Shown: one piece after another, positions 1-64,000 of the stretch
Layout of the letters: every line of letters starts with the position of its first letter
Position numbering within the stretch: position 1 is the stretch's first letter
Assembly: GCF_004010195.1 (NCBI RefSeq)
Contig: NC_057751.1
Coordinates: 18,197,325-18,261,324 of the forward strand
Source of the DNA: Chiloscyllium plagiosum
Lineage: Eukaryota
Length of the DNA: 64,000 bases
Direction of reading: 5' to 3'
Position numbers and translations under genes: made by a program
Notes under the pieces: generated by a model
The model's database searches: none
What the model was told of the DNA's origin: nothing
What the model saw: the letters and a program-made list of their open reading frames with translations, nothing else

Positions 1-314
1 ACCTGGAGAGTGTCGGTTGGAAATCTGTCCGTCTAGAATTGAGGAAGTTTAAGCTCCCGTACTACCGAGACATCAATTTCAGCAAACATGGAACTTCGAT
101 TGCCTTCATACTCCAATGTGAAGGACCTATAAGGAGTCAGTAAGGTAGAACATAAATGAGTCAGAGAAGGTATGTAATTGCTTTGGACCTGAGATTCTCT
201 GGTGCATTGTCTCTGATACGGGTTTTTTTAAATGAATGTGTTAACATTATTCTATTTACCTGCTGGATTTGGATACCATTTCTTGTTCCTGCATTTGTGT
301 CATATCCTTTCTCC

Positions 315-990
315 TATAGATTCATAGAGCTGGACACTGGGAAACAGACCTTGCCGTGCAATTCCTCCATGACAAGCAGATATCCGAAATTAATCCAAGC
401 CCATTTGCCAGCATTTGGCTCATAACCCTCTTAAGGCTTCTTATTCATATAGCCATCCAAATGTCTTTTAAATGTTGTCATTGTACCAGCCTCCGACACT
501 TCTTCTGGCAGCACATCCCATGCATGCATCACCTTTCGTAAAAACAGTTGCACCATAGGTCTACTTTAAATCTATCCCCACTCAGCCAAAATCAATGGTG
601 TTTAGTATTGGACTACCTCAACCCCGTGGAAAAGATCCTGACAATTAACCTTAACCATGCCCTTCATGATTTTACGGCAATAGATATTTCGCCCCCAGCC
701 CCCTCCTAACCAGAACCTTACAATTAAGTGTATAATTTCTGCCTTCAATAGCCTTACCAAAATACAGCGCGTCACAATAATCTAAATTAAGCTTCATTTG
801 TAACTACTCGTTTATTGGCACATTTGATCAAGTTCCGGTTGTACTCTGAGGTGACCTTTTTCTCTGTCCACTGCGTCTCCAGTTTTGATGTATCCTGCAA
901 ATTTAATAACTATACCTGTATGTTCATATCCAAGTCATTTATGTAAATGGATTTAAAGCAGTGGATCCAGATCTGATCCATTTGTCACAC
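315..990 (-). mobile_element. CR1 LINE 3' fragment, degenerate
   Basis: The reverse complement carries the CR1 3' tail and RT C-terminal sequence similar to the better-preserved copy at 31223-32353. Confidence 0.75.
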
Positions 991-1429
991 GCTACCTCAG
1001 AACTCTTTTCTTCATTAGTTGGTAAATTGGATCGAGCAATCGAAGAAAGAGTCACCCGACACCAATCATTAACTTTATTGTTTCCCCCACAGATGCATGG
1101 AACCCGCTAAGATCCAACAGCAATTTCTACATTACGTCTTCAACCTTTTTTTAACATCCTGGCGAATCTCCTCTGTGCCCTCTCCGGTCCAGTCACATCC
1201 TCCTATTAGTTTGGTGACGAAAACAGCACACAGTATTACACCAGAGACCCAGCTAAAATCCTGTAAAGTTGTACCGAGAATTGTTTGCTCCGATATGCTG
1301 CATTGAGGCTCATGAAAACAAGCAACTAAGACCCCATCTCCAACCATGTATTCTTTTTCTCACACCTTCAGGGATCAATGGCCTTGTACAGCAAGGTCCC
1401 TTTGCTCGTCAGTACTCCCTGGGGACCAA

Positions 1430-1990
1430 TTGTGCAAAATACTTCCCTTATTACACCTCACGAAGTTCATCACTTAACTTAATTAAATCCTATCTGCCAT
1501 TGCTCTGTTCAATTTACGAGTTACTCAAGATCAGTATGCAGCCTGAGACGATCCTGCTCACGACCAACAACACCACCAATTTTCCTGTCACTTACTAATT
1601 AAACGTTCTGCGTTCCTATCGAAACAAGTCCTGTCTAAAAACAACAGCAAGGGACCGTGCACTGGTCCCTGAAGTGCACAATCGTCACAGGCTTTTACTG
1701 ACAAGAAACAAAACAAGCATTCCCTATCACAATTTCCCTGTGACTGGGTAGTCAATTTTGGATGTAGTTGCCAACTTGCGTTATATTCCGACGGCTCTTA
1801 CGTTTTGGACCACTATTCTACATGGGACGTTGTCGAAGGCCTTTCTGAATTTCCTGTAAATCATATCCAATGAACCACGCTAATTACCATATTGAGTCAA
1901 CATTAACAGAAACACAATTAAAGTAGTCGCAACATCACCGTCTCACACCTCTGTTGAACATATTTCATCAATCGCTGCCTTTTGAATTTT
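1430..1990 (-). mobile_element. CR1 RT fragment, highly degenerate
   Basis: Recognisable remnants of the DF.KAFD.VPH and PQG.VLGPLLF coding sequence on the minus strand. Confidence 0.55.
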
Positions 1991-2933
1991 TACTTCAAAC
2001 TCTCCTTCAAAGCATGCTTGCTTAACAGGGAATTCATCCAAAATTCACCAGACATATTCCTGGAATATTTGGGATTATCGATGAGGAGACTGGATTTTCG
2101 TGAGTTTAGAAGAATAAGCGACATAGCCCTCGAAGTCTACAAACTTTAAAAAGGGATGGATAGTACATTCAGTTGGAGGATTCCCTGGCTGGGTGGTTTT
2201 GGAGACATAAAATGCTCCATGCAAATAATTTCGAGCTTGCATGAGGACGAAACTTTTAACTAGGTCGCAATGAATCATTGACATTCTCTCCACCAGTGAC
2301 TCGTGAAAGTTGAATCATTAAGTAATATCAAGGCAGAGATAGTTGATATGTAGTTATTAATGACGTGAAGGAACATGAAGCATGACAGTAGATGAACAGC
2401 CATGATTGTAAATTGAGGCATCATTTTGAAGAATCAGAGCTTGCTCTGCTGGGGACCACATGACGTATCTCCGTCCTGTCTGAACAATTATTCAACTGTT
2501 CCTATCCGTATCTAACCCACAGCTTCAAAGTCCATTCTACCATGGCACTACAACAGATGGCTTGCAGTTTACGGACTTCCTTGCAGCTTAAGGATATAGT
2601 CACTAATTTTCCAAAATACAGCTTTAAATTTATAACTTTCTAGTGTCGACCAAACGACTGTTTTAGGACAAATATCTTCATTAATTTCTTTCTTCAGCAG
2701 ACTTCGAATCTGGCCAGAGTAAATACGTCATTTTGTTTCCTGGATTAGAAGGTACTGTTTTTTAATCATTGTCACCGACATAAAACTCTATGGATAATAA
2801 TTGTGCAAGGGGAGGGAGTCTCTCTTTAATTGATATAGCATATCTTTCAATATATTTGACAGAGTGTCAGTGGTAGCACAGTAAAGAAGAGACAAAGTGA
2901 TTTTAGCTCGTGACCTAAGAATAGTAAATTCAA

Positions 2934-3205
2934 ACAAAGGATTTGACTCTGACAACACTAGATTGCACTGGCACAAGAATAGATTGGAATCAAAGATTAT
3001 TCGATTGTCATGATCCAACAATGATTCTGGATGTGAAAGCAATAGATTGCAATTGGACAGCAACAGTTCAGAATGTGAACACAATCAGTTGAATGGTCAA
3101 ATCATGCAAATTGCCTTCAGATGGGACCAACACATCGCATCAGCAGAATCGTTCAGATGATTCAATTCGTTTACCATCCCATACTTTTATTTGCTGGTGC
3201 ACTTG
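2934..3205 (+). pseudogene. Putative exon 1 remnant of a GPR139-like pseudogene (heptad-repeat N-terminus + first half of TM1)
   Basis: 3121-3205 translates MGPTHRISRIVQMIQFVYHPILLFAGAL+G, which is phase 1 and ends at G|GCGATT (GC or decayed donor). It is preceded by seven 21-nt repeats in another frame that end in a stop at 3090-3092. Confidence 0.6.
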
Positions 3206-4438
3206 GCGATTTCTTTAAATTTCTAATTATTTTTGGCATTTAGTATGTATCCCTTGCTGCTGTTGATGTTTCTAGTGTTCATTCAATAAATACCATTGTT
3301 AAATGCATGTGCTTTTAATTTACTCTCTGCACTGTGCTACTCTGCACTACTCTCGTATGTCTAACAAATCTCTGAGAACCAAAATTCGGTGTGTAAACCA
3401 TGCGAATTTAGTTTTCTTTCAAGGATGAGTGACTTACTATTGTAATGCATATGCTGTTGTAGACTTTTATCGATATAAAACAAAGCTTTTTTCTCCTATT
3501 CGTTGCAAACCTATTTGTTTAATCAATAACTATATTATAGAGCCACGGTATTGGTGCACCTCTGATGTTTCATCCACTTCCAAGTTACTTGTCACAAACA
3601 CATGCTTGCGTTATCCCAATTCCTACTCTTACTGCTAGTTCCTGCATTCTCATTCCAACTTTCCTAAGAGCAAGCCCCGAGGCTGAGGGAAAGACAGTGG
3701 TTTGAAGATACCTGGAGCACAAAGCAGTCTTGACATTTTGAGTCTGATATGATAATTCTTCCCATTCTTGACAACTATGTCACGTTGTTACATTTTGTAA
3801 TTATATCCTGGGCATTGTTTATGAAGTTTATTTGCAATAACGAAGATTGAAATGTAGAAAATGCAAATGTAGGAATCAAGAGCCAGTGTAGGCTATTCAG
3901 TCCCTTGATATTTTTCTGATAATGTGCTGCCTTCTCCTTTTTAGAGAGCTGGAGTGCTGGGTTTGGAAATTATCGCCTGAGGTGTATTTTTGAGTTTCCA
4001 CAGGACTCTTGTGGTACATACTGCACTAATTAATATTACAGATGGAAGGAATAAATGTTTACATTGTTAGCTATGATCAAACATCGTTGACCACATTGTA
4101 CTGGATGACATACATTCAACCGACTTTGAATTATTTCATTCATTTCCTGATGACAGAAAGTAGCTTAGACCCCTGTGCAAGAGTGCAAGTACTCACTAAC
4201 AGAATCTTCATGAGAAGAAATTAAAGGAAGTGTCTTAGTATTTTTCCAACACTCCTGTACTGGATAATTGGTTACTGATCTGATGAGGGAGGACGTGGGA
4301 GTTTATGGTGCAGTGTCTTTATTCAAAATTAAAACAGGAGTACTCAGTAAACATCAGGGGAAGAACATGAGCGACAACGTTAAAAATAACACAACACCAG
4401 GTTGCAGTCCAGCAGCTTCAGTTGGAAGTATCAACTGT

Positions 4439-4752
4439 GGGCGGCACGGTGGCACAGTGGTTAGCACTGCTGCCTCGCAGCGCCAGAGACCCGGGTTCAA
4501 TTCCCGACTCAGGCGACTGACTGTGTGGAGTTTGCATGTTCTCCCCGTGTCTGCGTGGGTTTCCTCCGGGTGCTCCGGTTTCCTCCCACAGTCCAAAGAT
4601 GTGCAGGTCAGGTGAATTGGCCATGCTAAATTGCCCGTAGTGTTAGGTATAGGGGTAAATGTAGGGGTATGGGTGGGTTGCGCTTCGGCGGGTCGGTGTG
4701 GACTTGTTGGGCCGAAGGGCCTGTTTCCATACTGTAATGTAATCTAATCTAA
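4439..4752 (+). mobile_element. HE1-type tRNA-derived V-SINE, full length, in the intron of the first GPCR pseudogene
   Basis: Pol III A box TGGCACAGTGG (4450-4460) and B box GGTTCAATTCC (4494-4504). V-domain core GTGTGGAGTTTGCATGTTCTCCCCGTGTCTGCGTGGGTTTCCTCCGGGTGCTCCGGTTTCCTCCCACAGTCCAAAGA, a CR1-derived tail and an (AATCT)n end. Confidence 0.93.
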
Positions 4753-5245
4753 AAAACTTCGAGATTGCTGCTCCTTCATCGGGTTACAAAGCAAGTTACA
4801 GAAAAATGGCGTAATTCAGCACGGAGACAACTCCTTCAGCCCAACCAGTCCATGCTGAATGTTGTCCACTATTTACCCAGACTACCTGTCTGCTCCGAGC
4901 CAATATCCCTCCAAATGTTTCCAATTCATGCATCTATTCAAATGTCATTTGGACGCTGTAATTTGGGACACTAATCACGACTGACATATTGTGGTTTTAC
5001 ATCAATCCTTCAGCTTAGCTCTCGTGATTTTTAACATTTGTTTCAATATTCACACCAATTGTAAGGAAGCTTTTGGGCCTACAGTAATGTTTAAGTTGTT
5101 TTATATTTTGATTTCATGAACAGATAAAGTGCGACAGTGATCGTTAGCTTCTGCAGATGACCTCATGATTGTTTCACGGATATATAATCAGTATTTCCTT
5201 GACTCCGACCAGAGTCGATAAGTTAATTGTTCCATGTATTCTCAG

Positions 5246-6142
5246 CTAATAACTACCTATTGCATTCCTGTCCCGGGAATGTGTGGTTACTATCATCGAG
5301 TCACTTACTACCAGGTGACCGTGGAAAACGCAGATCTTCTGGTCATTATCTTTGACCTCGTTTTGGGACACATTCCATTCTGTGTAAGGAAAAGATACAT
5401 TTCTACACGCCATTCCTCTGTGTAATATCCATGTTGTCCTTATTTATGCTGCGACTGACTGCTGTGTCTTGTTTACTGTCACTTTTACCTCTGATCGATT
5501 TGACGATATTTGTTGCACAAATTTGAAAAGTAAATATTGCAATGTTAAAGAAGCAGCTGAGTTGCTGGGTCCAGTTACTGCACTAAGCTGCTTGAAGAGC
5601 TTCGTTTGCTATTTTAAATTTAGAGGTCAGTATAAAAAGAGGAACAGACCATGGATTTGTTGGATGATAAGTGACTTCACGTTTTCTTCAGTCAGGAGGA
5701 ACAATTGAGTTCTTTCATTATTTACAAACATTTGGAGTTTCCTGTATTCCTATTCTGTTCATCAGTGCTTTAATGGTTACACACATTATCGTGAATAACA
5801 AAGCACGTCAAAGACGCCACTACTACAGCAACAGAAAGAGTGCAGACTTCCCGAGAGGACGAGTCAAAGAAATGCCATCACTTTACAGGTTCTTACCTCA
5901 GAGAATTTCATTCTGATCTACTCTGTATCAGTGGCATATTCTATAAATTGGCGAAAGGTATGTTTGGGATATAAGACTGTATGTCTACCTCTGTTTCAAG
6001 GAACTGTTGCAAATGTATCCAGATGATCAGTTTCCGCACAAACACGCTGATTTATCTTGTGACACGCCCAACCTTCATTGAGCAATTGAAAAACGTGGTG
6101 ACCTATTTCTTTACTCCAATTCTCAAATACATTAAACATTGA
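5246..6142 (+). pseudogene. Exon 2 of a frameshifted GPR139-like GPCR pseudogene
   Basis: Acceptor TATTCTCAG|CT AAT. Fragments in different frames are collinear with the intact receptor: GMCG..VTYYQVTVENADLLVIIFDLVL; IPLCNIHVVLIYAATDCCVLFTVTFTSDRFDDICCTNLKSKYC; RPWICW; TIEFFHYLQTFGVSCIPILFISALMVTHII; RNAITLQVLTSENFIL; RTNTLIYLVTRPTFIEQLKNVVTYFFTPILKYIKH* (TGA 6140-6142). At least four frameshifts. Confidence 0.9.
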
Positions 6143-6689
6143 GACTGACTAAAGACTTGCATCATCCCGAATCCATAGTACATTCTTTCTGGTGCAATCC
6201 AAATACCCTGGCTTCCGGTCAAGGGACACTTTTGGTTCGAACTTATATCTCCTACACTACAACCTGTGATTTTATCCATCCATTATGGTCCTGCTACCTG
6301 CGCTGATGCACTTGCTTGCCTTCCTTTTCTCCAAGTGCTTGTGACTGATGTGGTATATGCTGACGTAAGTTAGATCGAGTCGCAGGAGTAGTATCTATTC
6401 AAGTTGGGCTATTCAAGCCTGATCGAAACATGATAAAATGTCATCAAGCTTGATGTTGGGAACCATCATCATGAACCTGGTATCTTGAAATCAGAAAACT
6501 GAAATAGAGATCCATGCAAGCCCTGTCGGTTTCCATCGACTGGAGAAGAAAGTGAAAAGTTAACATGAGAAAAAAACGCAGTAACTGTCATTTCTTCAAT
6601 AATTAAAATTATATGTGCCACTAAGACCGTCTATAATGTGGTCAATATACAGTCAGTGACTAACTTCGTATTGTAAAGATCGTATCTTT

Positions 6690-7830
6690 ATATGGAGCAT
6701 ATTCAAGGAACAGCTACTGCGTGTCTTTGATAAGTATATACCTGTAAGCCGAGGTCGGAAGGGTTGGAGTGAGACGTAGTTAACTAAGAATGTTGAATCT
6801 CTTGTCAAGAGGAGAGTGAAGGGTTATGTTAGGATGAGACCTAAAGGCTCAGTTAGGGCGGTGGAGAGTTACAAGTTAGCCATGAAAGACCCAAAAAGAC
6901 AGGTAAGAAGAGCCAAAAGGGGACTTGAGAAGGCGTTGGCAGATAGGATCAAAGATAACCCTAAAGCTTTATTGTGGTATTTCAGGAATAAAAGAATAAC
7001 AAAAGAAACATTAGGGTCAATCAAACAAATACTGGATAGCTGTGCGTGGAGTCCGAGGAGGCAAGGAAAGCACTGGAAAAGGATAATGTTTTCAAGGAGA
7101 ATACTGAGATACAGACTTACAGTATTGAGCTTCACAAGGAGGACGTGTTATCAATTCTGGAAAGTGTGGAATTAGATATGTCCCCTGGGTAGGAAGGGAT
7201 GTATCCTCGGATTACCTGGGAAGCCAGGGAGCAGATTGGAGATCGTTTCACTTTGATCTTGATTTCGTCATTGTCTAACAGAATAGTGCAAGAATGCTGT
7301 TGGATAGCAAATGTTGTCCCCTTGTTCAAAAGGGAGTAGAAACAACCTGGTAATTATAGATCAGTGAACCTGACTTCGATTGTGGGTAAAATATTGGGGA
7401 AAAGTATCGGAGTTAGGATTTATAATCATCGAGAGAGCGTCAAGTTGATTGGACAGAATCAACACGGGTTTGTGAAGGCTAGGTCATGCCTCACAAACCT
7501 TATGGATTGTTTTGAGATGATCACCAAGCAGGTGCATGAGGGTAAAGCGGTTGATGTGGCTCATATGGACTTCAGTAAGGCGTTTGATAAGGTTCTCCAC
7601 GGTAAGCTATTAAACAAAATACGGAGGCACTGGACTAAAGTTGAATCAATGGTTTAGATCAGAAATATTCTGTCTGAAAGAAGATAGATGTTAGTGTTTG
7701 ATGGAAAATGTTCATCTGGAATTCAATTATGCGTGGTGTACTGCAAGGATCTGTTTGGGATCACTGCTGTTTGTCATTTTTGCACATTATCTAGATGAGG
7801 GCGTAGACGGATGGGTTATTAAAATTGAGT
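6690..7830 (+). mobile_element. CR1 LINE ORF2 fragment (EN-RT tether and RT), decayed
   Basis: ORF pieces ALADRIKDNPKALLWYFRNKR and QHGFVKARSCLTNLMDCFE..VDVAHMDFSKAFDKVLHGKLL. Confidence 0.9.
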
Positions 7831-8429
7831 ATGAGTATGATTCAATGCACTGAATTCTACAAAGTAGATTGTTAAAAAGATCTACCAGGAACATCAATAG
7901 TGGCGAGAATAGTGTTGTATAATTTAGCGAACATTTGCCTAGGAAGATGCACTTTTTAAAAAGAAATTCTGAAACAATATCTGCCTTCCTGCTGCAGGCA
8001 ATCCCTCAGAATTGGAGAATTTTAGCGGAATTGTTGACGAAACAGGTCAGAGAGGATACTTTATGTTGTGTGTTAACTCCAATAGGAACCTTTGATTTTA
8101 TTGTAATTTTTATTTTGAATTAAGCAAAAAAATATAAAAGTAACGCCAGGTTTTTACTTATAGTGTGGTGTGTCACATTTAGGTTTAAATTAGTATTTGA
8201 ATACCCCACGGAAACGAGTATCCTGATCCTGATCCTCAAATGTTAATTGCAGTTTGTCTCCAAGCAGCATCAATTATTACATATGTCCAGCTCCTTGAGA
8301 GAGCTTTTTTTTTTGTTGTTACACGCTTAATTTTGCCTTTCTACGTGAGGATTTAACTTTTCCACAAGTTCAATTACTAACGGTTTGAAATTGATCTTGG
8401 AAGCCAAACTTATGGATCAACTCATGATC

Positions 8430-10375
8430 ATCAGTCATTTCAGCTATAATTGATCAGACAGTGGACACAATCAGGAGCGGATAGATTACAAAGCAGATGT
8501 CATTGGATCTGTTAAATTCACTGAGTTACATGAGAGAGATGAAAATTTAAAGCAATTTTATCAAAAGCCATACACAGAAAAATAATCCGAATCTACCTCT
8601 GAAAGTAAGGTTTTCGTGATAAATGGCGGCCATCCCAAGATGTGTAGGTCAGGTGAATTGGCTATGCTAAATTGCCCATAGTGTTAGGTGCGTTTTGTCA
8701 GTGGGAAATGGGTCTGGGTGGGTTGCTTTTTGGAGGGTCGGTGTGGACTCGTTGGGCTGAAGGGCTGTTGACACACTGAAAGGAATCTAATCAAATCTAA
8801 TCTAATCATATCTTCCGGCAGATGAGAACTGGACAGAAGCTCATGAATCGTATTGCCAGGATCTAACAGAAAAGAGATGTTGCGAATAGCGCATGAGCAA
8901 CACCGAGGGGATGTTTTTGGAGTGAGAAAAACTTATGCTAAAGCACAAAAGTAATTTTATTGTCCTGCACTGCCAAGGATGTTGTCCAATTTTCCCAGAT
9001 AAGTCATGTATTTCAGCTCATTGGAAGACCGCAGGCAGTAATAAAACTTGCATCTTCAATACCGATTTCTGCATTTGAGGAACCTTTCTTCAAGATTCTT
9101 AATGATTGTGTGGAATCCCTACCCAAAACAAAATCAGTAATTGTTAGCAATATAGGATTTTTACACTAGATTTCCAGAGGCCTTTCCATTCTGCAATATC
9201 ACAGATAAAAGGATTGTAGAGGACTCAAATATTACATTAGTTATGGACTATCCAGAGAGATACAATGAGATCAAGCGTTAATTTTCACATCGAACATATG
9301 CAAGGAGGTTATATACAGCTTAGGAATAAAACAACTCGAATCTACTACTTACCATCCAGAATTGCAGGGAACGTGAGGAAAGTGATATCAGATATTAAAG
9401 GCCATGTTGAGTGCTGATAGTCAAGATTATCCAGATGATTGGATAATGCAATTGCTTTTGTAGTTTTTGTGATCAGAGTGAATCGACAAAATACAGTCCA
9501 GTTGAATTAGTTTATGGGTAGGAGGTGAGATGACCATTGAATTTGATTCAGAGAAAAATTGTAGGTTGGAATTCAGAGACTATACATGTTTGGATGATGT
9601 GCCAAATATTGGGGAACGATGAAATAGAGCACGGAAAATCACTTGACAGAATTCAAAACTCGCAGAGCACACAATGAATCAGAAAGCAGACATGAAGTTA
9701 TAATTAGAACAAGCATTTATCAGATTTGTTCGATCCACTAAGAAGACAGAATTACTTATAAAACTGTCTGAATGTGAATTTGCCAGAGCCCAAGTTACCA
9801 TCTTGGGCCATCTTGTTGGATATTGACAAATGACTCCAAGGAACGCACATTCAAAGATAATGGGCGAGTTTCCCATAAGATCAACAAAAGGAGCAGTCTT
9901 ACCGCTCCGACGATTGAATGTATTTTCTCAAAGAAACGTAATGGCTTTAGCAGTGTTGTTTCTCCACTTACTGAATTGCTAAACAAAGGCAAGAGCTTTC
10001 AGTGGACAGCGAACTCTCACAAGGCACTTGACAGCCTGAAAGGATTATTAACCACTACTCCAGTATGAGCCACACCTAATGAAGTAAACACATTCAAGAT
10101 GGCTATCGATGGAACTAATACAGGTATCAATGTTGTGCTCTTGCAGGAAGACGAGCAGAAGATAGAAAGACTACGGGGTTTTTCTGCAGGAAATTGAAGT
10201 TCATCTGCAGAAATGTTTGACAGTTGAGCAGTGGACTTTGAGCTTGGTATTGGCGTTACAACTTTGCATCTTTATGTTACCAATAATGCCTCTGAGACAA
10301 TTTTATGTACTGACGATATTCTATTGAAGTTCGTGGAGGAATTTAAGGACTGATATGCCAGACTGCTTGGATGAT
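8430..10375 (+). mobile_element. Gypsy (Gmr1-type) LTR-retrotransposon pol remnant: integrase followed by RT end and RNase H, with an internal deletion
   Basis: Integrase remnants LRIAHE..GVRKT, IPISAFEEPFFKILNDCVESLPKTKS and STTYHPELQG (about 8870-9560) lie upstream of the RT/RH remnants CEFARAQVTILGH, FSSVVSPLTELLNKGKSFQWT and KMAIDG..VVLLQEDE (about 9770-10370). Confidence 0.88.
8638..8807 (+). mobile_element. 5'-truncated HE1-type SINE inserted in the Gmr1 remnant
   Basis: GATGTGTAGGTCAGGTGAATTGGCTATGCTAAATTGCCC ... (AATCT)n, matching the 3' half of 4439-4752. Confidence 0.85.
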
Positions 10376-10705
10376 TAAGAGGAGACACGAGGGAAAAAGT
10401 ATTCAACCAGCAAGTAGTGAAAATCTGGCACGTATTACATTAGGGTGGTGAAGCCAGCCGCCACAAGTAAACATTGCGGTGAGTTTTAAAGTGTACTTGT
10501 GACGCCAGGACATAAAGTGCTATGATGTAAGTATAACAAATCGGTTTACTATTGCTAGCTGATTTGTTTTGAATGCCATAGAACGGACGGGCTGACATCT
10601 CCCAGCAGATATGTGCTTACACACGATAAATAAAGGTTGTTTTACTTCAGGACATATGTCGAACGAACAAATACCTACAGGTTGAGTCAGAGGAATACCA
10701 AGGTG

Positions 10706-10708
<3 letters not shown>

Positions 10709-10745
<37 letters not shown>
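10709..10745. repeat. (AG)n microsatellite
   Basis: Perfect AG dinucleotide run. Confidence 0.98.
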
Positions 10746-10752
<7 letters not shown>

Positions 10753-10969
10753 AAGAGGCAGAATGAGGCATTATGTCAGGGAAAGAGGACTAGAATTCTC
10801 AAAACCTAAAAATGTTTGAATCTATGAGCACGATCTTTTGGAAGCACTCACACTAATGGGATGAGAACAGTGTACTTGAATTTTACAACTGGTGGCAAGG
10901 ATTTCTATCCGTAATTCCACCATCTTATTGCAAACTGCCATGGACCATCCTGAAAGTTAAGCGTCTATC

Positions 10970-11500
10970 ATAGAATTAAAGAGTCATAGAGATAGACAGC
11001 ATAAAAGCACACTGTTCAGTCCAACTCATCCTTGCTAACCAGATATCCTAGATAAATTTACTTCCATTTGCCAGCATTTGATGCATTCTCTCTCAACACT
11101 TCCTATGTATATAACCAGCTAAATGCTTTTAAACGTTGTCTATGTACCAGCCTTCACGCTTCTTCTGACATCTCATACATGCATCATCCTCTGCATGAAA
11201 AACATTGCGCCTGAGGTCCCTTTTAAGTCTTTCCCCATACGTCCTAAATCTGTGCCCTCCAGTGTTGAGCAGTGTCACTTCAGGAAAATATCTTGTATAT
11301 TTATCCTACCAATGCTCCTCATGATTTTATAAATCTCTACAGGGTCACTTGTAACATCCGACGTTTCACGTAAAGTAGCCCCGTTCTCTTCAGACTCTGC
11401 CTATAGCGCATTTTCTCCAAATCTGCGCCATTCATATATGCCTTTACTGAACCGTTTCAATTTCAGAACATTTATCCTATCGCAAGCAGAGCAGAATTGC
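10970..11500 (-). mobile_element. CR1 LINE 3' end, degenerate
   Basis: The reverse complement shows the CTCTATGACT tail and the RT C-terminal region, similar to 315-990 and 31223-32353. Confidence 0.75.
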
Positions 11501-11693
11501 AATCACATTTAATGCTAAGGTCGACAATTCTTTTTGGAAAACTGACGAAATTAATGGATATGGTGAAAATAAGGAAATGTGGAGCTCAGTCCAAGAAAAA
11601 AAAAGTTACCCATGTTCTTAATGAGTGATGAAACAAGGTCGAAGTGCCAGAAGACCTACACCTCTTCTTCATCCTTTTGTTATGTTCTTATGG

Positions 11694-12450
11694 CTACAAT
11701 GTAAAAGCGAACACAGTGGTTGCAGATGCCGAGACTGACCAATAGGTGGCAATAGACACAATCCCACAACGAGAGAACTGAATCACTGCCTTAATCTCAA
11801 AACCGACGAAATCAGACAGAAGAAGACAAAAATTCCAAAAAAATGAAACCAGACGAGTCCAACACATCACACTTCTATGGACTACCAAAATTCACAAATT
11901 AGGAGCGTCCTCCCCACCCCTGACCCAGAGTCTCACTACAGGGAATACTAGTGTACAGACTAGCAAAGGAAATGCAAACAGGTAAAACACTTAATAGAGG
12001 ACTGACGTCACTCCATTCACTCCATCCAAGAATTCTTGAACACCATCAAAAACACCAAGACAGAAGAGTATAAAATAATGATCCACCTCTGACATAACAG
12101 CCCTATTCACATCTATCAACATCAACCTGGCTAAAGAAACAGTGAATACACGATTAGAAGAACCAGAGACACAAAGACCAGACACTGCCAACTCCATAAA
12201 ACAAAGAAAATATCGTCAAAATAGTACATCTATGCCTGCCCACACGCTTCACGTTCATTAACAGGAACCTCATGAAAACCAACGGACCACACATCTGATC
12301 ACCCATTTGAGCGTTCCTAAACGAAGCAGTCACTTTGAGAGTCGAACAAACAGCGAAGGGTACCATCTAACCCAAAAGTTTGGTCTGCTACGTGGGTGAC
12401 ACCTTTATAACCACTAAACGAAACAAAATAGAGGAAATCTTCAAGAGCAT
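11694..12450 (+). mobile_element. Penelope-like element, 5' part (RT), interrupted by a CR1
   Basis: Remnants FYGLPKIHK, DITALFTSININLAKETV and WVCYVGDTF-like, collinear with the minus-strand Penelope at 41262-43477. Confidence 0.85.
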
Positions 12451-14965
12451 AGAACATAGAACAGTAGAGCGCAGAACAGGCCCTTCAGCCCACGATGTTG
12501 TGCCGACCACTGATCCTCATGTATGCACCCTCAAATTTCTGTGACCATATGTATGTCAAGGAGTCTCTTAAATGTCCCCAATGACCCTGCCTCCACAACT
12601 GCTGCTGGCAACGCATTCCATGCTCTCACAACTCTCTGTGTAAAGAACCCGCCTCTGACATCCCCTCTATACTTTCCTCCAACCAGCTTAAAACTATGAC
12701 CCCTCATGTTAGTCATTTCTGNNNNNNNNNNNNNNNNNNNNNNNNNNNNNNNNNNNNNNNNNNNNNNNNNNNNNNNNNNNNNNNNNNNNNNNNNNNNNNN
12801 NNNNNNNNNNNNNNNNNNNNNNNNNNNNNNNNNNNNNNNNNNNNNNNNNNNNNNNNNNNNNNNNNNNNNNNNNNNNNNNNNNNNNNNNNNNNNNNNNNNN
12901 NNNNNNNNNNNNNNNNNNNNNNNNNNNNNNNNNNNNNNNNNNNNNNNNNNNNNNNNNNNNNNNNNNNNNNNNNNNNNNNNNNNNNNNNNNNNNNNNNNNN
13001 NNNNNNNNNNNNNNNNNNNNNNNNNNNNNNNNNNNNNNNNNNNNNNNNNNNNNNNNNNNNNNNNNNNNNNNNNNNNNNNNNNNNNNNNNNNNNNNNNNNN
13101 NNNNNNNNNNNNNNNNNNNNNNNNNNNNNNNNNNNNNNNNNNNNNNNNNNNNNNNNNNNNNNNNNNNNNNNNNNNNNNNNNNNNNNNNNNNNNNNNNNNN
13201 NNNNNNNNNNNNNNNNNNNNNNNNNNNNNNNNNNNNNNNNNNNNNNNNNNNNNNNNNNNNNNNNNNNNNNNNNNNNNNNNNNNNNNNNNNNNNNCTTATC
13301 AAATGCCTTGCTGAAGTCCATATACACCACATCCACAGCTCGACCCTCATCAACGTTTCTAGTCACATCCTCAAATAACTCGATAAGGTTTGTGAGGCAT
13401 GACCTGCCCCTTACAAAGCCGTGTTGACTGCATTTAATCAAGCCATACTCTTCCAGATGGTCATAAATCCTATTCCCAGAATCCTTTCTAACACCTTGCA
13501 GACGACAGACTTACTGGTCTGTAATTGCCGGGAATTTTCCTATTTCCTTTCTTGAAGAGAGGAATTACATTTGCCTCTCTCCAGTCCTCAGGAACCACTC
13601 CAGTGGAGAGCAAGGATGAAAAGATCTTCGCAAGTGGTGAAGCAATTGCATTTCTCGTTTCCCAAAGCAGCCGAGGACACATCTGGCCCGGGCCTGGCGA
13701 CTTGTCAATCTTAATGTTTGACAAAAATTTCAGCACATCAGCTTCCTCTATCTCTATCCATTTCAGCATGTACATCTGCTCTTCAAAGGTTTCATTCACT
13801 GCAAAGTTCGTTTCTTTCGTAAATACAGAAGCAAAAAACTCATTTAGGGCTTCCCCTACCTCCTCAGACTCCACACACAAATTCCCTATGCTATCCCTGA
13901 ACGGGTCTACTCTTTCTTTGACCATTCTCTTATTCCTCACATAAGTGTAAAATGCCTTTGTGTTCTCCCAAATCCGTTCTGCCAAGCCTGTCTCGTGCCC
14001 CCTCCTGGTTCTCCTCAGACCATGTTTAACACCTTCCTTGCCTGCCTGTAATCCTGTAGAGCTGAGCTTGACCCTCGCTTCCTCCACCTTACGAAAGCTA
14101 CCTTTTTCCTTTTGACGATCCTTGCCTGCCTGTAATCCTGTGGAGCTGAGCTTGACCCTAGCTTCTTCTACCTTACGAAAGCTACCTTTTTCCTTTTGAC
14201 GAGAAGCTCCACCGCCCTCGTCATCCAAGGTTCCTTTATCTTACCCCTTCTTGCCTGTCTCAGAGGGACATATTTATTCATCACTTAAACAACTGTTCCT
14301 TAAACAGTCTCCACATGTCTATAGTGCCTTTACCATGGAACAACTGCTTCCAATCCATGCTTTCTAACTCATGTCTAATCGCATCATAGTTTCCTCTTCC
14401 CCAATTAAAAATCCTCCCATTTTGCCTAATCCTCTCCTTCTCCATAGCTTTGTAGAATGTGAGGCAGTTGTGGTCACTATCACCAAAATGCTGTCCCACC
14501 ACAAGATCTGATACCTGCCCCGGCTCATTGCCAAGCACCAAGTCAAAATGGCCTCTCCCCTCGTCGGCCTGTCAGCGTACTGAGTTAGGAAACCCTCCTG
14601 AACACAACTTACAAAAACAGCTTCATTCAAATCTTCTGCTCGAAGGAGTTTCCAATCAATATTGGGAAAGTTAAAGTCACCCATTACAACAACCCGACTA
14701 CGTCCACACTTTTCCAAAATCTGCCGACTTATGTTTTCTTCCATCTCTCTGCTGCTATTGGGGTGCCTGTAGTAAACCCCTAAAGAGGTGACTGCTCCCT
14801 TGCTGTTCCTAATTTCCACCCATACTGACTCGGTAGGCAGATCTTCCTCAACAATGGAAGCTTCTGTAGCTGTGAGGCCCTCTCTGATTAGTAGTGCTAC
14901 AGCCCCTCCTCTTTTTCCCAACCTCCCTATTCTTTTTAAATTCTCTAAACCCTGGAACATCCAGC
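12451..14965 (-). mobile_element. Relatively young 5'-truncated CR1 LINE (EN, tether, RT, 3' tail) spanning an assembly gap
   Basis: ORFs with GKRGGAVALLI, SVWVEIRN, VVVMGDFNFPNIDW, KSPGP, VPEDWREANVIPLFKKG, QHGFVRGRSCLTNLIE and DFSKAFDK; 3' tail (GTTCTAT)n at 12451-12461. Confidence 0.95.
12722..13294. other. Assembly gap (573 N)
   Basis: Run of N inside the CR1 RT region. Confidence 1.
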
Positions 14966-16165
14966 AACCATCCAGCAAGAAGATCAATAATATCCCTACT
15001 GGCATAGCATTCACGAAAGTGGAAGAAAACAGCAGCGAACTACCATTCCTGGATGTCACAATAGCGCAGTCAGTAGGAAATTTCAAACCAGTTTCTCCTA
15101 AAAAAATAACGCATATGTACCAAATATTGAACTGCAGAAGCAATCATCCAAACAGTTACAAGCGACGCTGCATTAGGTCATTAGTTCAACAAGCCACCAT
15201 ACACTGCGAAGAGTATTAAAAAAAACACTTATACAGGCAAACAATACCACAATCCACCAATTTCTAGCAGAAAATACAAAGAAGAAAACAAAACGAGCCC
15301 AGAAGCCCTAAACACTTTTCCCTACAACAAAGACATCTCTGAGATGATTGCCATACTACTCAGAACTCTTGGAATCATGTTAGCCCACAAATCCGCCAAA
15401 TTACAGGTAATGAATTTCTAAAGACCCGAATCAGACAACAAGCAAAATGAACGTCATTTACAAAACACCTTAAAAGGACTGCCAAAAAACCCCACTGCAT
15501 TAGACACACAGGCAGAAAACTAGCCACCAGGACACATTAACGTCAACTAGTCACAAAAAGGCATGACCCACTATCACTAATATCCATACTACACATAAGG
15601 ACACCACTTTACTTCGACACCACATCCATCCTAGGACAAGCCAAACAGAGACCCAGAGCGCCAGAGACCCGGGTTCAATTCCCGCCTCAGGCGACTGACT
15701 GTGTGGAGTTTGCACGTTCTCCCCGTGTCTGCGTGGGTTTCCTCCGGGTGCTCCGGTTTCCTCCCACAGTCCAAAAATGTGCAGGTTAGGTCAATTGGCC
15801 ATGCTAAATTGCCTGTAGTGTTAGGTAAGGGGTAAATGTAGGGGTATGGGTGGTTACGCTTCTGCGGGTCGGTGTGGACTTGTTGGGCCGAAGGGCCTGT
15901 TTCCACACTGTAATGTAATCTAATATAATCTAATCTAATCATTGCACTCCAACTGTAACTCTATCAAAAACACATTACTTTACAACTCATTTGACTTCCA
16001 CTGATAAAAAGAACCATAAATGACAGCACCAACACTCAATGAAGCGTAAACACAGAAATTAGAAGTGGGACATAACACCAGTGCTTCCTGGGCGGCTCAA
16101 TGAAAAAGGTACCTCGTAATGTGACAAAACATCTGAAACCGAACCTTCCAACTCAGCGAGCAATG
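14966..16165 (+). mobile_element. Penelope-like element, 3' part (RT end, GIY-YIG, 3' end with decayed hammerhead motif)
   Basis: INNIPTGIAFTKVEENSSELPFLDVTI and LNCRSNHPNSYKRRCIRSL continue the frame broken at 12450. GIY-YIG remnant NVIYKTP..GRKLATR. The 3' end resembles the reverse complement of 41265-41350. Confidence 0.85.
15657..15940 (+). mobile_element. HE1-type SINE lacking its A box, inserted in the Penelope element
   Basis: Nearly identical to 4479-4752 (B box GGTTCAATTCC, V-domain, (AATCT)n tail). Confidence 0.93.
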
Positions 16166-16504
16166 TCACATGCTCCTGATTTGTTCCTGCAGGTTTTGCC
16201 ATCGTAAAGTCTTGTTTAGTACCTTAATGCTTCTGCCACACAAAGTTCTGTCTGCTTTATCGTCGCTTACACATTTGATTGATTTGTGTACATTTGTTCT
16301 CAGAAGCTGAAAGCAACTTATGCCACCGAGTAAATGATAGAACATGCCCAACACAGGGCTGCGTTGGTGGTGGTGGTGGTAGTAGGTCTGTGTGCAGGTA
16401 TAAGGAGAATTAAAGAGGGGTAAGGCCCGTCCAATAACGCAAACAGATCTTTAACTTTAATGACTCAGCTTCTGAGCACAGGAGACTGAATGGGGACATT
16501 GAAT

Positions 16505-16850
16505 AACAATCAGAATCCCTACAATATTGGTCCCTTTTGCCCAATAAATCTATACCGATCCTCTGACGAGTGTCCCACCCAAACACACGACCGTACCCTA
16601 TTGTTCTCCATATCCCCTAAAGAATGAACCTAACCAACATATCCCTGAGCAGTGTGGGCAATTGCAGCTTTGACCAACTCACATAAACTTCATATCTTTG
16701 GAACGTAGAAGGAAAAATGAGTACCTGGATGAAACACATCCTGACAAAGAGAGAACTTGCAAACTGCACGCAGTCAGTCGCCAAAAACTGGAATCGATCT
16801 TGGTCGTTTAAAGCAGCATTGCTAACGACTTAGCCACCATATCGCCCCCT
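16505..16850 (-). mobile_element. Old HE1-type SINE
   Basis: The reverse complement reads GGGGGCGATATGGTGGCTAAGTCGTTAGCAATGCTGC ... GACTGACTGCGTGCAGTTTGCAAGTTCTCTC, a diverged version of 4439-4752. Confidence 0.75.
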
Positions 16851-17409
16851 GGCTGTGATGCATAAAATTATCAAGGTGTCAAATATATTATGCAGGAAGA
16901 CACGTTTGTTTAATGAAGGAATCAATGACAGTTGGCATAGATTAATGTTCAAAGTTAGAAATGATAAGATGAGAGTCTTTGGATATTGCTTTCACCCAGA
17001 GCGTACTGGAAGTTTGGAACACGCGGAGGATTTACGTTTTTATTTGTTGTCTTCCCGCCGATAAGCCAAAATCGAGACAATGGCATGAGGCTATTCAGGA
17101 CACTGTTACGCAGCAGATGTTTCGATTTTTTTTCCGACCATGCTGGGAAATTCTATGCATCGATGCATGGTCTGAGTAAGATCTGTCATGCCGCTATGAT
17201 GTACACACACGCCTGACCTGTACAGTTGTCCAAGTCCAAACTCCCAGTTCTCGGTGACTATGCTGAAAGTTAGTTTCCAAGGATCCTATTTGTGTTACTG
17301 GAGGCTATTTATTTTCTCGTCATAAGGGAATGTTTTCATCATGACATCCCATAGTGACAGTGGGAGACTCATCCCTAACATTAACAGAGATCGTGAGCAT
17401 CAGAAATGG

Positions 17410-20400
17410 AACATAGAACATTGAACAATTCAGTGCAGAACACGCTCTTTGGCCCTCAGTGCTGCACCGACCTGTGAACTATTCTAAGCTCATCTCCCTA
17501 CACTATCCCATCATCGTTCACGTGCTTATAGAAGGAATATTTATATCTCCCTAATGTGGCTGTGTTAACCACATTGGCAGATAGGGTATTCCAAGCGCTT
17601 AGCACTCTCTGATTTAAGAACTTGCCTCTCACATCTGTCTTAAATCTATCACCCCTCAATTTGTCTACCCTATCTAAACCTCTGATTATCTTGTATGTCT
17701 CTATCAAATCCCTTCTTAGCCTTCTTCTTTCCAACGAGAACAGACATAAGTCTTAGTCTTTCCTCATAACAGCTTCTCACCCGATCAGGCTACACCCTGT
17801 TAAATCTCCTCTACACCTTTTCCAATGCTTCCACGTCATACCCAAAATATGGCGAACAAAACTGTACCCAATATTTCAATTGCGGCCGCACTAGTGTTTT
17901 GTACAGTTGCTGCATGACATTGCGGCTCCGAAACTCAACCCATTTACTAATAAAACTTAACTTACCGTATGCCTTCTTAACAGCACTATCAACCTGGGTG
18001 GCAACTTTCAGGGATCTATGTACATGGACTCCAAGACCGCTCTGCATATTCACACTACCAATAATCTTTTCATTGCCCAGTACTCAGCCGTGTTGTTATT
18101 CTTCCCAAAGTGAATCACTTCACATTTAGCTGCGTTGAACTCTATTTGCCACCTCTCAGCCCAAGCCTGCAGTTTATCCAAGTCTCCCTGCAACCTGTAA
18201 CATTCTTCTACACTATCCACTACTCCAACGACTTCAGTATCATCTGAAAATTTACTAATCCATCCACCTATTCCTGCCTCTAAGTCATTTATATAAGTGA
18301 CAAAGGGCAGTGGTCCCAAAACAGATTCTTCTGACACACCAGGATTTTTCCTGGGTAGATGACGTCAGATTGCACGAGAGGGCATAACTACAAATTGAGG
18401 GGTGATAGTTTTAAGAGACATGTCAAAGAAAGGTTCTTTATGCAGAGAGTGGTAAGGTCGTGGAATGCCCTACCTGCTAATGTTGTCAACTCAGCCACAT
18501 TAGGGAGATTTAAACAATCCTTAGATAAGCACATGGATGATTTTGGTAATGGTATAGGGGGACGAACTGAGAATAGTTCACAGGTTGCTGCAAATTCGAG
18601 GACCGATGGGCCTGTTCTGCGCTGTATTGTTCTATGTTCTACCACTAATAACTGGACTTCATACTGAATATTTTCCATCAACCACCATTCGCTGCCTTCT
18701 TTTAGAAAGCCAGTTTCTAATCCAAACTGCGAAATCACACTCAAACCCGTGCCTCTGTATTTTCTCCAACTGCATACCATGTGGAAACGTATCAAAGGCT
18801 TTACTGATGTCCATATATACCACGTCAACTGCCCTACGCTCATCTACATGTTTGAACCCCTTCTCCAAAAACTCAATGAAGTTTGTGACACACGGCCTAT
18901 CCTTGACGAAACCATGTTGACTATCTGAAATCAAATTGTTGCCTGCTAAATTATTCCAAATTCTACCTCTTATTTTCATTTCTAAAACTTTTCCTACAAC
19001 AGAAGGAAGGCTCACTGGTCTATAATTACCTGCCGTTCTTGAACAAGGGCACATCATTTGCAATCCTCCATTCCTTTGGTACTAACGCTGTAGGCATGAC
19101 GACTGAAAATCAAAGTCAAAGGCTTCGATATCTCCTCCCAAGCTTCCCAGAGAATCCTCGGATTAATCCCATCCCGTCCGGGGACTTGTCTACTTTTACT
19201 CCTTCTAGAATTAATAACACCTTTTCATAACTAACCACAATCCTTTCTCGTCTAATATCTCGTATCTCATCCTTCCCCTCTCCAATATTCCCATTTTCCT
19301 GAGTAGAAACCGATGAGAAATGTTCATTTAGCACCTCTCTGATCTCCACACGATCCATACTCAGCTTCTCACTTCTTTCTGTGACTGTCCCTATTCATAC
19401 CCTCGACACCCTTTTATTCCTCACATACCGGTCGAAAGCTTTAGGGTTCCTCTTTGTTCTATCTGCTAAAGACTGCTCGTGCCCTCTCTCTGCTCTTCTT
19501 AACTCTCTCTTCAAATACCTCCTAGCTGTTCTGTAACTCCATCGCCTCATCTGAACCATCTTGTCTCATCAATATGTAAGCCTCCTTCTTCTGCTTAACA
19601 AGAGATGCAATTTCCGGAGTAAACCACAGTGCCCTTACCTTATCACATCCTCCATACAGGACTGGGGCATACCTATCAAGGACACATAATATCTGTTCCT
19701 TAAACCAGCTCCACATTTCCATTCTCTGCTTCCTATCCATTTTGCTGCTCCAGTGTGTGCATCCTATTTCTTGCCTAACTGCATTATAATCGCCCTTGTC
19801 CCAGCAATACGTTTTGAGCTGTGGCATATGCCTATCCCTTTCCATCGCTAAACTAAACGCAAATAAATGATGGTCACTCTCCCCAAAGTGCTCAGCTACA
19901 ATTAAATCAAACACCTGAGTTGGTTCATTAGCAAGCCCCAGGTCCAATGTGGCCTCCCCTCTTGGCATCCTGTCGACATATTGTGTCTGGAAACCCTCCT
20001 GTACACATTGAACTAAAGCTGATCCATCCGACGTACTAGAGTTACAGCATTTCCAGTCAATGTTGACGAAATTAATGACCCCATAATAACCACCCTGTTC
20101 ATTTCACTCCTACCTAGGATAATTTTGCCAATCCTTTTCTCCACCTCCCTGGAACTCTGCAGATGCCTATAACAAACCAAGCCGTGTGACATCTTCCCTC
20201 CTGTTTCTAACCTCACCCATAACACCTCAGTAGACGAGTCTTCATCAAAAGTTCTTTTATCCACCATTATAGTATCCTTGACTATCAAGGACACAACTCC
20301 CCATACTTTACTGTCTAACCTGTTCTTAATGAAAGATCTAAATTCGGCAACCTACAAAATCAATTCCTCACCCTGCACGATCCATGCTCCTGAAATGGCG

Positions 20401-21025
20401 ACAGCATTGAAGTTCCAGGTACCTATCCGTGCTGCAAGCTCACCACCTGATTTTGGATACTTCTGGCATTGAAGTAGACACACTTCAAACCAGCTTTCTG
20501 TCTGCCAGCACATTCCTGTGACACTGAAATCCTGTCCCTGTCCTCCCTACTGCCATCCTCCTGTGCACTAGAACTACAGTTCAGGTTCACATATCTCTGC
20601 TGAGCTAATTTAAACTCACCCGAATAGCACCAGCAAATTTCCACCCCAGGATAGAAGTGCACCTCTGGTTCAAGTGAAGACTGTCCTGTTTGTACAGTTC
20701 CCACCTTGTCCAGAATGACCCCCCAATTATCCAAGTACCTGAAATCCTCTCTCCTGCACTATCCTTCCAGCCACGTGTTCAGCTGGCATCTCTCCCTATT
20801 CCTTGCCTCAGTATCACGTGACACGGGTACCAAGCCAGAGATAACAAATCTGTTTGTTCTAGCTCTCAGTTTCCACCCATGCTCGCTGAAATCCTGCCTT
20901 ACATCCCTACCACTCTTTCTACCTATGCCATTGGTATCTACGTTGACCACGACTTGGGGCTGGTCACCCTTTCCCTTCAGCAGCCCAACGATATGATCCG
21001 AGACATCATGGACCCTAGCACCTGG
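17410..21025 (-). mobile_element. Long CR1 LINE (ORF1 esterase region, ORF2 EN and RT, 3' tail), decayed, with a nested insertion at about 18342-18640
   Basis: ORF1 SGNH-like VNVDTNGIGRK..VISGLVPV; ORF2 start LKCVYFNARSI; EN ESDHHL; RT QHGFVKDRPCVTNFIEF, VLGPLPFVTYINDL..ISKFSDDT and YKTLVRPQLKYWVQF; tail (GTTCTAT). Confidence 0.93.
18342..18640 (+). mobile_element. CR1 3' end inserted antisense into the 17410-21025 CR1
   Basis: TRGHNYKLRGDSFKRHVKERFFMQRVVRSWNALP and a GTTCTATGTTCT tail. The host sequence ACACC|ACTAATAACTGG resumes after it. Confidence 0.88.
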
Positions 21026-21799
21026 GTATTTTGTATTTTGTTTGAGTATTTTGTTTTTGTCTCCTTACCGCTTTAGAAAGGGCTGCAGGGAGAGAAACTG
21101 CAACAATGATAACAGGATTGACGGCTGAATAAAGACTGGATTAGTTAAGTGTTCATTCAATGGCGTTTGGAAAAATGATGTGGGATCAAACAGCAACCAG
21201 AACATTTCAACAGTCAAGGTAAAAGCAGGATGGATATTTTGGGGAATCAGGAAGTCTAGCAGAGGTACAGAGTATAAGGATATAGAGTAAAATAAACTAC
21301 CTAGAACTGGGCTGAGAAGGAATATCTTCACCAAAGAATGATGTGCCGGTGGAATGCATAGGCAAAGAAAAATATTGACATCACAACATGGACTGTTTTC
21401 GAGGTGGAGAAAAATGTTGGTCTTTTGGCTAAAGGGATGAACGAATATGAGGAATAAGTATTGGAACATTTACGGGCTTCCAGGACTAGCATCACTCTTA
21501 CCACACCCAGCCACATATGCAGTCGCACCCCTTTGCCAGTGTCTACCGCCATCATTAATTTCTCCGCCCCTACACCATCATAATCATTCAATTGACGATT
21601 CCTGATACCGAACATAACTCTGTTCAGTAGTCTGTAAATCTCAATATAGTTCTGCATGACACCTCCAATATCAGTTGAGTTCTGGCCCAATCTCCTCAAC
21701 TGCTTCTCATACTGCAAGCCAAAAACATTCTTATAAAACTTTTTGGAAACTTTCCAGACCACTGTTTCCCTCCTGCCATTAGGGGTGCACATCTGATCA

Positions 21800-23750
21800 A
21801 AAAAGTGCAGAATGCAGTTTGTCCAGATCCTGCTGGAAAGGAAGGACTGCAGGAAAAGTGGTAATCAGGCATAGATAACGAAAGAAGTAAAAAAGCGTAT
21901 GAAATCGAAAGCTATTGCACGCAATGTGGCAAAGCACAGTGGGAAATGAGGGAATTCAGAAACTTTCAAAGGTCAAAAGACTTGCCACAAAGAAAAGTTA
22001 CAGAGAAAGGTAATAATGAGAGTAAATAAGCTTAGAATATTTTAAACAAAGCTTTAAAACGAGAAAGAGAAGCTAAAGCAAAAATTGGCTCTTTAGAAGT
22101 TGTGAAGCTGGATGTACTAGCTGAAAGTGAGGAAATGGCCGAGCTATTGAACAAGTATTGTCTCTCTGTCTTCACAGTGGAAGACAGAAATAACATGCCA
22201 ATATTTGATGACAAGGAGGCTATGTCAGGCTGAGAGCTGGAAGCGATCATTTTCATTAAAATACTAGTATTGGGCAAGTTAAAACGGTTGGAAGTGGACA
22301 AATATCCTGAACCTGATGGAATGCATCTACGGGTACTAAACATGAAGGTGGGGAATTAGGAAATGTGGTCGTGGTAATTTTTCAGAATTCGCTGGGTCGT
22401 TCCAACAGATTGGAAAAAAGAAAATTTGACACCACTGTTTCAAGAAAAAAAGAAGGTCGAGAAAATGTGAGTCAGTGTATACCCATTAACTTAGCCTCTG
22501 TAGAGTGAAAAATGTTGAGAACTGCATTCAAGGACGATTTAGTGAGACATCGGGGCTGAAATTGTCTAAATGACCAGACACAGCATAGGTGTATGAAACG
22601 CAAGTCAGTTTTAGTGTTTTATTGGAAAGACATTACAGGCAAAGTGGACATTGGGGAATTGGTGCGTGCAGTGTCTCTGGATTGGCATTCGACAAAATTG
22701 CACACAAAAGTTTATTGTACACAATAAAGATGGAGTGCATTGCGGGTATATGTTAGTAGGGACAGACGATTGGTGAATTAACAGAAAGCTAAGAATGAAG
22801 ATAGATGGTTTTTGTTAACGATCAGTGGTTAATGGTGTTCCTCATTGATCAGCATTGGAACCGCAATTGTCTACAATTTACACAAAGGTTTTACAGTTGC
22901 GGACCAAATGCAGAGTTCACAGATGAATAGTAGAGCAAAGTATGCAGATGACACTGAAAGCATGCAGACGGATATACATCGGTTGAGGAGAATTGATATG
23001 TCTGATAGAGTACTATATTTGTCATTTTGGTATTATCCATTTTAATTAAATGGTGAACAATTGCAGCATGTTGCGATGCAGAGTGATCTCTGTGTCCATG
23101 TCTGTCAATTACAAAAATATGTTAATTTGAAGGTGCAGCAGCCAATTACAAGGGGGAATGGCATACTGTCATTCATTGCTTGAGGGGTGGAGTCAAAATA
23201 GAGTGCTGCTGAGGCCACACGTGAAGTTCTGCGTGCAGTTTTGGTTTTCAGACTTGTGAAAGGATGTACTGGAACGGGATGGGTACAGAGGAGATTCACT
23301 GATTTGATTCCAGAATCGACAGCGTTAGCTTGTGTGGACAGATTGAGTAATTTGGGTCGATACTCATTAGAATTTAAAAGAATGAAGGGGCATCGTATAG
23401 AAACATAGATAAAAGAGTCGTAATAAGGTTGTTTGGAGAACTAGAAGTAGGGGGCTTAGCCTTAACAGAGGACGAGAAGATTTAGTTCCGAGTTGAGGAA
23501 GAACGTCTTCACTAAAATTGTGAATTTGCTGCCCAGTTGAGCAATTCAGGCCAGCTTATTGGAAGTTCTTTTTTTAAGGGAAACATAGATAGACTGTTGA
23601 ACAATAAGGGAATTAACGGTTGCAGTCAGATGGAAGGTAGGTAGAGCTGAGTGCACGAAAAGATCAGCGAGATGTCTTCCAGATGGTGGAGTATACTCGA
23701 TGGGCAAGCTGGTCTAGTCCTGCTCCGATGCTTTGTATTATTATTTTCCA
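21800..23750 (+). mobile_element. Old CR1 LINE (tether, RT, 3' end)
   Basis: EMAELLNKYCLSVFTVED, VDKYPEPDGMHLRVL and further RT remnants, with many stops and frameshifts. Confidence 0.8.
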
Positions 23751-24209
23751 CACTTGTTCTCTAGTATTCTTAACAACTCGAAATAAATTTTAACATTGCA
23801 ATTGCCTGCCTAAGTGCAAACTAACCTGCATGTTAACCTCAGCAGTGTCCTGATCCAGCAATGTAAAGTTAAATCTCCAAGCTGTTCAGCATTCGATCCT
23901 ACCACTCCGTCTCATCGTCACTGCCATCCTATTAGTCATTCACCATGCGCATCACCATCCTGAACATCTACATTGCAATATCAGTCCTGTCCCTTTGGCG
24001 GATCTCCTTGTCAAACATCTCACTGAATCCTCACACCACACCATTTCTCCTATCCCATTTGCCAGTCCACATGTCCATCTTCGCTCTGAACACCACGTCG
24101 CACCATCACGCACAGACTTTTAGCGAATCCACTTGGCCATCACCACATGCCTCCGAACTATATCTATGAATTAAAAATGCTTTTTAATTGCTCGAAAATC
24201 CCATACCTA

Positions 24210-24780
24210 CGAACCTACGAATTCCCTCTGTTAGCATCCAACCACTCATGTGAGTCTCACTGAGCTATTGTTTTCTGCATTAACCTTACTTCCATTCTTG
24301 AACAGATGAATAGCATCCTCCAGGACTTCTGCACTGGCTAGCGAATATTGAAGTATCTCGTTCTACGCAATCAGCAACCTCCTCTCTTGCCTCTCTCAGT
24401 AATCTGGAGTAGATATCATCGTGGCATGGGCACTTAATTGCCATAATGTTCTTCAAAAGAAACAACACCATATCTTTCCTGATCTCAAGATGTCCTAGCA
24501 TATTGCCATGCCCCGAACTAATTTCATTAAACTTCATGTTCTACTCCTGCGTAATATTGATGCATAATACTGATTTAGGATTTCACCAGAATCGACTGCC
24601 TCCAAGCAGAAGTTCCCTTCTTTTCAAATTTGATGGTGGGTTAATCAGATTCTTTTTTTATAAATTATCTTCTCATTCGCAAGATTATGGCTCTCTTCTA
24701 TTTCTTATTCCTGTGTGGAAAGATTTTTAAGTCCTCCTAAAGGGTTAAGATCTCGAAGAATTTCTTACTTTGTGTCAGCT
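24210..24780 (-). mobile_element. CR1 fragment, degenerate
   Basis: IKCPCHDDIYSRLLREAREEVA, the KSPGPD.IYPRLL motif region. Confidence 0.65.
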
Positions 24781-26029
24781 CGAATGCTGAAACAAACCTG
24801 TCAAAACTAGTTTGCTCAATCCTTTGAATTCAATCTTCATTTGTCCAGGCATTTGTTTTTATTCGAAAACGTTTTTGATAGGCCTCAGACACTAACTCGT
24901 TTGCACACCGTAAAGCTTTTCAACGTCTTAATTCTGAAAAGCCTCTGTGGATGATGAAACATAAAGTTATTGTGCTTTTCCTCCGACCAATCCTTAGTTT
25001 GCAGTGTCCAACGTTGTGCGGAAATGTCATTCGACTCAAAACGTTTACTCTGATTACTCTCCACAGATTATTCCAAACATGCTGAGCGTTTTCAGCAATT
25101 TTTGTTTCTGTTTCTACTTTACAGTTAGCGCAGATTTTTTTTTTTTGTTTTTATTTTACACAATCCTCTTTTGCTTGACTCGCCTGGTGAGTCATTTTCT
25201 CAAATAACTTATACAGTGTGTTCACATTGTTTTCCACAAGTTTCAGTAGGGTACGTGGCAACTTACAACATTTCATTTTCTGTGCTTGCATTTATTACTC
25301 ACATTGCTTTCAGCCGAACTTCCATCACATCCGATATCTGCTCTTCCACAGGCATCAGGTTAACTTTGCTCTCGTTTTTTTTCTTTCCATTTGTAATTGT
25401 GATTAATCTTCGTATTTCTATTTTCTGCATTTTAAGTTCCATTTCCATCTGAGTTCCCGTTTCTCATCTATTTCTGCCATTATTTTATTTTCTCATGTTC
25501 TCCTTCAGTTTTAACCGTCATCACTGATTCAGTCATAGTACCAGGAATATTTGGTCTGTCTTGCATTCCCTGTAAAGACAAGGGTGCCATTCTGGAAGTT
25601 CTACCAAACAATGCTCCCTGCAGTTCACACACTAGCCAGCAAGTCTGGTCTTTGAAAGTTCCCCTAGGACTACAGGCCAACTATGCTGTCTGAAGGATAC
25701 CCTTGACATTCCCAGTGGCATTTCTCAAACGCAATACAGAAACTATTGTTATTAATAACGAAGCTAAATTAATTTTCCCTCTACCAAAAACAATCCAGAA
25801 TAAGTCCACAAACATTCATATGCCTCCGTGGAACACTGTGCAGAGAATCAAATCGTACTATTCTTGGAGATGTCAGAAATGATAAAGATTGTAATAAATA
25901 CACTGAATTACCGGATAGCCAAACGTCACCGGAATACCAATGGCTGGCGTTACAATTTCATGACGACATCGTGAATGAACAGGTATTGTAGGAACTGACT
26001 GCAATATTCGGCTTTCTATTGATCAATTC

Positions 26030-27470
26030 ACCCTCCATCCATCTCAGCAACACTATTCCATTTTCTTCCATATGTTTATCCAATGACTATTTGAATGTTC
26101 TTAAATTTGGCCATTCTACTTCGTTACAGGCAGTACATTCCATGCCCGCAGTACTCCCTGAGTAAAGAAACTACCTCTGATACATGTCCCATATCTATCT
26201 GCCCTTAATTTAAATCTATATCCCATCATGCTAGCCATCACCTTCCATGGAAAAAAGGCTCTCACTGTCCACCCGATCTCACCCTCTTATCCTATATGTC
26301 TCAATTAAGGCACTTCTCAACCTTCGCTCTAATGAAAACAGACTCATGTCCATCAACTTTTCCTTGTAAGACCATCCTTCCATACTAGGCAAGATGCAAC
26401 TAAATTTCGTCTGAATTCTTTCCAATGATTCCACACCCTCCCGATAATACAGTGAACAGAATTCTATGCAATACTCCAAGTGCAGCCGCACCAGAGTTTG
26501 GTATAGCTGCCGCATCGTTTTGAAATTCATTCCCTCTACTAACAAAAGCTAACTATGCCTTCTTAAGAACACTAATAATCTGAGTGGCAACTTTCAGGGA
26601 TCTATGCACATAGACACCGAGATCGCTCTGCTCATCTGCACTATCAAGAATCTTACCATTAGCCCAGTACACTGCATTCCTGTTACTTCTTCCAAAGTGA
26701 GTTATCTCACACTTTTCCGCATTAAACACCATTTTCCAACTGTCAGCACAGCTCTGCAGCTTATCTGTGTCCCTCTGGATCCTGCAACATAATACCGCAC
26801 TGTCCACAACTCTACTGACCTTAATGACATTTGCAAATTTACTAGCCCATCCTTCTACACACTCACCCAGTTCGTTTATAAAATTGACAAACAGTAGTGG
26901 ACCCAAAACAAATCCTTGCGGTAAACCACGAGTACTAAACTCCAGGATGATTATTTCCCATCAAACGCCACTCTCGACTCTGTTTCAGCTGGTCAATTTC
27001 TGATCTATGCCACTAAATCATCCACAATCCCATGCCTTCGTAATTTTTGCAATAATCTCCTTCGGGGAACCTGTTCGAACGCCTTACTCAAATCTATATC
27101 CATCTCATCAAGCGCTTTGTCCTCATCCACCAGTTTCATCACCTTCTCAAAGAACTCAATAATGTTTGTAAGCCACGACTTCCCCTTCACAATACCGTGT
27201 TGACAATCCCTAATCAACTTAATCCTTTCTGAATGATTGTAAACTTTATCTATTATAACCCATTACAACACTTTACCCACAACTGAAAAAAGACTCAATA
27301 AACTATATTTACTAGGGTTGTATCTATTCTCTTTCTTGAACAAGGCAACAACATTTGCTGTCCTACAGTCTTCTGGCACTATTCCTGTAAGCAATGACGA
27401 CATAAATAACAAAGCCAAAGGTTCTGAGATCTCCTTTCTGGTTACCCAGAAAATCATAGGATAAATTACA
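26030..27470 (-). mobile_element. CR1 LINE RT and 3' region
   Basis: IVPEDCRTANVVALFKK, QHGIVKGKSWLTNIIEFFE, GPLLFVNFINEL..SKFANV and LYQTLVRLHLEYCIEF. Confidence 0.9.
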
Positions 27471-27796
27471 ATGTCAAATGCAAAAGTTTTGAGAAACTGG
27501 CTGGAACACTGAAGATAATACTTCTCCTAAGAATGGACCCTGTAACACAGTGGTACATGAATTATGAGCCACAATAAGCCATTGAGCCTTGAAGAGTTGC
27601 TGCAGTGAAAATTGCAAATGGCCTGCAGACTGAACGTGTAGTGTTTTATCGTGGTTCCAGTTTTGTGAGTAATTTTGTTCTGGATATAATCCACATTAAT
27701 CCAGGAGTGTTCGGTAATTATTAAGGGCAATCAAACTCTTCCAGCCCCAAATTGACCAGAAAATATTGGATGTTCAAAGTTGGCGCACAAACATAT

Positions 27797-27925
27797 GGGC
27801 AGCATAGTATCTCAGTAGTTAGCACAGTTTCCTCGCACTGCTAGGGAACGGGCTTCGACTTCAGACTTGCCCGACTGTCTGCGTGGTGTTTGTGCATTCT
27901 CTCCGTGTCTTTCCTCCAAGCACTC
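27797..27925 (+). mobile_element. HE1-type SINE head fragment, degenerate
   Basis: GGGCAGCATAGTATCTCAGTAGTTAGCACAG ... GACTGTCTGCGTGGTGTTTGTGCATTCTCTCCGTGTCT. Confidence 0.65.
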
Positions 27926-27944
27926 TTTTTTTTCTTTCCACACA

Positions 27945-30020
27945 TTCACAAAGGTAACATGAGTGTACTTAAGAGGGAAATCAGGCGGGCAAAAAGAGGA
28001 CATGAAATATCTTTGGCAAATAGGGTTAAGGAGAATCCAAAGGGTTTTTACAAATGCATTAAGGACGAAAAGGTAACTATGGCCGCTGAAAGATCAGCAA
28101 GGACGCCTTTGTATGGTGCCGCAGAAGAAGGGGGTCGGGGATACTGGGCGTGTATCTTGCATCAGTGTTTACTGTGCAGAAAGACATGGAAGATAAAGCA
28201 TGTCGGGAAATGGATGGTGATATCTTGAAAAAATGTCCATATTTAAGAGGACGAGGTGCTGGAAACACGTGAACTTTGATAAATTCTCAGAATATGATCA
28301 GGGTAAACCCGAGAATCTGGAAAACTAGGGAAGTGATTTCTGGGCCTCTTACTGAGATATTTGTATTATTGATCGTCACATGTGAGTTACCGGATGACTG
28401 GAGATTGCTAAACATGCTGCCACCATTTAACATAGGTGGTATGGACATGCCAGAGAACTAAAGACCGGTGAGCCTGACGTTGATTGGTGGGTAAGTTGTT
28501 AGAGGGAATTCTGAGGGACAGAATTGACACGTATTTGGAAATGTGAGGACTAATTAATGATACTCAATATGACTTTGTTTGTGGGAAATCATGTCTGACG
28601 AAATTGTCTGAGTTTATTGAAGAAGTAACAAAGAGCTGAAAATGTGTTGCTGGAACAGCGCAGCAGGTCAGGCAGCATCCAGGGATCAGGAGAATCGACG
28701 TTTCGGGCATAAGCCCTTCTTCAGGGCTTATGCCCGAAACGTCGATTCCCCTGATCCCTGGATGCTGCAGATCTCCAGCATCTGCAGGCCTCACTTTCTC
28801 CTCGAAGTAACAAAGAGGACTGATGACAGCCGATATGTAGATGTGATCGATATGGATTTCAGTAAGACGTTCGAAATAGTTCCTTATTGGGATACAGGTT
28901 AGCAAGGTTACATCACATCCAATATAAGGATAATTAGTCATATGGATACAGAACCGACTCGAAGGTAGAAAACAGAAGACCATGGTGTGTGGTCGTTTTT
29001 CAGACTGTAGGCCTGTGACCAGTGGAGTGCCACAAGGTTCGGTGCTAGGTCCACTACTTTTCATCGTTTAAAAAATTATTTGCCTGCGAACATAGGAGGT
29101 ATAGTGAGCAAGTTCGTAGATGAGGTGCAATGGACAGCGAAGAAGGTTATCTCAGATTACAACGCGATCTTGATCAGATAGGACAATGGACTGAGGAGTA
29201 GCAGATGACATTTGCTTTCATTAAATGTGAGGTGCAGCGTTTTGCAAAAGCAAATCAGAGCAGGACCTATTCACATAATGGTAAGGTCCTACGGAGTGTT
29301 GCCAGACAAAGAGACAAAGAGACTTTCATAGCTCCTTAAAAATGGAATCGCGAGCAGATAGGGGACTGAGGAAGGAGTTTAGTGTGCTTTCCCTTTTTGG
29401 TCAGAGTATTGAGTACAGGACTTGGGAGGTCATGTGCGGATGTACCCAGGACGTTTGTTCTGCCATTTGTGGAATATTGCATGCAATTCTGGTCTTCTTC
29501 CTATCGGAAAGATGTTGTGAAACTTGAACGGGTTAAGAAAAGAGTTACAAGGATGTTTTCAGTGTTGGAGGATTTGAACTGCCGGGAGAAGTTGAATAGT
29601 TTGGGGTGTTTTCCCTGGAACGTCGGAGGCTGAGGGGTGACCTTATAAAGGTTAATAAAATGATGAGGGGAATAGACAGGGTAAAACAAAAACAAAGTCT
29701 GTTCCCTGGAGTGGGGGAATTCAAGAACAAGAGTTTATGGGTTTAGGGTGAGAGGGAAAAGATTTAGAAGAGCCCTAATAACATTTTGACGCAAAGGGTG
29801 GAAAACGTATGGAATAAGTTGCTAGAAGAAGTGGTGGAGGGTAGTACCTTTGCAAAATTTAGAAGGCATCTGGATGGGTAGATATATCAGAAGGGTTTGG
29901 AGGGATATGGGCAATGTGCTGCAAAATAAGACTACATTGTGTTAGGATATCTGGTAAGCATGCACAAGTTGGACCGAAAGGTTTGTTTCCGTGCTGTACA
30001 TTTCTATTACTCTATGACTC
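27945..30020 (+). mobile_element. CR1 LINE (tether, RT, 3' tail) containing a Penelope-derived insert
   Basis: LKREIRRAKRGHEISLANRVKENPKGFY, VDVIDMDFSKTFE, SGVPQGSVLGPLLF and EYCMQFWS; tail CTCTATGACT. Confidence 0.92.
28636..28803 (-). mobile_element. 168-bp Penelope-derived palindromic insert carrying a hammerhead core, 14-bp TSD
   Basis: Flanked by GAAGTAACAAAGAG at 28622-28635 and 28804-28817. Contains 46-bp inverted arms (28672-28717 / 28723-28768). The minus strand reads CTGAAGA-A-GGGC-TTAT-GCCC-GAAAC-GTC. Confidence 0.88.
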
Positions 30021-30428
30021 GATAACAGAGAGCAAGTCAGAGGGGACCTGTAGAGAAAGAAGCAACTGCCTATTTTATTTAAATTCCTGCATCTCCTACC
30101 CATTCATACATCAGTTTAGATACATCTTAAATGATGCTATCGTTCCTGCGTCTACCACCAACGCTGGCAAAGCATTTCAGACACCCACCACCCTCTCCGT
30201 ATATCCCCGCTAAACTTCTCCCCTCTCATTTTGACCTGGTGACCATTAGTAATTGACTCCTTCACTCTGGCAAAAAAGTTTCTTGCTATCCACCCTGAGT
30301 ATACCTCTCATGATTTTGTAGGCCTCAATCAGATCCCCAACAACCTTCCTGTTTCCAAACGAAATAATCCATTCTACTCAATTTCCCCTCATACCACACA
30401 CCCTCCGTACCAGGTAACATTCTGGTGA

Positions 30429-30527
30429 GGAAGGCCATTCCTGAAGAAGGGCCTGTGCCCGAAACGTCGAATCTCCTGTTCCCTGGATGCTGCCTGACCT
30501 GCTGTGCTGTTCCAGCAATAAAGTTTC
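30429..30527 (+). mobile_element. 99-bp Penelope-derived insert with an intact hammerhead motif, 13-bp TSD
   Basis: AACATTCTGGTGA at 30416-30428 and 30528-30540. Removing the insert and one TSD restores the CR1 frame (RRFTRML|PG). Confidence 0.9.
30437..30472 (+). ncRNA. Minimal type-I hammerhead ribozyme motif
   Basis: ATTC-CTGAAGA-A-GGGC-CTGT-GCCC-GAAAC-GTC^GAAT: CUGANGA and GAAA boxes, a 4-bp stem II, a palindromic ACGU stem III, a GUC cleavage triplet and stem I ATTC/GAAT. Confidence 0.75.
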
Positions 30528-31222
30528 AACATTCTGGTGAACCTCCTCCACACCCTCCACAATGCATCCACCTCCTTTTTGTAATGTGGCGACCAGAACT
30601 GTACGCAGAAAAGTGACCGAGCCAAACTCTCATACAACTGTAACATGACTTGCCAACATTTTTCCTCAATACCTCGTCCGATGAAGGAAAGCATGCTGTA
30701 TGCCTTCTTGTCAACTCTAATGACCTGCGTTGCCACATTCAGGAACAATGGACCTGAAGATCCAGATCTCTGTGTATATCAATCTTCTCCATGATCTCTC
30801 CATTTCACTGTTATCGCTCTGTAATTGCATCTTGCACAGTGCGTCACCTCACATTCATCCGGATTGAACGCCATCACGATTTGTCTGCACAACTCTTCAA
30901 TCTATCGATATTCTGCTGGATTCACTGACAGCCTCCGTCACTCCAACAATCTTAGTCTCTTCTGCAAATTTGTGAATAAGGCAACCTACACCTTCTTCCT
31001 ATTCATTTATGTATATCACAAACAACAGTGGTCCCAGCACAGATCCCTGTGGAACATCACTGGTTGCAAGACTCCATTTTGAGACGACCTCTTCCAATAC
31101 TACTTACTGTCTCCTTTTGCCCAACCAGTTCTCTATCTATCGCGCTGGAACACTCTGGACCCCATGCAAATTCACCTTCTTCATCAGCCTACCATTGGGA
31201 ACCTTATCAAATGGACTACTGA

Positions 31223-32353
31223 TTAACAAGCTTAGATCTCATGGAAAACAGGGAGATCTAGCTATTTGCATACAGAACTGGCTCAAAGGTAGAAGACGCA
31301 GGGTGGTGGTGGAGGGTTGTTTTCATACTGGAGGTCTGTGACCAGTGGAGTGCCACAATGATTGGTGCTGGGTCCTCTACTTTTTGTCATTTACATAAAT
31401 GATTTGGATGCGAGCATAAGAGGTACAGTTAGTAAGTTTGCAGATGACAGCAAAATTGGAGGTGAAATGGACAGCGAAGAAGGTTCCCTCAGATTACAAC
31501 AGGATCTGGATCAGATGGGCCAATGGGTTGAGAAGTGGCAGATGGAGTTTAATTCAGATAAATGCGAGGTGCTGCATTTTGGGAAAGCAAATCTTAGCAG
31601 AATTTATACACGTAATGGTAAGGTCCTGGGAAGTGTTGCTGAACAAAGAGAACTTGGACTGCAGGTTTATCGCTCCTTGGAAGTGGATTCGCAGGTAGAT
31701 AGGATAGTGAAGAAGGCGTTTGGTATGCTTTCCTTTATTGTTCAGAGTATTGAGTACAGGAGTTGACAGGTCATGTTGCAGCTGTACAGGACATTGGTTA
31801 AGCCACTGTTTGAATATTGCGTGCAATTCTGGTCTCCTTCCTTTCAGAAAAATGTTGTGAAACTTCAAAAGGTTCAGAAAAGATTTACGAGGATATTGCT
31901 AGGGTTGGAGGATTTGAGCTACAGGGAGAGGTTTAACAGGCTGGGGCTGTTTTCCCTGGAGCGTTGAAGGCTGAGGGGCGACCTTATAGCGGTTTGCAAA
32001 ATTATGAGGGTAGGTTAAATAGGCAAAGTCTTTTCCCTGGGTTTGGGGAGTCCAGGACTAGAAGGCATAGGTTTAGGGTGAGAGGGAAAAGATTTTAAAG
32101 AGACCTAAGGAACAGCTTTTTCGCGCAGAGGGTGGTACGTGTATGGAATGAGCTGCCGGAGGAAGTAGTGGAGGCTGGTACAATTGCAACATTGAAGAGG
32201 CATTTGGATGAGTATATGAATAGGAAGAGTTTGGAGGGATATGGGTCAGTTGCTAGCAGATGGGACTAGATTGGGTTGGTATATCTGGTCGCCATGGACG
32301 GGTTGGACCAATGGGTCTGTTTCCATGCTGTACATCTCTATGACTTTATGACT
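31223..32353 (+). mobile_element. Well-preserved 5'-truncated CR1 (RT C-terminal half + tail) nested antisense in another CR1
   Basis: VLGPLLFVIYINDLD..VSKFADDSKIGG and LYRTLVKPLFEYCVQFWSP; tail CTCTATGACTTTATGACT. Confidence 0.95.
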
Positions 32354-32514
32354 GTCTGACCCTAAATGCTTTGCTAAAGTCCATACATATGACATCTACA
32401 TCCACTCCTTCATTAATCAACTTTGTCACCTAATCAAAGAATTCTATTAGGTTTGTATGACATGACCTTCCCTGCACAAAACCATGCTGTCTATCACCGA
32501 TAAGCTCATTTTTG

Positions 32515-32517
<3 letters not shown>

Positions 32518-32571
<54 letters not shown>
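32518..32571. repeat. (GT)n microsatellite
   Basis: Perfect GT run of about 27 units. Confidence 0.98.
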
Positions 32572-32573
<2 letters not shown>

Positions 32574-32599
32574 TATTGCTTAGTATATTCTGCAGTTGC

Positions 32600-32690
32600 T
32601 CCAGTCCCGATGACGGGTTTTTGCCCAAAACGTCGACTTTCCTGCTCTTCGGATGCTGACTGACCGGCTGTGATTCTCCAGCACTACCCC
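32600..32690 (+). mobile_element. Penelope-derived short element with a mutated hammerhead core
   Basis: AGTC-CCGATGA-C-GGGT-TTTT-GCCC-AAAAC-GTC-GACT followed by the same CCTGCTC..GGATGCTG..TGACC..CTG..TCCAGCA tail as 30429-30527. Confidence 0.75.
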
Positions 32691-34199
32691 TCCTCTCTCA
32701 GTTCCGCTGACGACAGGCTCACAGGTCTGTAATTACCTGGATTATCACTGCTTCCCTTCTTTAACAAGGGGACAACATTAGCAATTCTCCAGACTCTGTT
32801 TTCAAGGATGCTGCAAATATATCTGTTAAAGCTCAACTATTTCCTCTCCTGCTTTCCTTATTCACCTGGGATAGATCACATCTGGAACTCGCCACCACGT
32901 CTTTTCAAACTGTACCTCCTCGTGGCGTTATTTCTTCTTCATTATTGAAAGTGAAAATGTCAGAAACATGAAATAAAAACAAAAATTACGAAAACACTCA
33001 TAAATTCAGAAAATACCCGAAGACAGAGTGCAGAGGTGTCCCTTCAGTATCTGCTCCACCAATCAAAACCTGAAACTGTGGAGGAATTTAAGGAATAAAA
33101 TTACTGCTGATAAAAGATTATTGTTTAACATTATTGCAAATTGAATGTAGAACAGGACAAGAAGTCTAGTGGACTGTGGTAAATAGAAAGGACAAGAACA
33201 AAGATGCTCACAGAAATGGTAGAACAGGAAACAATTACTGAAAGGATTTGTTGAATATGATAATGACCAATAATCCAAATTTATCCCCAGTTCCCTATCT
33301 CCCCCACCGTGTCCTTTGCTTCCTTCAGTAGCTGGCAATACTCCTGCCTCCTTCGTGAAAACAATCAATGTACTGACCTCAGGTACTTAATCTGGTAGAG
33401 AATTCTATAGCCTCATCATTCACTGGGTGAATGTCATCTGTTTAGCCCTGATTGCACACTCCAAATCCTTAATCTCTAATTCCATAGTCCTGAGCTCTAG
33501 TCATCAGGAACATCCTTCGGATATTTAGCCTATCTAGTTCTATGCGTATTGAAAGGAAGCAAACTCAAAAAAAGATAGAGTCTATAGGCAATTAAGCAGG
33601 AGTGTTTGTATGTGATAGTGACAAAGACTCAATGAAAGTAGAAGTGAGTGATTGTGAGGAACTGAGAATATACGTTTGAGTGGAAATGTTGGGAGAACAA
33701 GACTGCAAGTAATTGCGAGAAAAAAAGTTTGTGACAGTGTGAAACGTCAGTGATTGCAGGAGAGAAAAAAATGTGTGACAGCTTTTGTGAGTGTGCAAAT
33801 ATACGCGACTGTGTTCCACTGTATCTACTTTCTGCGCTTGTTCTCTGAAAGAAAGTTTTAATAACTTCGAGGGAACTGCATAATTTGTGCGAAGAAAAAT
33901 TGCAGTTATTGGCATGGGACTAATTGTTAGGACTCGCTAGATGAATATACACACTGACGCCAGCACTTCGGGTATCTGCCCTTGAAGTAGTTGATTGGAG
34001 AGTACAGCAAAGACTGATTCCTGGCAATATTGGGTGCCGCACTTGGCCTGTCAGATTTTAATGGGTAATGGAGTAATGTTTTAAATGATTACCCATTGGT
34101 TTGATTGTCCCAGGAATGTCTCATATGCCACTTTGACTATTAAAACTGCGTTCACACATCCTGGGAATACATGACCCAGAAAAGGGGCATGCTTAAATC

Positions 34200-35620
34200 T
34201 TTACTTTGGCCGGGGTCTGATTCTTTTTCGAGATATTTTCCAAAAAATGCACATGTAGCTTCACTTTGTATCGCATCCAGTTTTCTTTTTCACTCCGAGA
34301 AACGCATGGTGCAGACAGTGTAGTGGAAATGTTCGTGTTTGTCTAGTCCAGTGCTGCACGATTTCTGGGACTGTTTGATGGGGCTCGTTTAGATGGAGTT
34401 TCCGTCCATCTCTTACGTCATGTTGGATCTGTCTTGGAAGTGTTCGATGAGAACAGTGTTATGGCAAACGTACTCTGTACCTAAATCCATGCTATGCACG
34501 AACTGTGAGAATTCGACAGGAATTCTTCAGAAGAAGTCTCCTATTGTATATAAATCCATGCTATCCTGTCCCATGCATATTTTCTGTGGAGAGATGAATT
34601 TATTGATATTTTAAATGATTGAAGGCAGCTGTGCTCCCTCTCTAACCCAATGTTTACCCTGTCCTGAAAGCTTTAGGTGTGACATTGTGGAGGTAGCTTT
34701 ATTCTGTTTTGTATATAACTCCACGATGTATCTGCAAACAGTGTCTTGGGCACAGTGCAGATGTAGATTTACTTTCTGATTACAAGTGGAGATGAGAAGC
34801 TTACACTTTATATGATCTGTTTTTGCCCATTGACTGTTTAATCAGATCACTGTAGCATCAGAACAGTTCTATATCGGACTCTGTATTGTACATGTTCTGG
34901 GAGTGTTTAATGTGACCTATCTATCGGAACCATTTCTTGATTCAGTCATTCCAACAAGGATAGTGTCACGGGCCAGGACATTATTTATTGCTCATTCCTC
35001 CTTGGTCAACGGGCTCTTTGATAGTCAACCATTTTTCTTTTGGTCCAGAATCACATGCAGGCCATACATGATAAGGATGGAAGTTTCCTTCCTGACAAAA
35101 CAAATGGTTATGTCCAAAAATCAACAACGGATGCAGAGTTATCATTGGACATTAATTCGGGATTAATATTGAATTCACATTCCACAATCTGTTGTGGCAG
35201 GATTTGAACCTTGCTCTCGTGATATTACCTAGCTATCTACATAAATACTCTCGCGATCATACCACTAGGCTCTGTCTATCTTGCATCGAAACGCTGCATC
35301 TTCCCTGGGCGTAGTGGCAGTGCAGAGGTTTCCAAATTTAACTTTAAGGAATATCTAAGTTAGTGCTATGTCTTCCACTGGACTGTTTGATGCGGACATT
35401 GCAGAATGAGTTTGACTTTCTCCTTAAACGTTTACATGCAACCTTACTCTGCTACTAGCCCAGTGCTGTAAAATTCCTGAGAGAGATGGTTGCAGACAGT
35501 GCTGAGAGAATATTTCCATATATTGAATCACGTCCTTTTCCTATTCTGGCAATATAGGATACTGACAGTGCAGAGAATTTTATTATGCATCTAACACCCT
35601 GTTGTGACTGCCTTGTAATT
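34200..35620. repeat. Highly degenerate tandem repeat, period about 69 bp (interrupted by a SINE)
   Basis: TAAATCCATGCTAT at 34482 and 34551; CTGGGA/TTGGAA + GTGTTYGATG-like at 34365 and 34434; GACAGTGC at 35495 and 35564. All three pairs are 69 bp apart. Confidence 0.7.
34970..35270 (-). mobile_element. Second (non-HE1) tRNA-derived SINE family, degenerate
   Basis: The reverse complement starts GCCTAGTGGTATGATCGC, has the B box GGTTCAAATCC, and ends GCAATAAATAATGTCCTGGCC, similar to the 3' end of the LINE at 50480-51200. Confidence 0.6.
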
Positions 35621-35640
35621 TTTTTGGTGGTGTTCGGTGT

Positions 35641-36031
35641 ACACAATATGAAAATGTTTTAACGACAATACGCCCGTTCATTTTACTTACATTGCTGAAC
35701 ACAATGACAATAAGACACATTTTAAACTCCAGTCATGTCTGGAAACAATAAAAGGGCCAGAGGAATGAACAGAAAGGCAGGGACAAATAATTAGAGAGTA
35801 GAAGAGAGTGTGCAATTTTACTTTTCAACATATCCACCGGTTTCATACATCTGTGGGTGTGGTATCTCTTAAGTTATCTAAACGTTGATTGTCTATTGGA
35901 TATTGATAGCTTACAGTTGTTGTGTCATGTTTCAAGATTTGAGTTGCGGTATGTATACCATTATTTATGTAGCGACTCTGTCCAAGCTCAGATAACAGTT
36001 CAGGAATGTAGCAATATCTCTTTTTATGTAA
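35641..36031 (+). pseudogene. TM5-TM7 fragment of a GPR139-like GPCR pseudogene
   Basis: Translates TQYENVLTTIRPFILLTLLNTMTIRHILNSSHVWKQ*KGQRNEQKGRDK*LESRRECAILLFNISTGFIHLWVWYLLSYLNVDCLLD, then after a frameshift LSCGMYTIIYVATLSKLR*QFRNVAISLFM*. This aligns with the intact gene (PFILILFFNTLTVKHIF; SISGSFIFLWLWYMLSY; TIVYVAILSKFRE). Internal stops at 35749, 35788 and 35993. Confidence 0.88.
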
Positions 36032-37059
36032 ATTAACCTGTTTATAAATACACAAAGGAACTGAAACCATCTAAGAGCCAAAAGGTAATAAACAACATGT
36101 GACATTGGAAGACTTAAGGATAAGCTATCTGTAGTAGTAAATTGATGGTGATGAACAATTAGCAATAGGTGAAGATCAGGCGGAGAATTTCTTGCTAGAA
36201 TTAAACTAGCACCAGGACAGTGGTATAACGAAACAGTGCTAAATGGATCAAGGTAAAGTCCTGACATCTGAATGATCTCTGTGTTTGTTCGGGAGAGTTG
36301 TCAATCACTGCAAAGAACAATGAATATTGGACAATAGCTGGCCTTCAAAGAAAAGATGTAATAGAAACAGGACGAGAGTGAAAGTGTTGCACGATTAGAA
36401 AGGAAACAGACGACACAGTGTCTTATCCAACTTGGCTGGCAAGATTCGCAGATTCTCACATTTGGTCAGAAATGCAAACAACATTCCTCCTAAACAAAGC
36501 CTGTACATTCTGGGCTCTTACACAGTACATCCATTATATTAACAGACATTAGATATGTAAATAAATGGAAAAAGATTCCGGGTTGGTTCCATCATTTTCT
36601 GCTAGTCATTAGACTGTCACCTGAATACAACACAGATTGGGATTATGGACCATGTCCAGGCAAATGTGATTATTTCGAACTATGCTATGGTTGGCACAGA
36701 AAAGGTGAGGCGAAGAGCTGATCATATTCTCTACTTTTATACTTAATGTGCCATCTCCGATTCTATGCATGGAAACCCCGGGTTCTGAGCATTCTTGCAC
36801 ATCTGGAGAGTTCAGTGTTTGAGTTTGGGTCGGATAGCGGCTGGGGGAGGAATGAAGTGGATTTCTGTCGAGGACAATAAGGCTGAAATACGTTTACCCT
36901 CAGTTATATCAAGCCATAAACATTCAAAATCTCCGAACAAATGATCTCAGAATGAAATTCTTCATTTGCAGCATACCATAATTTGCCTTAAGGAGAGCTT
37001 CAAGCATTGCTTCTTCATATTAGCATTGTGTAGTTTATTGTGAATGGTGTTGATGTTGA

Positions 37060-37355
37060 GGCTGGCATATATTACCTATCCTTAATAATCCTGCTGGCAC
37101 TTAAGAATTAGCCACGTTGCTATTGTTTTCTGTTATCTAAGTTGAAAAAAAGTTTTTTTCACTTTACGGACACCAATGCACCAGACTTTTGTGTACACGA
37201 ATTCTGATGGTGGCCATTGGAATTGCTATTAAATTCCAGACATCTTATTTATTGATTTTTAATTTCACCCCTTGCAAAGGTGGTATTCAAACCCATTTCC
37301 CCAAAATATTGGCCCGCACTTCAGGATAAGTAGCCCAGTGACTTCGCCAATGTAC
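37060..37355 (-). mobile_element. Older copy of the same non-HE1 SINE family
   Basis: The reverse complement has the B-box-like GGGTTTGAATACC and internal similarity (TCTGGAATTTAATAGC) to 34970-35270. Confidence 0.5.
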
Positions 37356-38618
37356 AATTGTGAGTCACCAAGTTTCTTCTTCCATTTCATTCAATTACTT
37401 TCTCACTCATTCCGACACTTCCTCTCTCAAATATTCTTCCAATTTATACAGATATTTAATGACACCCTTTCTGACACACACTCACTGATTTGCATGCTCT
37501 CCCTTCGATGAGAGAGTGGATCGGTTAGAGCAATATTTACTGTGTATCAGAAGGATTAGAGAAACGTATAGGAACTTACTGTTATCGACACTCCCAGTTG
37601 TACTGTCTGAAATGTACATTCAATTGTACACACTCTCGCTCATTCACACAGATAATCATTTTCACACAACGTCTCTCTCCTGCTGATGACAGTGTACAGA
37701 ATGAAAGCAGATGTATGGGGCAAAGATGCTGCTTTTGCTCCCAAATGCTATGATCTAAAGGGACCTGCAAATGAAACCAATGTGAAACGTGGATCCCCTT
37801 TCGTTGACCTCGCAAGTAGATATACTTTCAAAGTAACTGGGATACATGTTCAACCGAGTCTTCAATCGGGCATTGGAAGATTATTTAGATAGAAATAATG
37901 TACAAAGGTAGTGGGGCGGGGGAATAACGAAGCTTGACACTGGTTGATGATGATCTTTTAAAACATCAGCACAAATACAATGGGTGAATCGGCTCCTGTC
38001 GAATCTATCTGGCTGTCATCAAATGAATCTCACAAGATAACGTCTTCCCATGAATTTGTTAGGGCCATTGAATTTCAAAATGAAACAAAAATTATAAGAA
38101 ATCTACGTCACCACAATTATGGATGTACATTTCGAGATTTATTTTCGAAACGGAGAAAATTGAGTGCCAACTTACCAGATAAGCAACTGTATTTTAAGTA
38201 AGGTTCAACAGTGAACTTACCAACCGTGAAATCATAATAATTCATAAATAATTGCAATTAAAGAGATCCTTTAATAAATAGATTTAACAGTTGACAGTTG
38301 TCATCAATGAAATGCTGTTCCTTTGAAATAGGAGCTTCTGAGTTAGAGAAACATTCGACTGATTGATCTGAGGTCGTTAGAAACACAAGACGTACAGGGG
38401 AATTCGTCAATTATTTCACGATGACTTACATTGTCATATATGCTGCAGAGGTATTAAATAGTCGATTCAACTTGAAAACTTCCAACTATTGTACAAGCGC
38501 AGGGACGTTTCCAGACGGATTCATGGGATGGCAGGTTGAAATTTCGATGAGTGAGTGGATCGGTTAGAGCAATATTTACTGTATATTAGAAGGATTAGAG
38601 AAACGTATGAGAACTTAC

Positions 38619-39349
38619 TGTTACGAAATGTGGTAAACCTTTCGGCTAATTTAAACCAGACATACAGAAAAGCTCACCTCGCCTTGTAGTCTGCTTAAGT
38701 GTTTGGCATTAAAAAAAACTACCAAATCTCATCTTTAAGGAAAAAAAATAATAATTCAATCTTTAAATTTAAGAAAAAAGTGAACATTAATCAACAATTA
38801 TCTACGTGCAAGCCCCCTTTTTCTGATTGATTCATGTACATTGCAATCTCCAACAAGAGACTGATCCAATAAATATCCCAAGTTAATTTTTAAGACCATA
38901 ATCAAATTCCAAAATGAGCCAGCAATGTCTTCCTTTTGTATCTTCTGCTGTAGATTTTCCTGAGTCGCCTTTTCTTCAGTCTTCTGCTACACAGATTTCA
39001 TGTGAATAGGTACCTTTTAGAGAGTGGTTCTGCAGGTAGTCTGTGTTTGTTGGTGCTCTTGCTGCTCTGGCGAACTGCTCTATTTGTCTGATTTTAATGG
39101 CCCAAAACATCGGATTGTCTCATTGGTTTGGTGTCATCAAAACAGTAGAATTCGCAATCGATTGGATTTTGATATATTGGAGCATAATTTAAACTGATTG
39201 GCCAAATTCGAATTTGCTTTGTAACATAACAACTTAGCTCTAACTGTTTGTTTCAATGCCAAACATTACATTTTAAATGTTCCAACACAATCTCTGCTTG
39301 CCAGGTTTCACTCTCACTTAAAGGCACAGTACACAATGACAACTTCATA
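38619..39349 (-). mobile_element. Probable 3' LTR of the minus-strand Gmr1-type element
   Basis: On the minus strand it follows the purine tract AAGTGGGGAAGTGG (about 39363-39350) and ends ..TTTCGTAACA at 38619. It lies directly downstream of RNase H. Confidence 0.6.
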
Positions 39350-41096
39350 CCACTTCCCCACTTAGGAAAAAACTGAACCATCATGACCAAAAGATGGCTT
39401 CACTTTTGTTTTTCTATTCAGTAACCTCATTACCATGACATACATATGACTTTAATGTCAGTTCATATTATTTTCTCCCCCATTTAAACAACATTGAGTA
39501 GATATGAATTTCACCTATACTTCAACAGTTAAATTCACGATAACACATCTATTACATTTTTACGACCCGCAACATGTACGATTTGTAAATTAAAAGTCTG
39601 TAGCATAAGACTCCAACTAAATAGTCTCATGTTCTTGTCTTTAAACCGTTCCAAAAATGTAAGAGGTTTGTGATTCATGCACACACTGTCTCTGATACGT
39701 TAAAATGTTGTAAAGCCAGTACCAAACTCAACAGATCTTTTTCGATCGTACAGTATGTTCTGTGAGAGGTGTTGAGTTTATTTGAAAAGTTACCAAGTGG
39801 CAGTACAATTACATCATCATCTTCATGGAGCAGTATAGATTCACCTTCTATGTTACTCACATTGATGGCAACGTTTGAGGATTTCAAAATGTTTGATGTG
39901 GTTAAACTGGAACGATGGTTAATATTGCTTTTACATTGTCAAAAAACTTCTGGTTTTGTTCTATCCAGCTAAATGTTGTGTTCTTCTTCAGCAAATCTGT
40001 GAATGGTGCCACTACACTGCTGAAGTTTGGTGCAAATTTCCAATAGAGTCCAGTTAGTCCCAAAGATCAAAGCACCTCTTTCTTCGGGGTTGGTCGTGGA
40101 AGTCCCTCGATTGCCTTCAACTTTGCGTTCGGTAGGATCAACTTTCTATGATCCATATTATATCCCATGAACTTTCATGAATTCAGTTTTGTTTAAGTTT
40201 TTCCCTGGTTCGCTTCTCTTCATCGGTCAAAGAGTATTCCCAGCCGTATGGTGTGATCTTCTGAGGACTCACGAAAGATCACAAGATCGTCCAAATATAC
40301 TGCAGAGCTTTTTAATCTAGTCACAATTCTGTTCATCCATGAATCTTTGGAACGTGATGGGTGAGTTCTTCATTCCAAAGGACATTGTTTTGAATTGATA
40401 TTTCCTATTTGGGGTTACAAATGCAAAAATTTATTTCGTCTTCTGTGATATAAGTACCTGCCAAAAACCTGCCATGCATTAAGTCGAACTCGCTGCTGTA
40501 GCTGGTTTGTCCAAATTTCTCTATGCAGTCCTGTAATCTCGGCATTGGGTATGAGCCAGATTTTTTTTTGTGTGGGTTTGTCCTTCTAATATTTCATGCA
40601 AAATCGTTGAGTGCTATCATGTTTTGGCAGTAAGACGACTGGCGAACTCCTCTCACTCTGACTCGGTTCGGTAATATCTTAATTGAGCATGGCCTCCACG
40701 TCGTTCTGGAACTGCCTAGCATTGAATGAAATAAGATGAGAAGGGTGTTGTTTTATCAGAACAACACTCTACGTCTACCTCATGCAAAGTAGCATTACTC
40801 CTCCCGTCTTATTTTTGTTTATGTCCTCATGCTGCTGTAAAAAACCTTTCAATTGCGCTCCTCAGACAGATAGTTTACTAATCTATCCCACTCCTCAAGG
40901 ACATCCTCATTGTTTAACCAAGAATTTGGTTTTGAAGGGTATCAAATTCCACAACATCTGAATTTGATTCCTCACTCTGTGGCACTGTAACTAACTCCTG
41001 TTTCTCTAGTTCCTGCTCCCTGTTATAGTAAGGTTTCAAAATATTCACACGACATGTCAAATACAGATTATTTCCTATCTGGCATCTTTACCAGAT
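39350..41096 (-). mobile_element. Gypsy (Gmr1-type) pol remnant: integrase C-terminus, then RT, then RNase H
   Basis: Minus-strand order: YLVKMPDRK..VNILKPYY (integrase C-terminal module, about 41090-41020); IKQHP..EPSQSERSSPVVLLPK; AVYLDDLVIF (YLDD at 40297-40286); NVAINVS..YCTIEKDLLSLVLALQHF (RNase H). Confidence 0.9.
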
Positions 41097-41261
41097 AAAA
41101 GCAAATTACTGCAGATGCTGGAAACTGAAACCAAAAAGAGAAATGCTGGAAAATCACAGCAGGTCTGGCAGCATCTGTACGGAGAGAAAAGAACTGAAGT
41201 TTCGAGTCTAGCTGACAATTGTCAAAGCTAAAAAAAAAGGGAGAAATGGGGAGTTATTTAT
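41097..41261 (-). mobile_element. Penelope-like family B, 3' terminus (host of the family A insertion)
   Basis: The reverse complement has the hammerhead-like AGCT-TTGACAA..GACTC-GAAAC-TTC-AGTT followed by the CAGATGCTGCCAGACCTGCTG..TCCAGCA tail. The element resumes at 43478. Confidence 0.7.
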
Positions 41262-43477
41262 GGGATGTAGGTTTGCTTGTTGAGCTGTAGGTTTGATATC
41301 CTGACGTTTCATTACCTGGCTAGGAAACATCATCAGTAGCGATCTCCAAGTGAAGCGAAGCTGTTGTCTCCTGCTTTCTATTTCTACGTTTGTCCGAGAT
41401 GGGGTTCCTGGAGTTTGTGGTGATGTCATTTCCTGTTTGTTTTCTGAGGGGTTGACAGATGGTATCTATATCTGTCTGTTTGTTTATGGCGTTGTGTCTG
41501 GAGTGCCAGGCATCTAGAAATTCTCTGGCATGTCTTTGCTTAGTCTGTATCCGGATAGATGTGTTGTCCCAGTCGAATTGGTGGGGTTTTTTTATCCGTG
41601 TGTCGGGCTACGAGGGAGAGAGGGTCATGTCTTTTTGTGGCTAGCTGCTGTTTGTGCATCCTGGTGGCTAACGTTCTTCCTGTTTGTCCTTCGTAGTGTT
41701 TGCGGCAGTCCTTGCATGGAATTTTGTAGATGACGCTGGTCTTGTCCATGGGTTGTACTGGGTCTTTTAAGTTTGTTAGTTTTTGTTTGGAAGTGTTGGG
41801 GTTGTGTGCTACTAGGATTCTGAGGGGTCTTAGTAGTCTGGCTGTCATTTCTGACACTTCTTTGATGTATGGTTAGGTGGTTAGGGTTTCTGGCTGTGTT
41901 TGGTCTGCTTGTCGTGGTTTGTTCTTGAGGAATCTGCGGGCTGTATTTTTTGAGTATCCGTTCTTCTTGAATAAATTGTCTAGGTGGTTCTCCTCTGTTT
42001 TCCGAAGTTCGTATGTGCTGCAGTGTGTGGTGGCTCGTTGGAATTGTTCTGATACAGCTTCGTTTGTGTGTGTTGGGATGGTTGCTGGTGCAGTTAAGTG
42101 TTTGGTCAGGGTTTGTCGGTTTTCTGTATACGCAGGTTTGTAGTTCTCCATTGTCCTTTCTTTCGACTATGACGTCCAGGAATGCGAGTTCGTTGTCGGT
42201 TTCTTCCTCCTTGGTGAACTTTATGCCTGTGAGGGTGTTGTTGATGATGTTAAATGTCTCTTCTATCTTGTTTCGTTTTGTGATGACATCTACGTAGCGG
42301 ACCCAGATGTTTGGTTTGATGGTTGGCAGGGCTGTTTGTTGTAGTCTTTGCATTATCGCTTCTGAAATGAATCCTGATAGCGGCAATCCCATGGGTGTGC
42401 CATTGGTTTGTTTGTAGATTGTGTTGTTAAAGGTGAAGTGGGTGGTGAGGCACAGGTCCACTAGCTTCATAATGTTTTCGTTGGTAATGTGATTGATGGC
42501 GGTTGGGGTGTGTGTGATGGTCTCTTCTAATATTGTGGTAAGTGTTTCCTTTGCCAATCGATGTTGATGGAGGTGAACAGTGCTGTTATGTCGAATGAGA
42601 TCATTGTTTTGTCTTCCTCTATTTTGGTGTTTTTGATGATTTTTATGATTCCTGGGTGGAGTGGATGGAGTGCTGTGACTCTTCTACGAGGTATTTCTGT
42701 CTTGCGTGTAGTTCTTTGACCAGTCTGTAAGTTGGTGTTCCGGGTAGTGAGATTATGAGTCTGAGGGGGGCTCCTGGTTTATGGATTTTTGGTAGTCCGT
42801 AGAATCGTGGGGTGTTGGTCCCATCTGGTTGCATTTTCTGGAATTCTGTCTCGGTTAATTGTCCGAAATTGTTTAATTTTGTTCGGAGATATGTAAATGT
42901 GTTTCCTAGTTGGATCGGGTAAGCGCCACCTGTTGATAGGTGTTGGTGTCTGCGAGTAGTGCATTGGCTTTCCTTATGTGGTCCCTTCTGTTCAGGATGA
43001 CTGTGAGCCGACCCTTGTCTGCAGGTAATATAACGATGTTTTTGTCGTTTTTGAGGTTTTCTTGTTTGTTCAGATTGTTTCCTACCCGCTTTCGGCTCAG
43101 AGTAGGTGCAAATGTCGGTCTGATCGTTTGCTGTGTTTCTTCCATGAGTTTGTTGTCCTTCAATGTGTTTTCTAATGCCGCTAGGAAATCCTTCTTGTCA
43201 GCGTCTCGGTAATTGAAATTTAGTCCTTTTACTAGTACCGCTTTTTCTGTGTCTGATAGGGTTCGGTCTGATAAGTTCTTTATCCATGTTAACCATTTTG
43301 TCTTTGTTTGTGAGTTTGTCAAGTTTTTTCTTCAGGTCCCCATTTTTCTTTATCTGTTTTTGTCGTTGTTTGGTGTTTATGGCTCGTTCTACCGCATTTG
43401 TCCATTCTTGCTTTATTGCTTGTCTGAATAATGGTTTTTGGCACGCAATTTCCCCATTGTATTTTCGGAGTCTGTGG
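41262..43477 (-). mobile_element. Penelope-like element family A (RT + GIY-YIG), nearly complete ORF, frameshifted
   Basis: WIKNLSDRTLS..VLVKGLNF, ILPADKGRLTVILNR, PRFYGLPKIHKPG, YKQTNGTPMG, WVRYVDV, LAFLDV and VYRKPT; GIY-YIG VIYKIPCKDCRKHYEGQTGR. Flanked by TATTTAT at 41255-41261 and 43478-43484. Confidence 0.95.
41303..41336 (-). ncRNA. Hammerhead ribozyme core at the Penelope family A 3' end (stem I decayed)
   Basis: The minus strand reads CTGATGA-T-GTTTCCT-AGCC-AGGTAAT-GAAAC-GTC. Confidence 0.6.
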
Positions 43478-44157
43478 TATTTATACTAGGCTGAGAGAAG
43501 GTGAGTCGTGACTCCAGAAGCAAAGGTAGCAATAAAGAGGTGATAATGACAGTGCATAGAGAGATTATAGGGAGATTAGGAGCTGTGAATGACCAAGGCT
43601 GAAGCCAGTGCTATGTGACAAAATATGTAGGGGATGCGTGAAGCAGAGGCAAAATGGAAAACAGGGGAGAAAGGTAGCAAAGGGGGAAGAGGAGAGGAAA
43701 AATGTGATGAAACAGTGGGGAGCGAGAGAAAGAGAGACAATCAAGAAATAAGAGGTACAGAACAGTGACAAAATATAAAAAGATAAATGAAATAAATAAG
43801 ATAAAATAACTGAGCAGAATGAAAACAGAGCGGTCGAGATGGGATAACCATCTGAAGTTGTTGAATTCAGTGTTGAGACCGGGAGGCTGTAACATGCCTA
43901 GTCGGAAGATGAGATGCTGCTATTTCTGTTTGCATAGAGCCTCACTGGAATAATGCAGCAGGCCAAGGACTGATATGTCCCAGACATTCTTTCTATTTGG
44001 GCTATTGCATTCGTTGCTCCCATTGTCTCCTCGATATCGGAGAGACAAAACGCTGACTGGGTGATCGTTTTGCTGAGCACCTTTGGTCTGTACGCAATGA
44101 GGTCCCGGACCTGTCCATGGCTTGCCACTTCAACGCACAATCCTGCTCCCACGTCTG
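43478..44157 (-). mobile_element. Penelope-like family B GIY-YIG/3' region with an inverted 5' segment
   Basis: The minus strand 43975-43850 encodes SVLGLLH..QHLIFRLGMLQPPGLNTEFNNFR. The plus strand 43980-44157 encodes the preceding GIY-YIG part GYCIRCSHCLLDIGETKR*LGDRFAEHLWSV..ACHFN..CSH. Confidence 0.82.
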
Positions 44158-44159
44158 TC

Positions 44160-44232
44160 ACCCAAGGCTGAAATCGAACCTGGGACGCTGGTGCTGTGAG
44201 GCAGCAGTGCTAACCACTGAGTCGCCGTGTCA
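44160..44232 (-). mobile_element. HE1-type SINE head fragment
   Basis: The reverse complement reads CACGGCGACTCAGTGGTTAGCACTGCTGCCTCACAGCACCAGCGTCCCAGGTTCGATTTC (A and B boxes). Confidence 0.8.
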
Positions 44233-44314
44233 CCTCTAAGAATGCTTCCTAATATCTTAGAGGTTGACTACTGCTTCTTCATTTCGCTGAAAGCTGTGGT
44301 TTAGCTAGCCGGCC

Positions 44315-44595
44315 ATCTCTCTGTCTGTCTCTCTCTCTCTCACTGGTCCTCTCTTTCATTCTGTCTATGCCTTAGTCTCTGTCTCTATCTCTTTCTTTCT
44401 TTCTCTCTATCTATGTTTCCCTCTCTCTGACTCTCTCTCCCTCTCTCTGCATCTCTATTTTCTACTTGTCTATTTCATTTCTTCAGTCTCCCTCTTTCGA
44501 TGTCGTTCTCCCTCTCTCTCACTTGGTCTCCTCTCCCTTTCTTTCTCTCTTTGAGTTTCTCTCTTTCTTTCCTTTTCCAACTCCATCTCTCTATC
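44315..44595. repeat. CT-rich low-complexity tract
   Basis: Degenerate (CT)n/(CTTT)n sequence. Confidence 0.85.
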
Positions 44596-45224
44596 TGCGG
44601 GCATGGGGCTCCTTCTGTCGCCCTGTATCTGAATGATTTCTCTCTAAGCGGCACCTCTGTAGAATTTCTCAGTTGTACAGTACTTTTTCGTTGGGGTTTG
44701 AGCTGCTTGGTGTAATTATCATTTACAGAATTTCAGCATTGATTCTCACCATGTTGTGTGTTTCCCGCTCCGTGCCCCTGCTGGAGGGTGCCACTGTTCA
44801 GCTGGGTTAATTATGACGCACGTCCACTGGGACACGAATTTAATAGAGTCTGGCTGCCAACCTGCTGGGGTCCGGCTATGATTGTGTTGTTGGGCCTTGA
44901 CGTGGCCCTGAACAAGACAGTCTTGCCATTGAGTACATGGAGGAGGGGAGAGAAAATGCATGATATGGCTTGGGATTGGGAGAGGAGCAATGGTGGTAAG
45001 AGGAGTGGAAGAAGACTTGGGAGGTTTGCAGCCATCGGGGAGGTGTGGAAGGGAAGCATTTGGTGCGGTAGAGAGCAGATATGGGGTAGTGCAAAAGGGA
45101 GAGGTGAGATGTGGCAGTGAAGAATGGTGAGGAAACGTGTCGAGGCAAAATTTGGGAAAGGGAGCGGGAAGATTAAAGACAGGGTGTTGGAGAAAACATT
45201 ATCCATGTGTCCGTGAAGAAATTG

Positions 45225-45575
45225 CAGGTCAAGAAGATGGTGCTGAGTCCGAGGGTTGGGACTGAGATAAGGTGGGGGAGGGGAAATGAAGAAGATGGAG
45301 AAATCTGCATTCATCCCTTGTGGTTGGAGGGTTCCTAGGCGGCCTTCTTCCCGACCTCTCTGCCCCACACCCTCTCCGTCCTATCACCCTCATCTTAACC
45401 TCCTTCCACCTATCGCATTCTCAACGCCCCTCCCCCAAGTCCTTCCTCCCTACCTTTTATCTTAGCCTGCTTGGCACACCCACCTCATTCCTGAAGAAGG
45501 CCCGAAAAGTCGATTCTCCTGCTCCTTGGATGCTGCCTGACCTGCTGCGCTTTTCCAACAACACATTATTCAGCT
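45225..45575. mobile_element. Two Penelope-like 3' fragments in opposite orientation, with a decayed hammerhead at 45487-45515
   Basis: The minus part encodes RLGTLQPQGMNADFS (GIY-YIG C-terminus). The plus part ends ATTC-CTGAAGA-AGGCCC-GAAAA-GTC-GATT followed by the same tail as 30429-30527. Confidence 0.75.
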
Positions 45576-45584
45576 AAATTTCCC

Positions 45585-46540
45585 TCTATCCCATTCCTCC
45601 TGACCTTCTGAACGAGTCTACCATGGGGAACCTCATCAAATGCCTTGCTGAATCCATATACACCATATCCACCGCTCGACTCTCATCAACTTGTCTCGTA
45701 ACATCCTCAAAGAACTCAATAAGGTTTGTGAGGCATGACCTGTCCCTCACAAAGCCATGCTGACTGCATTTAATCAATCTATGCTCTTGCAGATGGACAT
45801 AAATCTTATCCCTCAGAATCCTTTCTAACACTTTGCAGACAACAGATGTGAGACTGACTGGTCCGTAATTGACGGGGATTTCCCTATTTCCTTTCTTGAA
45901 GAGGGGACTTACATTTGCCTCCCTCCAGTCCTCAGGTACGACTCTGGTGGAGAGCGAGGATGCAAATATCTTCGCAAGCGGCGAAGCAATTACATTTCTC
46001 AATTCCCAAAGCAGCCGATGACAAATCTGGTCGGGCCCTGGCGACTTGTCAATCTTAATGTTTATCAACATTTTCAACACATCAGCTTCCTCAATCTCTA
46101 TCCTTTCCTGTATGCACACCTGCTCTCAATGGTTTCATTCACTACAAGGTCCTTTTCTTTAGCAAAGACAGAAGCAAAAAACTCATTTAGGGCTTCCCCT
46201 ACCTCCTCAGACTCTATACGCAAGTTCCCTATGCTATCCCTGATCGGCCCGACTCTTTCTTTGATCATTCTCTTATTCCTCACATACGTGTAAAATGCCT
46301 TTGGAATTTCCCTAATCCTTCTTGCCAAGCCTTTCTCGTGCTCCCTCCTGGCTCTCCTCAGACCATTTTTGAGCTCCTTCCTGGCCTGTCTATAATCCTC
46401 TAGAGCTGAGCAGGACCCTTGCTTCCTCCACCTTACGTAAGCTGCCTTCTTTCTTTAGACGAGAAGCTCCTCGGCTGTCGTTATCCAGGGTTTGTTTATC
46501 TTGCCCCTTCTTGCCTGTCTCAGAGGAACACATTTGTAAC
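45585..46540 (-). mobile_element. CR1 internal fragment, same subfamily as 12451-14965
   Basis: KAFYTYVRNKRMIKERVGP, KIDKSPGPDQIC and QHGFVRDRSCLTNLIEFFE; near-identical peptide to the 13488-14228 ORF. Confidence 0.93.
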
Positions 46541-48139
46541 GGGTTTTTTCCTGATCTGTATTTCCCACTCATGACAATCTTGCAAACTCACTTTTTTTTC
46601 CATTTGTTATCCCCTTATATCTATACACTTGAAATTTAAAAGAGGTATATTTCACTTCACAGAGAATTAGATTGTTTTATTAATATCTGAATTAACGTTA
46701 ATATATTTATGTATGCTATTATGTTTACAGAAAACCACGCACCATGTGGAAATGTTGCATATTTGTTTAAACATAGTGATGTTTAAACACTAGTTATCCT
46801 CGTGTTTTTCGATGCAACATGGGATTTCGCACAACAGCTATGGCAGCAATGCTTCGCCTCCCCATAGTCGAGCATTTCAAAGCTAAGGCAAGAACTGCAA
46901 AATAACACAGAGATTTTAAAGTTCTGAATTGGCACCCATGCTTCATCAGGCCCCAAATGCCCCCCGTTACCAATTTCCTGGAATTGAATGCAACCTTCGA
47001 AAGTATGTCGAATGCACCTTCAGATAAGTTGAGCAATTGGACGTGGATTACCAAATAACAGGCTGACTATTTTAAGGCCATGAGTGGAAATACTTCAGCT
47101 AATTAAAGAAAACAGAAAGAACAACTTGCCGCTCCAAGAACTGCTGGATTCACCTGTTCCATCAATTTTTCGTTCTTGTAATCTGTTCCTTTTTACTCTT
47201 TTTTTTGTTTTGCATTTTGCAGAATCTTAGATGGGGGTTCAGTGAGAGTGGGAAAAAATGGCAGCAACGAGTCCCGTGTGGTATGTTCCAAGATTTGGCA
47301 GCAACAATATTGAGGAGCAAGTACAGAGTGCCAACAGGAGAAAATTGCCAGAGCCACTTGCACTAGCAGGAGCGTGTTGTGAAGTCTTGCAGTGGCATCG
47401 CCACTGATATTCGAAGCGTTGTGAACTGAGATAAAGTACGTTATTCAGCTAGAACATCTGTATCTGGATGTTTCTTTCTTCTGATATGGGAGAGGCCAGA
47501 ATACTCAAAACATATCAAGAAGGTTGCACAGACCCGACATTTTTTGATTGTTTTAAGCAGATGTGGTGTGGATATTTCAGAAGTGGTGCAGCTCTGCCAG
47601 GCACTCAGCTTTAAACAAAGCAATATTTAATTACACTTGATCAAACGAAACTAAATTCAGAATGACTAACTTTTAAAAAGACAACAGAGCCGATCCAAAT
47701 ACTGTTCCAAATACTTGAAGCATTCCATGAAAACCCCTTGATGAAAAAGAGCATAAAATCAAACACAGGTTCTCTCAGAAGAGATGTGTGAAAGAGAGGG
47801 TGGATCAGCATGGGGTTGTTTCCTTTACCAACAGCCCCCAAAAACCTTCTCCTGCAGCTCAAAACAACCAGACTGCTTGCTACAACCAAACCAAACAAGA
47901 CCAAACGAAATAACAGCTGAGCTGGGAGAACTGGTCTCTACCACCCCACCCCACCCATTTTCATTGTAGAAGTCTAATTTTTATTAACTCGAAAGCCACT
48001 TATCTGAGATGTTCTCTGTTAGCTGTAGTCAACTCGGACCTAAAATCTAACCGAACTAGGTGCATCAGAAGTTGATGGTTATTCAGTCACTTATGATGTT
48101 ACAGCATATTGGATTTGAAAATTAATTGGTCAATCATGA

Positions 48140-49715
48140 CAGACTACAGACGGGAGCAGGGAGACCTGACAAAAATGGTGCACTGAGAACAACCTAGCTC
48201 TGAATGCTGGCAAAACCAAGGAACTCATTTTTGACTTTCGGCGGGATGTTACTCATGCCTCCCTACACATTAGGAGCACAGCGGTGGAACGAGTGGAGTG
48301 TCAATCTCCTGGGAGTGGTCATTCACAACAAGCTTTCTTGAACTCTACATGCGGATGCATGGTTATAAAAGCCCAACACCGTCTCTTCTTCTCCAGACAG
48401 CTGAGGAAATTTGGCATGACAGCGAATACCCTTGGCAAATCTAATAGGTGCGCCGAGGAGAGCATTCTGTCCACATGTATCACGACGTGGTATGGCAACT
48501 GTACCATTCAAGATCGGAGACAGTTACAGAAAGTGGTGAACAGGACAAAAGATGGAAAAGTATAGGCCGATTAGCCAAGCCTCATTTGTAGGTAAAGTTG
48601 TAGAATCCATCATTAAAGATGATATTTCTAAATTTTTGGTACTGCAGGGTCGGATTAGAACAAGTCTGCATGGAATTAATAAGGGGAGATCGTGGCTGAC
48701 AAACCTATGAGAATTCTTTGAAGTCGTAGCGAATAGGTTAGACCAGGGAAACCCAGTGGAGGTTATCTATCTAGAATTCCAAAAGGCCTTTGATAAGGTG
48801 TCTCACAGGAGGTTGCTGAGAAAGGTGGGATCCCATGGTGCTCGAGGTGAGCTACTGGCATGGATTGAGAATTGGCTATCTGACAGAAATCAGAGAATTG
48901 GCATTTAGATTCTTTACCGGATTGGCCATGCCATGTCCCGCAGGATACAGTGTTGGGGTCGCAGCTGTTCATTTTATATATTAATGATCTAGATGAAGGG
49001 ACAGGGGAAGTCTGGCGACGTTTGCCGATGATAGAAAAATTTAGAAAGTTTCGAAGAGCGTTCCCGGAAATGGCCGATGAAATACCCCGTTAGCAAATGC
49101 TATGCCTTGCACTTTGGAAAAATCAATACAGGCATTGACTATTTTCTAAACAGGTGGATGCTGGGAATTTGTTTCCATTGGGTGGAGAGCTGTGGGCACA
49201 GCCTTAGAAATAGACGGGGTCAAATTAGAACGGAAAAGATGAGACATTTCTTCAGCCAAACGGTAGTGGGCGTGTGGAAGTAATTGCCACGGAGTGCAGT
49301 GGAGGCCGGGACATTAAATGTTTTAAAGATAGAGATTGATAAATTCTTGATCTCGCCAGGAATTAAGGGCTATGATGACAGTGCATGTAAGTGGAGTTGA
49401 AATGCCTATCAGTTATGATTGAATTGCAGAGTGGACTAGATGGGCCGAGTGGACTTTCTTCCACCCCTCTATCTTATGGAATCAAAGAACCTCGGCTCGG
49501 ACAATCACAAAGGCCAACCTCCAACTATAAAATCCATCTATTAAGTGCTGTAAATGAAAGGCTGCCAGCATTCTCAAAGATCCATCCCACCCTGGCAATG
49601 TATTTTTTTCTACAAACTATGCCATCCGGGAGAAGGTGCAGAAACCTGAACACACCCATCAGTCAGCTTCGAAACAGTTTCTACCCTACTGTTGTTAAAA
49701 TACTGAAAAGAATCA
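48140..49715 (+). mobile_element. Rex1/Babar-type LINE 3' fragment split by a CR1 insertion
   Basis: WCTENNLALNAGKTKELIFDFR and KAQHRLFFSRQLRKFGM..ESILSTCITTWYGNCTIQDRRQLQKVVN (to 48541). It resumes at about 49492 with SARTIT..AASILKDPSHPG..PSGRRCR..NSFYPTVVKIL. Confidence 0.8.
48542..49490 (+). mobile_element. Internally deleted CR1 nested in the Rex1/Babar fragment
   Basis: YRPISQ, DKP..EFFE-like, IYLEFQKAFDKVSH, PQDTVLGSQLFILYINDL and GHSLRNR..FFSQTVV; tail TCTTATG. Confidence 0.88.
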
Positions 49716-50479
49716 CAAACGCTTAACTTTCGACTGTATGGGCGTTTTCGTTTTCGTTTTTGCTTGATTCAGAGAAGAAAACTAGTCGCAATGCCTTAAA
49801 AAAATGTTATACCTGGTGTGCATCACGAATAATTTTCCTGGACGAATACAAAGAGCAGAGATTCTAGAACAGATCTCTGTGGCATCCAATTTATTTTTGA
49901 CTCTAAAAGTGAGCAATAAACAGCAACAATTTACAACTATAAGACCTCGTTATCGTAACTGCGTATTATCTGCCTCCAAATTTATCTCAGTGTGCCTTTA
50001 CAATAGCACACCTTTTATAATCACATCAACTTCATTTCAAGTCCACACAGCCGCTGTCATCTTCTGTGACCTCATTCTTCTAGCTGACGCTTTCATGTCA
50101 AAAGGTACCTTTGATCTAGAGTGTGTCCTACATTCCTGCAGAGCAAGATTTTAGATCGCTAAGATTTTCTGTCTGTATGGCATTTGCTTTCTCTCCAATT
50201 TTCAAAACGGCCGCATTGTTACATCCATAGCAACGGATCGTCTCATTGCTTCAATGTTGGTAAAACAATAACTGCAAACTCGATTGAGTTTTAATAACCT
50301 GGGGCATAAATCAAACTGATTAGTTAAATTTGAAATTTTGTCCAAACAGCAATCAAAACTCAGGTATTCATTCCGCAGCCAAATATTACATATTTTCAAT
50401 TTTGCAGTTCAATCTGGGACTACCATCTAGTCATACACACAGCATTGACTCTCTATCTCTCTCTTCAAGGTACAGTACA

Positions 50480-51200
50480 CGCCTTCAACTTCATGACACA
50501 CACTAATAACAGAAAATCTAACCACCACGACTTGGTATTGAAATATGTTGCCATCAGGGATCTTCCCACCAGATGCACTCTGAGAGTTATCATTGATCAG
50601 AAACACAACCTGATTCCTCACATGAACGCACTGGGTACAAAGCCAACTCAGAGGCTCGGAATACCATGGCGACAGTCTCATCTCCTCACTCCCTAAAACC
50701 TGTCGACCATCTACAAGACACAAGTAGGAAGTATGATTGAATATACACAACTGCCGAGAAGCTTGACACCATCCAGGCAATATCAACCTGCCTGACTGGT
50801 GCATCCACAAGCATCTACTCCCTCCATCACCGTCATTCAGTAACATCTACTATCTACAAGATGCACTCCAGAAATTCACCAAGAATCCTAAGACAGCACC
50901 TTGCAAAGACATGGCCGCTTCCACCTCGGAAGACAAAGGTATCAAATATGTAGGAACAGCATCAACTTCAAGTTACTTTCCAAGACACCCTCCATCCTGA
51001 CTCGTAAACATATCCCCGTTCCTTGACTGTCACTGCTTCAAAATCCTGAACTCACCCCCAATAACATTGTGGGTCAACCTACAGCAGGTGTACTCCTGCA
51101 GTTCAAGAACACATCTCACGACTATATTCTCAAGGGCAGTGGGGACAAGCAAAACATTCTGGCCATTCAGCGACGCCCACATTCGACAAATTAATCAAAC
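50480..51200 (+). mobile_element. 3' fragment of another CR1/L2-group LINE family
   Basis: LRVIIDQKHN..QRLGIPWRQSHLLTP*NLSTIYKTQVGSMIEY (YKAQVR..EY-type thumb motif); 3' end CTGGCCATTCAGCGACGCCCAC. Confidence 0.65.
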
Positions 51201-53124
51201 CAAAATCACTTGGAATTATCCCCAAGTAACTCTTTATTAAGGAAAGGGGAACATTCCAGTGACAAATGGAAATCAATCGTCTACTCCATTGTAGTCACAG
51301 TCACTGAGCAAACAGCGTCAATTTACTATGCCATTCAAACGCTTATAACATGGTAGTGTCGAACTTCGACTTTACTTATTGTCATACTCTCTTGAACACT
51401 TTTGCTGTTTATATTCATTTCTTAAAAAGTTGACTGTATCCCACTCTTTCCGCTAGCTTACTACCCATCACCTCTCTTCTCTCCTCATAATCTCCACACA
51501 GTTTATTCCTTGGAGTTTAACTCATTTGGTCATCAGGATTTTTCAATTGATTGCTTTGTATCCAGTTCCTATTCCTGCCACTGCCTCAGTTCCGAAAATA
51601 GCCAAAGAATCACTCTCAATGCACCCACCTCTTCCACAGTTGATTGCGATTTAGATAAAAATATCTTCATTATATTGCTCCTCAACTGGATAGTCTCACT
51701 TTCATCCATATGGTACTGCATAAGGCTTATGCTTGCCCACTCCACCAACTTGTCCCAATTGCACCGAAGAATAGCTGCGTCCTACTTATAATTCTTCCTT
51801 CTTTGTGCTGTTTGGAAAACTGAGGATATTATTTGTTTACGTCATCTAAATCATTAATGTGTATTGGGAATAGCTGGGCAGCAATGACTCATATGTATGG
51901 TCCCTTCCTGGTCATTAGGAGACACAAGGAAGCTTGAAGTGTTGAATAGACTGATTTAACCTGAGAATGTACCGAAGGGTTTCTTCGAAATACATTTTAA
52001 AGGTCGGAAATAACATATGGCTTCACTGTCCCCAATATCTAATGAAATGGCAGATGTGCGAGTGTTACCATATTGATTTCGATATGAAGGGAAATAGGGA
52101 TCCTGAATGTGATCAATAAGCACTGCTTGAGTTTTGTTGATTTGGACCTGTTTCGAATTGAGTAACAGGCAGCAGTGAGATTGCTAACTCCAGTTTTAAA
52201 ATGTTGGCGATCTGTGAGGCAACGCAGACATCCATTGGAACAATCGAGTCAAGGGAATGCAGTAGAAGGAATGATGTTTTCTGAGACGAGGCTGACACGG
52301 TGATATCGCGAGTGGAGAAAGAAAGTTAGCAGAGGGACACCAGCAGAAGTGGAATTAATTCAGGCTCAGAAACGGGTTTGTCACCGTGAATGTCATTAAA
52401 ATTCACTTAAAAAATAACTGACACGAGCAGTTTTGTTTTCCAACATTGTGTTTTTCCCTACTACACTCTCCCGCTCTCCCCACCTCCAACCCAGCCTGAC
52501 CATCTGTGAGGAGATTAGAGTCGATTTACAGTGGAAGTGGAGAAATGGCTTCTGATCCTGTTTCACTTCCTGCACTGCAGAAGGTATTCTGACTGTCGTC
52601 ATTCCCACTTTACGTTTTGACACTCGAAGGTCAGTTTTGGTGACTTCTCTCCAGCATGTCTGACTCTTCATGTGTTTTTCAGCCCTCAGTTAATATACAG
52701 AGATTGTCAAATTTTGCATTCAACAACATCAAACAATTCAGAGATGATGCAGAAAACGGGGTGGATCGAGTTCATCAACCATGACCTGGTTAATTTAGCA
52801 AAGTGCTCAAAAAGTTGAAATACACACTGCTGTTTATATTTCTTATCGACTTATTTTCATTCTGCTCTCTGTTCTATATTTCCTTTTCACCAGCGTTGCT
52901 GAGTTTTGCCCTACTTTTCAGCAACTTCAGGTCTTCAGAAAGTCACCTCAAGACTTCAATGTTCTGTTGTTTCTAATCCAACAGCTCCTGCCAGTGTTCT
53001 TCTGATTCTCCAGCTTTCCAATTCTTCTAAATGGTTAATATCAATTTTACATTCTTTTCCCTCAACGTGATGCGCTCTGGCGTTGATTCTCGTTTCACTT
53101 TGATCGCTTTTCTTGTCACATTAT

Positions 53125-53996
53125 TTATGTAAAGATAGCTTCCAGTGGGTTCTTGAGTTTCTCTCTGAACTTTGAGAGAATTGCAACATAAACAATGGTG
53201 TTTGTGCAACAATTCAAATTCCGCAACATGTATGCAAATGTTTGAAACATATATTCCCCTTGATCATCTAAATGACTGTAAACACCAAAATAAGATAACA
53301 TATACCATAACCACAGAAAAATGAAGGAGCCAGATATGGATAAGAGCAAATTCACAGACTGCTTCCGATTCTCCACCTCTGGATCCCTTGCGGTGTCTCC
53401 CTTATTTTCATCCTTCAGACCCTTTAGGCCCTTACGAACTTGACTGGCCATGAAAATGTGCTTCACTGTCAAAGTGTTAAAGAACAGAATTAAAATAAAT
53501 GGAAGTACTGGAGTTAAAAATTTTTCAAAGTATTTAAATGCTCTCCACGTAGGATCATAATAATATGCATACGAATGAGAACAGCCCCATGGCACATTGT
53601 CTACAATCGTGAATGGTCGAAATCTAAAGTATATTGGAATATTTTTCAAACAAAGCAGAATTCCAGATGTTGCCAAGATTATGGTGGCAGTTTTCTTAGT
53701 ACAGAATTTAAATTTCAACTTCTCACAACAAATGGTAACATGTCGATCCAAGGTGAAAGTGATAGTAAACCAGACAGAGCAATCTAGGACTGCACGGCAC
53801 AGAGCATAGTGAACACTACAAACTGGGGTGATGTCAAGGAAGGATGTGGGGAAGTAATCATATCTGATTTGCCTGAGTATGATCTCAAAGATAACGAACA
53901 ACAGATCCATCATTGCCATGGCCAGCAGGTAACATGTGGTGCAGGTAGACAGTCCACAATTTCCTCGGGACAAAATCGCAACCGTCAATAAATTGA
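53125..53996 (-). CDS. Exon 2 of the GPR139/GPR142-like GPCR (TM1 end to C-terminus; spliced product 312 aa)
   Basis: A polypyrimidine tract and acceptor TTTCCTTTTCTCTTTCTTTTGCAG|TC AAT TTA give the phase-1 join G+TC = Val (..GLPVNLLTVAILSRGNCGLS). The open frame has 7TM hallmarks: LAMAMMDLL (TM2), PVC (TM3 Cys), FTLDRH (DRY position), PWGC (ECL2 Cys), LTPVLPF (TM5), NCCTNTIVY (TM7) and helix 8 FREKLK. Confidence 0.92.
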
Positions 53997-54534
53997 CTGC
54001 AAAAGAAAGAGAAAAGGAAAGCAATAGACACTGAAAAATACAAACAAACATTTTCCACTTTTGAGGCAAGATGGTAATGCTTAGATCTTTGTAACACTGT
54101 GTACGTGAGTAGATTTGAATAAGACGTTCTTAATAATAATTATTTCACCCATATGCTTCCAATGCTGAGCCTCCATGTTGAACACAGACGGAATGTGAGC
54201 GTGCGTCACATTGCACATAGGGCAAAGGTAGACGGGTTAATATTAGAATCAGGGACAAAGAAAAACCTGTGTCCGGAACCATCTGCTGCATTCAGCTAAA
54301 TTCCAGAATTGGGAAAACCCAAGTTTGACTTTATATTTCAGTCCAGATTAAGAGAACACTTTCTGCACACTCAGAGCACTGCCATGGGATTAAATAAAAA
54401 ATTCTCGGAACAATCCCTTTTATTGGTGTTACATGGAGGAAGGATTAGAATTGAAGTATAGGTTTGACGACACTATACAAGCACAAACAAAATAAAACAT
54501 TGGACCACTTCTGTTCGACAATTAAAAAAAGTTG

Positions 54535-54848
54535 ACATACTGGCTCAGTGACTGACACTGCTGTCTCACAACGCCGTGGACCTTGGTTAAATTTCAGCCG
54601 CGAGTGACTGTGTGCAGTTTGCACTTTCTGCCCTTGCCTGACTGTGTTTCCTTCAACAATCCAGTGATGTGCTGGTTAGAAAAATTGGCCATGTTAAATT
54701 GCCCATCATGGTCAGGGATGCGTAGGTTAGATGCATTTGTCAGGGCAAAAATGTAGGAGGGTCGCTCTGTGTGGGTTACTCTTCTGGAGTTCGGTATGGA
54801 CTTGTTGGGCCGAAGGTCCTGTTTCCACACTATAGTACTCTATTCTAA
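54535..54848 (+). mobile_element. HE1-type SINE (diverged) in the GPCR intron
   Basis: TGGCTCAGTGACTGACACTGCTG..GACTGTGTGCAGTTTGCAC..GGACTTGTTGGGCCGAAGGTCCTGTTTCCACACT. Confidence 0.85.
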
Positions 54849-55799
54849 AAGGTAATTCTATGTGTGTTAACTTAAACATACGGCAATTGAAAATAAAACA
54901 CTTTGAAGTCAGGGTTTCCAAAACTCAAGACACGTGGAGTTATTAATTCAGATATATCTGGTATTTGCAAGGATAATGCCTTTAGAAATTTGAACGTTAG
55001 AGCTATATTGAAATGCTTGTGATTTTGCCCTTGCAATAAGAGAATGTTGATGACTGATCAACCACTGGCTTTTCAAATTACAATGAAATTGTTTGTGTGA
55101 AAACTTGACAAACGTATTTCCATTTGTGATAGTGCGCCGAAAGGGAAAATAGCTACTAATAGATTCTCTGATAGACTCAGAGACCACAGTCATTTGTTTT
55201 GTCGATGTGAACTTGCAGCCATGACAAAACGATAACGATAAAATTTATGCATGAAGGAGACAGGAATGTCAGGATGCGGTCGTAAGGTTGAAATAGCTGA
55301 AATAGAAATAGGGTTATTTGCAGGATGAAGACAGTCATAGTCAATTTGGTTTAAATGCCAACATTCCAGCTGCAAAGGCAGTAAATTTATTCTTAGGTAA
55401 TGACAGTCATTCGTACTTTCCTCTCAATGAAGTTATATCCATCATAGAACATAAGGTTTTCAGAGTAGTGCTCAGTGAAGGAGATGAATCAGCTCGAGAA
55501 GATGTTTAATCTGCTTGACGTTAAAATAATGTGGTGCACCATCTTGATATATTTGCACCGAAATACATGAATGGATCGTGAACTCAAAGCATAGTCAATC
55601 GGATCAGATGTCTGAGTCCAGTCAGGTATCCAGTTTGAGAACAGTTCCAAAGCGAAAAAAACCACAGTAACATACTGTAAAGGATAGGTTCCCTGACCGA
55701 TGGATTTTGCACAATGAAAAATGCAATAAATCGACAGCTGCTTAACTTTTCTCTACTGAGCGCATGGTATTAAATATAACAAGATTTCAAGTGCTCATC

Positions 55800-56322
55800 T
55801 TCTTTTTCTGGTATGAGGATTCTCGTTGACTTAATCTCCCAGGCAGTCCATTCCAGAAACCCAGAATCTGCTTGGTGAAAAATATTGTCCTGCGATCTCT
55901 TCTAATACTCAGTACCTGCACTTGTAAATTTTGTCGGTTTGTCTTTGAAATTTCAAAGAACAGCAACAGGCAATTTTATTTCACTCGTTTCATGACCATC
56001 ATAATTTTAAATACGTCTATACTTTCGGATCTTATCTGCCCCAAAGAAAACAATGGGAGCTTCTCCAACTCCCCTAATAGCGGAAATGCTTCCTCCCAGG
56101 GCAATAACCTTATGCATCCCGGTTGCCCTCGCGCTTCAGTTAGCACATCCGTCCTATAATATGATGATGAAAAGTGCGCACACCACTGCACTGGTCACCT
56201 GAACAAAGATCTGACTTTCTCAAATGTGACATACTCGTTATTATCAGCTATTGCAGGAACGATAAAGGCAAGGGTTCCCGAAATCCTCTAAACTGAATTA
56301 TGAAACGTTCTGCCACTTTCAG
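55800..56322 (-). mobile_element. Very old CR1 3' fragment in the GPCR intron
   Basis: QWCAHFSSSYYRTDV..LEKLPLFSL..IDVFKIM resembles the CR1 thumb region. Confidence 0.55.
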
Positions 56323-56972
56323 GGGTCACCCAGGTGGATTGTGTTGTTAAGAAGACTTACGGTGTGTTAGGTTTCATTGATAGAGGGATTGAGTTCCGGA
56401 ACCGCAATATCATGCTGCAATTATACAAAAAGCTGGTGCAGCCTCACCTGGAATATTGTACAAAGTTCTGGTCGCCCCATTACAAAAAGGATGTGCAAGC
56501 ATTGGAAAAGGTGCAGAGGAGATTTACCAGAATGTTGCCGGATCTGGAGGGAAGGTCTTGTGAGGAAAGGCTGAGAGTCTTGGGTGTTTTCTCATTGGAA
56601 AGAAGAAGGCTAAGGGGGAATTTGATACAGACATACAAGATGATCAGAGGATTAGATAGGGGAGACAGAGAAAGACCTTTTGCTAGGATGATGACGTCAG
56701 CTTGTACGAGAGGGCATAACTACAAATTGAGGGGTGATAGATTTTAGACTGATATCAGAGGCAAGTTCTTTATGCAGAGAGTGGTAAAAGCGTGGAATGC
56801 ACTACCTACCAAGTTCGTCAACTCACACACATTAAGGAGATTTAAACGATCCTCAGATAAGCACAGAGATGGTTTGGGATAGTGTACGGGGACGAGCTGA
56901 GAATAGTTCACAGATCGGTGCAACATCGAGGGCCGAAGGGCCTGCTCTGCGCGGTATTGTTCGATGTTCTAT
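56323..56972 (+). mobile_element. CR1 3' end in the GPCR intron
   Basis: LYKKLVQPHLEYCTKFWSPHYKKDVQALEKVQRRFTRML..TRGHNYKL; tail GTTCGATGTTCTAT. Confidence 0.93.
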
Positions 56973-56974
56973 AG

Positions 56975-57455
56975 CGTCATGGACGCCTAATGATATGCAG
57001 CATGGAAACAAACCTTTACTTCCAATACCTTACGTCCACAGCGACCAGATATACGAAACCAATCTAGTCCCATTTGTAAACATTGGGCCCATATTCCTCT
57101 AAGTCCTTCCTGAACTCACCCTAACACCTTTTAAATGTTGTAAATGGATCAGCCTCCACTACTCTATCTGGCAGATCATTCCATGTACGCACCAAAATCC
57201 GTGTGGAAATGTTGGCCCTTAGGTCGTTTCTAAATAATTCCCTCTCACCTTAAACCAAAGACCTCTGGTTCTGTACTCCCCTAACCCAGGGAAACTACCT
57301 AATCGATTTACCCTATTCATGCTCTTCGAATTTCTCTGTAAGGTCACCCCTCATCATCTGATGCTCCACACAAAAGAAAACAGTCCCAGCCTATTCAGAC
57401 TCTCCTGCCAGCTCAAAAGCCCTAAGCCTGCCAACAAGCTTGCAAATCTTTTCTG
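56975..57455 (-). mobile_element. CR1 3' end, tail-to-tail with the previous copy
   Basis: IQKRFASLLAGLGLLSWQESLNRLGLFS, plus 3' UTR similarity to the 31223-32353 copy. Confidence 0.8.
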
Positions 57456-57482
57456 AATGAGAGGCAGAATGACAGTGATATC

Positions 57483-57620
57483 ATAAAACTCGAAAAGTGT
57501 GACACTTAAAAAGCACAGCAGGTCAAGCAGCTTCAAAGCAACAGGAGAGTCCATATCTTGGACATAAGCGCCACAGGTTTAAACACTAATCTCCAGCATC
57601 TGCAGTTCTCAATTTCTCCA
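57483..57620 (-). mobile_element. Degenerate Penelope-derived short element
   Basis: GCACAGCAGGTCAAGCAGC..CAGGAGAGTC..GGACATAAGC then ATCTCCAGCATCTGCAG..TTTCTCC, the same layout as 28636-28803. Confidence 0.6.
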
Positions 57621-57775
57621 AGTAATATCACAAAGTGGGGAGAACTGAAAATAATGGAGATATCACACTAAAAACTGGATAATTAATATTTTAATTAATA
57701 TTGCAGGCAGCATTATTGTTCCTTGGTAACTTTCAAAACTGGGGTAAGATGGAGAGTTAAACATAAGTCACTTAC

Positions 57776-57842
57776 CAGGAAGACCAACTATGCCAAGGGC
57801 CATATAGAATACTCTCCTCAGTGTCAAGATTGGAAAATACAT
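57776..57842 (-). CDS. Exon 1 of an apparently intact GPR139/GPR142-like class A GPCR (MYFPILTLRRVFYMALGIVGLP + 1 nt)
   Basis: The minus strand reads ATG TAT TTT CCA ATC TTG ACA CTG AGG AGA GTA TTC TAT ATG GCC CTT GGC ATA GTT GGT CTT CCT G|GTAAGT. That is 67 nt (phase 1) followed by a consensus donor, and it encodes the first half of TM1, which the downstream ORF lacks. Confidence 0.85.
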
Positions 57843-60174
57843 GTCACTTGTGCATCGACTTGTGCCTCGCTTCTGCTGGAAATTCCTTGCTGTTTCATTC
57901 AGTGATATTTCTTCGCCTGTGTTTTAATTATATTAGCATTACTTTTCCGTGGGGAGATAGGGGACGTGGATGCTTGGGTTTTATTTTTGTTGCATAATTT
58001 TCCAATGTGTTTCTTTTCCTTGAAACTTTTGAACAAACAGATGACGACAGCTGAATTATTCCTGTGATGCTGAAAGATGTTTACCGTGAGGAAGAACGTT
58101 GATAAACGATCACTGCATAATGACGTGACAGCACTGATCACGAGCAGTAACTGATAAGAACTGGAAGCTGTGGTTAAGACAAATGGAAATATCTTCTGCA
58201 TGCATCCTCAGTTGCAGGTCTAGACTTGGTATGGCCATTGTGAGAAGGTCATTCTCACAATGGCCATTCCCAGAGTGATTTGCGACCATCAGAACTCACT
58301 CTCAGGAGTGTTTGTATGATTAAATAAGCATTGCTGCTCTCTTGCTGATGACAGTCAGTTGATAATTTCATAGAATTAAAGTTAGTAACAGAGAATTGGA
58401 CAAGTTGGTTGGTTTTGTTCAAACATATTCCAATCTCAATCCCTCAACTCTCTATCATTAGCGTACCTCTTATGTAATATTCAGTTCCCTATACTTAGAT
58501 CGGACTTCGCTTTTTTCAGTGAGTTCATTTCAGGTTCTCAACAAGGACTGTGCAAACGGTACTTTTCGGCAATACCATTGCTGAATCTTTTGGCAACTCC
58601 TGCAAGCTCTGTCACAGTAAATGTTCTAATCTTTGTATAAAAATCAAATGCCTTATATTCAGAGTATGGGGTGGGATTTGGGGAAACAGGATAAATGACT
58701 AAGTCAGTCGTGGATTGCGTGATCCAACTTTGCGCAAAAGGTGAGGATTTGTGTTACTTGAAGCTAGTCTGGTTCCAGATGCACCCCTGTATCTGATGCA
58801 CTTTTGATTAAACCCACAGAACGCAATAAACTGTAAAATTAGTTACTGCATCTCCCTTACTCGTTTGCAGTCTTGCAGTAAATTTGCCGTTATGAATCTA
58901 ATATCTAAAAAAAACCGATATCTTGCTGATTACCATTGTTCAAAAACTGTACTGGATTAGTCAAACAAATGCAATGTATAACAGAACAGTTCAGAAGCAA
59001 GTGATGCGGCAGCAACGAACATACTGGCAAACAAGTTACAAGTCACGAGTGTCATGGAATAAACTCAGTTACCCGATTAGATGCACCCCACTCAACACAC
59101 ATAACACTCGCCACCATATGTAACAAATAACCTACACAGCACAAATGTCGACTTGCTCCACCACTGCTGCACGGTAAATGCAATGTGCACCATCTACAAA
59201 ATTTCGGCCAAACATCAGCAAGATTTTCTTTCAATAAATGTCTCGAATTATTTCTGAAGGTTTGTCCGAATAAAGAACTGGATATGAACCTCTCTGAATA
59301 ATTCTGTGTCTCTGAAAAATGGAAGGTATTATCCTCTGAAGAGTATTATTTTCTGTTGCATCTGATTTCGGCACGGGCCATTGGCACAGCGAATGTGCCC
59401 CAACTCCTTTCCTAATGAACGTCGAACAACAGAAGAAGAAGAATTGATGGTAGCTCCTATTTAATCCTTGTCACACTTTGGTAATTGTGAGTCTACCTGT
59501 TGGGTTTGAGGAAGACAGTTAAATGTTCTCGTTGTGTATCCACACCAATGATTAGCCATTCACTCTGGACTTTCTTGCCATCATGGATAAATTATCGTTC
59601 CCCTTTCTCAAGATCTTTCTCCAGAAATGAATTCAAATGGCAGTGCAGTGAAAATAAAGTTATTTCAAACACGTCTTCTCTCAGCAGTATCCTTTTGTCC
59701 CATATACCCTTGAATTACTCTTGCCATTCCCATTGACTGCATAACTCTGCAGCACATTTTTTTTTCCGTTGGCTGATTTCCAATGCTGAAGAAAGACAAA
59801 CAAAAGATCCTATCTGATATGAAAATGCCTGAAAACAACTTACATCACAACTCCGTGAAAGTCCAGTAAATGAGCCCAATTTTAAAGGTTTGGAAATGCA
59901 TTCGATCTTCTCGCATTTCGAGGTGTTCTGTTCCAGATAAAGAGCAGGAAGTATATTCCATAATCTCTGATTTGCTTCAAAAGATTTTCGAGCATAGAAA
60001 TTCGCGGCTACGAGTGAGAGAAGAAATTTGACTATCTTCAATCTCAAAGGAAATATTTAGTTTCTAAAATATGACTTCATGTATTTCAATTGCTGCCTAT
60101 TAGTTCCATTTAAACGAGAATGGAAAATACAAGTGCAACTAATGGAGTTCAATGTAAAAAAAAATCTGTGTAAG

Positions 60175-63100
60175 GTGTCTCCCGCCTGCTAATTTTATAC
60201 AAGTTCCTTTTTTGAGAGAGAGAGGACGGCGGTTTGCTGAGAGGTAAAGTTCACACTGAAATGCGACTTACCTCGAGAACCTATGCTCCATCTTTTTCTG
60301 GAGTTGCGAGGAAAGAAGACGGAGTAAGGAAAGACCAGGATCTGCCGGGAAGGTAAGCAAACCATTTGTAAAGCTGATATTTTTGACCAGCGGCTGAAAC
60401 CGAGACACTAGACATATAATGCCTCTTAACAGCCCTTCTCCTCTAACCAAAAAAAGTGACTGTATTCTGTTGATGAGGTAAGGATTTTCTACTTTTATAA
60501 ATATATCCTCTGATTGATAACTCTTTATTTTTGCTTTCAGTAAATTCTTAATATTGATAACACTTAAAATAAAAAGGGGCAGGAGATCTTAAAGCCGTGT
60601 TATGCTCATCTTGGTCAATGTGGGAGCTCAGGGACACAGCTGATGTCCCTCGCTCCTTCACTTGCAGTAAGTGTGTCCAGTCGAAGCTCTTTTAAAATCA
60701 CATGACAGGCCTGAACCTTTGAATGGACTCGCTATTTTGCATATGCGATGCTGAGAGGATCGTGGGGAGTACATTTAGTGAATTGGTAACTCTGCAGATT
60801 TGAATTACCTATCGAGAAAGGGATTGAGTGACTAAAAGATAGAGAAAGCGTAGGAAGTCATTGCATTTCGTGGCACCCTGGCTGGTTCTGCTGATCTGAA
60901 GGGCGGGCCAAAGAGTGGAAGGGGTATAGTCAGAGGGAATTCATTTGTAATGGGAGTAGCTAGGCGGTTCTGTGGTCGAAAATGAGACTCCTGAATGGTC
61001 TGTTGCTTCCCAGGTGCACGGGTCAGGGATTTCTTGGATCAGCTGCAGAAATTTCTCAATGAGGAGAGTGAAGAGCCATGTTTATTTGATACATGTAGAC
61101 ACCAATGATATCGGTAAAACAATTGGATGAGGTCCTACAAGCATAATTTAGGGAGTAATGAACCATCTATAAAAGGAGGACATTGGATGTTATAATCACA
61201 GGATTGCTACCAGTGCCACATGCTGGTCACAGTAGGAATGACAGAATAAGAAGGATTAGTGCGCGGCTTGAGAAATATTGTTGGAGGGGATTTCAGATTT
61301 TTGGGACATTGAGACCGATTCTGGGGGAACTGGGACTGTTACAAACGGGGAAGTTTACACTTGGGCCAGATTGGAATAAATGTCCTTGTCGGCGATTTTG
61401 TGAACGCGGTTGTGGAGGGTTTAAACTGATGTGGCATGGGTTTGGGATTCAAATGAGGAGGATAGTGGACCGGAATGACGCAGAAATGAAAGCCTGTAAG
61501 AATTATATAATCACGTCAGCGTGTCAAAGGGAAGAGTCGGCAGGGAGCAGATGATGAATGCAGAGGGAATGGCGGTCAGAGGTACATTTGTTTTAATGCA
61601 AATATATTAGGTAAGGCAGATGAACTTAGGACTTATGTGCATTATGTTATTATTATTACAGAGTTTTGGTTGAGGGAAAGGACTGTCTGTCAACTAAATA
61701 TCCTAGGATATCGATGCTTCAGGCGGGATATAGAGGAAGGTAAAAAGGGTGGAGGAGCTGCATTATTGCTCAAAGAAGATAGCACAGTTGTACTGAAGGA
61801 GGGCATGAGGGAAGACTGGAGCATTGAGGCAATATGGGCAGAGCTTAGAAGTAGGAAGCAAGCGGTAACAAATTTGGGGATGTGCTACAGGCCTCCCAAT
61901 GGCGAACCTGAGATAGAGGTACAAATATGAAAACATAATGGAACGATGCAGGACCAACAGGGTGATGGTAACAGGAGATTTTAATTTTCCCAAATATTGA
62001 CTGGGATTCACTTTGTTTTCAAGGTTTGGATGAATCAGAATGTGTAAGGGGTATCCAGGAGGGCTTTTCAGTGCAATACGTAAAGAATCCAACTCAGGAA
62101 GCCGCCATTTTGGACCTGGTGTTGGTAAGTGTGCTCGGCCAGGTGGTTGAAGTTTCAGTAGTAGATTACTTTGGGAATAGTGAGCACAATTCCATAGGTC
62201 TTAAAATACTAATAGACAAAGACAAAAGTGGTCTGAATGGAAGAGTGCTAATTTGATGGTGGGCCAACTGTACCGACATTAGGTGGGAGCTGGGGAACGC
62301 AGATTTGGAGCAGCTGTTTGTAGGTAAATGCACATTCGACATATGGGAAGCTTTTAAACAGAGGTTGATTAGTGTTCAGGAGAGATATGAAATGTGTAAA
62401 TGAGGGATGGAAATGGCCAGATTAAGGAACCATGGATGAGAGGTGAAAGAGTGAGATTAGCCAAAATGAAGAATGATGTTTACATAAAGCCGAGCCAATC
62501 GAAGACAGACGAAGTTTTGGAAAAAAAGGGAATGTTTTATCAATCTGAAACGAGGAATTAAGAGGGCTAAAAGGGGTCATGTGATATTCTTAGAAAACAT
62601 GATTAATGAAAGTCCCAAAGACTTCTATTCATATATAAGAAGCAAGATGGTAACTAGAGAAAGGGTTGGCCCACTCAAGGACAAAGGAGGAAAGCTATGC
62701 CTGGAGTCAGAGGATATGGGTGAGATTCTTAATGAGTACTTCGCATCTGTATTCACCAAGAAGAGGAACATGGCGGATGTTAAAGTGAGAGATAGACCAT
62801 TGATTACTCTGGGTCAAATCGACATAAGGAGGGAGGAAGTCTTAGGTATTCTAAAGGCATTAAGTTATCAAGTCCCCAGGTCCGGATGGGAAATATCCCA
62901 GGTTACAGAGGGAAGCGAGAGAGGAAGTAGCTGGGGTTTTAACGGATATCTATGCAGCATCCTTGAACACAGGACTGGAGGACTGGAGAGTTGCTAATGT
63001 TGTCTCCTTGGTTAAGAAAATTGGCAGGGATAATCCAGATAATTGCAGCCCTGTGAGCCTGGTAGGGAAGCTGCTGCAGAAGGTAGTGAGCGATAGGATA

Positions 63101-63445
63101 TGTTCCCAATTTGGAAGGAAATGGACTTATCAGTGATCAGCAACATGGTATTGTGCAGGGAAGGGCAAGTCTTACAAACATAATAGAATTATTTAAGGAG
63201 TTGATAAAATTGATTGATGGAGATAGGGATGCAGATGTCACATACATAGACTTTCATAAGGCTTTTTACGAGATGCCCCATGGTTGGCTAATGGGAAAGG
63301 TAAAATCAACTGGGCTCCATGGTGTTTAGCTCAAAGGATAGAGAACTGGCTGGGCAACAGGTGACAGAGAGTAGTAGTGGAAGTGAGTTTCTCAAAGTGG
63401 AGTCCTGTGACAAGTGGTGTTCCACAAGGATCCATGCAGGGACCA
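60175..63445 (+). mobile_element. CR1 LINE with 5' UTR, ORF1 (zinc finger + SGNH esterase) and ORF2 (EN, RT N-half), decayed and 3'-truncated
   Basis: ORF1 AVLCSSWSMWE..FTCSKCVQ (about 60594-60683), VCCFPGARVRD, HVDTNDIG and IITGLLPVP. ORF2 GYRCFRRD..GKKGGGAALLL, CYRPPN, GDFNFP, SEHN, DFYSYIRSK and QHGIVQGRASLTNIIELF. Confidence 0.92.
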
Positions 63446-64000
63446 CGTAAATGTGAGGACAATGCGTGACAGACGCATTCAGAAACGAATTATACTGTTT
63501 TGAAAATTATTTAACGAAAAATAAGCAATTTGTTTTAACCCCATCAGTCGTGAATATTTGGATTTAACCTTCTTAAGATATGGTGATTCCGGATTCCTTA
63601 ATTATTTTCAAGGTAAACGTGGATAAATTCTAGTCAAGCACATAGATTTGGGAACTTGGATTGGAGTTGCAATCAGATCAGCTACGTCTTGAATGAATTC
63701 CAAAGGAGTTTTTAAGATGTGAATGTGATACTCTGATCCTAATTCACGTATCTATAAATTCCAAGATTTACTTTGAAACATACATCTTGGGATCAAAGTA
63801 AAATTTAGCAGAATATTATATGTTCAAATTTAATTGCCTTTTTAATCTCTCCATGTGAAAAATGATTGACAACACAGAGAGTTTGTTTCATTTTCTCTCT
63901 GTTATGAGCATAACTTCAATTTGTATGCGTCTGTCAAATTTGATAACGTGTCTCTGCTTTTCAATTAGATACACTTTATGGAAATTGCAAAGGACAATGG

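Follow-up and report, generated by a model that had tools for sequence, protein, structure and literature searches.

This 64,000-nucleotide window of the Chiloscyllium plagiosum genome, by which we mean the whole stretch of DNA analyzed, raises the question of which receptor family its genes belong to, whether that family is turning over rapidly at this locus and what its members might sense. The window holds one intact gene and at least four dead pieces among retrotransposon insertions. We read it as part of a long-standing, mixed cluster within a receptor repertoire of elasmobranchs, a chemosensory role included, and put the probability of this account as a whole at roughly 0.55.

The intact gene lies on the minus strand (57842-53125) and comprises two exons encoding a predicted class A GPCR of 312 amino acids. 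Exon 1 (57776-57842; 67 nt, i.e., 22 codons plus 1 base, with the ATG at 57842) encodes a short N-terminus and the first half of TM1, scores 12.9 bits on the exon-1 profile and ends in the donor G|GTAAGT. The predicted GT-AG, phase-1 intron (53997-57775, 3779 nt; junction G|TC AAT) contains fragments of high-copy repeats according to repeat depth in the DNA runs, and exon 2 (53125-53996) runs from the remaining part of TM1 to helix 8 and the stop TAA. A TATAAT hexamer on the same strand (57927-57932), about 90 nt upstream of the ATG, is a possible TATA box. The protein matched Pfam 7tm_1 (PF00001) with an E value of 1.7e-15 and 57.7 bits (curated cut-off 30.5), and at E<=1 this was the sole match, with no family model of OR, V1R, V2R or T2R. 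The class A residues N1.50, D2.50, R3.50, P5.50, N7.49 and Y7.53 are present, as are, from sequence and model, the TM3-ECL2 cysteine pair, the DR motif and W6.48. The AlphaFold model of exon 2 (pLDDT 90.7) shows the helices and an ECL2 hairpin. A fold search returned the mu-opioid receptor (VIA Z 23.6, rmsd 3.2, 261 aligned) in a tie with dozens of class A chains; it picks out no single relative, and the absence of GPR139 among the best 50 listed excludes nothing. Residues and model together characterize the product as a class A (rhodopsin-like) GPCR with seven helices plus helix 8, which retains 65 of the 70 near-invariant family residues. One DNA contig of run X1 covers exon 2 with five substitutions and no gap. 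The intron is covered in runs X1 and X3, both of which behave as DNA. On 50500-59000, the single-cell run X5 (about 2/100 of the run) gave 544 reads, partial and in repeat-rich bins, with a depth of 0 over exon 2, and X6 gave 0 reads; at 2-6/100 per run these data are uninformative on expression, and no splice joint of the gene occurred in the reads on this interval. Orthologues are probably present in two other carpet sharks.

Pseudogene A, on the plus strand, represents a subfamily with a long N-terminus. Its decayed exon 1 (2934-3274) holds remnants of IDWNVTT-type repeats, a stop, a frame change and two in-frame ends of TM1 that are separated by 69 nt (G3205|GC and A3274|GT), the donor after G3205 being GC instead of GT. 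Each TM1 end scores 8.5 bits on the exon-1 profile, which is within the range of the shuffle maxima (0.3-10.2, six shuffles), so that the exon is assigned on position and similarity and not on score alone; the N-terminal repeat-unit profile (8.7 bits) did not beat its shuffles either (maxima 7.2-16.4). Exon 2 (5246-6142) follows an AG and extends from TM1 to the C-terminus with the junction G|CT AAT, which bears out the phase-1 intron at TM1 that the first-pass annotation had described for both two-exon copies. Compared with its best relative, P0122, it carries at least five frameshifts and no stops across 5253-6136; it is 52% identical to that relative and 34% to the intact gene, and retains 39 of 69 near-invariant family residues (relics overall 57-60%). 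The earlier description as a two-exon frameshifted pseudogene is therefore upheld, for exon 1 with the caveats of the GC donor, the second TM1 end and the low score.

A lone short-type exon 1 lies on the minus strand (7886-7952, 67 nt), with an open frame, a phase-1 GT donor and GTG at the expected position of the ATG. It scores 18.6 bits on the profile, as compared to 12.9 for the intact exon 1 and a null maximum of 9.3 (eight shuffles), and an ungapped comparison of the two exons matches 34 of 67 bases, which 3 of 127866 positions attain, these two exons among them. No exon 2 partner was found for it leftward on the minus strand within the window. Relic B (16169-16336, plus strand) spans the end of TM2, TM3 and ICL2 (HMM E 1e-11; 3 stops in 53 codons) and is matched by 112 of 121 queries. 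Relic C (35641-36031, plus strand) spans TM5 to helix 8 (HMM E 5.5e-28; 3 stops, 1 frameshift). For relic B, the 11 rows from the clade of the intact gene come at ranks 44-253 of 279, which places this relic outside that clade, while rows of the clade occupy ranks 1-6 of 279 for relic C, which points to a dead sibling from the same carpet-shark clade. The possibility that B and C are halves of one gene (collinear, same strand, 19 kb apart) was rejected on balance because the intact gene's clade comes out on top for C but not for B, a judgment that is uncertain as B is short. All three paralogues initially reported in mixed orientation, i.e., the pseudogene (+), the TM5 to helix 8 relic (+) and the intact gene (-), were thus recovered, but the cluster extends beyond these three, the TM3 relic and the lone exon 1 having been missed.

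The proposal that the locus itself is tandemly expanding and rapidly turning over was not supported in that form. Pseudogene A and the intact gene, only 34% identical, belong to subfamilies that each include distant sharks and that, judging from their membership, predate the main shark lineages; the sole close sibling is relic C, and the intact gene has its probable carpet-shark orthologues. A recent tandem duplication was likewise rejected, as self-BLASTN among the coding pieces gave only matches of 66-79 nt at 73-74%. Common upstream DNA of the three exon-1 copies is weak, being equaled by 3-149 of 300 random windows in nine comparisons, and self-matching repeats cover 29% of the window. No array of a 26-bp satellite preceding the genes occurs in the window at score 50, nor in 57800-64000 at score 30.

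The family as a whole comprises 838 clusters (90% identity, E<=0.001) among 1693 candidates, and 104 representatives at 50% identity and E<=1e-30. An elasmobranch name is carried by 119 of the 120 matches listed for the intact gene and by 99 of the 100 listed for pseudogene A, with zero overlap between the two lists. Members number from dozens to more than 100 per shark species and are automatically named 'probable GPR139' in databases. Of the 224 rows counted in the elasmobranch lists, at least 107 come from Heterodontus francisci, 106 of which still fall into 72 groups at 85% identity; such per-species counts derive from annotation clusters and may include alleles and unplaced haplotypes. 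Thirty-five of 120 rows listed sit on a single Heterodontus contig of 74.5 Mb, and the tree contains a species-specific bloom in which Heterodontus supplies 36 rows to a clade of 40 tips. Across 278 family rows, 70 columns are near-invariant, with a median of 97% retained. It is very probable that the cluster genes belong to a large elasmobranch GPCR clade with birth-and-death evolution, and in this respect the first-pass annotation was right: cluster numbers, trees and pocket ratios (see below) describe a large, clustered family with a diversified pocket. We found no paper on this family, most subscription journals being beyond reach, and GPR139 is not mentioned in 24 supplements of the whale-shark paper.

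Elasmobranch rows form one clade (92/83) whose sister is an amphibian plus sturgeon group (94/72), the SH-aLRT of 72 for this link being under the threshold for strong support, and a second tree has the same shape. The IQ-TREE analysis used 36 hand-picked rows, GPR139 and GPR142 were not part of the trees, and 100 of 409 proteins, short or duplicate cluster members, were dropped from the larger one. Subfamilies span both sharks and rays, and in the IQ-TREE analysis coelacanth P0340 and two teleost proteins group beside the elasmobranch clade. Profile A1 (81 rows, four of them chosen as best matches of the amphibian gene, which introduces a small bias) scored amphibian receptors at 216-234 bits, coelacanth at 207, teleost at 139-189, invertebrate at 94-117 and human GPR139 at 78.6. 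Because amphibian, coelacanth and invertebrate receptors score above human GPR139, the family members are judged not to be GPR139 orthologues, other bony-vertebrate receptors being closer, and the contrast that had been drawn with single-copy GPR139 of mammals is therefore unsupported. The amphibian gene forms about one cluster per species (20 rows, 66-100% identity) and has family members as its best shark matches; this orphan of amphibians and sturgeon, apparently single-copy, would be the nearest outside relative. It shares with the family the ICL2 motif CC..LK..YCT, the ICL3 motif DPE....R and C3.25 with the ECL2 cysteine, and differs from it in being present about once per species, in its fixed pocket (K6.51, N7.39) and in its identity of 31-33% to shark members. 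The orphan probably belongs to the 'GPR210' group, described as comprising GPR210A, GPR210B and a third subtype without a name (Rinne et al., 2019, PMC6504862) in a paper whose text does not mention sharks, and the coelacanth and teleost rows may correspond to the GPR210 of that paper. The family falls in the GPR139/GPR142/GPR210 branch, with GPR139 as best human and solved relative and protostome FMRFamide-type receptors just outside, and a relation of GPR139 and GPR142 to the latter, with a peptide-receptor ancestry, has been reported (PMC8557429, partial text).

The family profile has GPR139 as best solved relative (78.6 bits; next 57.6), and the intact protein alone scores 22.3 bits against it, equal to the vasopressin V2 receptor. 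Family and GPR139 are alike in a non-proline at 7.50 (T in 261 of 277 family rows, F in GPR139) and in retaining W6.48; they differ in the TM3-ECL2 cysteine pair, which human GPR139 lacks in the alignment, and P6.50 is lost in most family rows (10/275). GPR139 and GPR142, orphan class A receptors of mammals, respond to L-Trp and L-Phe; hallmarks of GPR139 further include Gq/11 coupling and CNS expression. Binding of Trp/Phe by GPR139 involves R6.51, N7x38 and acidic TM3 residues (3.29, 3.32), and a basic residue at 6.51 is required for agonist binding (PMC8807744, partial text). The intact gene has Y254 at 6.51, where R or K occurs in 6 of 275 elasmobranch rows, and Y278, Y86 and C89 at 7x38, 3.29 and 3.32; 4 of 275 rows have N where TM7 aligns with 7x38, and E is outside the eight commonest letters at 3.29 and 3.32. 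Aligned in this way, the family does not keep these features of the GPR139 ligand pocket.

The paralogues share a conserved cytoplasmic face and differ in the pocket. Entropy in 279 shark and ray rows was 2.18 at 33 pocket positions vs. 1.52 at 174 other TM positions (p 3e-4), the reverse of the 20 amphibian rows (0.22 vs. 0.48, p 0.005). The ratio of pocket to other-TM differences was 2.02 for Heterodontus pairs of 65-80% identity (2066 pairs) and 2.42 above 80% (479 pairs), as compared to 0.45 for amphibian orthologues (190 pairs); these ratios count amino-acid differences between pairs that are not independent, at positions numbered from motifs with a guessed TM4 anchor. Within the 11-member clade to which the intact gene belongs, the ratio was 0.96, so that variability in the pocket does not exceed that in the remaining TM bundle. 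The variation among Heterodontus paralogues reads as the signature of a repertoire, and this signature is missing in the intact gene's clade.

We propose that the family goes back to one orphan class A GPCR in the GPR139/GPR142/'GPR210' branch, which has apparently remained single-copy in amphibians and sturgeon. In sharks and rays, duplications of its two-exon unit would have produced dozens to more than 100 genes per genome, and copies would die by frameshift, stop and deletion amid retrotransposon insertions, as seen in the window. Members may all signal through one G-protein pathway yet differ in the polar ligands that each of them binds, small peptides, amino-acid derivatives or amines being the likeliest, and together they may detect external chemicals in the nose, taste buds, skin or gills. 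That the family is a many-ligand repertoire appears likely from its sequences; for an external chemosensory role we consider the chances about even. Somewhat short of even are those of the more specific proposal that sharks and rays possess a fifth, undescribed olfactory or chemosensory family, recruited independently from a GPR139-branch orphan and exceeding the V2R set in some species. To be set against the chemosensory reading, even the V2R and OR genes of the catshark are expressed in spleen, testis and rectal gland (PMC11979771, partial text).

Clustering, gain together with loss and a variable pocket would also fit an internal surveillance repertoire, in which leukocytes, mast-like cells or sensory neurons of skin and gut detect microbial or parasite peptides and irritants. 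Formyl-peptide and MRGPR receptors play such a role in mammals. A variable pocket alone is not decisive, because immune and somatosensory GPCR families such as these also expand with variable pockets. The peptide-receptor ancestry (PMC8557429, partial text) is in line with surveillance, and cartilaginous fishes are reported to be without MAS1 and its relatives (PMC8455134, partial text), which would leave this niche open. However, no sequence tie to FPR or MRGPR was found, the best solved relative being GPR139, followed by peptide receptors, and we regard this explanation, by analogy with mammals, as unlikely. A largely neutral expansion, in which a duplication-prone two-exon unit drifts up in number in repeat-rich DNA and most copies are redundant or dying, is distinctly improbable: it would account for the one intact gene vs. 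at least four dead pieces, the 29% of self-matching repeats, the longer end branch of the intact gene (0.27 vs. 0.11 for its neighbor, IQ-TREE) and the pocket ratio of 0.96 in its clade, but not for 70 near-invariant columns, subfamilies long-lasting across sharks and rays or differences concentrated in the pocket, which drift does not favor; as a weak further point, three of the five coding differences between run X1 and exon 2 are silent and the frame is unbroken in all. Least probable is endogenous neuropeptide or reproductive signaling with one internal ligand per subfamily and extra copies for dosage. In its favor, conserved orphan receptors whose pocket is fixed are the closest relatives outside the family, GPR139 is a neuromodulatory receptor of the brain (PMC8807744, partial text) and the pocket is fairly constant in the intact gene's clade; but endogenous peptide receptors are usually stable one-to-one, as said of nematodes (PMC2576165, partial text), and blooms such as that of Heterodontus do not fit.

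The preferred reading, a chemosensory repertoire, can be compared with known families. Like OR, TAAR, V1R/ORA and V2R/OlfC, the shark family forms a clustered repertoire with pseudogenes and a variable pocket; unlike them, it has a separate ancestry and their Pfam models are unmatched. TAARs are not known to have a Pfam model of their own, and they were not among the nearest relatives in the profile and relative searches. TAARs likewise derive from a non-olfactory class A receptor (PMC8890504, partial text). The nematode srw genes (PF10324), kin of FMRFamide/myosuppressin receptors, are gained and lost at a high rate and have been suggested to detect peptides from the environment (PMC2576165, partial text). 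They offer an analogy of working, as they are also clustered and evolve by birth and death. Their expansion took place independently and in a different phylum, and the protein of the window matches PF00001 alone at E<=1; PF10324 is found on a minority of members in some look-alike Atlas clusters.

The locus itself is ordinary, and its interest lies in the receptor family. Cartilaginous fishes have been described as having comparatively few GPCRs and a small olfactory repertoire (PMC11979771, PMC8455134, partial texts), and a family this large under an automatic 'GPR139' label challenges their GPCR inventory, whatever its function. The conserved single-copy sister gene of amphibians provides a handle on the ancestral ligand, and the family gives a concrete test of how sharks smell or monitor their surroundings despite few known receptors. 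If true, a fifth chemosensory family would overturn the view of cartilaginous fishes as animals with few chemoreceptors and would parallel the srw expansion of nematodes.

The first-pass annotation had described the locus as a cluster of GPCR genes with one intact and two dead copies, and the present analysis confirms this and adds two pieces, relic B and a lone exon 1. The intact gene, a two-exon class A GPCR gene on the minus strand, begins with a 67-nt exon 1 (ATG at 57842) ending at a phase-1 boundary, which is followed by a putative 3779-nt GT-AG intron of phase 1, proposed on the strength of its splice signals and of a matching first-exon end in relatives, and by exon 2 (53996-53125), for a product of 312 aa in all; no read spliced across this junction turned up. 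The protein scores 57.7 bits against Pfam 7tm_1, and the AlphaFold model of exon 2 (mean pLDDT 90.7) comprises the end of TM1, TM2-TM7, helix 8 and an ECL2 hairpin. Of the residues near-invariant among 278 elasmobranch relatives it keeps 65 of 70; family-wide, the share kept has a median of 97% and a fifth percentile of 87%. Exon 2 was fully covered by one contig from X1, a sequencing run behaving as DNA, with no gaps and five substitutions; two of these change the protein, in conservative or minor ways (K181N, I128V), and the other three are silent. Upstream of the ATG, at a distance of ~400 nt, lies a 49-bp imperfect inverted repeat (58225-58273), at which several bases in contigs of X1 and of X3, a second such run, are unlike the window.

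Four dead pieces accompany this gene. Pseudogene A (+) has an exon 2 (5246-6142) that carries five frameshifts relative to its best relative, and an exon 1 region at ~2934-3274, similar to the repeat-bearing long N-terminus of its own subfamily; in this region TM1 can end in frame at either of two sites separated by 69 nt, the first followed by GC and the second by GT, and neither tops all shuffles on the exon-1 profile. Relic C (35641-36031, +), interrupted by three stops and one frameshift, runs from TM5 to helix 8, while relic B (16169-16336, +; E 1e-11) covers TM3 and ICL2 with three stops; the relics retain just 57-60% of the near-invariant residues. The lone exon 1 (7952-7886, -) is 67 nt long, has GTG in the start-codon position, keeps its frame open up to a phase-1 GT donor and scores 18.6 bits on a profile of 37 relatives as compared to 12.9 bits for the exon of the intact gene and a null maximum of 9.3; an exon 2 beyond it on the minus strand was not found within the window. 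Together with the intact gene, these pieces are therefore traces of at least four, and probably five, genes of the family. A further piece could hide in the assembly gap at 12722-13294 (573 N), which lies between retrotransposon fragments.

Self-matching repeats make up 29% of the window. A long reverse-transcriptase-like frame of 352 aa at 41625-43197 (-), presumably a Penelope-type element, has decayed copies at ~12008-12451 and 14983-15560. LINE fragments, which we take to be of CR1 type, occur at 13488-15143 (-), 45586-46500 (-) and some ten other places; the copies at 13.5 and 46 kb share ~76% protein identity, and an 84-bp tandem duplication lies within one fragment (14035-14202). A very high-copy short interspersed repeat is present at 4430-4752, 8633-8809, 15660-15942 and ~54600-54840, and its intronic copy attracts nearly all mapped single-cell reads, many of which end in poly(A) tails that derive from other loci.

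Tandem expansion at this locus is not supported in the form proposed. A 12-tip carpet-shark clade (support 1.0) includes both the intact gene and relic C, the partners of the former there being Hemiscyllium and C. plagiosum proteins at 76-77% identity, whereas pseudogene A belongs to a long-N-terminus clade and is only 34% identical to the intact gene. Since sawshark and devil ray proteins lie within the wider subfamily of the intact gene, and sawshark and sevengill proteins within that of pseudogene A, the cluster mixes lineages predating the main shark groups and is no fresh tandem array. Other parts of the tree do contain species-specific blooms, such as a clade of 40 tips of which 36 are Heterodontus rows.

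Nor could orthology with GPR139 be upheld. Human GPR139 received 22.3 bits from the intact protein, level with the vasopressin V2 receptor, and 78.6 bits from the family profile, as compared to 216-234 for amphibian proteins, 207 for a coelacanth protein and 94-117 for invertebrate FMRFamide-type receptors. The first full-length matches outside elasmobranchs were a salamander protein (31%), one coelacanth and two teleost proteins, likewise auto-named GPR139. The salamander gene reaches up to 166 bits with shark family members but 53 bits with human GPR139; its 25 matches listed include 20 amphibian rows, with about one cluster per species, and one sturgeon relative, but no amniote or teleost proteins. 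These amphibian and sturgeon proteins (P0336, P0386-P0405) are an unnamed conserved orphan GPCR, in whose amphibian rows N replaces D2.50 and S replaces N1.50. In an IQ-TREE phylogeny of 36 rows, the 24 elasmobranch rows formed a single clade (92/83), sister to amphibians plus sturgeon (94/72), with the coelacanth and teleost rows next; FastTree with 312 tips agreed, both trees having been built without GPR139 and GPR142. An orphan GPR210 with three subtypes, from coelacanth, gar and fishes, was placed in the GPR139/GPR142 tree by Rinne et al. (2019; PMC6504862), and the coelacanth and teleost rows probably belong to it. GPR139 requires a basic residue at 6.51 (PMC8807744), which is present in the amphibian, sturgeon, coelacanth and teleost rows but in only 6 of 275 family rows. 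Judged by these comparisons, the family members are not GPR139.

The family is large. The exon-2 protein search returned 838 clusters at 90% identity from 1693 candidates; among the 120 matches listed, 119 carry a shark or ray name and most are entitled 'probable G-protein coupled receptor 139', the closest being from carpet sharks (64-76%), which makes a carpet shark or close kin the probable source of the window. With the pseudogene A piece as query, the matches listed comprised 100 other proteins, none shared with those 120. Among 50%-identity representatives, an exhaustive search gave 410 at E<=0.001, of which 104 reached E<=1e-30. The 224 rows counted across the exon-2, pseudogene A and salamander listings include at least 107 from Heterodontus francisci, 22 from whale shark and 17 from zebra shark, all lower bounds set by the length of the lists, with alleles perhaps among them; clustering at 85% identity still leaves 72 groups among the 106 Heterodontus rows of alignable length, and one Heterodontus contig carries at least 35 of the 120 matches listed. 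Skate and stingray possess members, while no chimaera protein was found among the rows looked up by name (20 of 150 50%-identity representatives and other named rows). Some annotated relatives (P0006, P0008, P0088 and others) contain 1.5 receptor copies or a LINE-derived start, reflecting fused neighbours or a wrong first exon, and gene models often lack the true exon 1 of 67-70 nt. In one subfamily (P0122-P0203), the N-termini carry ~14-residue repeats that contain N-glycosylation sites and vary in number, forming a mucin-like stalk whose length varies.

With regard to function, entropy over 279 shark and ray rows was 2.26 in the extracellular half versus 1.19 in the cytoplasmic half, and 2.18 at 33 predicted pocket positions, a list we took from general class A numbering and located via motif anchors, versus 1.52 at 174 other TM positions. 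Both contrasts were reversed in 20 amphibian orthologues; at matched overall divergence, the pocket differed 2.0-2.4x as much as the rest of the bundle among Heterodontus paralogues and 0.45x as much among amphibian orthologues. The interpretation in the first-pass annotation is supported in part, with pocket variability in keeping with a many-ligand repertoire family-wide, but not in the clade of the intact gene, where the pocket/other-TM ratio is 0.96; therefore, this receptor may have the same ligand class as its close kin. The aspartate at 3.37 (250 of 279 rows) and the many charged or polar pocket positions suggest polar ligands with an amine, and relatives on the same branch are described as responding to aromatic amino acids and amidated peptides (PMC8557429). 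The family would probably constitute a many-ligand repertoire with a common signalling output, for which we put external chemosensation at a probability of about 0.5. That the members are instead immune or somatosensory surveillance receptors is a more doubtful reading, and the remaining odds fall to expansion by drift or to endogenous signalling.

The sequences are not new, because the family proteins are already in RefSeq under an automatic name. Literature searches, thin in their coverage of subscription journals, found no paper describing the family: a term search of the main text of a catshark sensory paper gave no mention of GPR139 (PMC11979771), in the text available for PMC12294341 the name occurs solely in a reference, and a whale-shark paper reports GPCR paucity in cartilaginous fishes (PMC8455134). 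Expanded GPCR repertoires are an already known kind of system, to which the nematode srw genes offer a close analogy (PMC2576165). Taken together, the interest rests on the receptor family rather than on this locus.

What the first reader, a model, noticed from the sequence alone, without database searches (positions are those of the whole stretch)
30416..30540. A 99-bp mobile unit that is little more than a hammerhead ribozyme, with a perfect 13-bp TSD
Seen: ATTC-CUGAAGA-A-GGGC(CUGU)GCCC-GAAAC-GUC^GAAU has all hammerhead core nucleotides and a paired stem I. It is inserted into a CR1 RT between two copies of AACATTCTGGTGA. Stem III is the loop-less palindrome ACGU. Established: Penelope-like elements carry minimal type-I hammerheads that are thought to cleave as dimers. 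Inference: this is either an extremely 5'-truncated Penelope copy or a non-autonomous retrozyme-like family mobilised by Penelope RT in sharks.
Basis: partly seen in the sequence, partly recalled or inferred. Interest (0 to 1): 0.7.

Follow-up and report, generated by a model that had tools for sequence, protein, structure and literature searches.

The report
Penelope retroelement end stub with hammerhead
This is a real, probably recent 99-base insertion, but it is only the ribozyme-bearing tail end of a very abundant Penelope-like jumping gene, a kind of leftover already described in many animals.

Summary
There is a 99-bp insert (30429-30527) between exact 13-bp repeats, inside an antisense CR1 ORF2. 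It carries a complete minimal type-I hammerhead motif (36 of the 99 nt). One contig from another sample shows the empty site, so the duplication is a true TSD and the insertion is probably young.

The insert is not a retrozyme. It has one hammerhead, its ends lie 40 and 59 nt from the cut site, and no RNA ends pile up there (weak test). It is the terminal module (pLTR end) of a GIY-YIG Penelope-like family. A sister copy in the window (45220-45575) carries the upstream 3' UTR and the endonuclease C-terminus. Another (28622-28817) shows the classic inverted copy plus tail. RNA reads run on into both UTR and tail.

Likely mechanism: internally initiated target-primed reverse transcription of uncleaved RNA, ending at the hammerhead's 5' edge, probably with a micro-inversion. 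Solo minimal hammerheads of truncated PLEs were described in 2014. This scan already noted the same kind of element on other pieces of this genome. What stays open is whether a short template RNA starts at the hammerhead.

The parts
30416..30428 (.). Left copy of 13-bp target-site duplication; its last 3 nt (TGA) may double as the priming microhomology of the 5' junction
   Evidence: single copy at the empty site in 1 contig of run X1
30429..30435 (+). 7 non-family letters at the 5' junction; probably a micro-inversion of the UTR just upstream of stem I (inference)
   Evidence: Reverse complement of 30426-30434 matches the read-derived upstream consensus at 8 of 9; chance 0.001-0.05 over 10 registers
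30436..30527 (+). Terminal module (pLTR end) of a GIY-YIG Penelope-like family, without tail
   Evidence: 91% to 28637-28725, 81-83% to 45486-45572; 22,505 and 15,081 contigs laid on the 301-nt stretch in two runs, with depth concentrated on the module
30437..30472 (+). Minimal type-I hammerhead motif (4-bp stem I, 4-bp stem II, no helix III loop, ACGU palindrome); predicted cut between 30468 and 30469
   Evidence: matches the features given in PMC4209133; not matched by Rfam
30528..30540 (.). Right copy of the TSD; its first 3 nt (AAC) match a family variant at that position (3' microhomology)
   Evidence: loose-end consensus behind 30518 in X5/X1
30210..31202 (-). Host: decayed CR1 LINE ORF2 and 3' end, interrupted in its C-terminal part
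28622..28817 (-). Sister insertion: direct module 28634-28725, inverted partial arm 28723-28768, inverted tail 28770-28802, 14-bp TSD (28622-35/28804-17)
45220..45575 (+). Longer sister copy: inverted GIY-YIG C-terminus and start of UTR (45341 to 45220, minus), then direct 3' UTR (45337-45485) and module (45486-45575, stem II deleted)
   Evidence: profile E=5.7e-6 for the C-terminus

Best explanation
The insert is a solo terminal module of an endonuclease-bearing Penelope-like retrotransposon (probably Neptune clade), laid down by the family's own RT/GIY-YIG protein in trans or in cis. Inferred steps: the endonuclease nicked the CR1 target on both strands 13 nt apart (TSD shown). RT primed from the nick, with a 3-nt microhomology, at the internal start site 59-62 nt downstream of the hammerhead cut site, the tail-less one of the two PLE start sites. 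It copied an uncleaved RNA straight through the hammerhead (shown: the cut site is intact and internal to the insert). It stopped at the upstream edge of stem I, where the other target end probably primed a 6-7-nt inverted piece. The hammerhead is a passenger: probably inactive as a lone monomer and not what defines the unit's ends.
For: Same module with upstream 3' UTR and GIY-YIG C-terminus at 45220-45575 (relative P0049 has Pfam GIY-YIG, E=0.008, below the gathering cut-off, upstream of the same C-terminal motif). 215 RNA reads run upstream of 30436 into a consensus that matches that UTR, and 200 run behind 30528 into the tail. Inverted arm plus ~33-nt tail plus 14-bp TSD at 28622-28817, and inverted tail at 57589-57619, match the PLE architecture in PMC3846280 and PMC8557442 (passages). 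PMC11167929 (main text): RT starts internally at two sites, unprocessed RNA is the template, and hammerhead mutants still insert. PMC4209133: most min-HHRs are solo motifs attributed to truncated PLEs. Empty site in 1 contig. A second inverted-5' PLE insertion lies at 43851-44152.
Against: No full-length RT-EN copy of this family was seen, because no genome is held; the RT ORF at 41.3-43.5 kb belongs to another PLE family with a different hammerhead. The link to the endonuclease rests on one inverted 20-codon piece that abuts the UTR. 5' ends are not random: 2 of the 3 close window copies stop within 5 nt upstream of the core, and 8 of 12 displayed 'goes back' joints (16 in all) land at 30435-30438 (weak, since the reference allows no landing further upstream and microhomologies exist). 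That pattern also fits a dedicated short RNA. The micro-inversion rests on 8 of 9 letters against a mixed-subfamily consensus.
Confidence: 0.8

Rival explanations
1. A discrete short template: a ~95-130-nt RNA whose 5' end lies about 5-12 nt upstream of the hammerhead core. It could be a SINE-like non-autonomous partner with its own start, or the 5' pLTR of the full-length mRNA copied to run-off. It is mobilised by PLE RT. The insert is then full length, not truncated. The run-off version is compatible with the best explanation and differs only in why synthesis stopped.
For: Focal direct part starts at 30436 and the 28.7k direct arm at the 30440 equivalent. If the 5' letters are an inversion, the copied RNA ends 12 nt upstream of the core, inside the 8-12-nt window reported by earlier finding e1-7858061 (not checked genome-wide by me). 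171 RNA reads diverge before 30437 with low consensus agreement (0.41), as expected of many unrelated flanks. PMC11167929 places the RT start sites inside the ORF start, so a full-length mRNA holds one at its 5' end (inference).
Against: 215 reads and 131+80 contigs continue into the UTR, as does the 45.5k copy. No pile-up of molecule starts among 1934 laid RNA reads (table 6; a polyA single-cell library, so a weak test). Both strands are read at similar depth (700 vs 1012), as for passive read-through.
Confidence: 0.15
2. A non-LTR retrozyme monomer: a circular RNA cut and joined by the hammerhead, reverse-transcribed and inserted as one permuted unit.
For: An insert with an internal intact cut site is what a circle would give. 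One contig in X1 (depth 55.9) shows a head-to-tail joint 30518 to 30435 through part of the tail. bioRxiv 10.64898/2026.07.22.740005 reports tandem retrozymes in its one chondrichthyan and solo monomers derived from them.
Against: Single hammerhead, no tandem at the locus. Minimal rather than canonical motif. GC 0.57 against under 0.5 for metazoan retrozymes (PMC7229834 passages). The 3' end does not continue into the 5' end in the read consensus but into the PLE tail. Partial tandems are normal for PLEs. No ends at the cut site.
Confidence: 0.04
3. Not an insertion event but an assembly or recombination artefact, or a chance motif.
For: The filled allele is not bridged by any of the 16 listed pieces (37,910 not shown).
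Against: Exact TSD (chance about 7e-6), empty site, continuous CR1 frame on removal, 0 of 200 shuffles with the motif.
Confidence: 0.01

Closest known systems
Minimal hammerheads (min-HHR) in pLTRs of metazoan Penelope-like elements, mostly solo motifs of truncated copies (Cervera & De la Pena 2014, PMC4209133)
   Same: Core boxes, extra nucleotide between 9 and 10.1, G10.1-C11.1 pair, palindromic 15.2-16.2, 4-bp helix I, dispersed solo occurrence in very high number
   Different: Helix II is 4 bp, not the 7-8 bp of the Schistosoma families. Shark terms were not found in the 2 of 3 supplement files searched, nor in the text parts read. Copy abundance looks higher than the 4,000-9,000 reported for coelacanth and Xenopus (not counted here).
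Insertion units of EN+ PLEs: pLTR, optional 30-40-nt tail, inverted 5' copy, 8-10-bp TSDs (Arkhipova et al. 2013, PMC3846280; Craig et al. 2021, PMC8557442)
   Same: Terminal module with TSD; sister copies with inverted arm and ~33-nt tail; solo pLTRs
   Different: TSD 13-14 bp here. The focal copy lacks the tail, and its 5' junction looks like a micro-inversion of the type recalled for L1 twin priming (recalled, not read).
Poseidon of Anolis (PAc) in vitro (Frangieh et al. 2024, PMC11167929)
   Same: Hammerhead upstream of internal RT start sites; insert spans an uncut ribozyme; no RNA-seq ends at the cut site
   Different: Start site is ~60 nt, not ~85-90 nt, behind the cut. Relatives of the endonuclease end here have a Cys-rich linker suggesting Neptune rather than Poseidon (1 of 18 hits, P0057; inference).
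Non-LTR retrozymes of animals (Cervera & De la Pena 2020, PMC7229834; Li et al. 2026, bioRxiv 10.64898/2026.07.22.740005)
   Same: Non-coding, type-I hammerhead, dependent on PLE machinery, derived from pLTRs
   Different: Those are tandem repeats with at least two hammerheads, processed to circles. This is a single, TSD-bounded PLE end whose boundaries are not set by the ribozyme.

Membership tests
PLE minimal hammerhead (min-HHR) | All conserved core nucleotides (CUGANGA, GAAA, UH) | tested here: met
   Among the 40 variant rows shown (17 not shown), core positions vary in at most about 2% of DNA contig depth except N7 (6-7%).
PLE minimal hammerhead (min-HHR) | Extra nucleotide between 9 and 10.1, G10.1-C11.1 pair, palindromic 15.2-16.2 with no loop 3 | tested here: met
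   A30448, G30449-C30460, ACGU 30464-67; features
PLE minimal hammerhead (min-HHR) | Short helix I supported by compensatory change | tested here: inconclusive
   One two-sided change (U-A to G-C) between the focal and 32.6k copies (3 sequences only). About two thirds of family depth has a U-U mismatch at that pair (30471 A>T 66-67%).
PLE minimal hammerhead (min-HHR) | Self-cleavage as dimer or with protein help | not testable with these tools
   Nearest-neighbour energy of the modelled dimer is -13.1 against 2 x -7.1 kcal/mol for monomers (non-canonical core not modelled). No RNA ends at the site among 1934 reads (weak).
Rfam hammerhead families | Covariance-model match | tested here: not met
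   No hammerhead family up to E=10 in 29000-32000 or 30400-30560
EN+ Penelope-like element terminal (pLTR) insertion | Module contiguous with 3' UTR and GIY-YIG endonuclease end | tested here: met
   45220-45575, through an inversion junction; UTR also in read loose ends
EN+ Penelope-like element terminal (pLTR) insertion | Optional 30-40-nt tail and inverted 5' copy in family members | tested here: met
   28723-28802 and 57589-57619; tail in direct orientation in 200 RNA reads; opposite-strand joints in 8 reads
EN+ Penelope-like element terminal (pLTR) insertion | Target-site duplication verified against an empty site | tested here: met
   1 contig of X1, depth 3.5; none shown in X5, X21, X22; paralog continuity
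EN+ Penelope-like element terminal (pLTR) insertion | Full-length RT-EN copy of the same family | not testable with these tools
   No genome held; viral and metagenome scans gave no family copy
Non-LTR retrozyme | Tandem repeat with at least two hammerhead-bearing units | tested here: not met
   One hammerhead at the locus, none in tandem in the window. A few tandem-type joints exist elsewhere in the family.
Non-LTR retrozyme | Canonical type-I hammerhead with helix III and loop 1-loop 2 contacts; unit GC under 50% | tested here: not met
   Minimal motif; GC 0.57 over 30420-30517; criteria
Non-LTR retrozyme | Abundant unit-length linear and circular RNA | tested here: inconclusive
   No end pile-up and reads on both strands in one polyA single-cell sample; that library is unsuited to small circles

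The most novel reading that the evidence does not exclude
In this shark-like genome the PLE family multiplies mainly through a ~100-130-nt RNA that begins about 12 nt upstream of the hammerhead core. It is either a self-sufficient SINE-like partner or a run-off product of RT starting at the 5' pLTR of the full-length mRNA. The family is still inserting (empty allele). The focal copy would record that RNA's very 5' end in its micro-inversion, and its perfect stem I subfamily would be the best substrate for testing what the PLE hammerhead does in vivo.
Probability: 0.2. Interest if true: 0.5.

Novelty: new member of a known kind. Interest (0 to 1): 0.2.

Why it matters
As a single copy it matters little: solo hammerhead-bearing PLE ends are described in fish, coelacanth, frog and reptiles. 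Its modest value is as a clean specimen, with an intact motif, a verified TSD and an apparent presence/absence polymorphism that points to recent activity. Its junctions also illustrate in a genome what was shown in vitro for Anolis Poseidon: internal priming on an RNA whose hammerhead was not cut. If a short RNA starting at the hammerhead edge were shown, it would explain why such stubs are so abundant and give a handle on the open question of what PLE hammerheads are for.

Tried and rejected
Whole-genome copy count and 5'-end histogram: impossible, no genome held.

Collection scans: the hammerhead pattern gave 0 loci in metagenome contigs and 0 in viral contigs. A 19-nt downstream pattern gave 48 metagenome loci, all 48 matching over only 19-28 nt, so chance.

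Rfam: no hammerhead match; the weak hits (TeloSII_ncR30, NPPA-AS1_3, mir-3389, snoZ119, gyrA and others) are far below gathering scores.

Sequencing runs: no RNA holder listed. Run X22 laid 0 reads (no test).

Summed contig depth (10^5-10^7 on the module against 1-133 on the left flank) was not converted into a copy number, since the tool says it is none.

A>G letters at 30463, 30464 and 30497 in RNA reads of one strand were considered as A-to-I editing. I did not accept this, because non-A>G variants (30500, 30507) show the same strand bias and counts, as from one expressed diverged copy.

Joints from 30469-71 back to 30436-38 were considered as template jumps onto ribozyme-cut RNA. I did not accept this, because the family repeats ATTC on both stem I strands and slippage explains them.

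Word-indexed protein search with the 43.9k piece found nothing; the full HMMER search found 18 relatives. Pfam did not recognise the window's own endonuclease fragments.

An ATG at 30487 opens a 14-codon frame to the element end; whether it is the PLE ORF start could not be tested.

Literature searches found no paper describing this shark family by sequence. Repbase and Dfam could not be searched, and the supplements of the 2026 preprint and file 1 of PMC4209133 were not seen; any of these may list it.

Full report
Observation. The sequence shows exact 13-bp direct repeats at 30416-30428 and 30528-30540 around 99 bp. The hammerhead motif spans 30437-30472: stem I of 4 bp, CUGAAGA, an extra A, stem II of 4 bp with a 4-nt loop, GAAA, the palindrome ACGU, and a predicted cut after 30468. 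A descriptor of my own found this site alone in the window when a perfect 4-bp stem I was required, against 0 of 200 shuffles. Relaxed versions found 2 and 3 sites, against 5 and 42 of 200 shuffles with at least one. Rfam does not match it. The stretch is not unusually stable (z=+1.17). The 99-nt insert's minimum-energy fold does contain stems I and II, but with pair probabilities of only about 0.15 and 0.6, and in 221 nt of context the best fold differs. The motif is 36 of 99 nt, with 55 nt behind it.

Host site. Removing the insert and one repeat in a script restores a continuous minus-strand CR1 ORF2, with 47% protein identity over 104 residues to the paralog at 56.3-56.7 kb, and 5 paralogs align across the junction. 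The site is 431 nt downstream of the degenerate RT catalytic motif. Of the four runs laid, X1 holds one contig (depth 3.5) that skips exactly 112 nt with 13 letters fitting either side, and a 176-nt contig matches 30528-30630 with one difference. X5, X21 and X22 show no such joint, and no listed piece bridges the filled allele (16 listed, 37,910 not shown). I read this as the orthologous empty site in the same or a closely related species, so a true TSD and probably a young insertion.

Family. The window holds close relatives at 28637-28725 (91%), 28723-28768 (inverted arm, 89%) and 45486-45572 (81-83%). More distant ones lie at 32601-32686, 57494-57569, 41144-41204 and 52951-53026. In public runs 22,505 and 15,081 contigs and 1934 RNA reads were laid, with summed depth of 10^5-10^7 on the module against 1-133 on the left flank (not a copy number). 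Loop II and N7 vary among copies and the core barely does. About two thirds of the family has a U-U mismatch in stem I where the focal copy pairs, and the 32.6k copy has a compensatory G-C there. Identity as a shark genome is inferred: the best hit of the window's PLE RT is a Chiloscyllium protein at 60%.

Link to Penelope-like elements. Upstream of 30436, 215 RNA reads continue into a consensus (agreement 0.69) matching the pyrimidine-rich UTR at 45456-45485. Behind 30528, 200 reads continue into a tail whose reverse complement stands at 28770-28802. At 45.2-45.6 kb the UTR abuts an inverted piece encoding the last ~20 residues of a GIY-YIG domain. A profile of 18 relatives hits it at E=5.7e-6, and one relative carries Pfam GIY-YIG (E=0.008, below cut-off) upstream of the same motif. 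The 28.6-28.8 kb copy has a direct module, an inverted arm, an inverted tail and a 14-bp TSD. This is the arrangement described in PMC3846280 (12 of 14 passages seen) and PMC8557442 (12 passages). No full-length copy of this family was seen. The RT ORF at 41.3-43.5 kb is a different PLE with a different hammerhead. A Cys-rich linker in 1 of the 18 relatives suggests the Neptune clade (inference).

Mechanism. Shown: the TSD, the intact internal cut site (40 nt of insert before it, 59 behind), the 3' end at the tail-less family end, and 7 non-family letters at the 5' end. From PMC11167929 (parts 1-2 of 4, whole main text): a PLE protein nicks both strands and starts RT at two internal sites, which produces the tail; unprocessed RNA is the template; the hammerhead is protein-assisted and dispensable for insertion in vitro; no RNA-seq ends were seen at the cut. 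Inferred here: priming with a 3-nt microhomology at the first start site, copying through the uncut hammerhead, and a stop at stem I. The reverse complement of 30426-30434 matches the upstream consensus at 8 of 9 letters (chance 0.001 over 10 registers, or 0.05 if only the 6 inserted letters count). That fits second-end priming of the L1 twin-priming type (recalled; one search gave only 3 listings, none read). The same geometry appears at 45.2-45.6 kb and 43.85-44.15 kb. If so, the template reached 12 nt upstream of the core. The single C after the inverted letters could be a copied cap, which is speculation.

Against a retrozyme. Retrozymes are tandem units with at least two hammerheads (bioRxiv 10.64898/2026.07.22.740005, parts 1-3 of 5, supplements not seen; PMC7229834, 12 of 31 passages). 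Here there is one minimal motif, GC is 0.57, and the ends are unrelated to the cut. No place showed many molecule ends among 1934 reads, which came from both strands (weak, a polyA single-cell library, about 2% of one run). PMC4209133 (parts 1-2 of 4; 2 of 3 supplement files searched for shark terms, no hit) reports thousands of solo min-HHRs per genome, ascribed to truncated PLEs, with no monomer and low dimer cleavage. In favour of tandem forms, one X1 contig joins the tail region head-to-tail to 30435. PMC6155905 (passages) and PMC6431247 (passages) added background only.

What stays open. 5' ends seem to prefer the hammerhead's upstream edge: 2 of 3 close window copies, 8 of 12 displayed tandem-type joints (4 more not shown; biased by the reference and by microhomology), and 171 reads with heterogeneous upstream flanks. 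Earlier agents of this scan, on other pieces of the same genome, reported about three quarters of copies stopping 8-12 nt upstream of the core (103 notes fit that look-up, 8 shown). I could not check this genome-wide, and I took from them the idea that the copied RNA begins there. A short template, or run-off from the 5' pLTR, gets about 0.15-0.2.

Verdict. Real, correctly read, but a new member of a known kind: a solo, TSD-bounded end of a Penelope-like element with its minimal hammerhead. Interest 0.2.

Noticed in passing
window 28622-28817: Palindromic sister insertion into another CR1: direct module, inverted partial arm and inverted tail, 14-bp TSD; intact hammerhead core but no 5' strand of stem I.
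   Followed up: yes
window 41262-43479 (-): Near-complete decayed PLE of another family (RT 60% to a Chiloscyllium protein), ending in its own hammerhead at 41336-41303 with a long stem II; further fragments of it at 11837-12457 and 14887-15651.
   Followed up: partly
window 43851-44152: PLE endonuclease end split by an inversion: GIY-YIG motif on the plus strand (43988-44152), C-terminus on the minus strand (44006-43851); followed by a UTR with no recognisable hammerhead.
   Followed up: partly
window 57475-57632 (-): Diverged module with inverted tail, damaged hammerhead and a possible 9-bp TSD with one mismatch (read by eye).
   Followed up: partly
window 32601-32700 (+): Diverged subfamily copy with a compensatory G-C pair in stem I but two core mutations; no TSD found.
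   Followed up: partly
window 41095-41215 (-) and 52951-53026 (+): Further short PLE end modules of a related family; the first has its tail in direct orientation and abuts the end of the 41-43 kb PLE.
   Followed up: no
window 30463, 30464, 30497 (RNA run X21): A>G in about 10-12% of reads of one orientation against 0.03-0.9% in DNA contigs; editing of fold-back copies or, more likely, one expressed diverged copy.
   Followed up: partly
window 53125-54129 (-): Intact-looking 334-codon single-exon ORF resembling a 7-transmembrane receptor (weak tblastn to a 7tm_1 protein); the only host-like gene seen in the window.
   Followed up: no
window ~12720-13290: Run of N (assembly gap) inside a CR1 copy.
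   Followed up: no
window 44743-45220: About 480 nt of pyrimidine-rich (minus strand) unassigned sequence next to the 45.2k inversion junction; not identified.
   Followed up: no
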